Source of the DNA: Macrostomum lignano | Taxonomy: Eukaryota | DNA: 64,000 bases | Direction: 5' to 3' | Assembly: GCA_002269645.1 (NCBI GenBank) | Contig: NIVC01000984.1 | Coordinates: 433,202-497,201 of the forward strand | Shown here: piece after piece, positions 1-64,000 of the stretch | Layout of the letters: each line of letters opens with the position of its first letter | Numbering within the stretch: position 1 is the stretch's first letter | Position numbers and translations under genes: made by a program | The notes under the pieces: generated by a model | The model's database searches: none | Seen by the model: the letters and a program-made list of their open reading frames with translations, nothing else | What the model was told of the DNA's origin: nothing

Positions 1-1
1 G

Positions 2-109
2 CTAGCCAGTCTGTTTGTGTTGCTAAGCAACGCCTGGATTGCCTGGCGCCTGTTTGATGCCTACAGACGGCGAATGCAAGGTGACAGTGAGGCGAAAAAG
101 CGCGATTGA
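2..109 (+). CDS. 3' part of an unidentified membrane protein exon (LASLFVLLSNAWIAWRLFDAYRRRMQ|GDSEAKKRD*); runs off the window start
   Basis: Open frame 2-109 with a hydrophobic helix, basic stop-transfer RRR and TGA at 107-109; possible phase-1 donor caag|gtgaca after nt 80. Confidence 0.55.
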   Translation, partial: LASLFVLLSNAWIAWRLFDAYRRRMQGDSEAKKRD

Positions 110-400
110 TTTCGCTATAACGTTGTACTTTTAAATTAAAAAAGTGCATTTAATTGTCTTAAAAAGAAGCCAATTAACTGCTGAATTTATTGCTGCTAGA
201 AACTTATTGCTACAGTTACCTGTACCTGGAATTTGTACTTTTCTCAGTCTTGCTGTTTATAGTTTGTTATGAAATATAATTTTGTTGCCTAACTATATAT
301 TCATGCTAATCGGCATTATTATTTATTTGATAATTTCTAGTCATCATTTATTCTGGGAACTACCAACAGTGTGTTCCATAAATTTGTTAATGAGACTCTG

Positions 401-1715
401 GGCTGCTGGGGCTGTTGATGAGACTGTAGGATGCTGAGGCTGTTGATAATACTGTAGGATGCTGAGGCTGTTGATGAGACTGTAGGATGCTAGAATTGTT
501 GATGGGACTGTAGGATGCTGAGGCTGTTGATGAGGCTGTAGGATTCTGGGTTTGTTGCTGAGACTGGGATTTTAAGGGCTGTTGATATGATTTTTGGATG
601 CTGAGGCTGTTGATGAGACTGTAGGATGCTGGAGTTGTTGCTGAGACTGTAGGATGCTGGAATTGTTGAGACTGTAGGATGCTGGAATTGTTGATGAGAC
701 TGTAGGATGCTGGATATGTTGATGAGACTGTAGGATGCTGGAGTTGTTGAGACTGTAGGATGCTGGAATTGTTGATGAGACTGTAGGATGCTGGAGTTGT
801 TGATGGGACTGTAGGATGCTGGAGTTGTTGAGACTGTAGGATGCTGGAGTTGTTGAGACTGTAGGATGCTGGAGTTGTTGATGAGACTGTAGGATGCTGG
901 AATTGTTGAGACTGTAGGATGCTGGAATTGTTGATGAGACTGTAGGATGCTGGAGTTGTTGATGGGACTGTAGGATGCTGGATATGTTGATGAGACTGTA
1001 GGATGCTGGAGTTGTTGATGGGACTGTAGGATGCTGGAGTTGTTGATGAGACTGTAGGATGCTGGAGTTGTTGATGAGACTGTAGGATGCTGGAGTTGTT
1101 GATGAGACTGTAGGATGCTGGAGTTGTTGATGAGACTGTAGGATGCTGGAGTTGTTGATGAGACTGTAGGATGCTGGAGTTGTTGATGAGACTGTAGGAT
1201 GCTGGAGTTGTTGATGAGACTGTAGGATGCTGGAGTTGTTGATGGGACTGTAGGATGCTGGAATTGTTGATGAGACTGTAGGATGCTGGAGTTGTTGATG
1301 GGACTGTAGGATGCTGGAGTTGTTGATGAGACTGTAGGATGCTGGAGTTGTTGATGAGACTGTAGGATGCTGGAGTTGTTGATGAGACTGTAGGATGCTG
1401 GAGTTGTTGATGGGACTGTAGGATGCTGGAATTGTTGATGAGACTGTAGGATGCTGGAATTGTTGCTGAGACTGGGATTCTAAGGCTGTTGATATATTTT
1501 TGGATGCTGAGGCTGTTGATGGGACTGGACTGTAGGATGCTGGAATTGTTGATGAGGCTGTGGGATGCTGGGGCTGCTGATGAGGCTGTAGGATGCTGGC
1601 GCTGCTGATGAGGCTGTAGGATGCTGGGGCTGCTGATGAGGCTGTAGGATGCTGGGGCTGCTGATGAGGCTGTAGGATGCTGGGGCTGCTGATAAGGCTG
1701 TAGGATACTGTAAAG
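401..1715. repeat. 28-bp minisatellite (gttgttgatgagactgtaggatgctgga)n
   Basis: Tandem units with degenerate edges; probably intronic (81-1758). Confidence 0.95.
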
Positions 1716-1758
1716 TATGGTTGTGTTAGAAATTTTAAATTAACGAGTCGCCACCTAG

Positions 1759-2307
1759 ATTATTATGGCTATGGGTATGATGGATATCAGGATCTAAAAT
1801 GCTCAAGCTTATTCGCTTCCGGTCAAGGCCACGCGCGGCTCGGGACGCTCAGGCGGTGCTGTCAGTTTGCATCGGCCGGCAGCCGCCGCCGCTCCAGCTT
1901 CCTCAGAGAGGCCCAGTCGGACGGCCGCTGCCGCCTCATCTTCAGCTCCCGGATTTCCTGGTCGCGGCGTTCGTTTGGCGCCTACGGTGGCGCCGCGACA
2001 GGCGCCGGCGCCAACAGTCGGCGCTAGAACGACGACTCGGGCGTCGACAAACGCAACGACTTCTAGTGCTGGCGGCGCCGCGAAGTCGTCGAATCTGCGT
2101 CGATTGGCGCCCGGCGGCCCGTCGGCGGCGCCAGCCGCTTCGCTGTCTGTTCGACGCGCGCCTCCTGCGCGAACTTCGGGCGCTGGGCGCGGTGGCGCCG
2201 CTGCTGGCGGCGTTGCTGAGAAGCGCCGGCGCGAGGAGATGCGCGCGGCAAATGCGGCATTCTTAGACAGGCTGACTGCTAAACAGGGACAGCAGGAGGA
2301 TAATTAA
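1759..2307 (+). CDS. Putative terminal exon, Tyr/Gly then Ala/Ser/Arg/Pro low-complexity tail ending EKRRREEMRAANAAFLDRLTAKQGQQEDN*; needs one 1-nt frameshift at 1796-1799
   Basis: GC-rich island; acceptor cacctag|at at 1758/1759; frame 1 open 1798-2307 to TAA; phase matches the donor at 80. Confidence 0.45.
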
Positions 2308-3143
2308 TTAATAATGAGGAAATCCGGGACATTCCACATATTTCTAGCGCTAATAAAGCCAAATCTTAAAACTGCAGATTTTAGATTTCGTTCTGTTTTA
2401 TAGACGAGTTAAATCTCCACTTAAATAGGCGAGATATCTCCGTCCCAGCTATAATTTATTAGTTTATTTATTTGTTGCCTTAAAATTGAAACTAACTATT
2501 GCATTGTTCATGTTTGTTTGTTTGTTAATAGGAAATAAAAGTGCCTATTTTTATTATATGTTTTTTGTCAAACACTGGCTTTCAGTTTGACGAGAGCCTC
2601 TAAAAATTTATTGTCTCGATTCGTAAAACCCATGAGTTGAGCAGTGTTATTTTTATGATTTTTAGGCACGGGACTTGTATGTAGGATATGCTGCCTACTA
2701 TCAAAATCAATTGCAAATTTTGTGCTGAAAAATTGAAAACCTCCATTCTCCTTAATGTCTTTTTTCGGTTAAACCTGCCTCGTAGGAATTTCCAAGAAAT
2801 GTAAGTTATTAACGCTACATATCGGCTGACACTCTTTGGCAATCCAATGAGCATTTTAAGCCCTTCCAGGATTAATAAAGTCGTTATTGGGTCGGGGCAG
2901 TCACGTGACAAAATCGATCACATACCTACATACCTAGATAGATACCGACAGACCATTTTTAGTATATGGAAGTCAAGGTGCCGAGTGGGCTTGGTTTTCG
3001 ACTTTCGAAAACCGGTAAACTAAATATAAAAAGCATCAGTGTCTCCTCATTGATTTCCAGCTGTCAAACACTCTCACTGAGCCAACGGTTAAAGAGATTG
3101 AAAGAAAGACAATAGTTAGTGCTGCTTACAGTCGGCTCTCTTC

Positions 3144-4504
3144 ATGTTTCTCAGCGGCGGCACTGCCAGCGTCGCCGGCGGCGGCGTCGGCGGTTTCGGC
3201 GACCACGATCCGGCTGCTACGGCGGCGGCCGCGCAGCTGCACAGCGAAGACGATCTGGCTAGAGCGGCCGAGACCTATCAGGAGTATCTGACTCCGCACA
3301 ATGTGTCCATGTTTGTCATCATTAGAGAGTATCTGCAGCTGTGCCACACCACTAGCGGCTGCGCGCTGGACGGCTCGCAGCTGGCCTCCGTGTCGATGAT
3401 GTCAGACGGAGCGGGAGGCGCCGACACAAGCGGCCTTTCGGCGATGGGCCAGCAGCAGAAGCAGCAAGACTCCGGCTTAGCTCGAACGCCATTAGAGAAA
3501 TTCGAACTGTTTAACTTCATCCTGGATCAGCTGGATGCTGAGCAGCTGTTTCCTATGGAGGCGCTGATGTCGCGCGGTCGGGCTGTGATGAAGCCGACCC
3601 TGTGCAAGCAGGTGAGTCATCTATGATTGAATAAAGAAATAGTCTGTTGGGAATTAATTTATTCAAAGACAGTAATCGTTTTATTGGGCCTCTTATCCCT
3701 CTTAGCCTCTTATCTGGGCCAGCTTACACATTCTTCCTCGCTACTGAGCTGAAAGTAGAGAAATTGTCCAGTATGCAAATATGGCTATGTGACCAATCTA
3801 GTTATCATAGTATCCGTGGTTATCGATGATTTTCCGTTGGAAAAAGTTAGTTACGAGCTAGTTAGTCAGTTAGTTAATTAGTTGGTTAGTTAGTTAATAA
3901 GTTAATTAGTTAGTTAGTTGGTTAATTAATTAGTTATTTAATTAGTTAGTTAGTTAATTTGTTAGCTTGTTAGTTAGTTAGTCAGCTAGTTGGTTAGTTG
4001 GCTAGTTGGTTAGTTGGCTAGTTGGTTAGTTGGCTTGTTGGTTAGTTGGTTAGTTAGTTGGCTAGTTAGTTAGTTAGTTAGTTAATTAGTTGGTTAGTTA
4101 GTTAGTTAGTTGGCTAGTTAGTTAGTTAGTTAGTTGGCTAGTTAGTTAGTTAGTTAGTCAGTTAGTTAGTTAGTTAGTTAGTTGGCTAGTTAGTTAGTTA
4201 GTTAGTCAGTTAGTTAATTAGTTGGTTAGTTAGTTAGTAAGTTAGTTAGTTAGCTAGTTAGTTAGTTGGCTAGTTGGTTAGTTAGTTAGTCAGTTAGTTA
4301 ATTAGTTGGTTAGTTAGTTAGTTAGTTGGCTAGTTAGTTAGTTAGTTAGTCAGTTGGTTAGTCAGTTAGTTAATTAGTTGGTTAGTTAGTTAGTTAGTTG
4401 GCTAGTTAGTTAGTTAGTTAGTCAGTTGGTTAGTCAGTTAGTTAATTAGTTGGCTAGTTAGTTAGTTAGTTAGTCAGTTGGTTAGTCAGTTAGTTAATTA
4501 GTTG

Positions 4505-4547
<43 letters not shown>

Positions 4548-4578
4548 GGCTAGTTAGTTAGTTAGTTAGTTAGTTGGC

Positions 4579-4612
<34 letters not shown>

Positions 4613-4645
4613 ATTAGTTAGTTGGTTAATTAATTAGTTCTTTAA

Positions 4646-4681
<36 letters not shown>

Positions 4682-7600
4682 CTAGTTAGTTAGTCAGCTA
4701 GTTAGTTGGCTAATTAGTCAGTTACTTACCTAACTAGTTATATGTTGCAGTAGTTAGCTAGTACTATAGCTCGCAAAGTGGGTCGGGAAAGCTGTCAGTT
4801 CTCTTGTCTGCTGTCTATCAGCTTGATATTCCAACTGTAACCAAATCCACCAGGTGGACAGACGCATCCGCCAATTCTTCATGAAGCAGCCGGCCAAAGA
4901 GACGCGCAGCCCGTTCCACATGCTGGAGACCTACCTGTCTTCTCAGGCGCTTAATTCGCTTTACCGAGACGAAGTCCGCGGCGGCGGCAACGGCGGTCCC
5001 GGCCTGTCGCCCAGCAGCGTGTGCGGTGCTTTCATGCGCAAAGTTGTGTACGCGTTCCAGTCTAGGACATTTGCCCAGGCCTATAACTTTGTTGGCCGAC
5101 TGCGGATGTACTATTACGGCAGCGTGGACGCTAACGACACTTTCCCGGGGCCGGACGACCTCCGAAGGAGGCAGAATGAGGAGGTGGTGCGTGCCGAAAT
5201 AGAAAAGGGGTTGACAGATTTAGGGTAGGGCTATGGGGCGGGTTTAGGGTAGGGTTTTGGGGCGGGTTTAGGGTAGGGTTATGGGGCGGGTTTAGGGTAG
5301 GGTTATGGGAGGGGTTTAAGGTAGGGTTATGGGGCGGGTTTAGGGTAGGGTTTTGGGGCGGGTTTAGGGTAGGGTTATGGGGCGGGTTTAGGGTAGGGTT
5401 ATGGGAGGGGTTTAAGGTAGGGCTATGGGGCGGGTTTAGCGTAGGGCTATGGGGCGGGTTTAGGGTAGGGTTATGGGGCGGGTTTAGGGTAGGGTTATGG
5501 GGCGGGTTTAGGGTAGGGTTATGGGGCGGGTTTAGGGTAGGGCTATGGGGCGGGTTTAGCGTAGGGCTATGGGGCGGGTTTAGGGTAGGGTTATGGGGCG
5601 GGTTTAGGGTAGGGTTATGGGGCGGGTTTAGGGTAGGGTTATGGGGCGGGTTTAGGGTAGGGCTATGGGGCGGGTTTAACCAACCAGGGGAACCAAAGAA
5701 CTGAATTAGATTAATAGGAATTGGGAAAATTCAGAAAGGTAGACAAAGAATAGCAGACATGCATTTACCTATGACTCTGCTGGGCAGCCAAGAGTGCAGC
5801 ACTGTAAAACCATCCCCACGCCAGGAGCTGCACACGCACGGCCTGCTGGACACGAATCGGTTCCTGCCTGAGGACGAGCCTGACGCCTGGCAACTGGACA
5901 GGCGTCGAGCTGAGGCTCTGGTTGCTGATCAGGCCTTCCTACTTGAGCACAATCCATCTGAAGCGGCCGATCCTAACGAATTGGAGGAGCGGCTAAGCCG
6001 GCTGTGCAGCCTGCACCCGGGCCTGGACTCGCTGCTGTTCCTGCGCTATCTCAATTCTGTCCGCCGGCGCGATCGGACCGGCGCTGAGCGCCATCTGCGC
6101 GCCTATTTCGATTTGCGCGGCGAACGCAGCGATGGCGGTTTAGGCAACGCCTACGACGTGATGGCGCTGGCGTCTATGATGCACTATTTCGGTTTCAGAG
6201 ACGAGGCCCAGATGCCGCTTAAGGAAGCCCTGCTGCACTGCTTGGCCAGGGGCGAGGCCGGTCCCGATAGGGTGAGTAGCGTGGCTTTCCTGCAAATGTT
6301 CCCGATTATACTCAAGAAGCCTGGGAAATCCCGATTTCAGTTAGAAACATCTGAGGAATCCCGATTTTGATTAGGGACATCTGGGGAATTTCGACTTTGA
6401 TTAGGGACATCTGGGGAATCCCGATTTTGATTAGGGACATCTGGGGAATTTCGACTTTGATTAGGGACATCTGGGGAATTTCGACTTTGATTAGGGACAT
6501 CTGGGGAATTTCGACTTTGATTAGGGACATCTGGGGAATCCCGATTTTGATTAGGGACATCTGGGGAATTTCGACTTTGATTAGGGACATCTGGGGAATT
6601 TCGACTTTGATTAGGGACATCTGGGGAATCCCGATTTTGATTAGGGACATCTGGGGAATTTCGACTTTGATTAGGGACATCTGGGGAATTTCGACTTTGA
6701 TTAGGGACATCTGGGGAATTTCGACTTTGATTAGTGACATCTGGGAAATCCCAATTTCGATAAGTTACATCTGGGAAATCCTGATTTCAATTGAGGACAT
6801 CTAAAAAATCCCGATTTCAATTAGGGAAATCTGAGGAATCCCGATTTTGATTAGGGACATCTGGGGAATCCCGATTTTGATTATGGACATCTGGGAAATC
6901 CCAATTTCGATAAGTTACATCTGGGAAATCTCGATTTTGATTCAGGACATCTGGGAAATCCCGATTTTGATTAGGGATGCCTGGGAAATCCCAATTTTGA
7001 TAAAGTACATCTGGGAAATCCCGATTTCGATTGGGGACATATGGGAAATCCCGGTTTCGATTAGGGACATCTGGGAAATCCATATTTTATTGGGATGTCT
7101 GGGTAATCCCTTTTTTGATTAGGGACATCTGAGAAATCCCGATTTCGATTGAGGATGTCTGGGAAATCCCGATTAGAGACATCTGGAAAATCCCGATTTA
7201 GAAACACTGAATAATTCCCCGTCCGCCCGCAGGCCAGATCCCCGGCCGAGCTGGCTCTGTCGCAGATGCGTTCGGACGCTCGCCGTTTGCTGTCCTGCCC
7301 AGTTCCGCTGCGCGGCGTCCTCGCCCGCATCCTGCTGGACAAGGCCGGGGCTGCCGGCAAGCCTAAACTGATTGTTGCATCCACTGTGCAGCAGGTGCTG
7401 TCGGCCTGTCACCTGTTCGGGTTGCACAGCGTGTCCAGCGTGCTGGCCCAGGTGCTGCTGCTAACTGACCTGTCCGAGAGAGGCATTCCACTGCTCAATG
7501 AGTCCGTGGCTGTGGCAGCTGCTCAACTGGCTGTCCAACTGGGCGAACAGGTGAGTGACTGAAGTAGGTAGAGGGTAGCAACGGGGATGGATGAAGGGTA

Positions 7601-9334
7601 GCAACGGGGATGGATGAAGGGTAGCAACGGAGGGTGGATGGAGGGTAGCAACGGAGGGTGGATGGAGGGTAGCAACGGGGATGGATGAAGGGTAGCAACG
7701 GGGATGGATGAAGGGTAGCAACGGGGATGGATGGAGGGTAGCAACGGAGGGTGGATGGAGGGTAGCAACGGAGGGTGGATGGAGAGTAGCAACGGAGGGT
7801 GGATGGAGGGTAGCAACGGAGGGTGGATGGAGGGTAGCAATGATGGGTGGATAGATGGAGGGTGGATAGATGGAGGGTAGCAAATGGAGGGTGGATAGAT
7901 GGAGGGTAGCAAATGGAGGGTGAATAGATGGAGGATAGCAAAGGAGGGTGGATAGATGGAGGGTAGCAAAGGAGGGTGGATAGATGGAGGGTAGCAAATG
8001 GAGGGTGGATAGATGGAGGGTAGCAAATGGAGGGTGAATAGATGGAGGATAGCAAAGGAGGGTGGATAGATGGAGGGTAGCAACGGAGGGTGGATAGATG
8101 GAGGATAGCAAAGGAGGGTGGATAGATGGAGGATAGCAAAGGAGGGTGAATAGATGGAGGATAGCAAAGGAGGGTGGATAGATGGAGGATAGCAAAGGAG
8201 GGTGGATAGATGGAGGGTAGCAAAGGAGGGTGGATAGATGGAGGATAGCAAAGGAGGGTGGATAGATGGAGGATAGCAAAGGAGGGTGGATAGATGGAGG
8301 ATAGCAAAGGAGGGTGGATAGATGGAGGATAGCAAAGGAGGGTGGATAGATGGAGGATAGCAAAGGAGGGAGGATAGCAAAGGAGGGTGGATAGATGGAG
8401 GGTAGCAACGGAGGGTGGATAGATGGAGGGTAGCAACGGAGGGTGGATAGATGGAGGGTAGCAGAAGTCACCTGACTCCATGATCAAGCGTTCCTGATCA
8501 CACTTCCGCTGTCAGGGCGCCTCAGACCTGGCCAGCGACCTGCTGGATAGCCTGCAGCGCAATCTGCGCGAGCTGCGCTCCCCGCTAACCCAGGCGCTGG
8601 ACACGGCCAGACGGGAGCTGCAGTTCCAGCGTGCCCTATTCAGCTCTGATCACGCCCGCGCCGCCTCCTTGGCCGCCGCCGCCGATGCCCAACAGCTTGG
8701 CGACGGTGGCGACGCCTGCGTAGCGGCCGACTCGCTGCTGAAGCGGGCTGTCGCCCAGCTCGGCCTGGCTAACCTGCACACCGCTCACAGCCTGTGCGGC
8801 CAGGCCCTGGCCCTGCTCAGCTCCGACAAAGGCACCCCGGCTGCCGCTCTGGCCGTCAGGGCGCGCCTGCTGCTGTGCGAAGCGGCGCTTATTGGCCGGT
8901 GTCCGAGCCTGATCTACTCAGAGCTGGCTCAGTGCCGCCAGCTGATTGGCGACCGCCTGTTCAACTTGGACCCGCTGATTCGCCTGTACCAGGCTGCCGC
9001 TCTGCACGCCTCCGGCCGGCCGGCCGACGCCCTAGCCGAACTGGCGCCCGGCCGATGCTACCTGATGTCGCAGGCGTCGCTGTGCCTGCGCGCCCGACTG
9101 CTGCTGCTGGAAGCCCAGGCCCTGTCGGCTCTGGACCGGCTCCGGCCTGCTGTGCGCCGGCTTCTGGCCGCTAGGCGAGGCTTCCGCGCGATTGGCTGCG
9201 TAGGCCGTCAGCGGCTCTGCTGTCTGCTGCTGGCGCACCTGTACCACCGGCTGGGGCTGGCCAGCCTGCGCAATCGGGCCGCTTCGGAGTTTGGCCGCCT
9301 GCCGGCTGTGCCCGATCCTGTTAGCGTGCTGTGA
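3144..9334 (+). CDS. ANAPC5: Anaphase-promoting complex subunit 5, ~793 aa; exons 3144-3611, 4854-5183 (or 5186), 5825-6271, 7233-7550, 8516-9334
   Basis: Recognisable Apc5 segments: LTPHNVSMFVIIREY, SSVCGAFMRKVVYAFQSRTF, AEALVADQAFLL..FLRYLNSVRRRD..YFD, ALASMMHYFG..EA, LQFQRAL; GT-AG sites and phase-0 joins keep the frame. Confidence 0.9.
3841..4745. repeat. (TTAG)n tetranucleotide array in ANAPC5 intron 1
   Basis: ttag/tagt repeats with ttgg, ctag and tcag variants. Confidence 0.95.
5221..5678. repeat. 24-bp G-rich minisatellite (gggtttagggtagggttatggggc)n in ANAPC5 intron 2
   Basis: About 19 units, each with four G3-4 tracts. Confidence 0.95.
6311..7200. repeat. 30-bp minisatellite (ttgattagggacatctggggaatttcgact)n in ANAPC5 intron 3
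   Basis: Tandem units; source of the LIRDIWGIST pseudo-ORFs. Confidence 0.95.
7561..8465. repeat. 24/28-bp purine-rich minisatellite (gagggtggatagatggagggtagcaacg)n in ANAPC5 intron 4
   Basis: Tandem units between exons 4 and 5. Confidence 0.95.
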
Positions 9335-10038
9335 CCCGCTGCTGCTAGTATTCCTACTATATAGTAGTCACTACTGCATTTCTCTGTGTGTATCTCAGTC
9401 AGCCAAATTGCATTATTTAGTGGAGGTCAAATCCAGGGTTTTAGCACCATAGACCATTGACCGTGAATTGGCTTCCACTATGGTGTTTACGAGCTATGCT
9501 ACAGCTACAGCTTCTGCAGCAACAGCTGATGTCTGTGACCCAAACCCCGAGGTTTACTGGGCCTCAGAGACTCAGATATTAGAATCTGTGGTTTATGCTG
9601 TGAGCATTCAGGCTCAGATTAAGTTGAGAAATGTGCCACTTTAATGTGAGCATTTTTATATCTGATACTTATTAAAGCATTTGCTCTGTTCTGTATGAAA
9701 TATACGCTAAGCATGACTTGCCGAGCAAATATTTGCGTAGCTATTTTGACTAAAAAAGTGAGTTCTTGGTTGAGTATACAAAATTTGTTGCTACAAGTAT
9801 GATGCGTTCCAGCAGGCATAGCGAAAGCTACATGTATAGCTTCATGTAAATTTGCAATGGTATCAAATAGTAAATAAAGGCCGCGCCATTGTACAACTTT
9901 AATCGCTCGAACGGAACAAAGACAGTAATTTTAGTCGTAGTTTATATTTGTATGTATAGTAGTACAATATAAGTAACACAATTTCTGCGATGAATTTATT
10001 AACATATGATAGACCAGGTATGATAGAATGTCCACAAT

Positions 10039-10372
10039 CAGGAGCGTCGCCATTTATTTTATGGTGGGGGCCGGGGGACAAAGCCAAGAATTCTTTATGT
10101 ACTTGTACATGACTAAATTCCTACATGTACACTATTGGAGGAATCAGTGTTGTCAGCGCTCATTTTAGCGCCCCAGGCACTCATTTTGGCGCCGCAGGCA
10201 CTCATTTTGGTGCCGCAGGCACTATGTTTTGTCTCCCTAAAGCAAAATTATTGATTTCCATAACAGGTCAACAAAGGTGGGTACGTGGTGGACAAAGAAT
10301 TGGCATGTCCCCCCCATAACTTTTACTGGGGGGACATGTCCCCCCTGTCCCCCCCCGGTGGCGACGCCCCTG
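10039..10372. mobile_element. hAT-type MITE, copy 1 (334 bp)
   Basis: TIRs caggagcgtcgcca / tggcgacgcccctg; 8-bp flanks tccacaat (10031-10038) and ttcacaat (10373-10380), 7/8 match; subterminal palindrome ggggggacatgtcccccc; homologous to 22482-23412. Confidence 0.8.
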
Positions 10373-10446
10373 TTCACAATAAGAGCACATAGAGTGTAAT
10401 TAAGTCACGGTCTCTACCATTGATTCATTGGCTAGTGTCACTGGAG

Positions 10447-11103
10447 TCACTGGCAGCAGGACAGAGCACCTTGAATCTTCTGTCCAAGTCGGACAGTGGA
10501 CGGCACCCCCACTGGCCGGGTGGCCGGACCGGGCAGCTTGGGCGCTGCCCCGGCGCCTCGGTTCAGAGGCAGCAGCTCCTGCCTCTTGGCCATGCCCAGC
10601 AGGACCTCCGCAATGCCAAGGAACATGTCCTGCACGTGTTCACCCGTGCGAGCCGACGTCTCGAAGAAGATCAGGCCGCGTCTGTTGGCAAATTCCTCAG
10701 CCTGCTGACGGGGTACCTGGCGCCGAGCCTCGGGCAGGTCGTTCTTGTTGCCAACCAGGTACTTTGGCGCCCCTGTGCAGCCGTACAGCTCGAATTCGGC
10801 TAGCCAGTCTGCCACCCGCTCAAAGCTGGTGTAGTCGGTGACGTCATAGACCACACAGAGCGCGCTCGCATTTCGGTAATACTGTCTGGTTAGCGCCTGG
10901 AAGCGCTCCTGACCAGCCGAGTCCCAGATCTGTAGCTTCACCTGCTGACCATCGATGTTCACCTGCTTGATGCGGAAGTCCACGCCGATTGTCGGTATGC
11001 CCACGGTCAGGAATTCGTCGTCCATGAATCGATGAAGCAGGCTGGTCTTACCTACTGAACTGCATCCAGTGAGCACCAGCTTAAACAGATAGTCGTAGTC
11101 CAT
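10447..11103 (-). CDS. Intronless Rab-family small GTPase, 218 aa (Rab1/19/30/43-like, divergent)
   Basis: MDYDYLFKLV start; GCSSVGKT, PTIGVDF, KLQIWDSAGQERF, YYRNA, GNKND, ETSAR; C-terminal CCQ prenylation motif. Confidence 0.9.
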   Translation of the reverse strand: MDYDYLFKLVLTGCSSVGKTSLLHRFMDDEFLTVGIPTIGVDFRIKQVNIDGQQVKLQIWDSAGQERFQALTRQYYRNASALCVVYDVTDYTSFERVADWLAEFELYGCTGAPKYLVGNKNDLPEARRQVPRQQAEEFANRRGLIFFETSARTGEHVQDMFLGIAEVLLGMAKRQELLPLNRGAGAAPKLPGPATRPVGVPSTVRLGQKIQGALSCCQ

Positions 11104-12019
11104 GAACTCTGCTGTAATTGCTCCTACTCTCGTTAAAGCGATTGTTGATTTCTGCGTAGCAGATATTGCCTGCGTATGCCTTCTTGGTGTGCGCGCTGGC
11201 TGTAAATCCAGCTTAAATACTGTTTCTTGTTTGGATTCTGCCACGCTGGCAGAGGTTGAAAAGCAGTCATGGAGCCCCCAGGCCGCCCAACTGCGGAGAG
11301 GGATTTCCTCTCTTGTGTCTATTTTTAGAACCTGACTGAATCTGTCTGTACATTGATGGGTGAATGGTCGCACTGGCCCGGATCTATTTTTAGCTCTCGG
11401 TGTGCAAATCGGGCCTTCTGTGACTCACGCGCTGACGCGTCTCTGCGCAATAGCATTAAACTAAATGGTCGACGTAGTCTTATTTATCCTTTGTGCATAA
11501 ATTGTTGTAGATTAACACAGGCTTATATTCAAGCCAGATTAAGGCGAACGTGTTTATATTGTTAGCATTATAGTATATCACTAGTTTTTATACATTTATA
11601 AAATGGCACCAGAGCAGCACCTTACTGAACAAGAGATAATGTTCAATACGGTATTTGATCACTTGAGGACTATCAAGCATGGGGATTGGATTACTTACTC
11701 GTATGTTTTCTAACTAAATAATGCTGTCTAGTGTACGAGAGACTCGTTCACACCGCAATTGAGTAAGACCAATTTTACATACATGTACTTTTTCGTCGCT
11801 TTGCACTGCTACAAAATTCCATGACTCAATTCACGAAGGGTGTGGAAGAGCCTTCAGCGTTAAAAATCCACGACTGGAATAGAATATGAGGTGTTCATCT
11901 ATCAATAAACATTACAAAGTAACTAAATGAGAGGTTTCCCTGGCACTAACTAAATGTAAATTGTGCTTATCATATTCCACATTCGATAATAATTGTCTGA
12001 ACTACTACATTGCAGTATT

Positions 12020-13581
12020 TCAATTCGCCAAAGCAGCCACCACCACAGTTGTCAACTCTATCGCCGTTGAATTCACCGTCGTAGTCTCGTTCAAGCCGCC
12101 GCCGTCGTTACCATTGTAGTAGACGTTCTGGGTGGCGACTCGGCCGATCACGCCAATCAGCAGGATGCCGAGGCAGGCCAGCCCGATAGCCAGTCGGGTC
12201 AGGGCCATGCGCCAAATCTTTTTCGGGTCGCCAGCGTGCGGCTTAATGCGCAGCGGCACCACCCGGATGCTGCTCACGAATGCCGGGTTGCTCGGCATCC
12301 GCCGCCTGTGACGCCTGCCGCCGCCTGCTGATGCCGTTGACAGGCGTCTTGCACCAGGCGAGTCGTCCAGGAGGGCTGCGGAGGGCAGCGGACGAGGGGA
12401 TTTTGGAGGATTTGGGAGTCGCTTAGAAAGCCTTGACTCCCATGTGATACAGTAATTCAATTGACTGATCGGGCGTACCGCAGATAGTCCGGAGCATCAC
12501 TTCTGGTTCTTGCATTCTGGCGCTTAATTGCCGGCTCACAAATTTCTGCTACAGCAGCTCCACGGGCCACAGTTTGGTTCAATCAATTCTTAAATGGCTC
12601 TGCGCCGATGGGTTTGAGTAGGGGTTGGACTGGAAACTTTTTATCTCAAGGAAGGGCTAGATGGAGAATCTAGCGTATGACTGCGGGCCAGGGGGGGGGA
12701 GGAGAAGAAAGGAGAGGAGAGAGAAAGAGAAGGGACAAGAGATTCGAGAAGGTATAGGAGAGAAGGGAGAGGAGAAAACGGAGAGAAGAGAAGGGAAAGA
12801 AGAGAAGGGAGAAGGGAGAAGAGAGAAAAGGGAAAAGAGAACGTGAGGGGAGAAGAGAGAGGGAGAAGAGAGAGGGGAGAGGAGAGAAGGGAGAGGAAAG
12901 AAGGGAGAGGAGAGAAGGGGAGAGGAGTAAGGGGAGAAGAGAGAAGGGAGAGGAGAGAAAGGAGATAAGAGAGAAGGGAGAGAGGAAAGAAGGGAGAGGA
13001 GATTCTAGAGAAGGCTGAGAAGAGACACAAACCTTGAGTCGGGTTGCTACTTTGAAGTTTCAAAGACCCGAGGGCCGGATAGAGAGGCTTGGCGGGCCGG
13101 AGTTTGCCAACCCCTTTGTTTGAGCGATCTCCGATCCTCGGAGCTACGAACGGTAATGCGAACTTGCACACATTGGTTAAACATCAGCTCACCTGTGGCT
13201 TCAGAGGCGGCCCGCTTAGCCTTGGTGGAAGGTGACCGCCCGGAGTCCTCCAGCTCGGCCTCGGTGTCGTACACCTGCTGCCGCTCCTCCGCCACCTGAA
13301 TTCGCTCCTGGGCCAGCTCAGCCTGGCGGTTCCAGTCCTGCCGGCAGAGCAGGAAAATGTAGGTCGGAGCCGTGATGCAGATGCCGATTAGCAGGCCGAG
13401 CCACAGGCCTGGTGGAAGATCGATTCGGGTATTTGTGCGTCCAGAGCTTCTGTTTTCACGGCAATTCACCCGCAAATTGTTTGATGAATGCATGCCGCTT
13501 GTCTACCCTGCGCGAATATGTGCCGTCGTATGTACGAGTATCTGTGTGGGTGTGCGAGCTCCGATGGTGAAGAACTCTCTG

Positions 13582-13642
<61 letters not shown>

Positions 13643-16600
13643 GCTCATAACTGTATCCAAGCACACTCACCGAATACCCTCAACGAGGTGGTGAGAGCCA
13701 CCGGAATTCCGACGGGCAGACCGATGATGTAGTAGGCCGTGATGACCAGCAGGGCGCCGGTGGCTTGGCGGCCGCAGCCGCGCAGAGCGCCAGCTGAGAT
13801 GCAGCTGATGCCGTCGATGAATTGGAACAGGCCGAGCACTGGGAATATGCCGGCAGCGATGGCGGCTATGTTCCTGCGGAGGAGGGAAAAGTGAAGATTG
13901 AGTCGGGCGAGAAACTTACTTTACTACTTACTACTTACTACAATACTCGTGAGAGACCCAGACCGGTCTCGTGAGTTTTCTAGCGCTCGTTCACGCCGAA
14001 AAAATCAAAGGAGCTATCGAGCCACACTACTGATGTACATAGTGGCCTTATTACTTGCAGCCTTCAACTGCCTATCTACATGTACATTTACGAACCTACT
14101 TATCCGTAGGCACCCGCGTATGACGTTCGAAGTTCAATCTAACTTTCTGCGTTTAACTTTTTTTTCGCTTGAAAATCCTTCTCGCTACTTGTTAATAGGC
14201 GATTCAATATTGCTTATACCAGGTATCAGTTGTTGAATAGCCCCGAGACTACACGCGAAACTGAAACACCAAACGACCTACTAGAAGGCAAAAGCGTTAT
14301 ATGAGATGCACTTTAGCAGTGATTAACGTACGCGTCGTTAGTAAACATGTAGGGCAGCAGGCTGCGGCAGGTGATGAAGATGATGGTAGTGACGGTGGCC
14401 GAGCAGAGCAGGCAGCAGCAGCCGGCCAGCCACACCAGCTTGGCCCGGCTGCCGTTCAGAGCGCCCAGGCTCTGGCCAACCCGGATGTTGACCGCAATCG
14501 ACAGGCCGAGAGCAATCTGCGGGTGCGTTTCGGAGTGTCACTTTAATCTATCTACCGTTAGCTCACTCGGGCTTGATGCCCCCAGAGTTGGGACTGGCTT
14601 ACCATGAAAGTCCAGGTTTCAGTTTGAAATAGGATAGACTGAGCGCCCAGCTCTTCCTCGCCCATGTAGCCTGCGGAGAGATTTTTATATCGTATGAGTG
14701 TGAGCCTGCGTGCGTGTCCGTGTGACTGCTCAGGAATGGGCATGGCTGCGTTAATTTCACTGTTTTTATTTTGACTCGAGACTCTTGAGGAAGAAAGATT
14801 AATGAACCAGCTTTTCTGGTTTTTATAAGTGCACATTTAGAAGCTCAGTCAGTTGTTCGGCAGTTAGTCAAGCGCCACTCACCGGCCACAAAGGTGCCAA
14901 CCTCCCAGCAGAAGGTTTCCAAGCTGACCATTCCCATTCCCGGCAGGGCCAGCTTGAGAAACTGCCACCAGTTGAAGAGGCTCTCTACGTCCCAGCCATT
15001 CCAGGTCTCCACGTACACATGGCTGAAGACGATGTAACCAATCAGCAGGACGAACATGATGACGAAGGTCAGGGCCTGGCAGACTGCGCTCGAACTGGGC
15101 GAGAGTGAAATGGGGAGAGCTGGGATCGGGTTATCTGCAGCTGGTGCTGCGTGAGGCGCTGTTTGTGCATGTCATGCACAAACACAACTTCCATGAAGTG
15201 GAAGGCAAAGAGAGGGTCAAACTTCGAATCAATGAGAATTTATTTAAGTGCCAGGCCAGAGGTGGGGTGGGGCAGACCTGAGGTAATATGAGTGTCCATC
15301 ACTTAGGGAAGTGCCCATATGGTGAGGTGTCCATAGGATTAGTGTCCTATAGGAGGGTGTCCTTGACTCAGGGGCGTGTCCATAGGGTGAGTGTCCTTGA
15401 CTCGGGGGTGTGTCCATAGGGTGAGTGTCCTTGACTCTGGATGACTCTGGGGTGTTCTTGACTCGAGTCGCTCGGGGTGTATCCATAGGATGAGTATCCT
15501 TGACTCAGGGGTGTGTCCATAGGGTGAGTGCTTTTGACTCGGGGTGTGTCCATAGTGCGAGTGTCCTTGACTCAGGGGGTCTGTCCATAGCGTGAGTGTC
15601 CTTGACTCGGGGAAGGGGTAAGTGTCCATCGGGTAAGTGTCCTTGACTCGAGTCGCTTGGGGGGTGCGTCCATAGGGTGAGTGTCCTTGACTTGAGTCGC
15701 TCGGGGGGGGTGCGTCCATAGGGTGAGTGTCCTTGACTCGAGTCGCCTCGGGGGGGTGCGTCCATAGGGTGAGTGTCTTTGACTCGGGAGTAAGTATCCA
15801 TAGGGTGAGTGTCTTTGACTCGGGAGTAAGTATCCATAGGGTGAGTGTCTTTGACTCGGGAGTAAGTATCCATAGGGTGAGTGTCTTTGACTCGGGAGTA
15901 AGTATCCATAGGGTGAGTGTCTTTGACTCGGGAGTAAGTATCCATAGGGTGAGTGTCTTTGACTCGGGAGTAAGTATCCATAGGGTGAGTGTCTTTGACT
16001 CGGGAGTAAGTATCCATAGGGTGAGTGTCTTTGACTCGGGAGTAAGTATCCATAGGGTGAGTGTCTTTGACTCGGGAGTAAGTATCCATAGGGTGAGTGT
16101 CTTTGACTCGGGAGTAAGTATCCATAGGGTGAGTGTCTTTGACTCGGGAGTAAGTATCCATAGGGTGAGCGTCCATGGCTGGGGGAGGTAAGCGCTCGAG
16201 CAAAACGCACCGAACGACGCCAAAAACTGAAAACCTATGAAAACTGACGACTCACACGAAGCCGAAGTTCCACACGTAGATGCAGAGGTACTGCGAGATC
16301 AAATTGAAAACGTTGCCAGCCACTGCGCAGAGCATTGGCGCGTAGACTCGGTCCTGATTTTGCAAGTACCGAGCCAGGATCAGGTAGAAAAAGTTGAACT
16401 GGAATTATTATGAACAATAACAATAACGACATTGGTCTTTGTGCCCGCCAAGTCTGAGCGGCAACTGTAGGAATCTGGTCACTTACTATGACCCCTGGTG
16501 AGAACCACAGCATGTACTCGGCTGCCAGGCTGAAATGCCAGTGCGTTGTGGCAATGAGGTGAGCGGCTTGATAACTCTCACTCACTGACTCTCACCCCAC

Positions 16601-19600
16601 CTCACTCACTGACTCTCACGCTTCATACCTCACTCCCTGACTCTCATCCTACCTCACTTACTGACTCTCATGCCACCCGCCTCACACCCTGACTCTCATC
16701 CTACCTCACTCACTGACTCTCACGCTTCACACCTCACTCCCTGACTCTCATCCTACCTCACTTACTGACTGTCATGCCACCTCACTCTCTGACTCTTATC
16801 CCATCTCACTCTCTGACTCTCATGCCACCCTCACCCCGGACTCTCATGCCACCCTCACCCCCTGACTCTCATGCCACCCTCACCTCCTGACTCTCATGCC
16901 ACCCTCAACCCCTGACTCTCACACCATCCACACTCCCTGACTCTCACACCATCCTCACTCCCTGACACTCGATAAAACTCAGTATTATCGCGCAGATTCT
17001 CACAGAGACACGTTGGGCAGCTGGCCAAGCGCCAGCAGTATCGGCAGGATGTTGATGTGCACCGCCCAGATCAGAAACGGAAACAGGCCAATTATCATCA
17101 GACCTGGGGTTTTATTGCGGCATTTAATTTCGTCAGTCGGAGCGCCAGACTTGATAAAGTTATTATCAAGGATGAAAAAAATAGATGGGCGAAACACTTG
17201 TTTCTTAGAAAACTTTTGAAGGCTGAACAGTTACTGTTTTATAATTGAGTTATCTAATTTTATCTTTTATTACGGTTTTCTTATTTACAATATCTTTCTT
17301 GAAGGATCTTGTGAACTTTAATATCAATTTGCTTACTCCAGTAGATTAATACCTCACAAGAATTCCACTCACTCTGCAGCAGGTAGGTGCCCATCCGCCT
17401 CTTGTTGACGCTGCCGTAGGACTGCGAGAACAGGGTGTCGCATCCGGTGCACAGGCCGACGCCGATGCTGAGCCCCAGGGCGTTGATCAGCTGTACAGTG
17501 GGTGGGAATTCGATGCTTTCAAGGCAGCGATCGTTCTGAGGTATGGCATCTTAATTGTTCGCTTTCTGATCTGCCTCTCCGCCCATGAGAATCTGCCTCT
17601 CCGCCCATGAGAATCTGCCTCTCCGCCCATGAGAATCTGCCTCTCCGTCCTTAAGAATCTGCCTCTCCGCCCTTAAGAATCTGCCTCTCCGTCCTTAAGA
17701 ATCTGCCTCTCCGTCCTTAAGAATCTGCCTCTCCGCCCGCTTGAGAATCTGCCTCTCCGCCCGCTTGAGAATCTGCCTCTCCGCCCTTAAGAATCTGCCT
17801 CTCCGTCCTTAAGAATCTGTCTCTTCGTTCTTAAGAATCTGCCTCTCCGCCCTTAAGAATCTGCCTCTCCGTCCTTAAGAATCTGCCTCTCCGTCCTTAA
17901 GAATCTGCCTCTCCGCCCGCTTGAGAATCTGCCTCACTTTTATTGAGAATCTGCCTCACTTTTATTGAGAATCTGCCTCACTTTTATTGAGAATCTGCCT
18001 CACTTTTATTGAGAATCTGCCTCATTATTATTGAGAATCTGCCTCATTATTATTGAGAATCTGCCTCATTATTATTGAGAATCTGCCTCATTATTATTGA
18101 GAATCTGCCTCATTATTATTGAGAATCTGCCTCATTATTATTGAGAATCTGCCTCACCACCATTAAAAATACGCCTCATTTTATTGGAATCTGCCTCACT
18201 ACCATTGAGAATCTGCCTTATTATTATTGAGAATCTGCCTCACTACCATTGAGAATCTGCCTTATTATTATTGAGAATCTGCCTCATTATTATTGAGAAT
18301 CTGCCTCATTATTATTGAGAATCTGCCTCATTATTATTGAGAATCTGCCTCATTATTATTGAGAATCTGCCTCATTATTATTGAGAATCTGCCTCACTTT
18401 TATTGAGAATCTGCCTCACTTTTATTGAGAATCTGCCTCATTATTATTGAGAATCTGCCTCATTATTATTGAGAATCTGCCTCACTTTTATTGAGAATCT
18501 GCCTCACTTTTATTGAGAATCTGCCTCATTATTATTGAGAATCTGCCTCATTATTATTGAGAATCTGCCTCATTATTATTGAGAATCTGCCTCACTTTTA
18601 TTGAGAATCTGCCTCACTTTTATTGAGAATCTGCCTCACTTTTATTGAGAATCTGCCTCATTATTATTGAGAATCTGCCTCATTATTATTGAGAATCTGC
18701 CTCACTTTTATTGAGAATCTGCCTCATTATTATTGAGAATCTGCCTCACTTTTATTGAGAATCTGCCTCATTATTATTGAGAATCTGCCTCATTATTATT
18801 GAGAATCTGCCTCATTATTATTGAGAATCTGCCTCATTATTATTGAGAATCTGCCTCATTATTATTGAGAATCTGCCTCATTATTATTGAGAATCTGCCT
18901 CACCACCATTAAAAATACGCCTCAGTTTTATTGGGAATCTGCCTCACTACCATTGAGAATCTGCCTTATTATTATTGAGAATCTGCCTCACTACCATTGA
19001 GAATCTGCCTTATTATTATTGAGAATCTGCCTCATTATTATTGAGAATCTGCCTCACTTTTATTGAGAATCTGCCTCATTATTATTGAGAATCTGCCTCA
19101 TTATTATTGAGAATCTGCCTCATTATTATTGAGAATCTGCCTCACTTTTATTGAGAATCTGCCTCACTTTTATTGAGAATCTGCCTCATTATTATTGAGA
19201 ATCTGCCTCATTATTATTGAGAATCTGCCTCATTATTATTGAGAATCTGCCTCACTTTTATTGAGAATCTGCCTCACTTTTATTGAGAATCTGCCTCACT
19301 TTTATTGAGAATCTGCCTCATTATTATTGAGAATCTGCCTCACTTTTATTGAGAATCTGCCTCATTATTATTGAGAATCTGCCTCATTATTATTGAGAAT
19401 CTGCCTCATTATTATTGAGAATCTGCCTCATTATTATTGAGAATCTGCCTCATTATTATTGAGAATCTGCCTCACTTTTATTGAGAATCTGCCTCATTAT
19501 TATTGAGAATCTGCCTCATTATTATTGAGAATCTGCCTCATTATTATTGAGAATCTGCCTCATTATTATTGAGAATCTGCCTCATTATTATTGAGAATCT

Positions 19601-21861
19601 GCCTCACTTTTATTGAGAATCTGCCTCACTTTTATTGAGAATCTGCCTCACTTTTATTGAGAATCTGCCTCATTATTATTGAGAATCTGCCTCATTATTA
19701 TTGAGAATCTGCCTCACTTTTATTGAGAATCTGCCTCACTTTTATTGAGAATCTGCCTCATTATTATTGAGAATCTGCCTCATTATTATTGAGAATCTGC
19801 CTCATTATTATTGAGAATCTGCCTCACTTTTATTGAGAATCTGCCTCACTTTTATTGAGAATCTGCCTCACTTTTATTGAGAATCTGCCTCATTATTATT
19901 GAGAATCTGCCTCATTATTATTGAGAATCTGCCTCACTTTTATTGAGAATCTGCCTCATTATTATTGAGAATCTGCCTCACTTTTATTGAGAATCTGCCT
20001 CATTATTATTGAGAATCTGCCTCATTATTATTGAGAATCTGCCTCATTATTATTGAGAATCTGCCTCATTATTATTGAGAATCTGCCTCATTATTATTGA
20101 GAATCTGCCTCATTATTATTGAGAATCTGCCTCACCACCATTAAAAATACGCCTCAGTTTTATTGGGAATCTGCCTCACTACCATTGAGAATCTGCCTTA
20201 TTATTATTGAGAATCTGCCTCACTACCATTGAGAATCTGCCTCATTATTATTGAGAATCTGCCTCACCACCATTAAAAATACGCCTCAGTTTTATTGGGA
20301 ATCTGCCTCACTACCATTGAGAATCTGCCTTATTATTATTGAGAATCTGCCTCATTATTATTGAGAATCTGCCTCACTTTTATTGAGAATCTGCCTCATT
20401 ATTATTGAGAATCTGCCTCATTATTATTGAGAATCTGCCTCATTATTATTGAGAATCTGCCTCACTTTTATTGAGAATCTGCCTCACTTTTATTGAGAAT
20501 CTGCCTCATTATTATTGAGAATCTGCCTCATTATTATTGAGAATCTGCCTCATTATTATTGAGAATCTGCCTCACTTTTATTGAGAATCTGCCTCACTTT
20601 TATTGAGAATCTGCCTCATTATTATTGAGAATCTGCCTCATTATTATTGAGAATCTGCCTCATTATTATTGAGAATCTGCCTCATTATTATTGAGAATCT
20701 GCCTCATTATTATTGAGAATCTGCCTCATTATTATTGAGAATCTGCCTCACCACCATTAAAAATACGCCTCAGTTTTATTGGAATCTGCCTCACTACCAT
20801 TGAGAATCTGCCTTATTATTATTGAGAATCTGCCTCACTACCATTGAGAATCTGCCTTATTATTATTGAGAATCTGCCTCACTACCATTGAGAATCTGCC
20901 TTATTATTATTGAGAATCTGCCTCACTACCATTGAGAATCTGCCTCATTATTATTGAGAATCTGCATGCCTCTAAGGTCCCTCATTCTTAGACAAATCTG
21001 TCTCTCCGCTTCTTTCCGATCCTCGAACTTACCTGAACAGAGTCCCACCTTAAATGATCGCCCCCTCCCCCTCAGAGCCCCCCACGCCCAGTTCCATCTG
21101 ATTGGCCCCACGAGGCCACGCCAGTCCCAGCCACAGCTTACACTATTGGCCAGTGCAGCCCCATCAAGTTCGTCCTTCGTGAGGTGACCGCACATCATCA
21201 CACTCTCGGAGAGGATGACAAAGTTTAAAAAATTGGTTACAATCTGAAAAAAAGATAAATTAAAATTTGACAGCATGAACTGTTACACAATAGGGAATGT
21301 CAGCTCAGTCAGAAAATGTAAGCGACTTGTCAGAGCAATGATCGATGACTCATTGGTGGCGACATGAACAAGATTTAAGCACAGACTCTACATTAGCAAA
21401 CGGTGTGCATTGTTTCGAAGGCAGAAATTATTAATCATGCCATTATAAAGGTTGCGTGTGAAAGTAAGTCTGTTTATTTCTATTTTTCCAGAATTGATTT
21501 CTCTTTATGATAGAATATAATTTATGACGAAGCAGCGTGTGTTCACAGAAAAAGTACAGTGATGTCCTGGAACCCCCCCCCCCAAGTTTTTGAAATTTAG
21601 GGTCTGTTTGATGTAGAAAATTTGCAAAGCCTTCACAGTCCTACCTAGCAAGCTCAACTATCAAAGAAGACCCCCCTCCCGACTCACCACAGGCCAGCCA
21701 ATCTTGAGCAGCAGTTGAATCTCTTGCCGAAGGCTTGCCCAGGTGATCTGGCGCAGGGACGAGCAACAGCCGCGAGTGTCGCCGTAGCCGTCGCTATTCT
21801 CGCCATAGTGAAAATCAATGGACGCATAGTTTGAGTCCCTGTTGGCCGCTATTGAAGGCAT
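12020..21861 (-). CDS. SLC47A1-like: MATE-family multidrug and toxin extrusion transporter, ~639 aa; exons 21861-21688, 21243-21142, 17490-17373, 17103-17004, 16529-16487, 16398-16256, 15094-14883, 14670-14603, 14516-14332, 13873-13671, 13408-13193, 12375-12020
   Basis: CGHLTKDELDGAALA, CDTLFSQSYG, FLKLALPGMGMVSLETFCWEVGTF, ELGAQSI, NIRVGQSLGA, GALRGCGRQ, YYIIGLPVG, GLWLGL and a 13th helix LTRLAIGLACLGILLIGVIGRV; splice phases consistent, total 1920 nt. Confidence 0.92.
12691..13030. repeat. GA-rich polypurine tract in MATE intron 11
   Basis: Nearly pure A/G on the + strand. Confidence 0.9.
13575..13639. repeat. (CT)n microsatellite in MATE intron 10
   Basis: Direct reading. Confidence 0.95.
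15290..16175. repeat. 36-bp minisatellite (gactcgggagtaagtatccatagggtgagtgtcttt)n in MATE intron 6
   Basis: About 11 perfect units (15770-16170) plus degenerate units to the left. Confidence 0.95.
16576..16967. repeat. ~24-bp minisatellite (ctgactctcatgccaccctcaccc)n in MATE intron 4
   Basis: Same unit family as 24230-25520. Confidence 0.9.
17570..20970. repeat. 22-bp satellite (gagaatctgcctcattattatt)n, ~3.4 kb, in MATE intron 2
   Basis: About 150 units; variants cattatt, cactttt and cactacc; recurrent higher-order cassette. Confidence 0.97.
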
Positions 21862-22481
21862 TCCTGAATGCAACTCAAAAACTGTAACCCTGAGCAGCAG
21901 ATCTCGGCCGAAAAATGACTGGGCGTATTTCTGAACTGTGAGCAAGACCTTTAAAATCTTGGCTCAGATTTGTTTGTCTTTCCGCTTTATCTTTGACCGT
22001 TTTAGTAGCTCGAGAATAACAAGCGGCGACTATTGAAACGATTCAATGCCAGGTGCTATTCGTATATTAACTGGTTTGCTGGCGAGAGAGAAAGCAGAGA
22101 AGCCTGCTCGGTGCAATAGATTAGATATCTCTGGTAGTACGGTGGAATATGCAACCCCGACCACGTGCGGCCGCCCTCCAATGCCTTTCGCCTACAGCTG
22201 AAACTTGCACCGCTTTTAAACTGATTAAGGTGTGAGAGATAACAAGGGGCAAGTGCCAGCAATTAGCAATAGTAATCAATAAACTCCACCGTATCAATCA
22301 CAGATAATTTCCACTCTTCACGTGTGACTACTGTTTGTACACAGTAGTAGCATTTGCACATGCAGAGATAAATTCTAATAATTAATTTTGCCCTAAAGTC
22401 GAGACACTTAAAGACTTGTTTTCATCACTTTCACTTTCCACTTTTCACTGACTCTAATTCTGTTTACTTTACTATACAGGC

Positions 22482-23412
22482 CAGGGGCGCCGCCATGGAT
22501 TTTATGGTAGGGGGACAAAGCCGAGAATTCCACATATTGCATGTACATTATTTTCAGCATCACTGTTGTCAGCGCTCATTTTGGCGCCGCAGGCACTCTT
22601 TTTAGCGCTGCAGGCACTCTTTTCGGCGCCGCAGACACTCTTTTTGGCGCCGCAGGCACTCATTTTGGCGCCACAGTCACTCGTTTTGGCGCCACAGTCA
22701 CTCATTTTGGCGCCGCAGGCTCTCACTTTGGCGCCGCAGTCACTCATTTTGGTGCCACAGGCTCTCACTTTGGCGCCGCAAGATCTCACTTTGGCGCCAC
22801 AGTCACTCATTTTGGCGCCGCAGACACTCATTTTGGCGCCGCAGACACTCATTTTGGCGCCGCAGACACTCATTTTGGCGCCGCAGACACTCATTTTGGC
22901 GCCGCAAGATCTCACTTTGGCGCCGCAGTCACTCATTTTGGCGCCGCAGACACTCATTTGGGCACCACAAGCACTCATTTTAGCGCCGCAGGCACTTATT
23001 TTAGCGCCGCAGACACTCATTTGGGCACCACAAGCACTCATTTTCGTGCCGCAAGATCTCACTTTGGCGCCGCAGGCACTCACTTTGGCGCCGCAGTCAC
23101 TCATTTTGGCGCCGCAGACATTCATTTGGGCACCACAGGCACTCATTTTAGCGCCGCAGGCACTTATTTTAGCGCCGCAGACACTCATTTTAGCGCCGCA
23201 GGCACTTATTTTAGCGCCACAGGCACTCACTTTGGCGCCGCAGGCACTCATTTTTTGCCGTAGGCGCTATAGATTGTCGTCCTGAAGCAAAATTATTGAT
23301 TTCCATAACGGCTCACAAGGTTGGGTGGTGGGACAAAGCATTGGTATGTCCTCTCATAGCTTTTACTGGGGGGCATGTCCCCCTGTCCCCCTTTTCGGTG
23401 GCGACGCCGCTG
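22482..23412. mobile_element. hAT-type MITE, copy 2 (931 bp), with expanded internal 21-bp minisatellite (~22566-23260)
   Basis: TIRs caggggcgccgcca / tggcgacgccgctg; 8-bp flanks atacaggc (22474-22481) and atccaggc (23413-23420), 7/8 match; internal (cattttggcgccgcaggcact)n. Confidence 0.82.
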
Positions 23413-23879
23413 ATCCAGGCTAATGTAAATTTATTCATTCGTTGGTCAGTTACGAGCGCGTCAGCCCTAGCCGGGCTCATATTCTAATATTTGCAGGTAA
23501 TAAAGATGCTGCTAGAGAGAGTAGCTCATCTATTTCAAGGCTGCTGTTAAAGTTCGCTATAAAAAACCGTCCATCACATGACAAACGAATTTTGTCCCTT
23601 ATCCCTAAAGCAAAGAATGATAGTGCTCAAACAACCATTTTCGGCTAAAGCACAATTGTTAAGTAACTGTTCGCCATTCAATTTGCCAATGGCTGATCCG
23701 ATGGCTGAATCTGTTTGACCAACTGGCCTGTTCAAACACTACCAGTGCCAGTGTGTATTTTTCGTCACCGACAACGCCTGCAAATATACCCTGACTTACC
23801 TGTATATCTATACAGACCCTCTGATAGGGAAGCAGCCCCACCACACGTCCCGGATACACTGGACAGCGAGTTCTGAATC

Positions 23880-26800
23880 ATGCTACTGGCAGGGATTTTA
23901 GCACAGCTGCTCCTAGCAACCAATGCGGCGGAACCTGTCGCCGATGACGCGTCTGTCGATGAGCAGATCATCCGGATGCTGAATCTCACCAACGGCGGCT
24001 ATGTCAAAGGCGCCAGTCCGAGACCGATCAATGGCACGGCCGTCGTTGTGACCATCATGATTGAGATAGTCAAGCTCATTGATGTCGTAAGTAGAGCCGG
24101 TTTGTCCGGATTTGCGCTAAATCATCGCATTCTCATTTGTTAATTTATTTGTGCTCTTTACAGGACATGGTCAAGCAGTTCATTGTGCTGGAGAACAGAG
24201 TTTCCATGGTAAGCAGTCTGTTAAACATGCACTGACTCTCATGCCACCTCACTCTCTGACTCTCATGCCAACCACCACCCATGACTCTCGTGCCACCCTC
24301 ACCCCTGACTCTCATGCCACCCTCACCCCTGACTTTCATGCCAACCACCACCCATGACTCTCGTGCCACCCTCACCCCTGACTCTCATGCCACCTCACTC
24401 TCTGACTCTCATGCCAACCACCACCCATGACTCTCGTGCCACCCTCACCCCTGACTCTCATGCCACCCTCACCCCTGACTCTCATGCCAACCACCACCCA
24501 TGACTCTCGTGCCACCCTCACCCCTGACTCTCATGCCACCTCACTCTCTGACTCTCATGCCAACCACCACCCATGACTCTCGTGCCACCCTCACCCCTGA
24601 CTCTCATGCCACCCTCACCCCTGACTCTCATGCCACCTCACTCTCTGACTCTCATGCCACCCTCACCCCTGACTCTCGTGCCACCCTCACAATCCCTGAC
24701 TCTCATGCCACCCTCACCCCTGACTCTCATGCCACCTCACCCCCTGACTCTCATGCCACCCTCACAATCCCTGACTCTCATGCCACCTCACCCCCTGACT
24801 CTCATGCCACCCTCACAATCCCTGACTCTCATGCCACCCTCACAATCCCTGACTCTCATGCCACCCTCACAATCCCTGACTCTCATGCCACCCTCACCCC
24901 TGACTCTTATGCCACCCTCACAATCCCTGACTCTCATGCCACAAGCCTCACTCCCTGACTCTCATGCTACAAGCCTCACCCCTGACTCTCATGCCACAAG
25001 CCTCATCCCCTGACTCTCATGCCACAAACCTCACCCCTGACTCTCATACCACCCTCTCCCCTGACTCTCATGCCACAAACCTCACCCCTGACTCTCATGC
25101 CACAAACCTCACCCCTGACTCTCATACCACCCTCTCCCCCTGACTCTTATGCCACAAACCTCACCCCTGACTCTCATACCACCCTCTCCCCCTGACTCTT
25201 ATGCCACAAACCTCACCCCTGACTCTCATACCACCCTCTCCCCTGACTCTTATGCCACAAACCTCACCCCTGACTCTCATACCACCCTCTCCCCCTGACT
25301 CTTATGCCACAAACCTCACCCCTGACTCTCATACCACCCTCTCCCCCTGACTCTTATGCCACAAACCTCACCCCTGACTCTCATACCACCCTCTCCCCCT
25401 GACTCTTATGCCACAAAGCTCACCCCTGACTCTCATACCACCCTCTCCCCTGACTCTTATGCCACAAAGCTCACCCCTGACTCTCATACCACCCTCTCCC
25501 CCTGACTCCCATGCCAGCCTCACTTCCCAAACACAGCCTTCTCGTTACTTCCAAGCACACATACAAGCATACACCTTCCTCATCGATCTATTTGCATCAA
25601 CCTTGGGACAACCTTCCAACCCGCAGCCTCACTCCAAAGCCAACGTGTTGACTCATCAATCATTTCTGCCACACTGATGTCAATACAACAGAACTGGACA
25701 GACCCCCGACTAGCCTGGAAAGGAATCGCCAGACCGGAACTGGCCGCAGTTGGCGCCATCTACGCGCCTCTGGATTGGCTGTGGACACCTGACATCAGCG
25801 TTAGCCAGCCGTGAGTTTGATAACTATCCTACTTATCTATTTGCTCCGAATGGTGTCTAAAACTGACAGGCTCTGGGCATCCATTAGCAATATTTGACCA
25901 CCCATGCGGCTTGACAGACACTTTAAAGACACTTTACTTTAAAATGGTGCGGCTTATAATTAAATCCACTTTGGAGACTGTGTCAGACATTGGTGGGTGC
26001 CGCTTGTAATTTATGCCATCAACTTTCACACATCGCACGGCTGGGATTCTTTATTGACTTCTTATTCAATACTAATTTTTGTGTTTCTACTCGTATCTTT
26101 ATTTCCGAGTGTTCCTATATCCTTTTCTCATCTGTATTCCTATCCTTATCTCACCTGTATTTATATCCATATCTCACCTGTATTCCTAGCCTTATCTCAC
26201 CTGTATACCTATCCTTATCTCACCTGTATTCCTATCCTTATCTCACCTGTATTCCTATCCTTATCTCACCTGTATTCCTCTCCTTATCTCACCTGTATTC
26301 CTAGCCTTATCTCACCTGTATTCCTATCCATATCTCACCTGTATTCCTCTCCTTATCTCACCTGTATTCCTAGCCTTATCTCGCCTGTATTCCTATCCTT
26401 ATCTCACCTGTATTCCTATCCTTATCTCACCTGTATTTATATCCATATCTCACCTGTATTCCTAGCCTTATCTCACCTGTATACCTATCCTTATCTCACC
26501 TGTATTCCTATCCTTATCTCACCTGTATTCCTATCCATATCTCACCTGTATTCCTCTCCTTATCTCACCTGTATTCCTAGCCTTATCTCACCTGTATTCC
26601 TATCCATATCTCACCTGTATTCCTCTCCTTATCTCACCTGTATTCCTAGCCTTATCTCGCCTGTATTCCTATCCTTATCTCACCTGTATTCCTATCCTTA
26701 TCTCACCTGTATTTATATCCATATCTCACCTGTATTCCTAGCCTTATCTCACCTGTATACCTATCCTTATCTCACCTGTATTCCTATCCTTATCTCACCT

Positions 26801-29158
26801 GTATTCCTATCCATATCTCACCTGTATTCCTCTCCTTATCTCACCTGTATTCCTAGCCTTATCTCACCTGTATTCCTATCCATATCTCACCTGTATTCCT
26901 CTCCTTATCTCACCTGTATTCCTAGCCTTATCTCGCCTGTATTCCTATCCTTATCTCACCTGTATTCCTATCCTTATCTCACCTGTATATTCATATCCTT
27001 ATCTCACCTGTATACCTATCCTTATCTCACCTGTATTCCTATCCTTATCTCACCTGTATTCCTCTCCTTATCTCACCTGTATTCCTATCCATATCTCACC
27101 TGTATTCCTCTCCTTATCTCACCTGTATTCCTAGCCTTATCTCACCTGTATTCCTATCCTTATCTCACCTGTATTCCTATCCTTATCTCACCTGTATTTA
27201 TATCCATATCTCACCTGTATTCCTAGCCTTATCTCACCTGTATACCTATCCTTATCTCACCTGTATTCCTATCCTTATCTCACCTGTATTCCTATCCATA
27301 TCTCACCTGTATTCCTATCCTTATCTCACCTGTATTCCTATCCTTATCTCACCTGTATTCCTAGCCTTATCTCACCTTTATTCCTATCCTTTTTTATCTC
27401 ACCTGTATTCCTAGCCTTATCTCACCTGTATTCCTATCCTTATCTCACCTGTATTCCTATCCTTATCCCACCTGTATTCCTAGCCTTATATCACCTGTAT
27501 TCCTATCCTTATCTCACCTGTATTCCTATCCTTATCTCACCTGTATTCCTAGCCTTATCTCACCTGTATTCCTATCCTTATCTCACCTGTATTCCTAGCC
27601 TTATCTCACCTTTATTCCTATCCTTTTTTATCTCACCTGTATTCCTATCCTTATCTCTCCTGCACTTCTACGAGTATCCTTATTTTCCTTGTGCCCGAAC
27701 TTCACAACCATAGCCTGAACATTTCCAGTGTGGAGATTCGCAACCACGATCAGAGCAAACTGCTAGCCGAGATCAGCTCAGACGGTCAGGTGCAAACCAA
27801 GCTGGCATTCGGCTTAACAAAAAAATGCAACATGCAGCTGGCCAGCTTTCCGTTTGACAAACAGCAGTGCAATTTCAGCATGGCCTCGGGCCAGAGACCG
27901 CCCAATTCGCTGCGGCTCAGAGTGGTGCGAAGCATCGCTATTGACCTATCGATTCGGTTTCTCCGCAGCAACGAGTACTGCGTCACTGCCGTTGACTCGA
28001 TTCTGAAATGGGTCTATTCTAGTTACCACCAGATGGAGGTTATCATTACTTTTAAGGTACAGACTTTTAGTTGACTGACGACTGCATTGTTATAACGCAA
28101 ATATTTTGTTTCAATTTCTGGCCAAATATTTACACTCAACACTCCAGAGACTGCCGATGTACTACGTCATAGTGCTCATCATCCCCAGCGCCCTCATCCT
28201 CGCCACCTGCATCTTCGGCTTTCTCCTGCCAGCGGACTCGGGCGACCGACTGGCACTGAATGTGGCCATCCTGCTGTCAATGAGTGTGTTCCTGCAGCTG
28301 GCGGGCAGCATCACTCCTGCTCAGAGCGAGTCTGTTCCAGTGCTCAGTGAGTCCAAGTGTATGGCTATTGATGTGTGCAGTGCTGTGCTGTGCTGTGCTG
28401 TGGTGTGCTGTGCTGTGCTGTATTGTGCTGTGCTGTGCTGTGCTGTGCTGTGCTGTGCTGTATTGTGCTGTGCTGTGCTGTGCTGTGCTGTGCTGTGCTG
28501 TGCTGTGCTGTGCTGTGCTGTGCTATGCAGCTACACTGAGTCAAGCCTGTCTCTGCCCATCCCCAGCCTGGTACTTCACGGTGGCCATGGCTGTGACCGC
28601 TCTGAGCACAATCGGCAGCATAGTTGTGCACCTGTGCTACAGGAGAGCTGCATCGCGGGAGGCTGTGAGCAACCCAGTGCTGAGGCTGCTGTTCCTCAAC
28701 CGCCTGTGCGGCTGGAAGAACACTGTGGTGAGACGAGCTAAGAGTTCTGCTTGTAAATTTGTTATTTAGCGCATTTTAGATTAATTAGCAGAGATTCTGG
28801 ACTTTTACATGGCAATGGTTCTGACTTCCTAAATCTGATGTGTACTCTGTCTGGAGCTCCTGAGTTCGAGCCCCATGCCTGCCTCTAAATTTTCACCTGA
28901 GCATTTCATTCCGCCCCAAAGCAGGCCGATGACGACTCCGCCTGGGCTGACCAGGTCGGCAAGCAAACGAGCGTCGCCCCAGCAACGACTTCCATGGAAA
29001 CTGCCGAGTGGCGTCAAATCGGTCGCATCATCGATCGGCTGCTGGCCTTCGGCGCGATCGTTGCTTCAGCTGGCATTCTGATCTGTCTGGCTCTCACCGC
29101 GGCGGGGAGCGGCGACTGCGAGCCCGCTTTGAGAAAAATAAGATTTTCTGAATTCTGA
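23880..29158 (+). CDS. nAChR-like Cys-loop ligand-gated ion channel, gene A, 435 aa; exons 23880-24086, 24164-24208, 25692-25810, 27714-28056, 28148-28346, 28567-28727, 28925-29158
   Basis: Signal peptide; WTDPRLAW, WLWTPDI, Cys-loop CNMQLASFPFDKQQC, M1-M2 FLLPADSGDRLAL, M3, M4 EWRQIGRIIDRL; AATAAA at 29303-29308. Confidence 0.9.
24230..25520. repeat. 24-27-bp minisatellite (ctgactctcatgccaccctcaccc)n in gene A intron 2
   Basis: Tandem units whose composition shifts along the array. Confidence 0.95.
26120..27660. repeat. 23-bp minisatellite (atctcacctgtattcctatcctt)n in gene A intron 3
   Basis: About 65 units. Confidence 0.95.
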
Positions 29159-29329
29159 TTCCGGCTCAATCATCGGACACCGTGCCTGATCGCTGACGCC
29201 TGCTTACTGAGCTCCTCTGTTCTATGAAGCTGCATCTTTCTAATAATCCTCTGTCATCGATATTATCTGGATATTTATTAATTTTCCTGATATGCTATAG
29301 GAAATAAACTCTCCCAGTAGTTTTAGGTT

Positions 29330-29745
29330 TGAATCTTAGTGAGTCCTTTAATGGTCCTAGGTTCGAATCCATATGGTTGATCCTATAATAGTCCTAGGTT
29401 CGAATCCATATAGTTGATCCTATAATAGTCCTAGGTTCGAATCCATATAGTTGATCTTATAATAGTCCTAGGTTCGAATCCGTATAGTTGATCCTATAAT
29501 AGTCCTAGTTTTGAATCCATATAGTTGATCCTATAATAGTCCTAGGTTCGAATCCATATAGTTGATCCTATAATAGTCCTAGGTTCGAATCCATATAGTT
29601 GATCCTATAATAGTCCTAGGTTCGAATCCTACTTAGTGAGTTCCAAAATTGTCCTAGGTTCGAATCCTGCTTATTGCATCCTATAATGGTCCTTGGTTCG
29701 AATGCTGCTTACCTCACCTTATCATAGTCTCAGGTTCGAATCCTA
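29330..29745. repeat. 37-bp minisatellite carrying the Pol III B-box consensus GGTTCGAATCC
   Basis: Unit ctataatagtcctaggttcgaatccatatagttgatc; 9 exact GGTTCGAATCC copies and 3 variants. Confidence 0.9.
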
Positions 29746-30489
29746 AAAAAAATGAAGCAGAAGGCCGCCGCAAATCGTGCGGATTTTGTTGCAGGCCGAT
29801 TCCAGCTGCCAACTGCATTGGCAAGATTTGAAGTTTTCAGTTTTTTTAAACATTAAATCCACAACTTTTCAACTACTGGAATTTTGCCATACACATCGGG
29901 AGAAGAGGGAAGTGCGCAAAGATCGCAAGAGTGGCTCTTGAGAAGGAAAGCCGCTCCGATCGCAACGATCGCCCCGAAAAAGAGCCATCTTTGAAACGCA
30001 AACAGCTGACACCTTGAGGCGCGAAGACTTTTGAGTTTCAATGAGCTTCAAACGGACACAGGTCGAGACGAGATTAGCGAGAATTTGGTACTGCCTGGGC
30101 ACTGAATCGGATGTTGTGATGCAGCGCCGACCGCATGAGCATCCGGATTTAACACGCCCGACCATCCCGAAAACGGCGGTGATGTCGGTGTTGAAGGTCA
30201 CGAGCCGATCACAAAAACGGACGATGAAGATGAAAGTATCGATCGCTTCCAGCTTCTTGATGGGAAGGCCCTTAAAAAAGGCGCTGTCGCTGTCGTGATC
30301 GCAGTTGATGTAGAGCCAGCCAGGTGAGTGTCCAGAATATGTCGATTGACTTTTGAGTTGCAACGAGCTTCAAACGGACACAGAGGTCGAGTTATTTTTG
30401 CTCATCCTACAAAATTTATGATCGACATTGCAGAAGTAAAACTAACAAACCTGAGCTGATGTTAGTTTATAGTAATACTAGTGGCCATG

Positions 30490-31005
30490 TCATGTCAATG
30501 GTTTCCAGTGCTAATGGTGCTAATGATGCTGATTATGCTGATTATGCTATTGATGCTAATGGTGCTAATGGTGCTAATGATGCTAATGATGCTATTGATG
30601 CTAATGGTGCTAATGGTGCTAATGATGCTAATGATGCTAATGATGCTATTGATGCTAATGATGCTAATAATGCTAATGGTGCTATTGATGCTAATGGTGC
30701 TAATGGTGCTAATGATGCTAATGATGCTAATGATGCTATTGATGCTAATGATGCTAATAGTGCTAATGGTGCTAATGGTGCTAACGATGCTAATGATGCT
30801 AATGGTGCTAATGATGCTAATAGTGCTAATGGTGCTAATGATGCTAATAGTGCTAATGGTGCTAATGATGCTAATAGTGCTAATGGTGCTAATGGTGCTA
30901 ATGGTGCTAATGATGCTAATGATGCTAATGATGCTATTGATGCTAATGATGCTAATGGTGCTAATGATGCTAATAGTGCTAATGGTGCTAACGATGCTAA
31001 TGATT
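30490..31005. repeat. 9-bp repeat (gctaatgat/gctaatggt)n
   Basis: Tandem 9-mers; source of the AND/ANG pseudo-ORF. Confidence 0.9.
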
Positions 31006-31266
31006 CCAACTGTCTAAAGTCAACAAACTCAGGATGTTTGCGTGCGTGTCTGAGCATTGTTATTATTCGGCAAACAGAACTGCTGGATTAATTACTTAAG
31101 CCCAGCTCAGATGCTGATCAGCCAAATCAAATGAGCCCCCCCTCTCTGTATTTGCGCAATTTTTTATGGAGCCAAACTGTCTGACTGCTTGCTAACTGAT
31201 AACTGGCTATGAATATTAATAGTTTATTCTGCAGCACTGGAGCCCGGAATTAGTCCAGCCTCGCTG

Positions 31267-34200
31267 ATGAAGCCTCCTCGAGCACTGACTCACCGGGCAG
31301 CCGGCCTGCTGCAAATGCTGCTCGCGCTCGCTTGGGTTCTGACTTCGGCCGGGCAATCCAGGAAGTCCAACCAGGAGAGAATTGTCGAGCTGCTGAACCT
31401 CACCTCCGGCTACTGCAAGGGCGCGGCGCCGCCTCCAGACAATGGCACAGCGAATGTTGTCATTGTGTCCATTAAAGTTGTTCGATTGAGCAGCGTGGTG
31501 AGTGCAGCTTGTGCATCTTGTGCTCAACTCTACCTTTGTGTAATAAAGCTGTTGCTGCTGCCATTCAGGATATTGTGAAACAGCAAGTGTCCATTGACCT
31601 CTGGATGATACTGGTAAGCCATCGTTTACATCTCAGTGTGTGCACCTCAGCTCAATCAAATCTCATAGGTATCTCACCTAAATCAACTCTCATAGGTATC
31701 TCACCTAAATCAAATCTCATAGGTATCTCACCTCAACCAAATCTCATATGCATCTCAGCTCAATCGAATTTCATATGCACCTCAGGTCAACCAAATCTCA
31801 TATGCATCTCACCTCAATCAACTCTCATAGGTATCTCACCTCAATCAACTCTCATAGGTATCTCACCTCAACCAAATCTCATAGGTATCTCACCTCAATC
31901 AAATATCATAGGTATCTCACCTCAATCAAATCTCATAGGTATTTCAGCTCAATCAAATCTCATAGGTATCTCGTCTCAATCAAATCTCATATGTATCTCA
32001 GCTCAATCGAATCTCATATGCATCTCAGCTCATTCAAATCTCATATGCATCTCAGCTCAATCAAATCTCATATGCAGTTACGAGCATAGCAATGTGCTAT
32101 TAATAAAAAAATTTATTCAGAGATGGACAGATGCCCGATTAGCCTGGAATGACACAAGCGATGAAAGCTTAGCCAAGGTTGAGAAAATCTTCGTGCCGAC
32201 TGACTGGCTGTGGCTGCCCGATGTGACCGTGGACCACCCGTAAGTACATGCATCATGTAACTGTGTATGTTTATCATGTAGTTGCGTGTGTGTATCATGT
32301 AACTGTTTATGTGTATCATGTAGTTGCGTATGTGTATCATGTAACTGTGTATGTGTATCATTTAGTTGCGTATGTGTATTATGTAACTGTATATGTGTAT
32401 CATGTAGTTGCGTATGTGTATCATGTAGCTGTGTATGTGTATTATTTAACTGTATATGTGTATAATGTAACTAACTGTGGTTGTGTTTTAGAGTTTCGTA
32501 TGAGTAACATGTAGTTCTGTATGTGTTTCATGTAACTGTGTATGTGTATCATGTACCGGTAGTTGCGTATGTGTATCATGTAACTGTTTATGTGTATCAT
32601 GTAGTTGCGGATGTGTATCATGTAACTGTGCATGTATCATGTAGCTGTGCATGTATCATGTAGCTGTGCATGCATCATGTAGTTTTGCATGTATCATGTA
32701 GATGTGCATGTATCATGTAGATGTGCATGTATCATGTAGATGTGCATGTATTATGTAGATGTGCATGTATCATGTAGATGTGCATGTATCATGTAACTTT
32801 AAAAGCAATGCCTTGTCATTGTGGCGAACACAGAGCAATACCTACTCCTGCAACGCAGAGTCGAAATCCGCAATTATGAGGCCAATAAACACTTGTCTAT
32901 TGTCTACCAAAATGGAATTGTAATAATCGGCATTCCATACGGAGTAACCAGCAGGTGTCCGATGAACATGGCGTATTTTCCCTTCGACTCCCAGCAGTGT
33001 AACGCAACCTTCTCCTCGGCTGTGAAAACGCCTGCGGATTTGCAGCTTGAATTGGGACAGGAGGCAAACAAAACCTATGCCGATCTTAACAAGGAGAGCA
33101 ACGAATTCTGCATCAGCCACATTGAAACTTCAAAAGTATCTATCTATGAATATTACGAAAAAGTTCAGGTTTCAATCAGCTTCAAGGCAAGTAGCAGATG
33201 AGTTGAACATCTGTGCTTTACCAGCTGCATCACTCAGCCTCTCACTCCCCACCCCATTGCACAGCAGTCTCTGTGCTAAGTGCCCGCTCAGCCTCCCGCT
33301 CCCCACCCCATTGCACAGCAGTCTCTGTGCTGAGTGCCCGCTCAGCCTCCCGCACCCCACCCCTTTGCAGAGGCGGCCCCTCTACTACATCATCGTGCTC
33401 ATCATCCCCAGCGCCCTCATCCTCGCCACCTGCATCTTCGGCTTTCTCCTGCCAGCGGACTCGGGCGACCGACTGGCACTGAATGTGGCCATCCTGCTGT
33501 CAATGAGTGTGTTCCTGCAGCTGGCGGGCAGCATCACTCCTGCTCAGAGCGAGTCCGTTCCAGTGCTCAGTGAGTCAGAGTGTATGGCTATTGATGTGTG
33601 CTGTGCTGTGCTGTGCTGTGCTGTGCTGTGCTGTGCTGTGCTGTGCTGTGCTGTGCTGTGCTGTGCTGTGCTGTGCTGTGCTGTGCTGTGCTGTGCTGTG
33701 CTGTGCTGTGCTGTGCTGTGCTGTGCTGTGCTGTGCTGTGCTGTGCTGTGCTGTGCTGTGCTGTGCTGTGCTGTGCTGTGCTGTGCTGTGCTGTGCTGTG
33801 CTGTGCTGTGCTGTGCTGTGCTGTGCTGTGCTGTGCTGTGCTGTGCTGTGTTGTGCTGTGCTGTGCTGTGCTGTGCTGTGCTGTACTGTGCTGTGCTGTG
33901 CTGTACTGTGCTGTGCTGTGCTGTGCTGTGCTGTGCTGTGCTGTGCTGTGCTGTGCTGTGCTGTGCTGTGCTGTGCTGTGCTGTGCTGTGCTGTGCTGTG
34001 CTGTACTGTGCTGTGCTGTGCTGTGCAGCTACACTGAGCCAAGCCTGTCTCTGCCCATCCCCAGCCTGGTACTTCACGGTGGCCATGGCTGTGACCGCTC
34101 TGAGCACAATCGGCAGCATAGTTGTGCACCTGTGCTACAGGAGAGCTGCATCGCGGGAGGCTGTGAGCAGCCCAGTGCTGAGGCTGTTGTTCCTCAACCG

Positions 34201-34357
34201 CCTGTGCGGTTTTCAAGGCAGCGACCCCGCGGATGCGTGGCGTCACATCGGCTCTGTAGTGGACCGCCTGCTGATTGCCTGCGCTGTCCTGTCCGCTGCA
34301 GCTGTTGGCGGGCTGCTTGTCGTCACAGCTGCCAATAGCGGCTTTGTAGCTTGCTGA
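31267..34357 (+). CDS. nAChR-like Cys-loop channel, gene B, ~404 aa; exons 31267-31497, 31569-31613, 32121-32239, 32859-33186 (GC donor), 33371-33569, 34065-34357
   Basis: Signal peptide; WTDARLAW, WLWLPDV, CPMNMAYFPFDSQQC, same M1-M3 as gene A, M4 AWRHIGSVVDRL. Confidence 0.88.
31630..32080. repeat. 27-bp minisatellite (ggtatctcacctcaatcaaatctcata)n in gene B intron 2
   Basis: Tandem units. Confidence 0.9.
32250..32800. repeat. AT-rich minisatellite built on tatcatgtag/tatcatgtaa in gene B intron 3
   Basis: Units of ~19-21 bp (gtgtatcatgtagttgcgtat, gtgcatgtatcatgtagat). Confidence 0.9.
33599..34026. repeat. (CTGTG)n pentanucleotide tract in gene B intron 5; homologous tracts at ~28375-28525 (A), ~37919-38150 (C), ~44263-44427 (D)
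   Basis: Direct reading; near-identical flanks in all four paralogs. Confidence 0.97.
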
Positions 34358-34439
34358 TGGATTTGACACCGACCTCTTACTAACCGTGACACACTAGTAA
34401 AATCATCTGAATGGCATCATAAAATTATAACTGTTTTTA

Positions 34440-34915
34440 AACGAGCCAATAACTGTGTACCGATGAGCTAATAACTGTGTGCCAATGAGCCAATAACTGT
34501 GTACCAATGAGCCAATGGCTGTGTACCAAAGAACTATTTGTCTGTGTACCAATGAGCCAATAACTGTGTACCAATGAGCCAATAACTGTGTACCAATGAG
34601 CCAATGGCTGTGTACAAATGAGCCAATGGCTGTGTACAAATGAGCCAATGGCTGTGTACCAATGAGCCAATTACTGTGTACCAAAGAACTTTTGTCTGTG
34701 TACCAATGAGCCAATGGCTGTGTACCAAAGAACTATTTGTCTGTGTACCAATGAGCCAATCACTGTGTACCAAAGAACTTTTGTCTGTATACCAATGAGC
34801 CAATGACTGTGTACCAAAGAACTATTTGTCTGTGTACCAATGAGCCAATGGCTGGGTACCAAAGAACTTTTGTCTGTGTACCAATGAGCCAATGGCTGTG
34901 TACCAATGAGTCAAT
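34440..34915. repeat. 22/23-bp minisatellite (gtgtaccaatgagccaatggct)n
   Basis: Tandem units downstream of gene B. Confidence 0.9.
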
Positions 34916-35066
34916 AGCTATTTATTAATTCAAATATTGTGAGAGCAGCTGTCATTCGAGTCGTAATTTAAACAATAATTTATCGACTCACTTGTATAGT
35001 AAGAATATTGTGTCCCTTCGCAGCTGTCCCAAGGTGTCCCTGTGTAGGTGTAGGTGTCCCAAGCTC

Positions 35067-35650
35067 AACCTCCCGTTCTGTTACCAATGTGTCTGTTTTA
35101 ACCTCCCGGTCTGTTACCAATGTGCTTTTTAACCTCCCGTTCCGTTACCAATGTGCTTTTTAACCTCCCGTTCTGTTACCAATGTGCTTTTTAACCTCCC
35201 GTTCTGTTACCAATGTGCTTTTTAACCTCCCGTTCTGTTACCAATGTGTCTGTTTTAACCTCCCGTTATGTTACCAATGTGTCTGTTTTAACCTCCCGTT
35301 ATGTTACCAATGTGTCTGTTTCAACCTCCCGTTCTGTTACCAATGTGTCTGTTTCAACCTCCCGTTCTGTTACCAATGTGTCTGTTTCAACCTCCCGTTC
35401 TGTTACCAATGTGTCTGTTTCAACCTCCCGTTCTGTTACCAATGTGTCTGTTTCAACCTCCCGTTCTGTTACCAATGTGTCTGTTTTAACCTCCCGTTAT
35501 GTTACCAATGTGTTTTTTAACCTCCCGTTCTGTTACCAATGTGTTTTTTAACCTCCCGTTATGTTACCAATGTGTCTGTTTCAACCTCCCGTTCTGTTAC
35601 CAATGTGCTTTTTAACCTCCCGTTCTGTTACCAATGTGCTTTTTAACCAA
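35067..35650. repeat. 31/33-bp minisatellite (aacctcccgttctgttaccaatgtgtctgtttc)n
   Basis: Tandem units; ends in an inverted part-unit cattggtaaca (~35659-35669). Confidence 0.9.
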
Positions 35651-36130
35651 AAAAAACGCATTGGTAACAAAAAAGCTACACTGAGCCAAGCCTGTCTCCG
35701 CCCATTCCGTGTCTGTCGCAACCTCCAATTTTTATCAGTACCAATAATGGACCTTTGATTAACGAGCCTTTAATGGACTTAGTGTCTATTGTAGCAAAAA
35801 GTTTGCTCAGCAGCCATTTTCTGGTCAACGCAAATTCGCAAATTTGCATTACGACGAGTAAATTGGGTGTGATTGGTGGCTAAAAAGGCAGAGGATAATG
35901 CTGAAAGCAAACAATGCTTGCCAGTCCATCAAATTGACTTAGACGATAACCTATTTACGGGATGCTATCCCAGCTGCATTCTAGTCAATTAGAGAGCGGG
36001 GAGTTGTCAGAATCTAATTCAGCAATTTCCCAAAGTGGTTCTCCCCTGTGGGAAATATTAAACGAATAAAACCATCGGGGGATTCGGTGTCGATAGCCGG
36101 ATTAGCACAGCTGAATTCAGCCAGCGAGCA

Positions 36131-38650
36131 ATGCTGAGACAGGGGATTATTCTGGCGTTGACATTGACGTTGCTAGCCCACGAGGCCGCCGTCTGCTCGG
36201 CGAAGGAGCCTTCCAGGATGTCAACCGAAGAGAGGATCATCCGGCTGCTGAACATCACCTCCGGCTACTACAAGGTGGCGGCACCTCCGCCAGACAACGG
36301 CACGGCCAATGTAATCAAGTTTAGAACTAAACTCATCAGAATCAGCAGCGTGGTGAGTGCCGCTGAGGGTGCAGTATTGTATATCGTATTTTAACTCCCC
36401 AAACTTACAGGTTTTTGCTCAAACTTTTACTCAAAAATGCGATAGCCACTGTAATCGGTTTAAAAGCAGTTAAATCAGTCTGAAAAAACGCTTTGTAGGA
36501 TGTTGTGAATCAGCTAGTGTCCTTGGATCTCTGGATAATGATGGTGAGTTTGACTCCTAGATAATCCACCTTTAAGTTACCTGAATGAGTAGCAGCTGCA
36601 CATCTACCGCAACACCTGCCTCGGCCGCCCTCGAACAACTCTGAATTTTCAGTTTTGGACAGATTCGCGACTCGCCTGGAACGAGACCGACGATCCCAAA
36701 CTGGCCAAGTTTGAGAAGATCTTTCTACCAACAGACTATGTGTGGCTTCCGGACTTGAGTCTGAGCCATCCGTGAGTTCTGTTTGCCAATTTAATATGGC
36801 ATTGATTTTTATATTGGTTGATAATAAAGCCGATCAGGTGGAGAGTCCCCTTTCGCTGCAGCCTATCAAAAAAGCCTATCAAAGCCACTGCCACAGAGCT
36901 GCACTCGGCCATAGACAATAAAGCCAACCAAAGCCACTGCCACAGAGCTGCACTCGGCCATAGACAATAAAGCCAACCAAAGCCACTGCCACAGAACTGC
37001 ACTCGGCCATAGACAATAAAGCCTATCAAAGCCACTGCCACAGAGCTGCACTCGGCCATAGACAATAAAGCCAACCAAAGCCACTGCCACAGAGCTGCAC
37101 TCGGCCATAGACAATAAAGCCAACCAAAGCCACTGCCACAGAGCTGCACTCGGCCATAGACAATAAAGCCAACCAAAGCCAATGCCACAGAACTGCACTC
37201 GGCCATAGACAGTCCAGTCTTTTATCAAATACTCTCGTAAATATTTTGACAGGGTTGACGTCAAAAGCTTTGAAACCAACAAATTCTTGGTTGACGTGAG
37301 CTCGAACGGTAGGATGAAACTGGAAACGCCGCTCGGCATAACCATCAAGTGCCCGCTGAAGATGCGCGACTTTCCATTTGACACGCAAGTTTGCCAGTTT
37401 TCTTTCTCGTCAGCGGCGAAGAAGCAGACGCTTTTGCAGCTTGAGATAAAAAGTGGGCTGCCTATCAACTACAGCGAGATAAACCTGCAGAACAATGAGT
37501 ACTGTGTTACTAGCGTGCGCTCAGTCATTATTGACTTCAGCACCCAATTTCCCCAATTCAAGAAGCTTTTGGTTACAGTTGAATTCGAGGTAAAATACCG
37601 CATGTTTGAGAGGTGCTGGGTACTCACTCATTGCACAGCAGTCTCTGTTCTGACTACCCGCTCAGCCTCCCGCTCCCCATCCCATTGCAGAGGCGGCCCC
37701 TCTACTACGTCATCGTGCTCATCATCCCCAGCGCCCTCATCCTCGCCACCTGCATCTTCGGCTTTCTCCTGCCAGCGGACTCGGGCGACCGACTGGCACT
37801 GAATGTGGCCATCCTGCTGTCAATGAGTGTGTTCCTGCAGCTGGCGGGCAGCATCACTCCTGCTCAGAGCGAGTCTGTTCCAGTGCTCAGTGAGTCCAAG
37901 TGTATGGCTATTGATGTGTGCTGTGCTGTGCTGTGCTGTGCTGTGCTGTGCTGTGCTGTACTGTGCTGTGCTGTGCTGTGCTGTGCTGTGCTGTGCTGTA
38001 CTGTGCTGTATTGTGCTGTGCTGTACTGTGCTGTGCTGTGCTGTGCTGTGCTGTGCTGTGCTGTGCTGTGCTGTATTGTGCTGTGCTGTGCTGTGCTGTG
38101 CTGTGCTGTGCTGTGCTGTGCTGTGCTGTGCTGTGCTGTGCTGTGCTGTGCAGCTACACTGAGTCAAGTCTGTCTCTGCCCATCCATAGCCTGGTACTTC
38201 ACGGTGGCCATGGCTGTGACCGCTCTGAGCACAATCGGCAGCATAGTTGTGCACCTGTGCTACAGGAGAGCTGCATCGCGGGAGGCTGTGAGCAACCCGG
38301 CGCTGAGGCTGCTGTTCCTCAACCGCCTGTGCGGCTGGTCGGTGCGTGCTCTCTCATATGTACTTAGATTTTCCGACGTTGGTCTTACTTTATCTGCTGA
38401 CAGCTTGTCGAATCTTTAAATTGCTCTCATTTTTCGCCAGAATTACCGAGTCAGCAGCGCCACATCGAAGGCCGCGGCCGCCTCATCATCCAGCAGCAGC
38501 CTCGCCAGCGTCCAGGACGGCTGCCGCGATCCTGGAGACGAGTGGCTGCATGTGAGCTGCGTGCTGGACAGACTGATGCTGGTCTGCGTTGTGAGCCTCT
38601 CCGTGGCCGTCACCGTGTTGCTGGGCGCCACCGCTAACAAGAGCAACTAG
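36131..38650 (+). CDS. nAChR-like Cys-loop channel, gene C, 427 aa; exons 36131-36352, 36499-36543, 36653-36771, 37253-37589, 37691-37889, 38190-38341, 38441-38650
   Basis: Signal peptide; WTDSRLAW, YVWLPDL, CPLKMRDFPFDTQVC, shared M1-M3, M4 EWLHVSCVLDRL; AATAAA at 38711-38716. Confidence 0.9.
36860..37212. repeat. 49-bp minisatellite in gene C intron 3
   Basis: Unit gccatagacaataaagccaaccaaagccactgccacagagctgcactcg, about 7 copies. Confidence 0.92.
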
Positions 38651-40086
38651 GCGGGGTGCTGATGACCGAGCTCATCAATTCGAGTTTAAGGACTACTAAA
38701 CTAACTCCTTAATAAACTAATACATCAGCTGTGTACCGTGCAATACTCCAGCAGCCAACACTAGCAGCTAATTATTGAACCAATAGGTCAGTTAACCAAA
38801 CTGCCGCAGCAGATATATATTACAACTATATTTTATCTTGTTAAACTATAATAATCATTTTGACGCATTGCACTTGTTTCAAGGCAACTGAAGACTGAAT
38901 CTTTCGGACTGATGTAGTTACCTCCGGAGTTGAGGGCATCGTGGGTTTTACTTGTACCTATATTAGTGAAAAACATTAGCTTCAGAATTCTTCATTCGAT
39001 TAGATTTTACGATACTGATATTGTCAAGGTTTAGCTTTCCGTGTGTCTATTACATGTAAGTGCAGTGAGTTTGAGAAGGGAGCTTTTTAAAATGAAGATG
39101 GTACTGAGTCGGAAGTATAAATGGTTTCATTAACTCCACAGTCAGAGCACGAAAGAAGCCAGACGCGAACACCTACAAGGGATCGCCAGGGACTTCTAGA
39201 GCTGGCACCACAGTAATGCTATTTTTAGCAGTCCCTGCAAACAGACAAAGGGGAGGCAAATCAACGCGAGAAGAAGGCCTTAAAGCCAGATCGGGGGGAG
39301 GTGGGTGCGCCAGAGAGACGGAGACGGGGCGCGACGGAGGCCGGAGAGAAAGAACATCCGACCGGTCACAAACCACACCGTAAGCGTCACGCACTCTTAC
39401 GGATAATATTTGATGAACAGCTAGAGTTGACAAATTGGACAATTGCATGACAATACGGCCGGGGCACTGGCTAGGTGGCTGGAAGCAAACAATTGAGTAG
39501 CACTTAAGCAAATTGATTCGGTGCATCAGTGACGAAGAGAGCCGAGTCAATAGAATCTAATTAGGCAACTCTGAACAATATCCAATAGTTGAAGCAACTC
39601 AGAAAACTAACTGTTCTTCTCGGAATCAAACCCATGTGTCTGACGGACGACAGCACGAAAGTTTATAAGCTGCACGGACTCTCATTAATTAAAGTTTGAG
39701 TCGCCGAATTGAAGTGGCGCGCAGCTGAACTCACTCTAGTCTGCTTCAAGTTGAGTACCTTGGACGCTGCCAAGTACATATACGGATTACGCACTCGCTC
39801 ACACTGGGTGTACAGCGGCCCTGACTTTCTCATCCGTTAGGCAGTGAACTGCAAGGGCACCGGAAAGTTCACTTTCTCGAAAAATGTTGCCATGGTCACT
39901 TCGCTTGCTCACAGCTTAAACAAATTCAACTCTGAAGCTTCCCAGCGATAGCTTCTACTAATTCAATATTTGAGCACCATGCTAACCCGGCCCTTTGTGT
40001 GCTCTGCTCAGTGCTTGGTTTAACTGTCGTGACTGTTAATTAAAGCCTTGCAGTCGCTGAGCAAAGTGAGTCGGGGAAACGGCAGG

Positions 40087-40197
40087 CCAATATGCCACCA
40101 ACTGCTTTATCAGCGTCGCATTCACTCAGCTCAGCAATCGCAATCAGCTTATTGGTTATAGCAAAAGGCTGCATTTGCTCTAGTATGTATATATAAG
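40087..40197 (+). promoter_or_regulatory. Candidate CCAAT/TATA core promoter of gene D
   Basis: ccaat at 40087, attgg at 40151, tatatataag at ~40188-40197, about 120 nt before the ATG at 40317. Confidence 0.35.
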
Positions 40198-40316
40198 AGG
40201 CTTGTCTACATCAGTTCATGCTCTGCTTACTTAGTTTGGTGAACTGCTAGCAGTCTGGCGCTGTGATACTTGGCAAATACTGCTGTGTGAGCCTGCGCTC
40301 CTACCCGAATAGATCG

Positions 40317-43300
40317 ATGCGGACTCAACAATACTCAGACCTCTGCTGCAGACTCTGCGTAGCAGTGCTCGTCTTGCTGTCATCAGGAGTGCATTCTCAA
40401 ACAGAAGAAGCGGCATCTGGAGAGGAGCAGGTGATCCGATGGCTGAACCTGACCGCCAGGTACTGCAAGGAGGCGGCTCCGCCGCAGGACAATGGCACCG
40501 CTACCTTGGTTACTGTGGACTGCCTTGTCAACGAGCTGCTTGAAGTGGTGAGTTGGCACCAGTAAATACCATAGATGTCCAAAAATAGTGATGTAGCGCT
40601 AGCGCTAATTCAATTAACCCCTGTCCGATAACGATGCTCCATCTTGTGCTGTTCCAGAATGATGTGAAGCAGTTGTTTTCTCTTGACAGCTACATAATGC
40701 TGGTAAGCTTGATGAGTTATTAGAAATATTGATGTTACATTCATGCTGAAAAAAACCTTTGTAACTCTTCCGCCCCCAAGCAATGGACTGACAGGAGACT
40801 GGCCTGGGACAGGTCGGGCAATGCTGAGCTGCTGACAACTGACGAAATCTTCCTGCCACTCGACATGATTTGGGTGCCGGATGTCATTGTGATGAGGCCG
40901 TGAGTGCGACATCAGATTTCAGTTTATTAGCTCCATAGCTCAAGTGCAAAAGTTGCTCTTATCTTCTCTTCTCGTCCGGGATCGCGTCTCAAACTCCTCG
41001 AAATCCCACAGCTCCACGTTGGATGAAGGAGCGAACCATTGCAAAATCCGTTCAGACGGCACAACTGGCCAATCACCAGATTCGCTCCTGATAAAAATTG
41101 ATTCAAAATTAGTCGATACTACTGAATTGCCAACAATCGAAAGTAGTATTCAGCAAGGACTACTAAAGTAGAAGGACATGGTAGAACTACGGAGATCACG
41201 CCTCCCCTGAAGAGAGAATTCGGTCGATACAATATGCCCTGAAAACTACTGATTTCCCATGAATCCATGACCCAGCAGAAGTCCAAAAAAGCAATCCTAG
41301 AAATCCTATCGCATTGTCTGCACAGTGTACAGGTATGCAAAATATTAGTGACTTTAGTTGATATCGGTATAGAATGAAACTAATCCATTCTGCCAGAGCC
41401 TCAGAAGTTGGCCTTTCATGGCTGAGTATCGCCTCAGGCCAATCGCACGGAATCGAACCAACTATACATGCATACATTTTTCGCAAGAGGCAGCTGCTCA
41501 GCCTCTCAATTGCTTCATCAGTTGTTTACTATTAAAGTGCAGCCGAGCTCCGGCAGCCCGTCTCCACTCTGTCCAGCTCTCGGCCGCAGCAATTCGCTGC
41601 ATTTTGCATTCCTGCCACCTGCAGCCAGCAGCAACAGACAGGCTTGAGCACGCACTGAATGGCCTGAGAGCCATCGAATTATGATATGCGAGCATGGTCA
41701 CAATGGCTTTTTAAGACAAAACGCAGTCGAGCTGTAGGCAGCGGGTGGTTAGAGAGGCCAGCTTAACCTCTCTGTATCTCTGCTCGCTCGCTATTCTCAG
41801 GCCAGCTCACCGCTCTGTCAGCCTCCCTGCAGTTTGGCAGACTCCGGGGGCAACCAGCAGTGCTGTACTCGGTCTGTTTTGAGTAGTGAGCTGAATGGAG
41901 CTGCATTCTAGCTAGACTTATTTATTATCTCAGGCAGGAGTTGCGGGGGTTGGGTGGTTCGAGAGGCCAGTATGGGGTGATTGCGAACTCGAGTAGTTTT
42001 CTCTTTGCGGGCTTTTATGACGCCAGACTGTCGCACTGCGAGTGCTGAGCTGGGTGGGGCCGTTCCAGATGAAGCTTGGAGATTCATTTAGCGATGAGGC
42101 TGCTGAGATGACCAGCGCAAAGCTGAGCTGTCTGAGGCTGCAGTGGCAGCTGCTCCCGAAAGAGTTGCAGCCCCAGCCTTGCACAATGGAGACTCTGCAT
42201 TGTGCTTTAGCACCCTGCCTGCCCCCTCACTGCACCTTCGCTTCTGTGCTCAGAGATGACGGGCGGAGGCTGGGCTGCCAGCCAGCTGCATTTTTTTGAT
42301 AGTTTAGCGCTTTCTCGAAGCATGAGAAAACAAGCGTTTATTGAGCGGAGTCTGCATGATCTGAGCTGGGATCTGATAGAGAACAAAGAAGCTGAGCTTT
42401 CGAGTTGACAAATCTCAGCAGTGAAATGCTGAAGTGTCGGTCACCAAGTGCAAAATGCAATAAAAAAGCCAGGCAGCCGCAGTGCACAGATAAACCGTGT
42501 GAAATCCAAAATCAGCCTATATGTGAGTCCCGCACTGTCCTGGGCAGGCCGAGAGCTGGACAGAATAGAGACGGGCTGCCAGAGCTCGGCTGCACTTTAA
42601 TAATAAACAACTGATGAAGCAATTGAGAGGCTGAGCAGCTGCCTCTTGCGAAAAATGTATGCATGTATAGTTGGTTCGATTCCGTGCGATTGGCCTGAGG
42701 CGATACTCAGCCATGAAAGGCCAACTTCTGAGGCTCTGGCAGAATGGATTAGTTTCATTCTATACCGATATCAACTAAAGTCACTAATATTTTGCATACC
42801 TGTACACTGTGCAGACAATGCGATAGGATTTCTAGGATTGCTTTTTTGGACTTCTGCTGGGTCATGGATTCATGGGAAATCAGTAGTTTTCAGGGCATAT
42901 TGTATCGACCGAATTCTCTCTTCAGGGGAGGCGTGAGATAGGAAGTTCTCTTTTTTCAGCATAAAAATTGTTATTGCTTTCGATAGGAGGCAGACGCAAT
43001 GCTCATCTTTGGATAAGATCTCTATTGATATTCGTAAAGCTCTTTGTTCGGAAAATTGGGATTCTATGTTAATTTCATATTCTACGTACATTTCCTGTAC
43101 CTAAAAAATCATTAAAATGCATGGCACGGCTCGAATCTTTAGTTTTAGCTCGTATGCATCTATTTTATCATTTCTGTTACACATATTGTTACACAGTAAG
43201 CCAAGGACAACTCAAAGATGAGCATTGGGTCTGCCTCCTATTGAAAGCAATAACAATTTTTGAGCTGAAAAAATGAAAACTTTCTATCTACATAGTGTAT

Positions 43301-44919
43301 TTCTCGGCGAACAGTGGCCTTCAAAACATTTTGTATAGATTTAGCTCGTACAGTGTCGCGTCCTGTACGTTGCTTTAGTTGTCCGTGGTATTCAGTATTA
43401 GAAATATTTGGTGTTTTTGCGGCTTATAATTCAAACCTCTGACTGGTACTTTACTTATAATGATAAGTAAAAAGATATGAAGCGATGTATCTTTCATGAT
43501 CTTTGGCTGGCTACTAACTCAAATATGATTCACTAAAGCTTATAAAAAAGTATACGATGATTATTGCACTTTTGACACCAACTCACTTAAAAGCTACTCA
43601 ACCTCTCTCATAGCATCGACATTCGCAGCTTCGAGAAGAACAGGCTGCTAGCGAAGGTGCTCGCGAATGGCCAGGTCACGGCACTGCTGTCCTACGGCAC
43701 AACCAACAAGTGCAAGATGAAGCTGAACGATTTCCCGTTCGACTCCCAGCACTGCTCAATCTACCTGTCCTCGGTAGCGAAGGGTAGTAAATACATCAGG
43801 CTGAAGGCTTTACCAAGACCCAATGACCAGCAGATTGTCGTGACTGCTAGCCAAAATAATGAATTCTGCGTCACCAATGTCAATACATCCTGGAATAGTA
43901 AGATGGGACAACACGACATAGTGAATATCACTGTCAGCTTCAAGGTGAGATAGAAACTAGATACTCGTATATAAAGGTCCCCGAGGCTCGGCATTAAGTG
44001 CCCGCTCAGTCTCCCGCTCCCCATCCCTTTGCAGAGGCGGCCCCTCTACTACGTCATCGTGCTCATCATCCCCAGCGCCCTCATCCTCGCCACCTGCATC
44101 TTCGGCTTTCTCCTGCCAGCGGACTCGGGCGACCGACTGGCACTGAATGTGGCCATCCTGCTGTCAATGAGTGTGTTCCTGCAGCTGGCGGGCAGCATCA
44201 CCCCTGCTCAGAGCGAGTCTGTTCCAGTGCTCAGTGAGTCAGAGTGTATGGCTATTGATGTGTGCTGTGCTGTGCTGTGCTGTGCTGTGCTGTGCTGTGC
44301 TGTGCTGTGTTGTGCTGTGCTGTGCTGTGCTGTGCTGTGCTGTGCTGTACTGTGCTGTATTGTGCTGTGCTGTGCTGTGCTGTGCTGTGCTGTATTGTGC
44401 TGTGCTGTGCTGTGCTGTGCTGTGCTATGCAGCTACACTGAGCCAAGTCTGTCTCTGCCCATCCCCAGCCTGGTACTTCACGGTGGCCATGGCTGTGACC
44501 GCTCTGAGCACAATCGGCAGCATAGTTGTGCACCTGTGCTACAGGAGAGCTGCATCGCGGGAGGCTGTGAGCAGCCCAGTGCTGAGGCTGCTGTTCCTCA
44601 ACCGCCTGTGCGGCTGGAAGAACACTGTGGTGAGCATAAAGTTCTGAGTCTTTAATAACTCACTCGGATGCAGTTAGCAACTGTCGCACAATTTTTGCAG
44701 CAAAGCGTTGAGAACTGCAAGGAGAGCAACCAAGCCCAATCGCTCGAGTCGGTTTCCATGACAACAATCAAAACCAGTCCGGGATCCGAGTGGCAGCAGA
44801 TTGGCTCAGCGATTGACCGCCTGCTGATAATCTGCTCCGTCAGCTGCTCTGTGGCCGTCTTGCTGCTGATTTTTGTCACCGCGGTCAAGAACGCTTCTAG
44901 CTGGTGTCCAACGTATTAG
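40317..44919 (+). CDS. nAChR-like Cys-loop channel, gene D, 434 aa; exons 40317-40547, 40658-40702, 40781-40899, 43614-43944, 44035-44233, 44469-44629, 44701-44919
   Basis: Signal peptide; WTDRRLAW, MIWVPDV, CKMKLNDFPFDSQHC, shared M1-M3, M4 EWQQIGSAIDRL. Confidence 0.9.
41197..42935. mobile_element. Non-autonomous foldback DNA transposon with 389-bp TIRs (41197-41585, 42547-42935), CAC..GTG ends, 4-bp TSD AGAT; Chapaev/CMC-like
   Basis: Arms are near-perfect reverse complements (about 4 mismatches seen); agat at 41193-41196 and 42936-42939; no transposase recognised inside. Confidence 0.78.
42936..43297. mobile_element. Older MITE with ~85-bp imperfect TIRs, interrupted by the foldback element (left tip at ~41185-41196)
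   Basis: 42936-43011 is the reverse complement of 43213-~43288; the match continues left of the foldback (aactacggagat vs cactatgtagat). Confidence 0.6.
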
Positions 44920-45194
44920 CCGGCGAGTCAGGGACCAGCTAGTGATGGATTTGACTGCGCTTGACATGCAGCTAGCAGAGAAAAAATAATTAATATGACT
45001 TAATTTTAGGGCACGATCAGTTGATCATTGGAATTGTCACAGCTCTTATTTTGTGCGCCATCTCTTTATCTTAAATCTATTTAGCAGACGCTCTCTATCT
45101 CTATAACTATTTAAGCTGGCAAATAACTTGATAAGTTTTCAGTTGCGCTTTTTTATTCCAAAAATACTTAAGAGTAATTTTAACAAAGTGACTA

Positions 45195-45400
45195 GAAGTG
45201 AAGGAATGATGTGACAGACTGAGAAGTGACGGAATGATGTGACAGACTGAGAAGTGACGGAATAATGTGACAGACTGAGAAGTGACGGAATGATGTGACA
45301 GCCTGAGAAGTGACGGAATGATGTGACAGACTGAGAAGTGACGGAATGATGTGACAGCATGAGAAGTGACGGAATGATGTGACAGACTGAGAAGTGACGG
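45195..45400. repeat. 28-bp minisatellite (gtgacagactgagaagtgacggaatgat)n
   Basis: About 7 units. Confidence 0.9.
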
Positions 45401-45716
45401 GAGGCTGTTACAGGAGAAACAGGCGTTACAAGAGCAGCTATAAGCAGCTCAAACAAAAGTCACGAGTAGATGCAGGACTCCGTTTAGGCAGTTGCTGGGA
45501 ATGCTACTACCATTAGTAAAGTCTCACGGACATTTGCAGTAATATCAATCCCATAGAGTATAATTGAATGCTGAGCAGTGAGCACTGTTGGCAGTATAAT
45601 AGCGAACCGCTGCTAAAGGAGTCTTGCTAAAAATAATAGTCGCGTAATTGGGGGTTGGCCTACAATGTAGCTGTCTTCAACCAGATCGCCGTTACGTACT
45701 TCGCGAACAGAAAATC

Positions 45717-45918
<202 letters not shown>

Positions 45919-46359
45919 CGATTTTTTTACCTAAAACGCATTAGCAAATTTTGAGGAAATTTTAATGCTTTTATCATTAAAAATTTTCACTGTGCTTGGT
46001 TCATGGATGTAATCATTTTAATCCTATTCATTGAGAGAAGTCCTTACAACGCCCAAGCACACAGACAGACAGAGACCTCTAATACGCAGACAGAGCACTT
46101 CGTTCATTGCCTCACCTCAGAAACTCAATTACTTCTTAGTCTCTGGGAGTTCCACCTAAAATTAATGCGACAACGCCTACAAACGAGTTCAGGAACTCCA
46201 GGTCCTCTGCTGGCTTTGACTCGTTGCAGTGCGTCCGTGATGTAGCCCATGATGTAGCAATTTAATGGATTGGATCGTAATAATAAAAACGCTAACTCCC
46301 ATGCAGCCTCAGCATCTGATTGGCTCAGACTCCACTCAACCAGGGAGTTCCGCTACCTT

Positions 46360-46367
46360 TATAAATA
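46360..46367 (+). promoter_or_regulatory. Candidate TATA box (tataaata) for the small secreted-peptide gene
   Basis: Lies upstream of a 5' UTR exon ending at donor caag|gtaagc (46479/46480), with acceptor ccgcag at 46619. Confidence 0.4.
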
Positions 46368-46621
46368 GTTGGCTATAAGCAGGGAAACGAACCGCTTCGA
46401 CGGGCGTCGTTGCTTCAGGTCAGCTATTAATAGACTTCACCCAAGCAGGCTCAAGAGGTTCTTGTCACCTGGACACAAGGTAAGCGGAAATTATGCTCAG
46501 CAATAAGCGAAACTCCCCCCCCCCCAACTGACTAAGCTACGGTCTCCAAAGCTCACATAGACCCAACAATTATCTTCAGACTTTCCCAAGTAGTTAATAG
46601 ACCGGACTCTGCACCGCAGCG

Positions 46622-46849
46622 ATGAGAATAGAGATGCGAGGCAAAGCCAGTCTCCTGCTGCTGCTGACCCTGGCGCTGCTCTCGGCCGAGGCGGCTGGGC
46701 GACCCTCACGGATGTCGGCGGGCGGCGGCGCCGAGGATCCCCTGGAGGAGGCTGGGGAGACCTGGCCAGTCCGGGCTGGCAAAGGCAGACAGCGGCAGCT
46801 GGTGTCGGAGGCGGTCAAGGCGGCGCTGGGCCACCGGTTTCAAAGGTGA
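46622..46849 (+). CDS. Small secreted protein or neuropeptide-precursor-like ORF (M at 46622 or 46634; 71-75 aa); may continue through a 48-nt intron 46846-46893
   Basis: Signal peptide MRGKASLLLLLTLALLSAEA; acidic spacer AEDPLEEAGET; basic/amidation-like WPVRA-GK-GR; GC-rich island after a UTR intron. Confidence 0.55.
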   Translation: MRIEMRGKASLLLLLTLALLSAEAAGRPSRMSAGGGAEDPLEEAGETWPVRAGKGRQRQLVSEAVKAALGHRFQR

Positions 46850-48802
46850 TCATTGTCTGATTATAATAAATCTTCTTTATCTTCTCATGTCAGGGCGCAA
46901 GCTGATGAAATCGGCCTTGGTGTAGGGTGCCAATTTCAACACCCGCGTATTGCTGCAAAGGGCATTTTGAGGATCTTCAACAACCTTTGAGAGTGTGCAG
47001 TAAATTCTAGCTCAGTATTGACTTTGAGTGACGCAACTTGCGCCACGCGACGCAGAGTTGAGCTAGTGAGGAGGGATTGGGAAGAGTGGAGGGCGAAGAT
47101 TGGATGGATTGAAACTTCCGCCCGGTTTTCATAGTTTTTCAAGCATTTTTAATATCAAAATAGTTGGCCAGTTGATAGAGACACTGCTCACTGGGGCAAA
47201 GGGTGGCGGCTTTTCAATGTTGCTGAGTATAAGTGATAATAGTAATGATAAAGCTACTGTCGGCCTCCGTATGTTTTTTAGATAAGAGGCAGGGGGCTGT
47301 GCGCACCCTGGCGCATTTTAGGCGACATTGTCACACAACCGGCGAAAGGCATTACTGCCCATTACGCCGACTTCCTTGAGCAGGCACACAAGCGCGCGGA
47401 TACGTACGCAGTCACACGCACAGGCACACACTCACAGTAGTGTACAGCGGCCCTAACTTTATTTATCGTTAGGCATGTACATTTCACTGTGCCTCGGGGG
47501 TTGGCCCTCAAAGCCTTCAATTGCACGAGCAAAGCCAAGCCGTGATTCCAATTTGCCTGGGCGCCGCGCTAACCGCGTAGGCTACGCCCTCCCCTCTCAT
47601 GTCTCTACGAGCGTACACCAGAATTCCTGCAATCGATCCGAATTGACCCGAATTTCAGAATGCGGAAGTGGTGGCCAGTGAAGTACTGGGAGATTCCGGC
47701 TGAGCAAATTGAAGTCTAGAGTCGCGCCCGGCTCGCAACTCTTGAGGAGTGATCGCGGGACTCTGTCTAATTATCATTTATTAAAGATTATTCCTCGAAA
47801 TAAAACCGCCGCTCGCCTCCGCCAAAGCGGATTTAATTATCCATCTTTTTAATGCAGCAAAAAATGAAACTGTCAAGCCAGCAGTTTCCAGGTGTCAAGC
47901 GAAAAGTCAATTAGGGCACGCCAGGTTTAATTAAGCAGTTTATTTCCAAGGGCTGGCATCGAGAGCCAAGCTTTGGAAATGTGAATAATTTACATGTAGC
48001 TAGCGCCCCCCCTCCCCTCCGAAAATCAGTGCTCCCTCACGCAAAAGATGAGAAGACGCGGCGGCACGCATGCTCCCTGTGCGTGCCACGTTGCATCATT
48101 TTAATTGACAATCGCAGCAGAGCCATTTGACGAAAATCGTTGTAGACCTTCCGGGCTCGAACTTTGAAGAGTCCATCCAGCAAGCTGAGCAATACGATAT
48201 ACAGCCCCTAAGGGAGGCATTGCCAAAATTTAGAAAATAAACGTGTGTCCATACGCTCGCCATAGCCTAAAGATTTTCGAATGCACAGCAGCAGCAGCAG
48301 CATTCTCTCGTACTGGGCATCGCCAGAGGCAGCCAGAATCACTGCTAATTAATTAATTAGAAGGGGCCTTATGGGATGCATTATTTATTACTCTCCCTTG
48401 AATAAATTATTGCGGCAGCATCCAGGCAGGCCCGTAATAAGCGTATTCTGCCAAAAAGTGCGCGCTAAACTCCAAACCCCGTTGCCAGCTGTACCCGAAG
48501 GCCTGGCAGAGTGGCCCAGCGATTGTTAACCCAAATTTTTTAATTACTGACCAGCCAAATAACAGGACGGAAGGACTTGCCATGGGATTAGCCTCTGTAT
48601 GTCCGATCTAATCGCAGGGAAACCCCAACTGCATTGTAAATAAGCTACGATAATCTTCCACTTACTCAAGACAAGCTGACTGCAGCACTAGAGGTGTGGC
48701 GGGACGTATAAAGAGCAGGTGAGGATGACAAGCCAGAGGCAAGGACGACCCACGTGGCAGAACTGGAAACATTCTTCTTAGAAAATCTTTAAAGAAACGA
48801 TA

Positions 48803-50086
48803 CGAGGGCTGAGCAATAAGTTTCCGGATGTGCCCAGACAGAAATAGTTAGAGAGAAAAAAACAGTTACATCTTTTCAAAGTACTCTTCAGCAGATTCGA
48901 TGCAAATTTTCATGCGCTTAAATCACTTGCTGAAGCAGCTGGACCAATCTGAAGCAGGCCCCTCCTCCACATGCCGTGTGAAGGCCTCCACCGCAGCTTT
49001 GGTGATCCATAGCGGATTCCACGCATCCTGCACTTGATTTGTGGAAGCACAAAAAAGTCGCAGGGGGCCAGGTCGGGGCTGTAGGGTGGATGACCGAGCT
49101 CTTGAATGCGCTCTCCGGCCAGGAACTACGCCACCTGTCGAGCCTTGTGGGCCGGGGCGTTGTTGTGATGAAGAAGGATGCCCCGAGCTCGAGTCCTTGG
49201 GCGACGCCTGGAGAGAGCGCTCAGCACTTCTGGCAGGCAAACGTTGGCGGACCAGTTACCGGTGACTGTGCGCTGCTGCATGAGTGGAACCGTGGCCAGA
49301 TGACCGGTTTTCGCCACAAAAACAACCACCATCTGCTTCGCCACGCTGCGCTCTCGCCGAAGCTTGGATGGTGGGGTGCCGCCAACTGGAGTCCGCTGGG
49401 CCGACTGCTGCTTAGTCTCCGGGTTGAAACTATAGATCCAGGACTCATCACCACTGACAATATCCCAGACCGAGTTTGAGCTGCCTCCGTTGAATCTGTC
49501 GAGCATGGTGCGGAACCAGGTCACCCGAGCCTCCTTCTGCTCCGGAGCCAGCTGATGAGGCACCCAGCGTGCAGAAATCTTGCTCAGGTCCTGATGGATC
49601 CTGATGAGATGCCCACCTCTGCCTCTATCTGGGCCACAGTCACTCGGGCATCATCCTCAACCATGGCCCGGACAGCAGCAACATTATCCTCGGTCTTGGC
49701 GGAGACAGACCGGCCGCTGCGCTCCTCATCATCCAGACTCTGCCTGCCGCGTCGAAATTCGGCAAACCAGTCAAAAACGGTGGATCTAGAAGATGCTTCA
49801 TCCCCAAAAGCTCATCGCAATCGCTCAAGACTTTCTTGCTGCCGCAAACCACTTAAAATCGTAATAGATCATTGCTCTAAAATGACTGCTGTTGAGCTCC
49901 ATTGTGAATTTGATAGATAGGGTGGGTATGCTAGCTTGGTTTGGGTGCTGCACTGGCTATATATGACCAGTGTGTCTGAAACTTTACAAACATTGTACTT
50001 ATATAATGTACTTGACACCAACGGTGTCAGATTTTGTTAGCCGCCCCTCAACTATGCACATCCGGAAACTTATTGCTTAGCCCTCG
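48803..50086 (-). mobile_element. Full-length mariner (Tc1/mariner, DD34D type) transposon, 1284 bp
   Basis: 31-bp TIRs cgagggct[g/a]agcaataagtttccggatgtgc, TA duplications at 48801-48802 and 50087-50088; transposase remnants. Confidence 0.95.
48920..49902 (-). pseudogene. Inactivated mariner transposase
   Basis: MELNSSHFRAMIYYDFK start at 49902; HTH FGDEASSRSTVFDWFAEF; WVPHQL; VSGDESW; HHNNAPAH (HDNA Asp changed to Asn); HPPYSPDLAPCDF; several frameshifts and stops. Confidence 0.9.
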
Positions 50087-50169
50087 TAGTGTATTTTTTC
50101 AAGTACAGTCAGCCTTCGAATGTTTTCCAAGAAAGGATGCTTTACGTCCTACTTAGAGCGTTCTTGGCG

Positions 50170-52060
50170 AAAAGCTGAGTGGTTGAAGGAGTGACAGGCT
50201 GAGTGGGTAAAGGAGTGACAGGCTGAGTGGGTGAGGGAGTGACAGACTGAGCGGGTGAGAAATGACAGACTGAGCGGGTGAGGGAGTGACAGGCTGAGTG
50301 GGTGAGGGAGTGACAGACTGAGCGGGTGAGAAATGACAGGCTGAGCGGGTGAGGGAGTGACAGGCTGAGTGGGTGAGGGAGTGATAGGCTGAGTGGGTGA
50401 GGGAGTGACAGGCTGAGCGGGTGAGGGAGTGACAGGCTGAGTGGGTGAGGGAGTGACAGGCTGAGTGGGTGAGGGAGTGACAGGCTGAGTGGGTGATGGA
50501 GTGACAGGCTGAGCGGGTGAGGGAGTGACAGGCTGAGTGGGTGAGGGAGTGACAGGCTGAGCGGGTGAGAAATGACAGGCTGAGCGGGTGAGGGAGTGAC
50601 AGGCTGAGTGGGTGAGGGAGTGACAGGCTGAGCGGGTGAGGGAGTGACAGGCTGAGTGGGTGAGGGAGTGACAGGCTGAGTGGGTGAGGGAGTGACAGGC
50701 TGAGTGGGTGAGGGAGTGACAGGCTGAGCGGGTGAGGGAGTGACAGGCTGAGTGGGTGAGAAATGACAGGCTGAGCGGGTGAGAAATGACAGGCTGAGCG
50801 GGTGAGGGAGTGACAGGCTGAGTGGGTGAGGGAGTGACAGGCTGAGTGGGTGAGGGAGTGACAGGCTGAGTGGGTGAGAAATGACAGGCTGAGCGGGTGA
50901 GAAATGACAGGCTGAGCGGGTGAGAAATGACAGGCTGAGTGGATGAAGGAGTGACAGGCTGAGTGGGTGAGGGAGTGACAGGCTGAGCGGGTGAGGGAGT
51001 GACAGGCTGAGTGGGTGAGGGAGTGACAGGCTGAGTGGGTGAGGGAGTGACAGGCTGAGTGGGTGATGGAGTGACAGGCTGAGCGGGTGAGGGAGTGACA
51101 GGCTGAGTGGGTGAGGGAGTGACAGGCTGAGCGGGTGAGAAATGACAGGCTGAGCGGGTGAGGGAGTGACAGGCTGAGTGGGTGAGGGAGTGACAGGCTG
51201 AGCGGGTGAGGGAGTGACAGGCTGAGTGGGTGAGGGAGTGACAGGCTGAGTGGGTGAGGGAGTGACAGGCTGAGTGGGTGAGGGAGTGACAGGCTGAGGT
51301 GAGGGAGTGACAGGCTGAGTGGGTGAGAAATGACAGGCTGAGCGGTGAGAAATGACAGGCTGAGCGGGTGAGGGAGTGACAGGCTGAGTGGGTGAGGGAG
51401 TGACAGGCTGAGTGGGTGAGGGAGTGACAGGCTGAGTGGGTGAGAAATGACAGGCTGAGCGGGTGAGAAATGACAGGCTGAGCGGGTGAGAAATGACAGG
51501 CTGAGTGGATGAAGGAGTGACAGGCTGAGTGGGTGAGGGAGTGACAGGCTGAGCGGGTGAGGGAGTGACAGGCTAAGTGGGTGAGGGAGTGACAGGCTGA
51601 GCGGGTGAGGGAGAGACAGGCTGAGCGGGTGAGGGAGTGACAGGCTGAGTGGGTGAGGGAGTGACAGGCTGAGCGGGTGAGGGAGTGACAGGCTGAGCGG
51701 GTGAGAATGACAGACTGAGTGGGTGAGGGAGTGACAGGCTGAGTGGGTGAGGGAGTGACAGACTGACAGGCTGAGTGGGTGAGGGAGTGACAGGCTGAGC
51801 GGGTGAGGGAGTGACAGGCTGAGTGGGTGAGGGAGTGACAGGCTGAGTGGGTGAGGGAGTGACAGGCTGAGTGGGTAAAGGAGTGACAGGCTGAGCGGGT
51901 GATGGAGTGACAGGCTGAGCGGGTGAGGGAGTGACAGGCTGAGTGGGTAAAGGAGTGACAGGCTGAATTGGGTAAAGGAGTGACAGGCTGAGTGGGTGAT
52001 GGAGAGACAGGCTGAGTGGGTGATGGAGTGACAGGCTGAGTGGGTGAGGGAGTGACAGGC
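50170..52060. repeat. 24-bp minisatellite (gagtgacaggctgagtgggtgagg)n
   Basis: About 80 units; shares core gtgacag[a/g]ctgag with 45195-45400. Confidence 0.97.
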
Positions 52061-52574
52061 TGAGGATAATTGAAAAGCAAAAAGAAATTCAAGCAAACAA
52101 GTCAATGCTGAGTCAAGTCAAGTTCAATTATGTAAAAATACGAGCCCAAGTCGCAACAAATCAGTTTAGTGTTCAACCTTGTGTAGTGAATAATAATAGC
52201 ATGATTTTAAATATATATTTATACGCAAGAATGTTTTCAAACATCAAAATTATTTATATAAGAATAAAAAATTACGAGAGGGATAATCACTGCATGAATA
52301 AAGCGGCTCTAAGGCTGGGAGTGGAGCATTCGATAATAAAAACTAACAGCACACTTGGCCACCAGTTGATCTCGCATAGAAACCAAGGCTTTGAGTCAGT
52401 TTTTTGAGCACGAATACATAGCGTTTAAACTCGATTTTAATAACTAGCTAAGTTTCAAAAGCTGAATGAATAAAACTTTTCTGGAGGAGGTGCTGACAAC
52501 AAACTGGCTAAAGTGCAGAGCTTAATATCAACCGCAGCATCGGCTGCGCAACTCTCAGCGATCGGAAAGATGAC

Positions 52575-53200
52575 ACTCGCAACACATTAGGATAATCAAT
52601 CTGCAGATCTCAACACATTAGGATAATCAATCTGCAGATCTCAACACATTAGGATAATCAATCTGCAGATCTCAACACATTAGGACAATCAATCTGCAGA
52701 TCTCAACACCTTAGGATAACCAATCTGCAGATCGCAACACATTAGGATAACCAATCTGCAGATCTCAACACATTAGGATAATCAATCTGCAGATCTCAAC
52801 ACATTAGGATAATCAATCTGCAGATCTCAACACATTAGGATAACCAATCTGCAGATCTCAACACATTAGGATAATCAATCTGCAGATCGCAACACATTAG
52901 GATAATCAATCTGCAGATGGCAACACATTAGGATAATCAATCTGCAGATCGCAACACATTAGGATATAACCAATCTGCAGATCTCAACACATTAGGATAA
53001 TCAATCTGCAGATCTCAACACATTAGGATAATCAATCTGCAGATCGCAACACATTAGGATAATCAATCTGCAGATCTCAACACATTAGGATAACCAATCT
53101 GCAGATCTCAACACATTAGGATAATCAATCTGCAGATCTCAACACATTAGGATAATCAATCTGCAGATCTCAACACATTAGGATAACCAATCTGCAGATT
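52575..53200. repeat. 31-bp minisatellite (aacacattaggataatcaatctgcagatctc)n
   Basis: About 20 units, each with the palindrome atctgcagat. Confidence 0.95.
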
Positions 53201-53790
53201 TCAGTCAAAAGTAAGCTAGAAAAGTACATTTTAATCTAATAACAAAGAAACAGAGCGAAGTCAGTCATGCCATACAACACAACCGACTCACATTGAGTGG
53301 GTGTGTGAACATGCATGGAACAATTTGCTATCAAGAAATCACAGAAGCATCAACAGCAGTTCAATAAGGTTGGGAATTACCATAGAAAGCTAGGGATATT
53401 GATAAATTGAATTTTGTCTAATATCACAAATAATAAAAAAATCTCGGCATCTGAAAAATGGAAGGAACCGGCAACAGCAACTGATGCAATGCCGAACGAT
53501 CAATATTGATAGAGGCTTATAAAGAAACGGAAAAATATAAATTGAAACCGTGGAATGACCAATTAACAAACGGTTAGTGCGCTGATTGTGAAATAAGAAA
53601 TGGCCTATTGGAAAAGTTATGGTGTCTGGAAAGTTTAAGCTAATGCCGACAGCTAAAATAAAAAATAAATATAATTAACAGGCGTTAAGAACCAAATAGA
53701 GAAAGATGACCAAGTCTCCCGGATAGTGAAGTTAATCACAGAATGCTGATGAATAATAGCATCCGATGTCTGCATGGGGCCAGTAGCAGC

Positions 53791-53888
53791 TCACAAGTTT
53801 GTGACCTCCTCCTTTTCGCCAGCGAACACCGAGTCCATCGATGGTCCGCTTGATGACACGGAATTCTGCGATCCCATGGTCTGCCCAG

Positions 53889-53925
<37 letters not shown>

Positions 53926-56900
53926 CTGGGGTGGCTGAACCGGCGGCGGAGGCGGCCGCGGTCTGGCCGGCGTTGGAGCTAGCGGCGCTGGCAGAGCGGC
54001 CTCTGATTCCTCTTTGCCGCTTAGCGACAGATCCAGGCGGGGGGCGGCGGTGGTCGTTGATGACGGCGGAGCGGGCGGCCTGTTAGGTGGAATTGGTGGA
54101 GGCTGATGTGGCTGTTGCTGCTGTTGCTGCTGCTGCTGCTGCTGTGGCGGTGGAGGCGGCGGAGGCTGCTGCGGAGGCGGCGGCTGATGTGGCTGTTGTT
54201 GTTGCTGCTGCTGTGGAGGTGGAGGTGGCGGAGGCTGCTGCGGAGGCGGCGGCTGATGTGGCTGTTGCTGTTGCTGCTGCTGTGGCGGTGGAGGCGGCGG
54301 AGGCTGCTGAGGCGGTTGCTGGGCGGCGGAGGCTGCTGCGCAGGTGACGGTGAAGGCTGGTGGGGCTGCTGTTGCTGCACAGGTTCAGCCTGTTCAGTAT
54401 GATTTCGCTGCTGTTGCTGAGTGGGCGGCGGCGGTGGCGGAGCCGCTTTTCTAGGTCGGGCGGGCGAGCTGGCGGGCAGGAAGGCCGTGGCCGGCCGGGC
54501 GGCGGGCGGGTCTGGGTGGTACCGCGGGCTAAAATTGGCAACGGCGTTAAAAGAAGGGCTGGGTTTAGATACAACACTAATGATGGATTTATTGTGAATG
54601 TGATGAGGAAACTGAGTAATCATCAGTATTGAAAAAATAAACGTGACGCGCGTGCTTAAGTACCCATCTCCGTAGAGTGAAAAGAGGAAGACTTAAAATG
54701 CATGTATATTCATAAACCAGCTGAATGACAACCACCACAGTTTAAGGAATTAGCCTACGCATTTGGGAGAAGAGGGGTTTGATCTGGGGCGTGTGTACAT
54801 TGTGATTCATGAGGGTTGATCTGGGGCGTGTGTACATTGTGATTCATGAGGTTGATCTGGGCGTGTGTACATTGTGATTCATGGGGTTGATCTGGAGCGT
54901 GTGTACATTGTGATTCATGGGGTTGATCTGGGGTGTGTGTACAATGTGATTCATGGGGGTTGATCTGGGGTGTGTGTACATTGTGACTCATGGGGTTTGA
55001 TCTGGGATGTGTGTACATTGTGATTTATGAGGGTTGATCTGGATTGTGTGTACAATGTGATTCATGGGGGTTGATCTGGGGTGTGTGTACAATGTGATTC
55101 ATGGGGGTTGATCTGGGGTGTGTGTACATTGTGACTCATGGGGTTTGATCTGGGATGTGTGTACATTGTGATTTATGAGGGTTGATCTGGATTGTGTGTA
55201 CAATGTGATTCATGGGGGTTGATCTGGGGTGTGTGTACATTGTGACTCATGGGGGTTGATCTGGGGTGTGTGTACAATGTGATTCATGGGGGTTGATCTG
55301 GGGTGTGTGTACAATGTGATTCATGGGGGTTGATCTGGGGTGTGTGTACATTGTGACTCATGAGGGTTGATCTGGGGCGTGTGTACATTGTGATTCATGA
55401 GGGTTGAACTGGGGCGTGTTTACATTGTGATTCATGAGGGTTGAACTGGGGCGTGTGTACATTGTGTGATTCATGAGGGTTGATCTGGAGCGTGTGTACA
55501 TTGTGATTCATGAGGGTTGATCTGGAGTGTGTACATTGTGATTTATGAGGGTTGATCTGGGGCGTGTACATTGTGATTCATGAGGGTTGATCTGGGGTGT
55601 GTGTACAATGTGATTCATGGGGGTTGATCTGGGTGTGTACATTGTGATTTATGAGGGTTGATCTGGGGCGTGTACATTGTGATTCATGAGGGTTGATCTG
55701 GGGTGTGTGTACAATGTGATTCATGGGGGTTGATCTGGGTGTGTACATTGTGATTTATGAGGGTTGATCTGGGGTGTGTGTACATTGTGATTCATGAGGG
55801 TTGATCTCGGGTGTGTGTACATTGTGATTTATGAGGGTTGATCTGGGGCGTGTGTACAATGTGATTCATGGGGGTTGATCTGGGGTGTGTACATTGTGAT
55901 TCATGGGGGTTGATCTGGGGTGTGTACATTGTGATTTATGAGGGTTGATCTGGGGTGTGTGTACATTGTGATTCATGAGGGTTGATCTCGGGTGTGTGTA
56001 CAATGTGATTCATGGGGGTTGATCTGGGGTGTGTGTACAATGTGATTCATGGGGGTTGATCTGGGTGTGTACATTGTGATTTATGAGGGTTGAACTGGGG
56101 TGTGTGTACAATGTGATTCATGGGGGTTGATCTGGGGTGTGTACATTGTGATTCATGGGGGTTGATCTGGGGTGTGTACATTGTGATTTATGAGGGTTGA
56201 TCTGGGGTGTGTGTACATTGTGATTCATGAGGTTGATCTCGGGTGTGTGTACAATGTGATTCATGGGGGTTGATCTGGGGTGTGTACATTGTGATTTATG
56301 AGGGTTGAACTGGGGTGTGTGTACAATGTGATTCATGGGGGTTGATCTGGGGTGTGTACATTGTGATTCATGAGGGTTGAACTGGGGTGTGTGTACAATG
56401 TGATTCATGGGGGTTGATCTGGGGTGTGTGTACATTGTGATTCATGGGGGTTGATCTGGGGTGTGTGTACATTGTGATTCATGGGGGTTGATCTGGGGTG
56501 TGTACATTGACTGATAAAAATTTACTTCAGTACAAAAACGCTTCGTATTATTTTCAAATCGAAAACTCATTAAGCTCTACACGTCTGTATGCACGAAAAT
56601 TAATCCAGATCTAGCTATTTTTTAGCAAATGTCTAATGGACTGCGAGATTTAATGCATTTTTAAGTGAATGAAAAATATACACAGATACCCTACTAAGCT
56701 ACTCTACTCATGCAAATCGCCGTTAAAATGTAAGCAAAAATAGAATAATTCAAACCATTGTGACAGTACACTGAGCACCCATTTACCAGGTAGGGAGGAA
56801 ATTGTATAATAAAAAGAACAGTAAATTAGAAAAGTGAGCCAGTGAGGCATCGCATTTGAACTGATTTTGAGTACGGCTAGTTGTTTGTCTAAAAATAATT

Positions 56901-59900
56901 ATACAATCGTACACATATTTTAGTTGCTGAAGCCGGTGAACATTCAATCTCATGCTGTTGTTGCTGCTGTTCGCCGGTGATGCTGCTGCAGGAAAATCAA
57001 TTGAAAAACTGTCAAAACATGCTGTCCCATGCATTTTGGGGTGATAACGGTCCAACTTGGCTACTGACTGGCTTCGTCAGTAGTAGCCATAGATTAGTGC
57101 CTTTAAAATCATCTACTAAACGAATTCGTTCTTGTGTATCTAACCAGATCTTTCTCATTAATTTTTTTGTCAAAAAAGTTTGTTAAAGTAGAATTATTGA
57201 AAAAATATGGAAATTTTAATGAATTGGCTGACGCTGGTTCTTAGACAAAAAAGTTCAATGCACGCCCAAATTTTTGTTTAGGATTTCATTCGATTATTTT
57301 CGTCTACAAAAACCGAACTATTTTTAAAAAATAGCTAGTAATTAAATGTGAAAAAATGATTCAAAATTTATCACTAAATATTGGAATCGGCGAATTACTC
57401 TTTACGAAATAATTTGAAAGGAAACTGATGCAATAGCTATCTGATATTTATAGCATTATAGTGGACCCAGTTATTGAACTAGCAACCATATTGTGTGACA
57501 AAAGAATACAGGTAAGGCAATCAAAGAAATTCTGTTTGGCCGAACCGGTTAATTTTCAGACTGCCTTTGGACTTGAGCTTGCCGACCAAATGGCTGATGC
57601 TATTCTTCCTGTCGGGATTGTAAATGCAAAGCAACGCGCATTTGCGCTGATTAGGAAGCCATTGACTGTCCGGTGCTGATAGTCAATCAAAATCTAGTGG
57701 GAAACTGTCAACAATCTGACTTGTAGTAAACTCCAGTCACCAATCTACTGACTTGTGAACTCCAGTCACCATCCAATCTACTGACTTGTGAACTCCAGTC
57801 ACCAATCTACTGACTTTTGAACTCCAGTCACCAATCTACTGACTTGTGAACTCCAGTCACCAATCTACTGACTTGTGAACTTCAGTCACCAATCTACTGA
57901 CTTGTGAACTCCAGTCACCAATCTACTGACTTGTGAACTCCAGTCACATCCAATCTACTGACTTGTGAACTTCAGTCACCAATCTACTGACTTGTGAACT
58001 TCAGTCACCAATCTACTGACTTGTGAACTCCAGTCACCAATCTACTGACTTGTGAACTCCAGTCACCATCCAATCTACTGACTTGTGAACTTCAGTCACC
58101 AATCTACTGACTTGTGAACTTCAGTCACCAATCTACTGACTTGTGAACTCCAGTCACCAATCTACTGACTTGTGAACTCCAGTCACCAATCTACTGACTT
58201 TTGAACTCCAGTCACCAATCTACTGACTTGTGAACTCCAGTCACCAATCTACTGACTTGTGAACTCCAGTCACCAATCTACTGACTTTTGAACTCCAGTC
58301 ACCAATCTACTGACTTGTGAACTCCAGTCACCAATCTACTGACTTGTGAACTCCAGTCACCATCCAATCTACTGACTTGTGAACTCCAGTCACCAATCTA
58401 CTGACTTTTGAACTCCAGTCACCAATCTACTGACTTGTGAACTCCAGTCACCAATCTACTGACTTGTGAACTTCAGTCACCAATCTACTGACTTGTGAAC
58501 TCCAGTCACCAATCTACTGACTTGTGAACTTCAGTCACCAATCTACTGACTTGTGAACTCCAGTCACCATCCAATCTACTGACTTGTGAACTCCAGTCAC
58601 CAATCTACTGACTTGTGAACTCCAGTCACCAATCTACTGACTTTTTAACTCCAGTCACCAATCTACTGACTTGTGAACTTCAGTCACCAATCTACTGACT
58701 TTTGAACTCCAGTCACCAATCTACTGACTTGTGAACTCCAGTCACCAATCTACTGACTTTTGAACTCCAGTCACCATCCAATCTACTGACTTGTGAACTT
58801 CAGTCACCAATCTACTGACTTGTGAACTCCAGTCACCATCCAATCTACTGACTTGTGAACTTCAGTCACCAATCTACTGACTTGTGAACTTCAGTCAGCA
58901 ATCTACTGACTTGTGAACTCCAGTCACCAATCTACTGACTTGTGAACTTCAGTCACCAATCTACTGACTTGTGAACTCCAGTCACCAATCTACTGATTTG
59001 TGAACTCCAGTCACCAATCTACTGACTTGTGAACTTCAGTCACCAATCTACTGACTTGTGAACTCCAGTCACCAATCTACTGACTTGTGAACTCCAGTCA
59101 CCATCCAATCTACTGACTTGTGAACTTCAGTCACCAATCTACTGACTTTTGAACTCCAGTCACCAATCTACTGACTTGTGAACTCCAGTCACCAATCTAC
59201 TGACTTGTGAACTTCAGTCACCAATCTACTGACTTGTGAACTCCAGTCACCAATCTACTGACTTGTGAACTTCAGTCACCAATCTACTGACTTGTGAACT
59301 CCAGTCACCATCCAATCTACTGACTTGTGAACTCCAGTCACCAATCTACTGACTTGTGAACTCCAGTCACCAATCTACTGACTTGTGAACTCCAGTCACC
59401 AATCTACTGATTTGTGAACTCCAGTCACCAATCTACTGACTTGTGAACTTCAGTCACCAATCTACTGACTTGTGAACTCCAGTCACCAATCTACTGACTT
59501 GTGAACTTCAGTCACCAATCTACTGACTTGTGAACTCCAGTCACCAATCTACTGATTTGTGAACTCCAGTCACCAATCTACTGACTTGTGAACTTCAGTC
59601 ACCAATCTACTGACTTGTGAACTCCAGTCACCAATCTACTGACTTGTGAACTCCAGTCACCATCCAATCTACTGACTTGTGAACTTCAGTCACCAATCTA
59701 CTGACTTGTGAACTTCAGTCACCAATCTACTGACTTGTGAACTCCAGTCACCAATCTACTGACTTGTGAACTCCAGTCACCAATCTACTGACTTTTGAAC
59801 TCCAGTCACCAATCTACTGACTTGTGAACTCCAGTCACCAATCTACTGACTTGTGAACTCCAGTCACCAATCTACTGACTTGTGAACTTCAATCACCAAT

Positions 59901-61452
59901 CTACTGACTTTTGAACTCCAGTCACCAATCTACTGACTTTTGAACTCCAGTCACCAATCTACTGACTTGTGAACTTCAATCACCAATCTACTGACTTTTG
60001 AACTCCAGTCACCAATCTACTGACTTCTATCAGACTGTCACACACATGTGGATATCTCAGTTGAGTAGGTAATTGCCTAGCCATCCATTGCTAACCTCGA
60101 AAATATTTGCTTATTTCGCGCAGGAAATCTAAATAAAGCCATTTAAAAAAACAGAAAAAGGGAAAAATAGTTGCACAAATCCTTTTCTTCTATTCTAGGC
60201 AGACGATGACGCCTTTCTTAAACTATTTATAAAGTCATCTCTCCCTGGCTAAAAACCAATATTTAATCATTTCGACCACTGAGAACTAATCGAGCAGAGA
60301 TTAGCTGGGCACAGCTGGTTAAAAGCAAAAGAAAATTGCGCAATTATTTTTTAACTCTCTGTTTAACCGATGCAGCTCCAGCAGAGAAAAAAGACGGGAA
60401 AAACGCCTTTGTGTCCCCAGGTGTTTTTGGTTTTTGCTCTGCCAATTATTGACAGCAAAATATTTTCGGATCTTAAGCTGAGACGAAAGTGCAGAATGAA
60501 AATCGGTAGCATGAAAAGATAACACTGTAGCTCGCAGTGCAGCCAGATCCTGCAGTTCCTTGGCTTTTGAGAGCGGCAGAGAGATGCAGCTTTTTCCTAA
60601 AGGGCGGGAGAGTGGACAGGGCGGGCGGGAGAGCGGACAGGGCGGGCGGGAGAGCGGACAGGGCGGGCGGGAGAGCGGACAGGGCGGGCGGGAGAGCGGA
60701 CAGGGCGGGAGAGTGGACAGGGAGGGCGGGAGAGCGGACAGGGCGGGAGAGTGGACAGGGGGGCGGGAGAGCGGACAGGGCGGGAGAGCGGACAGGGCGG
60801 GAGAGCGGACAGGGCGGGAGAGTGGACAGGGAGGGCGGGAGAGCGGACAGGGCGGGAGAGTGGACAGGGAGGGCGGGAGAGCGGACAGGGCGGGAGAGCG
60901 GACAGGGCGGGAGAGCGGACAGGGAGGGAAAGCGGGCATCGAGGGTAAGAGAGCGGGCAGAGAGGACGGGATAGCCGGCACTGGGCACTGAGCACTGGGT
61001 AGGAGAACAAGTGGAGAGGCTGGGAAAGGAAGCGAGACCAGAAAATGGAAGACAGATAAAAGGTAGCGAACTGATAACAGATAACAGGTGATGAAGCAAG
61101 CCAGGGACAGTGATTCCCTAGTGGCCGATAAAATACGAGCTAGACACGAGTCTGTAGCCATATGAAACTAGTGGAGACTAACAGAACAGTTTACAGCAGA
61201 AGCGAAGCAAGGAATTAAAGAAAGAAGAGACTCACTCTCTCCTGGTCACGGGCCCGTCCGTAGAGTCAGCCAGCAGCATTGTCTGACGCTGTTTAGCAGC
61301 AGTTGCGGCCGCGCCTCCAGCAAGATTATCGGAGCCCGACGATTGGCGTTGTAGCGGCAGCTTCGGTTTTGGTGGCAGCGTCAGATGTTGCTGCTGCTGC
61401 TGCTGCTGCTGCTGTGTGGACAAATTCTGCGGCAAACTCATGTAGGCCGTGT
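53791..61452 (-). CDS. 3' exons of a Pro/Gln-rich protein (adaptor/scaffold-like): internal exon 61452-61236 and terminal exon 54528-53791 ending EKEEVTNL*; one 1-nt frameshift near 54322; 5' part not identified
   Basis: Acceptors ttctcag and aattttag, donor ga|gtgagt, phase-2 join; PPKPKLP, PPIPPNRPPAPP, polyQ/polyP; TGA at 53793-53791. Confidence 0.6.
54780..56510. repeat. ~37-bp minisatellite (gggttgatctggggtgtgtgtacattgtgattcatga)n
   Basis: About 45 units, intronic to the Pro/Gln gene. Confidence 0.95.
57720..60030. repeat. 29-bp satellite (ccagtcaccaatctactgacttgtgaact)n, ~2.3 kb
   Basis: About 78 head-to-tail units with no spacers. Confidence 0.97.
60605..60925. repeat. G-rich 17/21-bp repeat (gggcgggagagcggaca)n
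   Basis: Tandem units. Confidence 0.92.
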
Positions 61453-61739
61453 CTGAGAATGTATTTAATAGAAGTGAATACGCGAATTTAATTGTTGCTT
61501 TAAATTGTTCTGCAGCTGTTATTAATACTAATATTATTCATAACAATAACTCAAAATACAACAACGGTGAAGAAACTTGACATGATATACAATAAAACAA
61601 TTTGCTTTAACAATAAGGTAACAAAAATAGAGTGAAATAGCAATACACCAATATGCAAACAAACTGATATGTGTAGATTCTCTGAAAACTGCTGTCTACA
61701 CTTAGTCATTCAGTACTCATAGCTGCTGCCATCTCTACT

Positions 61740-62770
61740 TCAGGTGCCGCTGCCACTAATACGTCAGGTGCCGCTGCCACTAATACTTCAGGTGCCGCTG
61801 CCACTAATACTTCAGGTGCCGCTGCCACTAATACGTCAGGTGCCGCTGCCACTAATACTTCAGGTGCCGCTGCCACTAATACTTCAGGCCCCATCTGTCA
61901 CTAATACTTCAGGCCCACTGTCACTATTACTTCAGGCCCCGCTGCCACTAATACTTCAGGCCCCGTGCCACTAATACTTCAGGCCCGCTGCCACTAATAC
62001 TTCAGGCCCCAATGCCACTAATACTTCAGGCCCGCTGCCACTAATACTCGTACTTCAGCCCGCTGCCACTAATACTTCAGGCCCAATGCCACTAATACTT
62101 CAGTGCGCTGCCACTAATACGTCAGGCCCGCTGCCACTAATACTTCAGGCCCCGCTGCCTAATACTTCAGGCCCACTGTCACTAATACTTCAGCCCAATG
62201 CCACTAATACTTCAGGTGCCGCTGCCACTAATACTTCAGGCCCCAATGCCACTAATACTTCAGGTGCCGCTGCCACTAATACTTCAGGCCCGCTGTCACT
62301 AATACTTCAGGTGCCGCTGCACTATACGTCAGGCCCCGTTGCCACTAATACTTCAGGCCCACTGCCACTAATACTTCAGGTGCCGCTGCCACTATAATAC
62401 TTCAGGTGCCGCTGCCACTAATACGTCAGGCCGCTGCACGAATTACTTCAGGTGCGCTGTCACTAATACTTCAGGCCCGCTGTCACTAATACTTCAGGCG
62501 CCGCGCCCTAATACTTCAGGTGCCGCTGCCACTAATACGTCAGGCCCTGCTGCCACTAATACTTTAAGGCTCCGCTGCCACAAAAACTTCAGGTGCCGCT
62601 TGCCACTAATACTTCAGGTGCGCTGTCACTAATACTTCAGGCCCGCTGTCACTAATACTTCAGGCGCCGCTGCCACTAATACTTCAGGTGCCGCTGCCAC
62701 TAATACGTCAGGCCTGCTGCCACTAATACTTTAGGCTCCGCTGCCACAAAAACTTCAGGCCCCGCTGCTA
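61740..62770. repeat. 24-bp minisatellite (gccactaatacttcaggtgccgct)n
   Basis: Tandem units with many indels. Confidence 0.93.
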
Positions 62771-63334
62771 ACCCTCTACTCAGGTTATGCTATGATTGTA
62801 CTCAAGTGAGAAGCCAGTGAACAAATAGAATGATCTAACTAACAGGTAAAAGCAAAGCGATTTTAAGGGATTTCAAATGCACTAAATCAGACCATCGAAG
62901 TAGGCCGGATTATCCAGATTATCAACGGAAGAAGCGGACAACACAATTAAATCAGCAGTTGGAGGCTCGGCGGGCGAAGAGAGCAGAGCTTAAATTCAAT
63001 ATTTAAATATATCTTCGTGATTTATTTGTTTAGTGACGTAGCTAGTAAAGTGCTATTTTTAGTAACTCCTATGATATAATCTTTAACTAGGCCCTGAATT
63101 GACGCCTGATAGCTGATATACCCGGAGTACTAAAAGCAGAACAACAATTAGCAGCATATCACAGCCTAATATTACATAATACTTAACAAAATAGTGCACT
63201 GGTACGCGCGGAAAAAGTAATAAGTGGTGCACGGACAAAGGAAGAGTTCGATAAAATAAAAAAGAAACTGAAAAGAAGCTGAAATAGTGTGTTTTTTAAA
63301 TAAGTAAAAATACCTAATTTTTGTTTAAGGGGCC

Positions 63335-64000
63335 CTCATTGAAACTGAGGTGTTCAAGGGGTCTTATTGGAAACTGAGGTGTTTAAGGGGTCTCATTGGA
63401 AACCCTGGTGTTCAAGGGTCTCATTGGAAACCCTGGTGTTCAAGGGTCTCATTGGAAACCCTGGTGTCAAGGGTCTCATTGGAAACCCTGGTGTTCAAGG
63501 GGTCTCATTGGAAACCCTGGTGTTCAAGGGTCTCATTGGAAACCCTGGTGTTCAAGGGGTCTCATTGGAAACCCTGGTGTTCAAAGGGTCTCATTGGAAA
63601 CCCTGGTGTTCAAGGGGTCTCATTGGGAAACCCTGGTGTTCAAAGGGTCTCATTGGAAACCCTGGTGTTCAAGGGGTCTCATTGGAAACCCTGGTGTTCA
63701 AGGGGTCTCATTGGAAACCCTGGTGTTCAAGGGGTCTCATTGGAAACCCTGGTGTTCAAGGGGTCTCATTGGAAACCCTGGTGTTCAAGGGTCTCATTGG
63801 AAACTGAGGTGTCCAAGGTGTCTCATTGGAAACTGAGGTTTCAAGGGGCCTCATGGGAAACCCAGGTGTTCAAGGTGTCTCATTGGAAACCCAGGTGTTC
63901 AAGGCGTCTCATTGGAAACTGAGGTGTCCAATGTGTCTCATTGGAAACTGAGGTGTCCAAGGTGTCTCATTGGAAACCCAGTTGTTTCAAGGGCCTCATG
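63335..64000. repeat. ~30-bp minisatellite (ggtctcattggaaaccctggtgttcaagg)n, runs off the window end
   Basis: Tandem units. Confidence 0.93.

What the first reader, a model, noticed from the sequence alone, without database searches (positions are those of the whole stretch)
23880..43944. All four ectodomains have lost the acetylcholine-binding signature: candidate chemosensory channels
Seen: no vicinal CC in loop C in any copy. The loop B Trp is absent (MASGQR, FSSAVK, FSSAAK, LSSVAK) and so is the loop A Tyr (PDISVSQP, PDVTVDHP, PDLSLSHP, PDVIVMRP). A loop D aromatic is present only in B, C (W) and D (Y). The Cys-loop FPFD and the nAChR-type M1-M2 are intact. Known: the nAChR aromatic box needs these residues, and cephalopod chemotactile receptors are tandem nAChR derivatives that lost them. 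Inference: an independent expansion of orphan ligand-gated or pH/chemical sensors.
Basis: partly seen in the sequence, partly recalled or inferred. Interest (0 to 1): 0.75.

Follow-up and report, generated by a model that had tools for sequence, protein, structure and literature searches.

The report
Orphan flatworm channels sharing one pore
Four neighbouring genes of the flatworm Macrostomum lignano encode acetylcholine-receptor-like channel subunits that lack the residues needed to bind acetylcholine; ongoing gene conversion keeps their pore-forming segment almost identical while their ligand-binding halves have diverged to saturation.

Summary
The window is Macrostomum lignano contig NIVC01000984.1. 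It carries four intact, tandem, + strand Cys-loop channel genes (A-D) with 6-7 exons each. All four lack the loop C vicinal Cys-Cys, the loop B Trp (Gly, Ala, Ala, Val) and the loop A Tyr (Ser, Asp, Ser, Met). The loop D aromatic is Arg, Trp, Trp, Tyr. The Cys-loop, gating elements and a cation-type M2 are intact.

They belong to a Macrostomum-expanded clade of nAChR/5-HT3-type subunits that has lost the principal-face aromatic box, so the expansion is independent of the cephalopod chemotactile receptors.

The M1-M2 exon, the following intron and the M3 exon are 95-99% identical in DNA among all four genes (dS 0.02-0.07). The ectodomain and M4 exons are saturated (dS 0.6-3.5). On a second genomic copy, gene C carries gene B's state at 12 of 12 diagnostic sites in this block. 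This is ongoing, domain-restricted gene conversion.

"Lost ACh signature" and "independent expansion" hold. "Chemosensory" is untested: the residue pattern fits accessory or complementary subunits equally well, and only D has a transcript-derived model. Orphan nAChR-like expansions are a known kind, so interest is moderate.

The parts
23880..29158 (+). Gene A (430 aa). Exons 23880-24086, 24164-24208, 25692-25810, 27729-28056, 28148-28346, 28567-28727, 28925-29158 (stop included).
   Evidence: open frame and GT-AG at every junction. The last acceptor agrees with UniProt model P0003. Pfam PF02931 2.7e-26 and PF02932 5.1e-17.
31267..34357 (+). Gene B (404 aa). Exons 31267-31497, 31569-31613, 32121-32239, 32859-33186, 33371-33569, 34065-34357 (stop included). 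Intron 4 has a GC-AG donor (gcaagt). There is no intron between M3 and M4, and the M3-M4 loop is only about 33 aa.
   Evidence: The GC donor and the open frame are conserved on the second genomic copy L002. Unannotated in GenBank and UniProt.
36131..38650 (+). Gene C (427 aa). Exons 36131-36352, 36499-36543, 36653-36771, 37253-37589, 37691-37889, 38190-38341, 38441-38650 (stop included).
   Evidence: The last acceptor agrees with UniProt model P0002. Intact on L002.
40317..44919 (+). Gene D (434 aa). Exons 40317-40547, 40658-40702, 40781-40899, 43614-43944, 44035-44233, 44469-44629, 44701-44919 (stop included).
   Evidence: The protein is identical to GenBank PAA50078.1/PAA53391.1/PAA73977.1, named BOX15_Mlig024351. 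The GenBank annotation is derived from RNA-seq transcripts.
24164..24208 (+). 45-nt micro-exon of A (DMVKQFIVLENRVSM). Loop D position is Arg81.
   Evidence: the only AG/45-nt ORF/GT candidate..
31569..31613 (+). 45-nt micro-exon of B (DIVKQQVSIDLWMIL). Loop D position is Trp89.
36499..36543 (+). 45-nt micro-exon of C (DVVNQLVSLDLWIMM). Loop D position is Trp86.
40658..40702 (+). 45-nt micro-exon of D (NDVKQLFSLDSYIML). Loop D position is Tyr89. This exon is missing from UniProt model A0A1I8GLY6.
27826..27897 (+). A: Cys-loop (Cys157-Cys171, FPFD) and loop B (MASGQR: Gly178 at the Trp position, Arg180).
32956..33027 (+). B: Cys-loop (Cys165-Cys179) and loop B (FSSAVK: Ala186, Lys188).
37350..37421 (+). 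C: Cys-loop (Cys162-Cys176) and loop B (FSSAAK: Ala183, Lys185).
43711..43782 (+). D: Cys-loop (Cys165-Cys179) and loop B (LSSVAK: Val186, Lys188).
28145..28732 (+). Gene-conversion block in A: M1-M2 exon, intron, M3/MX exon.
   Evidence: 95.0% identity to D over 603 nt, intron included..
33309..34213 (+). Gene-conversion block in B. It starts about 60 nt upstream of the M1 exon and ends at ...CTGTGCGG.
37629..38338 (+). Gene-conversion block in C.
   Evidence: On L002 this block is B-type at 12/12 diagnostic sites.
43997..44634 (+). Gene-conversion block in D.
28374..28528 (+). (TGTGC)31 microsatellite in the M2-M3 intron of A.
33597..34026 (+). (TGTGC)86 microsatellite in the M2-M3 intron of B.
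37917..38151 (+). (TGTGC)47 microsatellite in the M2-M3 intron of C.
44261..44430 (+). (TGTGC)34 microsatellite in the M2-M3 intron of D.

Best explanation
Shown: the locus is a tandem array of four intact paralogous genes of Macrostomum lignano. They encode subunits of pentameric, cation-type (nAChR/5-HT3 branch) Cys-loop channels. They belong to a Macrostomum-expanded clade that has lost the principal-face aromatic box (loop A Tyr, loop B Trp, loop C Cys-Cys). None of them can therefore bind acetylcholine by the canonical cation-pi mechanism on its own (+) face.

Shown: the genes are mosaics. The ectodomain exons and the M4 exon are anciently diverged. The M1-M2 exon, the intron after it and the M3/MX exon are kept near-identical by recurrent interlocus gene conversion that is still going on. 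One genomic copy of C carries a complete B-type block.

Inferred: the four subunits share one pore and one set of transmembrane interfaces (M1-M3) but carry four different ligand-binding modules. Divergence is greatest in loops C, F, B and E. The most likely mechanism is a set of non-cholinergic, orphan ligand-gated cation channels that can co-assemble freely with each other. Their conductance and selectivity would be fixed by the shared pore, and their ligand specificity set by which ectodomains are combined. The ligand, and the choice between an external chemosensory and an internal transmitter or pH role, remain unknown.
For: Gene integrity:
- Four open spliced frames with signal peptides, C-x13-C Cys-loop with FPFD, pre-M1 Arg, 9' Leu, M2-M3 Pro and a pre-M4 W..DRL motif.
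- Pfam LBD and TM domains score above the curated cut-offs.
- The D model equals a transcript-derived GenBank protein that is present on three contigs.
- B, C and D are intact on a copy that is 1-2% diverged. Outside the block there are 8 nonsynonymous and 12 synonymous differences, P=0.0009 against a 3:1 expectation.
- Ectodomain pN is 0.33-0.42 against pS 0.62-0.74.

Channel class:
- Best solved-structure sequence hits are 5-HT3A (8e-39), alpha7 (5e-38) and beta2.
- Foldseek top hits are nAChR subunits.
- The M1-M2 linker LPADSGDR aligns with alpha9 LPADSGEK.

Loss of the ACh box:
-.
- Most M. lignano paralogues also lack it: P0028/P0030, P0029, P0033 and P0036 have Ile/Ala at the Trp position. 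P0043 keeps the Trp.

Gene conversion:
- Exon nucleotide identity is 54-69% in the three large ectodomain exons (55-80% in the 45-nt micro-exon), against 95-99% in the M1-M2 and M3 exons. The flanks of the enclosed intron are 90-100% identical.
- dS is 0.02-0.07 in the block, 1.3-3.5 in the ectodomain and 0.6-1.9 in M4.
- L002 copy C differs from window C at 15 of 419 block sites but from B at only 3. It carries all 12 B/C-diagnostic sites as B, while its flanks are 98.2-99.7% C-like.

Diversified binding loops:
- Mean pairwise identity is 0.09 in loop C, 0.16 in loop F and 0.29 in loop B. It is 0.59 in the Cys-loop and 0.72 in the pre-beta1 motif.
Against: - There are no functional data, and no expression data beyond the transcript-derived model of D.
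- A, B and C have no GenBank model. This could mean very low expression, or removal by the annotation's repeat filter.
- High variability of loops C and F is typical of any pLGIC paralogue set. It would also follow from relaxed constraint if these faces bind nothing.
- A retained loop D Trp/Tyr together with a lost principal face is the pattern of accessory or complementary nAChR subunits.
- Co-assembly among A-D is inferred only from the identical M1-M3. Gene conversion can be a neutral by-product of residual similarity rather than a selected trait.
- The AlphaFold monomer was of modest quality (pLDDT 64.5), so no pocket analysis was possible.
Confidence: 0.45

Rival explanations
1. Accessory or complementary subunits. 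A-D do not form receptors by themselves. They fill non-agonist or (-) face positions in heteropentamers whose principal face is supplied by a canonical alpha-type M. lignano nAChR subunit encoded elsewhere. The receptor would still be ACh-gated.
For: - The pattern in B, C and D (principal-face residues lost, loop D Trp/Trp/Tyr kept) and in A (both faces lost) mirrors vertebrate muscle gamma/delta/epsilon and beta1 (established knowledge; residues).
- The best Foldseek hit is the muscle beta subunit 9gu0_B, although only marginally ahead of alpha7.
Against: - Nearly the whole M. lignano clade (at least 5 further paralogue units) lacks the principal face. That is many accessory subunits for a hypothetical partner.
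- The shared M1-M3 is specific to these four genes. A word-based search found it in no other M. lignano protein. No alpha partner with a matching TMD is evident.
- Loop E and loop F of the (-) face are not conserved among the four.
Confidence: 0.28
2. These are peripheral chemosensory channels expressed in sensory neurons that detect external chemicals or pH. They would be a flatworm analogue of the cephalopod chemotactile receptors.
For: - CRs are nAChR-derived, form homo- and heteropentamers, do not bind ACh and have diversified pockets (review PMC11526382).
- Here there is a lineage-specific tandem expansion, loss of the ACh box and maximal divergence in the pocket loops.
- A, B and C have no model in the whole-animal, transcript-derived annotation. 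This would fit expression in few cells.
Against: - No expression or ligand data exist.
- Only four genes share this pore. The M. lignano clade recovered here is about ten units, which is small for a chemoreceptor repertoire.
- Ectodomain substitution patterns show overall purifying selection. dS is saturated, so positive selection cannot be tested.
- Arg/Lys at loop B +2 in all four hints at a polar or anionic ligand rather than CR-type greasy ligands (inference).
Confidence: 0.18
3. Decaying or non-functional duplicates. The missing binding residues simply reflect loss of function.
For: - A, B and C lack transcript-derived models.
- B has a non-canonical GC donor.
Against: - All frames and splice sites are intact in the window and on the diverged copy L002, including the GC-AG site.
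- There is an excess of synonymous over nonsynonymous differences between copies, P=0.0009.
- Gating motifs are conserved.
- The loss is clade-wide, and therefore old, yet the genes persist.
- The D protein is 100% identical on three contigs.
Confidence: 0.06
4. The near-identical M1-M3 block is an assembly artefact, or is explained by purifying selection alone.
For: The M. lignano assembly is redundant and repeat-rich.
Against: - The same mosaic is present on three independent contigs.
- The identity includes the intron and synonymous sites, which selection on the protein cannot explain.
- Each block has private substitutions and its own microsatellite length.
Confidence: 0.02

Closest known systems
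Cephalopod chemotactile receptors (octopus and squid CRs; van Giesen 2020, Allard 2023, Kang 2023, as summarised in PMC11526382)
   Same: They are derived from nAChR-type subunits and are lineage-specific expansions. They have lost ACh binding, form cation channels and have diversified pocket residues.
   Different: - The origin is phylogenetically independent: A-D group with M. lignano paralogues.
- CR function and sensory expression are demonstrated. Here neither is known.
- No TMD-restricted gene conversion is reported for CRs, to my knowledge.
Expanded orphan nAChR-like receptors of other spiralians (bivalve expansions, Jiao 2019 PMC6896357; Alvinella Alpo4, PMC10338036)
   Same: They are nAChR/5-HT3-like, lack the loop C Cys-Cys, occur in tandem arrays, have no known ligand and do not respond to ACh or 5-HT (Alpo4).
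   Different: - Alpo4 keeps the whole aromatic box: F103, W159, Y199, Y205, W65. A-D have lost loops A and B.
- Bivalve expansions are largely intron-poor retrogenes. A-D keep 6-7 exons, including a 45-nt micro-exon.
- Flatworms were not covered in those surveys.
Non-alpha / accessory nAChR subunits (vertebrate muscle beta1, gamma, delta, epsilon; neuronal alpha5/beta3) - from established knowledge
   Same: They have no Cys-Cys. The principal-face loop A Tyr and loop B Trp are lost, while the loop D Trp is kept (B and C; Tyr in D). A resembles beta1 in lacking both faces.
   Different: - Those subunits have long M3-M4 loops and defined alpha partners. A-D have 33-65 aa loops and no known partner.
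- A-D are not orthologous to them. They fall in a Macrostomum-specific clade.
Non-cholinergic members of the nAChR-like branch in nematodes (proton-gated PBO-5/PBO-6, betaine-gated ACR-23, choline-gated DEG-3/DES-2) - from my own knowledge
   Same: They have a cationic nAChR-type pore with an ectodomain re-tuned to another small agonist or to protons.
   Different: There is no specific sequence relationship. DEG-3 is only a distant PDB hit (E 2e-30). The ligand here is unknown.
Domain-restricted gene conversion in clustered receptor genes (for example protocadherin variable exons, where membrane-proximal and cytoplasmic parts are homogenised and ligand-binding parts stay diverse) - from my own knowledge
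   Same: Tandem paralogues keep one part homogenised while the recognition domain diverges. The tract boundaries are sharp.
   Different: - It is a different protein family.
- Here the tract spans two exons plus an intron and ends within 0-60 nt of exon borders.
- I found no report of this for pentameric ligand-gated channels.

Membership tests
Cys-loop pentameric ligand-gated ion channel superfamily | Neur_chan_LBD and Neur_chan_memb domains above the Pfam gathering scores | tested here: met
   PF02931 scores 92.8-115.9 bits (cut-off 26) and PF02932 scores 60-67 bits (cut-off 28.1) for all four.
Cys-loop pentameric ligand-gated ion channel superfamily | C-x13-C Cys-loop with FPFD, four TM helices, pre-M1 Arg, M2 9' Leu | tested here: met
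   The AlphaFold model shows a beta-sandwich plus M1-M4 helices.
Cation-selective nAChR/5-HT3 branch | Acidic residue at M2 -1' in a GE[KR]-type linker, with no Pro-Ala-Arg anion motif; closest relatives are nAChR/5-HT3 | tested here: met
   - The linker is LPADSGDR, with Asp instead of Glu at -1'. It aligns with alpha9 LPADSGEK.
- The best PDB hits are 5-HT3A, alpha7 and beta2. Foldseek agrees.
Agonist-binding (alpha-type) nAChR subunit | Vicinal Cys-Cys at the tip of loop C | tested here: not met
   absent in all four, and loop C is about 5 residues shorter.
Agonist-binding (alpha-type) nAChR subunit | Loop B Trp (cation-pi) and loop A Tyr | tested here: not met
   Gly/Ala/Ala/Val at the Trp position and Ser/Asp/Ser/Met at the Tyr position.
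Agonist-binding (alpha-type) nAChR subunit | Two loop C Tyr residues | tested here: inconclusive
   The second Tyr position is Tyr/Tyr/Phe/His. The first falls in an alignment gap.
Complementary-face (non-alpha) nAChR subunit | Loop D Trp retained while the principal face is lost | tested here: inconclusive
   Trp in B and C, Tyr in D, Arg in A. Loop E and loop F are not conserved.
Complementary-face (non-alpha) nAChR subunit | Obligate co-assembly with an alpha-type partner | not testable with these tools
   Needs co-expression or co-immunoprecipitation.
5-HT3 receptor | Loop B Trp183 and loop D Trp90 of the 5-HT pocket | tested here: not met
   alignment: 5-HT3A TFTSWLHT aligns with B TFSSAVKT. 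Only the loop D Trp is kept in B.
Cephalopod chemotactile receptors | Membership of the cephalopod CR clade | tested here: not met
   - The nearest relatives are all M. lignano paralogues (E 1e-133 to 1e-40). Next come annelid, bivalve, hemichordate, nematode and fish sequences.
- NJ clade of A-D plus M. lignano paralogues: 90/100 full length, 36/100 ectodomain only.
- No CR sequence was placed in the tree directly.
Cephalopod chemotactile receptors | Expression in sensory cells and gating by environmental ligands | not testable with these tools
   No expression record was found for Mlig024351.
Interlocus (ectopic) gene conversion between tandem paralogues | Abrupt drop of synonymous and intronic divergence inside a bounded tract | tested here: met
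   - dS is 0.02-0.07 in the tract against 0.6-3.5 outside it.
- Intron flanks are 90-100% identical, against about 50% in other introns.
- Tract borders are given.
Interlocus (ectopic) gene conversion between tandem paralogues | A copy on another haplotype or homeologue carries the donor paralogue's states across the tract, with unconverted flanks | tested here: met
   L002 copy C is B-type at 12/12 diagnostic sites, and its flanks are 98.2-99.7% C-type.

The most novel reading that the evidence does not exclude
The four genes form a modular sensor array. A common pore and assembly module (M1-M3) would be actively kept identical by gene conversion, so that any mixture of four or more very different ligand-binding ectodomains can co-assemble into heteropentamers with uniform conductance. 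This would give a flatworm a combinatorial, non-cholinergic chemoreceptor system that evolved independently of the cephalopod chemotactile receptors. Gene conversion would play the role that shared constant exons play in protocadherin or UGT1A clusters.
Probability: 0.18. Interest if true: 0.72.

Novelty: new member of a known kind. Interest (0 to 1): 0.45.

Why it matters
Lineage-specific expansions of nAChR-like subunits that no longer look cholinergic are common in invertebrates, but function is known only for the cephalopod chemotactile receptors. A flatworm clade that has lost the whole principal-face aromatic box, yet remains under purifying selection, is a clean test case for how Cys-loop receptors acquire new agonists. 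It sits in a transparent organism that is tractable by transgenesis and RNAi.

The domain-restricted gene conversion is a natural experiment. Four ectodomains with 37-48% identity are coupled to one and the same pore. Any difference in ligand response between subunits must therefore come from the ectodomain or M4. The pattern also raises the testable idea that pore identity is maintained to allow free co-assembly.

It has a practical consequence too. Phylogenies or orthology calls made on full-length sequences of such clusters will be misled by the homogenised TMD: A-D monophyly is 99/100 full length but 45/100 on the ectodomain only. In addition, the public gene models for A, C and D (UniProt) are wrong, and B has no model at all.

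Tried and rejected
I used UniProt model P0001, which is D without the micro-exon.
- The look-up of encoding contigs with P0001 found nothing. The exact D protein P0025 worked.
- Expression: "Mlig024351" is absent from the full-text library. It is also absent from the held supplements of Wudarski 2017, Grudniewska 2018 and the 2026 ploidy paper. There is no expression evidence beyond the transcript-derived model.
- The literature search for pLGIC plus gene conversion gave nothing relevant.
- The AlphaFold2 monomer of D had pLDDT 64.5 and pTM 0.50, too weak for pocket analysis. Foldseek could not discriminate among nAChR subunits or 5-HT3A: E 1e-25 to 6e-23, TM about 0.55.
- dN/dS for positive selection on the ectodomain is unusable because dS is saturated.
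- The ectodomain-only NJ tree recovers A-D and the M. lignano clade, but with weak bootstrap support (45 and 36 of 100). The full-length support (99 and 90) is inflated for A-D by the converted block.
- Rejected: protocadherin/UGT1A-style sharing of constant exons. Each unit has its own M1-M4 exons and stop codon.
- Rejected: protein-level purifying selection as the cause of TMD identity. The intron and synonymous sites are also identical.
- Rejected: assembly artefact. The mosaic is on three contigs.
- Rejected: an anion-selective SmACC-like channel. The linker is the GE[KR] type with Asp at -1'.
- Checked: a further pLGIC gene elsewhere in the window. The motif scan finds only four, all on the + strand.

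Full report
**What the window is**

The sequence is eukaryotic, with spliced genes and many micro- and minisatellites. Window positions 30317-54919 are 100% identical to Macrostomum lignano assembly Mlig_3_7 contig NIVC01000984.1. A motif scan of all six frames finds exactly four Cys-loop FPFD signatures, four identical M1-M2 linkers and four W.PD loop A motifs. All are on the + strand between 23.9 and 44.9 kb. The flanks carry unrelated genes: an ANAPC5-domain gene, a Ras/Rab GTPase and a mariner-like transposase remnant.

**Gene models**

Paralogue-to-paralogue tblastn located the conserved coding blocks. Splice junctions were then read directly. Each gene has 6-7 exons:
- signal peptide, alpha1 helix and beta1;
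- a 45-nt micro-exon (beta1-beta2 loop and beta2, carrying loop D);
- a 119-nt exon ending in loop A;
- a 328-337-nt exon carrying loop E, the Cys-loop and loops B, F and C;
- a 199-nt M1-M2 exon;
- an M3/MX exon;
- an M4 exon.

All junctions are GT-AG except one GC-AG donor in B. B also lacks the M3-M4 intron. My model of D is residue-for-residue identical to GenBank PAA50078.1/PAA53391.1/PAA73977.1, named BOX15_Mlig024351. The GenBank annotation is built from RNA-seq-derived transcripts, so the D model has independent support.

The UniProt models are faulty. D lacks the micro-exon, and A and C read through introns. B has no public model. All four pass the Pfam thresholds for Neur_chan_LBD and Neur_chan_memb.

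**Check of the observation**

A-D were aligned with genuine alpha subunits (fish and skate alpha9, an arachnid nAChRa1, a Clytia alpha3-like) and to a profile of 186 related units. The references show Trp(D)-Tyr(A)-Trp(B)-Tyr(B+2)-Tyr(C) plus Cys-Cys. The four genes show:

| Gene | Loop D | Loop A | Loop B | Loop B +2 | Loop C Tyr |
|---|---|---|---|---|---|
| A | Arg | Ser | Gly | Arg | Tyr |
| B | Trp | Asp | Ala | Lys | Tyr |
| C | Trp | Ser | Ala | Lys | Phe |
| D | Tyr | Met | Val | Lys | His |

None has the Cys-Cys, and loop C is about five residues shorter (codon coordinates). The distance from PD to FPFD is 51 residues, as I recall it for nAChRs, so no exon is missing (and direct reading). 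These features are intact: Cys-loop, pre-M1 Arg, 9' Leu, M2-M3 Pro and a cation-type linker LPADSGDR (alpha9 has LPADSGEK).

**What family it is**

- By sequence, the best solved structures are 5-HT3A (8e-39), alpha7 (5e-38) and beta2.
- By fold, a modest AlphaFold model (pLDDT 64.5) matches nAChR subunits and 5-HT3A about equally.
- An exhaustive HMMER search of 1.8 billion representatives gives only 34 hits below 1e-30.
- The best hits are other M. lignano proteins, several of them fused models of further tandem arrays (P0028, P0029, P0030, P0033, P0036, P0043, P0054).
- Sequences from Owenia, bivalves, a hemichordate, nematodes and fish "5-HT3A-like" genes follow at 23-30% identity.

The M. 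lignano paralogues share family-specific motifs: PPPDNG.AN, NE[FY]C in beta9 where nAChRs have .EW, FLNR after M3, and short M3-M4 loops. Except for P0043, they also lack the loop B Trp.

NJ trees put A-D with these paralogues: 90/100 full length, but only 36/100 on the ectodomain alone. The loss of the ACh box is therefore old and clade-wide. The expansion is Macrostomum-specific and independent of the cephalopod chemotactile receptors.

**The unexpected part: a shared pore kept by gene conversion**

Pairwise blastn between the four gene units finds essentially one strong match. It is a block of about 0.6-0.9 kb at 95-97% identity, comprising the M1-M2 exon, the next intron with its (TGTGC)n array, and the M3/MX exon.

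| Region | Nucleotide identity | dS | Amino-acid identity |
|---|---|---|---|
| Ectodomain exons | 54-69% (three large exons); 55-80% (45-nt micro-exon) | 1.3-3.5 (saturated) | 37-48% |
| M1-M2 exon | 96-99% | 0.02-0.07 (block) | 97-99% (block) |
| M3 exon | 95-99% | 0.02-0.07 (block) | 97-99% (block) |
| Unique flanks of the enclosed intron | 90-100% | - | - |
| Other introns | about 50% (unalignable) | - | - |
| M4 exon | - | 0.6-1.9 | 24-52% |

The block begins 0-60 nt upstream of the M1 exon and ends within about 5 nt of the end of the M3 exon. Selection on the protein cannot explain identical introns and synonymous sites. The mosaic is also present on three contigs, so it is not an assembly artefact.

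Direct evidence that conversion is ongoing comes from contig NIVC01003722.1 (L002), which is about 1-2% diverged from the window:
- Gene C there differs from window C at 15 of 419 unambiguous block sites, but from gene B at only 3.
- It carries the B state at all 12 sites that distinguish B from C. These include the amino-acid changes V248I, N343S and A345V.
- Its ectodomain exons, flanking introns and M4 exon remain 98.2-99.7% C-like.

A word-based search with B, which would catch any protein sharing this TMD, found only the models of A, C and D. The block is therefore private to this cluster.

**Are the genes functional?**

- All frames and splice sites, including B's GC donor, are intact on L002.
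- Outside the converted block, the two copies differ by 8 nonsynonymous and 12 synonymous substitutions in B, C and D. This gives P=0.0009 against a neutral 3:1 expectation.
- The D protein is identical on three contigs.
- Gating elements are conserved.
- Within the ectodomain, the pocket loops are the most diverged: loop C 0.09, loop F 0.16, loop B 0.29 and loop E 0.35 mean pairwise identity. The scaffold motifs are the least diverged: pre-beta1 0.72, alpha1 0.65, Cys-loop 0.59.

Decay is therefore unlikely.

**Mechanism: what is shown and what is inferred**

Shown: these are cation-type pLGIC subunits without a canonical ACh principal face, with diverged ectodomains and M4, and with an M1-M3 homogenised by gene conversion.

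Inferred: because M1-M3 forms the pore and all transmembrane subunit interfaces, the four subunits should be freely interchangeable in a pentamer and should give the same conductance. Ligand specificity would be set by the ectodomains, and the agonist is not ACh acting through a cation-pi interaction with a loop B Trp. The conserved Lys/Arg at the Tyr151 position hints at a polar or anionic ligand, but that is speculation.

Whether conversion is selected (to preserve co-assembly) or is a neutral consequence of residual TMD similarity cannot be decided here. Heteroduplex rejection would stop tracts at the unalignable flanks in either case.

**Rivals**

1. Accessory or complementary subunits of ACh-gated heteromers. 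The residue pattern (principal face lost; loop D aromatic kept in B, C and D; both faces lost in A) is that of muscle gamma/delta/epsilon and beta1. Nothing in the sequence excludes this.
2. It is compatible with the data but untested. No expression data for Mlig024351 were retrievable. The absence of GenBank models for A-C may reflect either rarity of transcripts or the annotation's repeat filter.
3. Pseudogenes. This is disfavoured, as set out above.
4. Artefact. This is rejected.

**Comparison with what is known**

Orphan nAChR-like expansions lacking the Cys-Cys tip are documented in molluscs and annelids (Jiao 2019; Alpo4). The cephalopod CRs show that such receptors can become chemosensors.

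A-D differ from Alpo4, which keeps the full aromatic box. They also differ from the bivalve expansions, which are mostly intron-poor retrogenes. Flatworms were not covered in those surveys.

Units lacking the loop B Trp also occur in nematodes, bivalves, a gastropod and fish "5-HT3A-like" genes. The loss itself is therefore not unique. Domain-restricted gene conversion is known in other clustered receptor genes, but I found no report of it for pentameric channels.

**Verdict**

These are new members of a known kind: lineage-specific orphan nAChR-like subunits. They carry one unusual and well-supported extra, a pore module shared by ongoing gene conversion. Interest is moderate at 0.45. It would rise if co-assembly and a non-cholinergic or chemosensory ligand were demonstrated.

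Noticed in passing
window 41183-42949 (intron 3 of gene D): A 1.77-kb element with 403-nt terminal inverted repeats that are 98% complementary. It is absent from the two other genomic copies of the locus, where gene D is 2860 nt instead of 4603 nt. It looks like a polymorphic foldback/TIR transposon insertion. Its ORFs have no Pfam hit.
   Followed up: partly
window 28374-28528, 33597-34026, 37917-38151, 44261-44430: A (TGTGC)n microsatellite sits in the middle of every conversion block, in the M2-M3 intron, with 31, 86, 47 and 34 units. It might act as a recombination initiator. This was not tested.
   Followed up: no
window 33187 (B intron 4 donor) and 34065-34357: Gene B uses a GC-AG intron (AAG|gcaagt), which is conserved on the diverged copy L002. 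It has lost the intron between M3 and M4. Its M3-M4 loop of about 33 aa is the shortest, against 100-270 aa in the reference nAChRs.
   Followed up: partly
window 33233-33369: A 54-nt unit covering the 3' end of B's intron 4 is repeated 2.5 times. This is the 5' edge of the conversion block, including the acceptor region, so the tract border itself has been duplicated in B.
   Followed up: no
genes A, C, D; UniProt A0A1I8GLY6 and the entries behind P0002/P0003: The public protein models are wrong. The D model lacks the 45-nt micro-exon that carries loop D. The A and C models read through introns, including the translated (TGTGC)n 'CAVLC' repeat. B is unannotated everywhere. GenBank has only D.
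   Followed up: yes
beta9 strand: window about 27970 (A), 33100 (B), 37494 (C), 43858 (D): All four genes and the other M. lignano paralogues have NE[FY]C where nAChRs have the conserved .EW. The Cys has no conserved partner in the ectodomain. Its role (free thiol, or an inter-subunit or metal site) is unexplained.
   Followed up: no
loop B +2 codons 27895-27897, 33025-33027, 37419-37421, 43780-43782: Arg/Lys replaces the nAChR Tyr151-equivalent in all four genes, although the rest of loop B is diverged. It is a possible ligand-contact residue.
   Followed up: no
window 24232-25523, 26118-27662, 31646-32072, 32252-32795, 36867-37211: Large minisatellites (periods of 21-49 nt, up to 67 copies) fill the ectodomain introns of A, B and C. 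They create long spurious ORFs in the mechanical ORF list.
   Followed up: no
window 1800-9300 (+), 10447-11373 (-), 49126-49563 (-): The flanking genes are a multi-exon gene with an ANAPC5 domain (6.7e-06), a Ras/Rab-family GTPase (4.3e-53) and a weak mariner-type transposase fragment (0.0023, below the cut-off). There is no further channel gene in the window.
   Followed up: partly
L003 (NIVC01003094.1) versus the window: L003 is 100% identical to the window across 14 of the 15 B/C/D segments tested (one mismatch in C's large ectodomain exon). The other differences are the transposon in D and repeat lengths. L002 is 1-2% diverged. This fits the redundant, neopolyploid Mlig_3_7 assembly.
   Followed up: partly

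What the first reader, a model, noticed from the sequence alone, without database searches (positions are those of the whole stretch)
23880..44919. Variable-sensor / constant-pore receptor array: four nAChR-like genes with a homogenised M1-M3 module
Seen: exons 1-4 and M4 are very different among A-D (exon 2: DMVKQFIVLENRVSM, DIVKQQVSIDLWMIL, DVVNQLVSLDLWIMM, NDVKQLFSLDSYIML; four different Cys-loops). Exon 5 (199 nt) differs by only 1-3 nt among B, C and D by eye, and near-identity spans synonymous sites, both flanks of intron 5 and exon 6. Tract edges differ by gene: A joins ~12 nt into exon 5; B, C and D share the end of intron 4; A and D share through the exon-6 donor; B leaves at ~34208 and C at ~38338. 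Diagnostic sites are mosaic (gtccaag in A,C vs gtcagag in B,D; caagcc in A,B vs caagtc in C,D). Known: intron plus synonymous identity with mosaic sites is the signature of gene conversion, as in constant domains of other tandem families. Inference: old paralogs keep diversified ligand-binding domains while the pore/assembly module is repeatedly homogenised, which could let subunits co-assemble combinatorially on a uniform channel. I know of no description of this in Cys-loop receptors but cannot search.
Basis: partly seen in the sequence, partly recalled or inferred. Interest (0 to 1): 0.92.

Follow-up and report, generated by a model that had tools for sequence, protein, structure and literature searches.

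The report
Gene conversion homogenises flatworm receptor pores
Four neighbouring, anciently diverged ion-channel receptor genes of the flatworm Macrostomum lignano share a nearly identical membrane-pore segment because short stretches of DNA are repeatedly copied from one gene to another, a well-known process not previously reported for this receptor family.

Summary
Window 23880-44919 holds four intact, same-strand Cys-loop receptor genes (A-D; 404-434 aa). The window is the last 64 kb of Macrostomum lignano contig NIVC01000984.1.

Extracellular-domain exons 1-4 are 35-46% identical in protein, with saturated synonymous divergence (dS 1.4 or more). The M4 exon is 22-44% identical. Exon 5, intron 5 and about 145 nt of exon 6 (M1-M3) differ by 4-11 of 385 core positions. 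Four-fold degenerate sites differ at 1-2 of about 64 in the module against 53-62% in the extracellular domain.

Two further contigs of the same assembly hold B, C and D again. In one (L002), gene C's module carries the gene-B base at all 12 positions where window-C and window-B differ, while both flanks stay C-type. That is a discrete B-to-C conversion tract.

Recurrent short-tract interlocus gene conversion is therefore strongly supported. These are orphan receptors closest to alpha-7 and 5-HT3A that lack most of the ACh-binding aromatic residues.

This is a new example of a known kind of process. Interest is moderate.

The parts
23880..29158 (+). Gene A, 431 aa. Exons 23880-24086, 24164-24208, 25692-25810, 27729-28056, 28148-28346, 28567-28727, 28922-29158.
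   Evidence: Complete ORF with canonical splice sites. Pfam LBD 2.7e-26 and TM 2.1e-17. UniRef M. lignano models P0004 and P0005 match it.
31267..34357 (+). Gene B, 404 aa. Exons 31267-31497, 31569-31613, 32121-32239, 32859-33186 (GC donor), 33371-33569, 34065-34357. Exon 6 runs without an intron into M4.
   Evidence: The ORF and the GC donor are conserved in L002.
36131..38650 (+). Gene C, 427 aa. Exons 36131-36352, 36499-36543, 36653-36771, 37253-37589, 37691-37889, 38190-38341, 38441-38650.
   Evidence: Closest solved structures are alpha-7 nAChR and 5-HT3A, E about 1e-41. UniRef P0002 is a C-like model.
40317..44919 (+). Gene D, 434 aa. Exons 40317-40547, 40658-40702, 40781-40899, 43614-43944, 44035-44233, 44469-44629, 44701-44919.
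   Evidence: P0153 (NCBI PAA50078.1, PAA53391.1 and PAA73977.1; BOX15_Mlig024351, 434 aa as my model) is annotated at exactly this span, L001 10001-14603 = window 40317-44919; I did not compare its sequence with my model residue by residue.
28172..28732 (+). Homogenised tract in A: exon 5 nt 25 through intron 5 to just past the exon-6 donor.
   Evidence: A-D 95% over 603 nt including microsatellite gaps. Core differences 5-6 of 385.
33309..34209 (+). Homogenised tract in B: last 62 nt of intron 4, exon 5, intron 5 and exon 6 nt 1-145.
   Evidence: (family D17).
37629..38338 (+). Homogenised tract in C: last 62 nt of intron 4, exon 5, intron 5 and exon 6 nt 1-149.
   Evidence: In L002 this tract is replaced by B-type sequence.
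43997..44634 (+). Homogenised tract in D: last ~38 nt of intron 4, exon 5, intron 5, exon 6 and its donor.
28374..28528 (+). (TGTGC)n microsatellite in intron 5 of A, 31 units.
33597..34026 (+). (TGTGC)n microsatellite in intron 5 of B, 86 units (about 75 in L003, about 44 in L002).
37917..38151 (+). (TGTGC)n microsatellite in intron 5 of C, 47 units (about 46 in L003, about 120 in L002).
44261..44430 (+). (TGTGC)n microsatellite in intron 5 of D, 34 units in all three locus copies.
33233..33369 (+). 2.5 tandem copies of a 54-nt unit in B intron 4. The unit contains the intron-4 end shared with C and D.
   Evidence: (family D20).

Best explanation
This is a tandem array of four old paralogous genes for cation-type Cys-loop (pentameric ligand-gated) channel subunits in Macrostomum lignano.

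One block of about 450 nt, plus an unstable (TGTGC)n microsatellite, is kept 97-99% identical among the genes. The block comprises the end of intron 4, exon 5 (M1-M2), intron 5 and most of exon 6 (M3 and the post-M3 helix). The cause is recurrent, short-tract, non-reciprocal copying between neighbouring genes, i.e. interlocus gene conversion during repair or recombination.

Shown:
- Identity extends to synonymous and intronic sites and has sharp edges that differ by gene pair.
- The flanks are saturated with divergence.
- The tract and the flanks give conflicting groupings.
- One assembled copy of the locus carries a discrete B-to-C tract.

Inferred:
- Tracts are confined because only this block still has enough identity to pair, which is self-reinforcing. 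Exchange of M1-M3 is also harmless, whereas exchange of the diverged extracellular domain or M4 either cannot start or is selected against.
- More tentatively (about 0.3), breaks or stalled replication at the central microsatellite start the events.

The ligand is unknown. These are orphan subunits and probably do not bind ACh in the canonical way.
For: Divergence contrast:
- Extracellular domain: 35-46% aa identity, pS 0.63-0.77, dS 1.4 or more.
- Exon 5: dS 0.02-0.09.
- M4 exon: 22-44% aa identity.
- Four-fold sites differ at 1-2 of about 64 in the module against 53-62% in the extracellular domain, p 6e-10 or lower.

Non-coding identity: both flanks of intron 5 and the end of intron 4 are shared. 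Other introns and spacers share nothing comparable.

Conflicting groupings: the extracellular domain and M4 pair B with C. The module splits AC|BD at four sites, with AB|CD and AD|BC at one each.

Independent copies of the locus: contigs NIVC01003722.1 (L002) and NIVC01003094.1 (L003) carry B, C and D again.
- L002-C differs from window-C at 13 of 385 core positions but from window-B at only 2.
- It carries the B-private bases exon-5 19A, exon-5 186C and exon-6 123T.
- Intron 4 positions -41 to -6 and exon 6 from nt 146 stay C-type.
- Background exon divergence between these copies is 0.1-1%.
- All ORFs are intact in L002.

The copies are distinct: microsatellite lengths and interruption patterns differ.

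GC3 is 0.77-0.82 in exons 5 and 6 (0.68 for B's exon 6, which is fused to M4) against 0.54-0.80 in exons 1-4, and 0.54-0.70 in the large exon 4.

Proteins predicted from what appear to be other, error-prone gene models keep the A-specific exon-5 start and the C-private exon-6 bases.
Against: - All three DNA copies come from one assembly (GCA_002269645.1). No raw reads were available, so short-read mis-polishing between near-identical modules cannot be formally excluded.
- Mosaic evidence within the window rests on about six informative sites, and one of them sits at the edge of the microsatellite.
- A GENECONV-style permutation on polymorphic sites was significant only for A-D and B-D. It has little power here because all four copies are homogenised together.
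- The GC3 rise is modest and could reflect codon use in transmembrane segments.
- The role of the microsatellite is only suggested by its central position. The tract also simply fills the whole block of residual homology.
Confidence: 0.9

Rival explanations
1. Adaptive constant pore (the reader's reading, an addition to conversion rather than an alternative). Selection favours identical M1-M3 in all four subunits so that different sensor domains can co-assemble on one uniform channel, and converted alleles are therefore kept.
For: - The homogenised block coincides with the pore-forming helices, while the ligand-binding domain and M4 stay diverse.
- All four genes are intact in the window, and B, C and D are intact in the L002 copy too.
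- Only 2-7 amino-acid differences occur across exons 5 and 6 between any pair.
Against: - There is no expression, co-expression or assembly evidence.
- Tract edges differ by gene pair and fall inside exon 5 or inside the post-M3 region, not at domain borders.
- M4 and the cytoplasmic loop are not shared.
- Apparently tandem relatives have M1-M3 only 48-72% identical.
- Intron and synonymous identity needs no selection on the protein.
- From general knowledge of pentameric channels, subunit assembly depends largely on extracellular-domain interfaces.
Confidence: 0.15
2. Assembly or polishing artefact. The modules really differ between genes, and consensus building or short-read polishing made them alike.
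For: - The genome is highly repetitive and partly duplicated. Tandem-repeat arrays are listed all along the window.
- All the DNA comes from one assembly.
Against: - Each module keeps private SNPs and its own microsatellite length and interruption pattern.
- The same gene-specific bases recur in three contigs.
- The same gene-specific residues appear in UniRef proteins that look like separate, error-prone gene models.
- An artefact in L002-C would need two switches within about 1 kb while also leaving four private changes and a 120-unit microsatellite.
Confidence: 0.03
3. No conversion. Either the duplication was recent and the extracellular domain then diverged very fast, or purifying selection on the pore is simply extreme.
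For: M1-M3 is the most conserved part of Cys-loop receptors in general (alignment to alpha-7).
Against: - Synonymous sites of the extracellular domain are saturated, and introns 1-4 and 6 do not align. The duplications are therefore old.
- Selection on protein cannot hold four-fold sites and intron flanks identical.
- The B-type module inside C-type flanks in L002 cannot be explained this way.
Confidence: 0.01

Closest known systems
Regional gene conversion in clustered protocadherin genes (fugu, zebrafish, human; Yu et al. 2007, PMC1852091, which cites Noonan et al. 2004)
   Same: - Tandem paralogs of a neuronal membrane-receptor family.
- The N-terminal recognition region stays diverse, while a membrane-proximal region is more than 99% identical at the nucleotide level, synonymous sites included.
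- GC3 is raised in the converted part, and the pattern is specific to certain clusters.
   Different: - There the tract lies inside one large variable exon and involves up to dozens of genes.
- Here it spans two exons and an intron with a microsatellite in four genes of a ligand-gated channel family.
- Here a tract that differs between copies of the locus is seen directly.
Human fetal gamma-globin genes HBG1/HBG2: conversion tract ending at a (TG)n simple repeat in intron 2 (Slightom, Blechl and Smithies 1980; recalled from my own knowledge, not checked here)
   Same: Short-tract conversion between tandem paralogs that covers exons and an intron, associated with a TG-rich simple repeat proposed to be a recombination hot spot.
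   Different: - The globin pair is young and similar along its whole length.
- Here the flanks are saturated with divergence.
- Here the repeat sits in the middle of the tract, not at its edge.
Lineage-specific expansions of nAChR-type genes in lophotrochozoans (Jiao et al. 2019, PMC6896357)
   Same: Many divergent nAChR-like subunit genes arranged in tandem in spiralian genomes, often lacking the canonical ligand-binding residues.
   Different: That paper contains no mention of gene conversion or of flatworms. It describes birth and divergence of genes, not homogenisation of part of the gene.
Arrays of variable first exons with shared constant exons (UGT1A, protocadherin constant exons; PMC1885805, seen only in the hit list)
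   Same: The outcome for the protein is alike: a variable N-terminal recognition part joined to a constant C-terminal part.
   Different: Those arrays reach it by splicing to one physical copy of the constant exons. Here each gene has its own copy, kept alike by DNA copying, and the C-terminal M4 is not constant.

Membership tests
Cys-loop pentameric ligand-gated ion channel subunit | Pfam Neur_chan_LBD followed by Neur_chan_memb | tested here: met
   All four proteins hit both: LBD 2.7e-26 to 2.3e-33, TM 4e-16 to 3.8e-18, all above the gathering scores.
Cys-loop pentameric ligand-gated ion channel subunit | Cys-loop (C-x13-C with an FPFD core) and four transmembrane segments M1-M4 | tested here: met
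   The loops read CNMQLASFPFDKQQC, CPMNMAYFPFDSQQC, CPLKMRDFPFDTQVC and CKMKLNDFPFDSQHC. M1-M3 lie in exons 5 and 6, and M4 follows the W..(I/V)..(I/V/L)DRL motif in the last exon.
Cation-selective branch (nAChR / 5-HT3 type) | Closest relatives are cationic receptors; acidic residue at M2 -1' and Leu at 9' | tested here: met
   The best solved relatives are alpha-7 nAChR and 5-HT3A, E 1e-41. M2 reads PADSGDRLALNVAILLSMSVF and aligns to alpha-7 [21 protein letters not shown], giving Asp at -1' and Leu at 9' (alignment). Ion selectivity itself was not measured.
Acetylcholine-gated nicotinic receptor proper | Aromatic box: loop A Tyr, loop B Trp, loop C Tyr-x-Cys-Cys...Tyr, loop D Trp | tested here: not met
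   In the alignment to alpha-7 and the four-way alignment:
- The loop B Trp position is Ala or Val (FSSAA, FSSAV, MASGQ, LSSVA).
- There is no vicinal Cys pair, and loop C is about 10 residues shorter.
- The loop A Tyr position is Gln, His, His and Arg in A, B, C and D.
- Only B and C keep the loop D Trp (LWMIL, LWIMM).
The genes should be filed as orphan nAChR-like subunits.
Interlocus (ectopic) gene conversion / regional concerted evolution | A bounded tract of paralog identity that includes synonymous and intronic sites, with diverged flanks on both sides | tested here: met
Interlocus (ectopic) gene conversion / regional concerted evolution | Conflicting relationships between tract and flanks, and mosaic (four-gamete-incompatible) sites within the tract | tested here: met
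   The flanks pair B with C, while the tract gives AC|BD at four sites and AB|CD and AD|BC at one each. Site numbers are small.
Interlocus (ectopic) gene conversion / regional concerted evolution | Comparison of copies of the same locus shows one gene's tract replaced by a paralog's sequence | tested here: met
   In L002, gene C has the B base at 12 of 12 B/C-diagnostic positions, with C-type flanks on both sides. It is 2 differences from B and 13 from its own counterpart.
Interlocus (ectopic) gene conversion / regional concerted evolution | GC3 raised in the converted region (GC-biased conversion) | tested here: inconclusive
   GC3 is 0.77-0.82 in exons 5 and 6 (0.68 for B's exon 6, which is fused to M4) against 0.54-0.80 in exons 1-4. 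C's M4 exon is 0.83.
Interlocus (ectopic) gene conversion / regional concerted evolution | Confirmation at the level of single reads or in a population | not testable with these tools
   No raw reads or resequencing data were available.

The most novel reading that the evidence does not exclude
The block is a self-homogenising cassette. An unstable (TGTGC)n microsatellite in the intron between the M2 and M3 exons acts as a built-in initiator of conversion. Selection keeps the resulting uniform M1-M3 pore, so four or more different sensor domains feed one channel design and can form combinatorial heteromers. This would be a DNA-level route to the 'variable head, constant body' architecture that protocadherins and UGT1A reach by splicing.
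Probability: 0.12. Interest if true: 0.75.

Novelty: new member of a known kind. Interest (0 to 1): 0.45.

Why it matters
For evolutionary genetics this is a clean and unusually direct example of domain-restricted concerted evolution. The flanks are saturated, the tract edges are sharp, and a conversion tract differs between assembled copies of the same locus.

For the ion-channel field it is, as far as five full-text searches show, the first such case in Cys-loop receptors. It carries a practical warning: trees of expanded spiralian nAChR-like families built on the conserved transmembrane region can be misleading, and these regions should be analysed separately.

The array is also a natural chimera series, with four very different extracellular domains on one pore. 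That could make it easier to assign ligands to orphan subunits by heterologous expression.

It does not reveal a new kind of mechanism.

Tried and rejected
- **GENECONV-style permutation.** Longest runs of matches at polymorphic sites were significant only for A-D (p 1e-4) and B-D (p 0.004). The test is blind when all copies are homogenised together, so I used four-fold-site contrasts and the comparison of locus copies instead.
- **Module peptide search.** The word-indexed protein database returned only one fragment. The exhaustive representative search showed no near-identical module outside A, C and D type proteins. The next best M1-M2 hits are about 56% identical or less.
- **Contig look-ups.**
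  - The look-ups for P0001 and P0005 found nothing.
  - The last homolog search returned no further gene-A model, only the UniRef clusters already seen. Gene A could therefore not be examined in the other two contigs.
- **Rfam scan of the whole window.** No hits, so there is no evidence that the conserved intron flanks hold a known RNA.
- **Purifying selection alone, or recent duplication.** Rejected.
- **Unequal crossing-over producing chimeric genes.** Rejected because both the 5' and 3' flanks stay gene-specific, so the tracts are internal.
- **Mariner-like ORF at 49126-49563 (-).** It looked like a transposase by eye but has no Pfam hit. I make no claim about it.
Full report
**What is there.** The interval 23880-44919 runs from the start codon of the first of four same-strand genes to the stop codon of the last.
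- I built exon models by reading the splice junctions. A, C and D have seven exons. B has six, because its exon 6 runs straight into M4.
- All give complete ORFs of 431, 404, 427 and 434 aa with AG acceptors and GT donors. The one exception is a GC donor after B exon 4, which is conserved in another copy of the locus.
- Each protein hits Pfam Neur_chan_LBD and Neur_chan_memb well above threshold and has a C-x13-C Cys-loop with an FPFD core.
- No further family member lies elsewhere in the window.

**Source of the window.**
- The closest database proteins are Macrostomum lignano predictions.
- P0153 (NCBI PAA50078.1, PAA53391.1 and PAA73977.1; BOX15_Mlig024351, 434 aa like my gene-D model) is annotated at exactly the gene-D span.
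- The window is an exact match to the last 64 kb of contig NIVC01000984.1 of assembly GCA_002269645.1. Window position equals contig position minus 433201.

**Checking the observation.**
- Exon 5 is 199 nt in all genes and differs by 2, 3 and 1 nt among B, C and D.
- A differs at exon-5 nt 3, 5, 9, 10, 12 and 24 and is identical afterwards.
- B and C share the last 62 nt of intron 4; D shares about 38 nt.
- A and D remain identical through the exon-6 donor. B leaves after 34209 and C after 38338.
- Intron 5 consists of a 27-nt 5' flank, a (TGTGC)n microsatellite of 31, 86, 47 and 34 units, and a 38-nt 3' flank. This microsatellite occurs nowhere else in the window.
- Over a 385-nt core (exon 5 from nt 25, both intron flanks, exon 6 nt 1-145) the four genes differ by only 4-11 positions.

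**Contrast with the rest of the genes.**
- Exons 1-4 are 35-46% identical in protein, with pS 0.63-0.77 and dS 1.4 or more, which is saturation.
- The M4 exon is 22-44% identical in protein.
- Four-fold degenerate sites differ at 1-2 of 63-65 in the module and at 53-62% in the extracellular domain, Fisher p 6e-10 to 2e-13.
- Unit-against-unit BLAST finds no other comparably similar segment. The exceptions are a 75%-identical B-C stretch across the exon-1/intron-1 boundary, two short, weak B-D matches (the better one within exon 1), a 44-nt match between spacer sequence after gene A and before gene B, and a 35-nt orphan fragment.

Neither chance, nor purifying selection on the protein, nor a recent duplication can produce this pattern.

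**Evidence for exchange within the window.** The extracellular domain and M4 pair B with C. The module splits AC|BD at four positions, AB|CD at one and AD|BC at one. All three partitions cannot fit one tree. The number of sites is small, and one sits at the edge of the microsatellite. Taken alone this is suggestive, not strong.

**The decisive addition.** Gene D's product is annotated on three contigs of the same assembly. Fetching them gave the window itself (L001) and two further copies of the array: L002 (NIVC01003722.1, about 97-98.5% identical) and L003 (NIVC01003094.1, about 99.4%). Both contain B, C and D. Whether these are alleles or copies from the species' genome duplication cannot be told here.
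- All modules in L003, and D's module in L002, are identical to those of the window.
- In L002, gene C differs from window-C at 16 positions of the module. At 12 of these it carries exactly the base of gene B.
- Those 12 are every position at which window-B and window-C differ. They include the B-private bases exon-5 19A, exon-5 186C and exon-6 123T.
- The six diagnostic intron-4 positions (-41 to -6) and exon 6 from nt 146 onwards stay C-type.
- In the 385-nt core, L002-C is 2 differences from window-B and 13 from window-C. Exons elsewhere differ by only 0.1-1% between these copies.

This is a discrete B-to-C conversion tract of about 970-1016 nt including the microsatellite, or about 390 nt without it. 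It arose after the copies of the locus diverged. L002-B has C at exon-6 nt 123, where window-B and L002-C have T, which hints at yet another small event. All reading frames and splice sites are intact in L002.

**Artefact check.**
- The modules keep private SNPs and distinct microsatellite lengths and interruption patterns.
- The same gene-specific bases recur across three contigs.
- UniRef proteins that look like separate, frameshifted gene models still show the A-specific exon-5 start (RLPMYY, read in a shifted frame in P0004 and directly in P0005). They also show the C-private exon-6 bases (P0002).
- All the DNA nevertheless comes from one assembly and no reads were available. I leave about 3% for a polishing artefact.

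**How it most likely works.** The genes are old duplicates. M1-M3 is the slowest-evolving part of such receptors, so it stayed similar enough for repair or recombination intermediates to form between neighbours. Each conversion restores identity and so keeps the block competent for the next one. The extracellular domain, the other introns and M4 have diverged too far to pair. Tract ends vary by gene pair and fall inside exon 5, inside intron 4 or in the post-M3 region. This fits stochastic tract ends limited by homology better than selection at domain borders.

The microsatellite lies in the middle of the block, with arms of about 200-290 nt. It is visibly unstable between copies of the locus (B about 86, 75 and 44 units; C about 47, 46 and 120 units). 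It is a plausible initiation site, as was proposed for the (TG)n repeat in the fetal globin genes (my recollection, not checked). But the tract also simply fills the available homology, so I give this step only about 0.3.

GC3 is somewhat higher in the module: 0.77-0.82 (0.68 for B's exon 6, which is fused to M4) against 0.54-0.80 in exons 1-4. This is compatible with GC-biased conversion but not conclusive.

**What the receptors are.** By sequence they sit closest to alpha-7 nAChR and 5-HT3A, E about 1e-41.
- M2 has Asp at -1' and Leu at 9', which predicts a cation channel.
- Most of the aromatic box of ACh-binding sites is missing. There is no loop-B Trp, no loop-C Cys pair, a loop C about 10 residues shorter and no loop-A Tyr. 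Only B and C keep the loop-D Trp.
- They should be called orphan nAChR-like subunits with unknown ligand.

**The functional reading.** The idea that a uniform pore lets variable sensors co-assemble is not tested by anything here.
- The best non-identical hits in an exhaustive search of 1.84 billion representatives are long fused models, P0006 and P0007. Each contains three gene units of the same subfamily and is presumably a neighbouring array; the source organism is not given.
- Their M1-M3 modules are only 48-72% identical in protein. A uniform pore is therefore not a general property of such arrays.

I rate the adaptive version at about 0.15, as an addition to conversion and not an alternative to it.

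**Comparison with what is known.** Domain-restricted conversion in tandem families is well established. The closest parallel is the clustered protocadherins. There the 3' part of the variable exons is more than 99% identical among paralogs, synonymous sites included, and GC3 is raised, while EC1-EC3 stay diverse (PMC1852091).

Five full-text searches found no description of the process in this receptor family. The searches combined 'gene conversion' or 'concerted evolution' with nicotinic, Cys-loop, ligand-gated or pentameric channels, or with Macrostomum lignano. A sixth search, pairing Macrostomum with nicotinic receptors, also turned up nothing relevant. The main paper on spiralian nAChR expansions mentions neither conversion nor flatworms. 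The library does not cover subscription journals, so absence is not proof.

**Verdict.**
- The gene-conversion interpretation is strongly supported and extended by a directly observed tract.
- The adaptive design interpretation is unsupported.
- This is a new member of a known kind of process and is of moderate interest.

Noticed in passing
window 35674-35708: A fifth, orphan copy of the 35-nt segment that lies just 3' of the intron-5 microsatellite (AGCTACACTGAGCCAAGCCTGTCTC...). It sits in the B-C spacer directly after an unrelated 33-nt-unit minisatellite (35067-35648). No coding remnant lies beside it. It could be a relic of a lost gene copy or of an ectopic repair event.
   Followed up: partly
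window 41183-42949 (intron 3 of gene D): An element of about 1.77 kb with 403-nt terminal inverted repeats that are 98% complementary. It coincides with the 41197-42934 gap in the alignments of both L002 and L003 to the window. It is probably a recently inserted foldback or long-TIR DNA transposon that is polymorphic between copies of the locus.
   Followed up: partly
window 34065-34357 (gene B): Gene B has lost intron 6 and most of the M3-M4 loop. Exon 6 reads straight into M4, leaving about 33 residues between M3 and M4. B exon 4 also uses a GC donor (GCAAGT), which is conserved in L002.
   Followed up: partly
window 33233-33369: The 3' end of B intron 4, which includes the stretch shared with C and D, is tandemly repeated 2.5 times with a 54-nt unit. 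This creates extra acceptor-like ...ttgcacag sites upstream of exon 5.
   Followed up: no
whole window: Tandem-repeat arrays with units of 9-117 nt are listed all along the window, including inside introns 2 and 3 of the receptor genes. The window ends exactly at the end of contig NIVC01000984.1.
   Followed up: no
public annotation of genes A-D: My searches recovered an NCBI protein only for gene D. The word-indexed searches scored only the top 8000 candidates, so this is not exhaustive. The UniRef model P0001 of gene D lacks the 45-nt exon 2. The UniRef models of A (P0004) and C (P0002) are frameshifted. No protein model of gene B was found at all.
   Followed up: partly
window 10447-11373 (-) and about 3144-9334 (+): Neighbouring genes: a Ras/Rab-family small GTPase ORF (Pfam Ras, 4e-53) on the minus strand, and a multi-exon plus-strand gene with an ANAPC5-like domain (E 6.7e-06).
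   Followed up: partly
L002 3023-3315 and 7008-8025: In L002, gene B has C at exon-6 nt 123, while L002 gene C carries the B-type T there. L002-B also has a private synonymous T at exon-6 nt 11. This suggests a further small exchange or a polymorphism after the B-to-C event.
   Followed up: no
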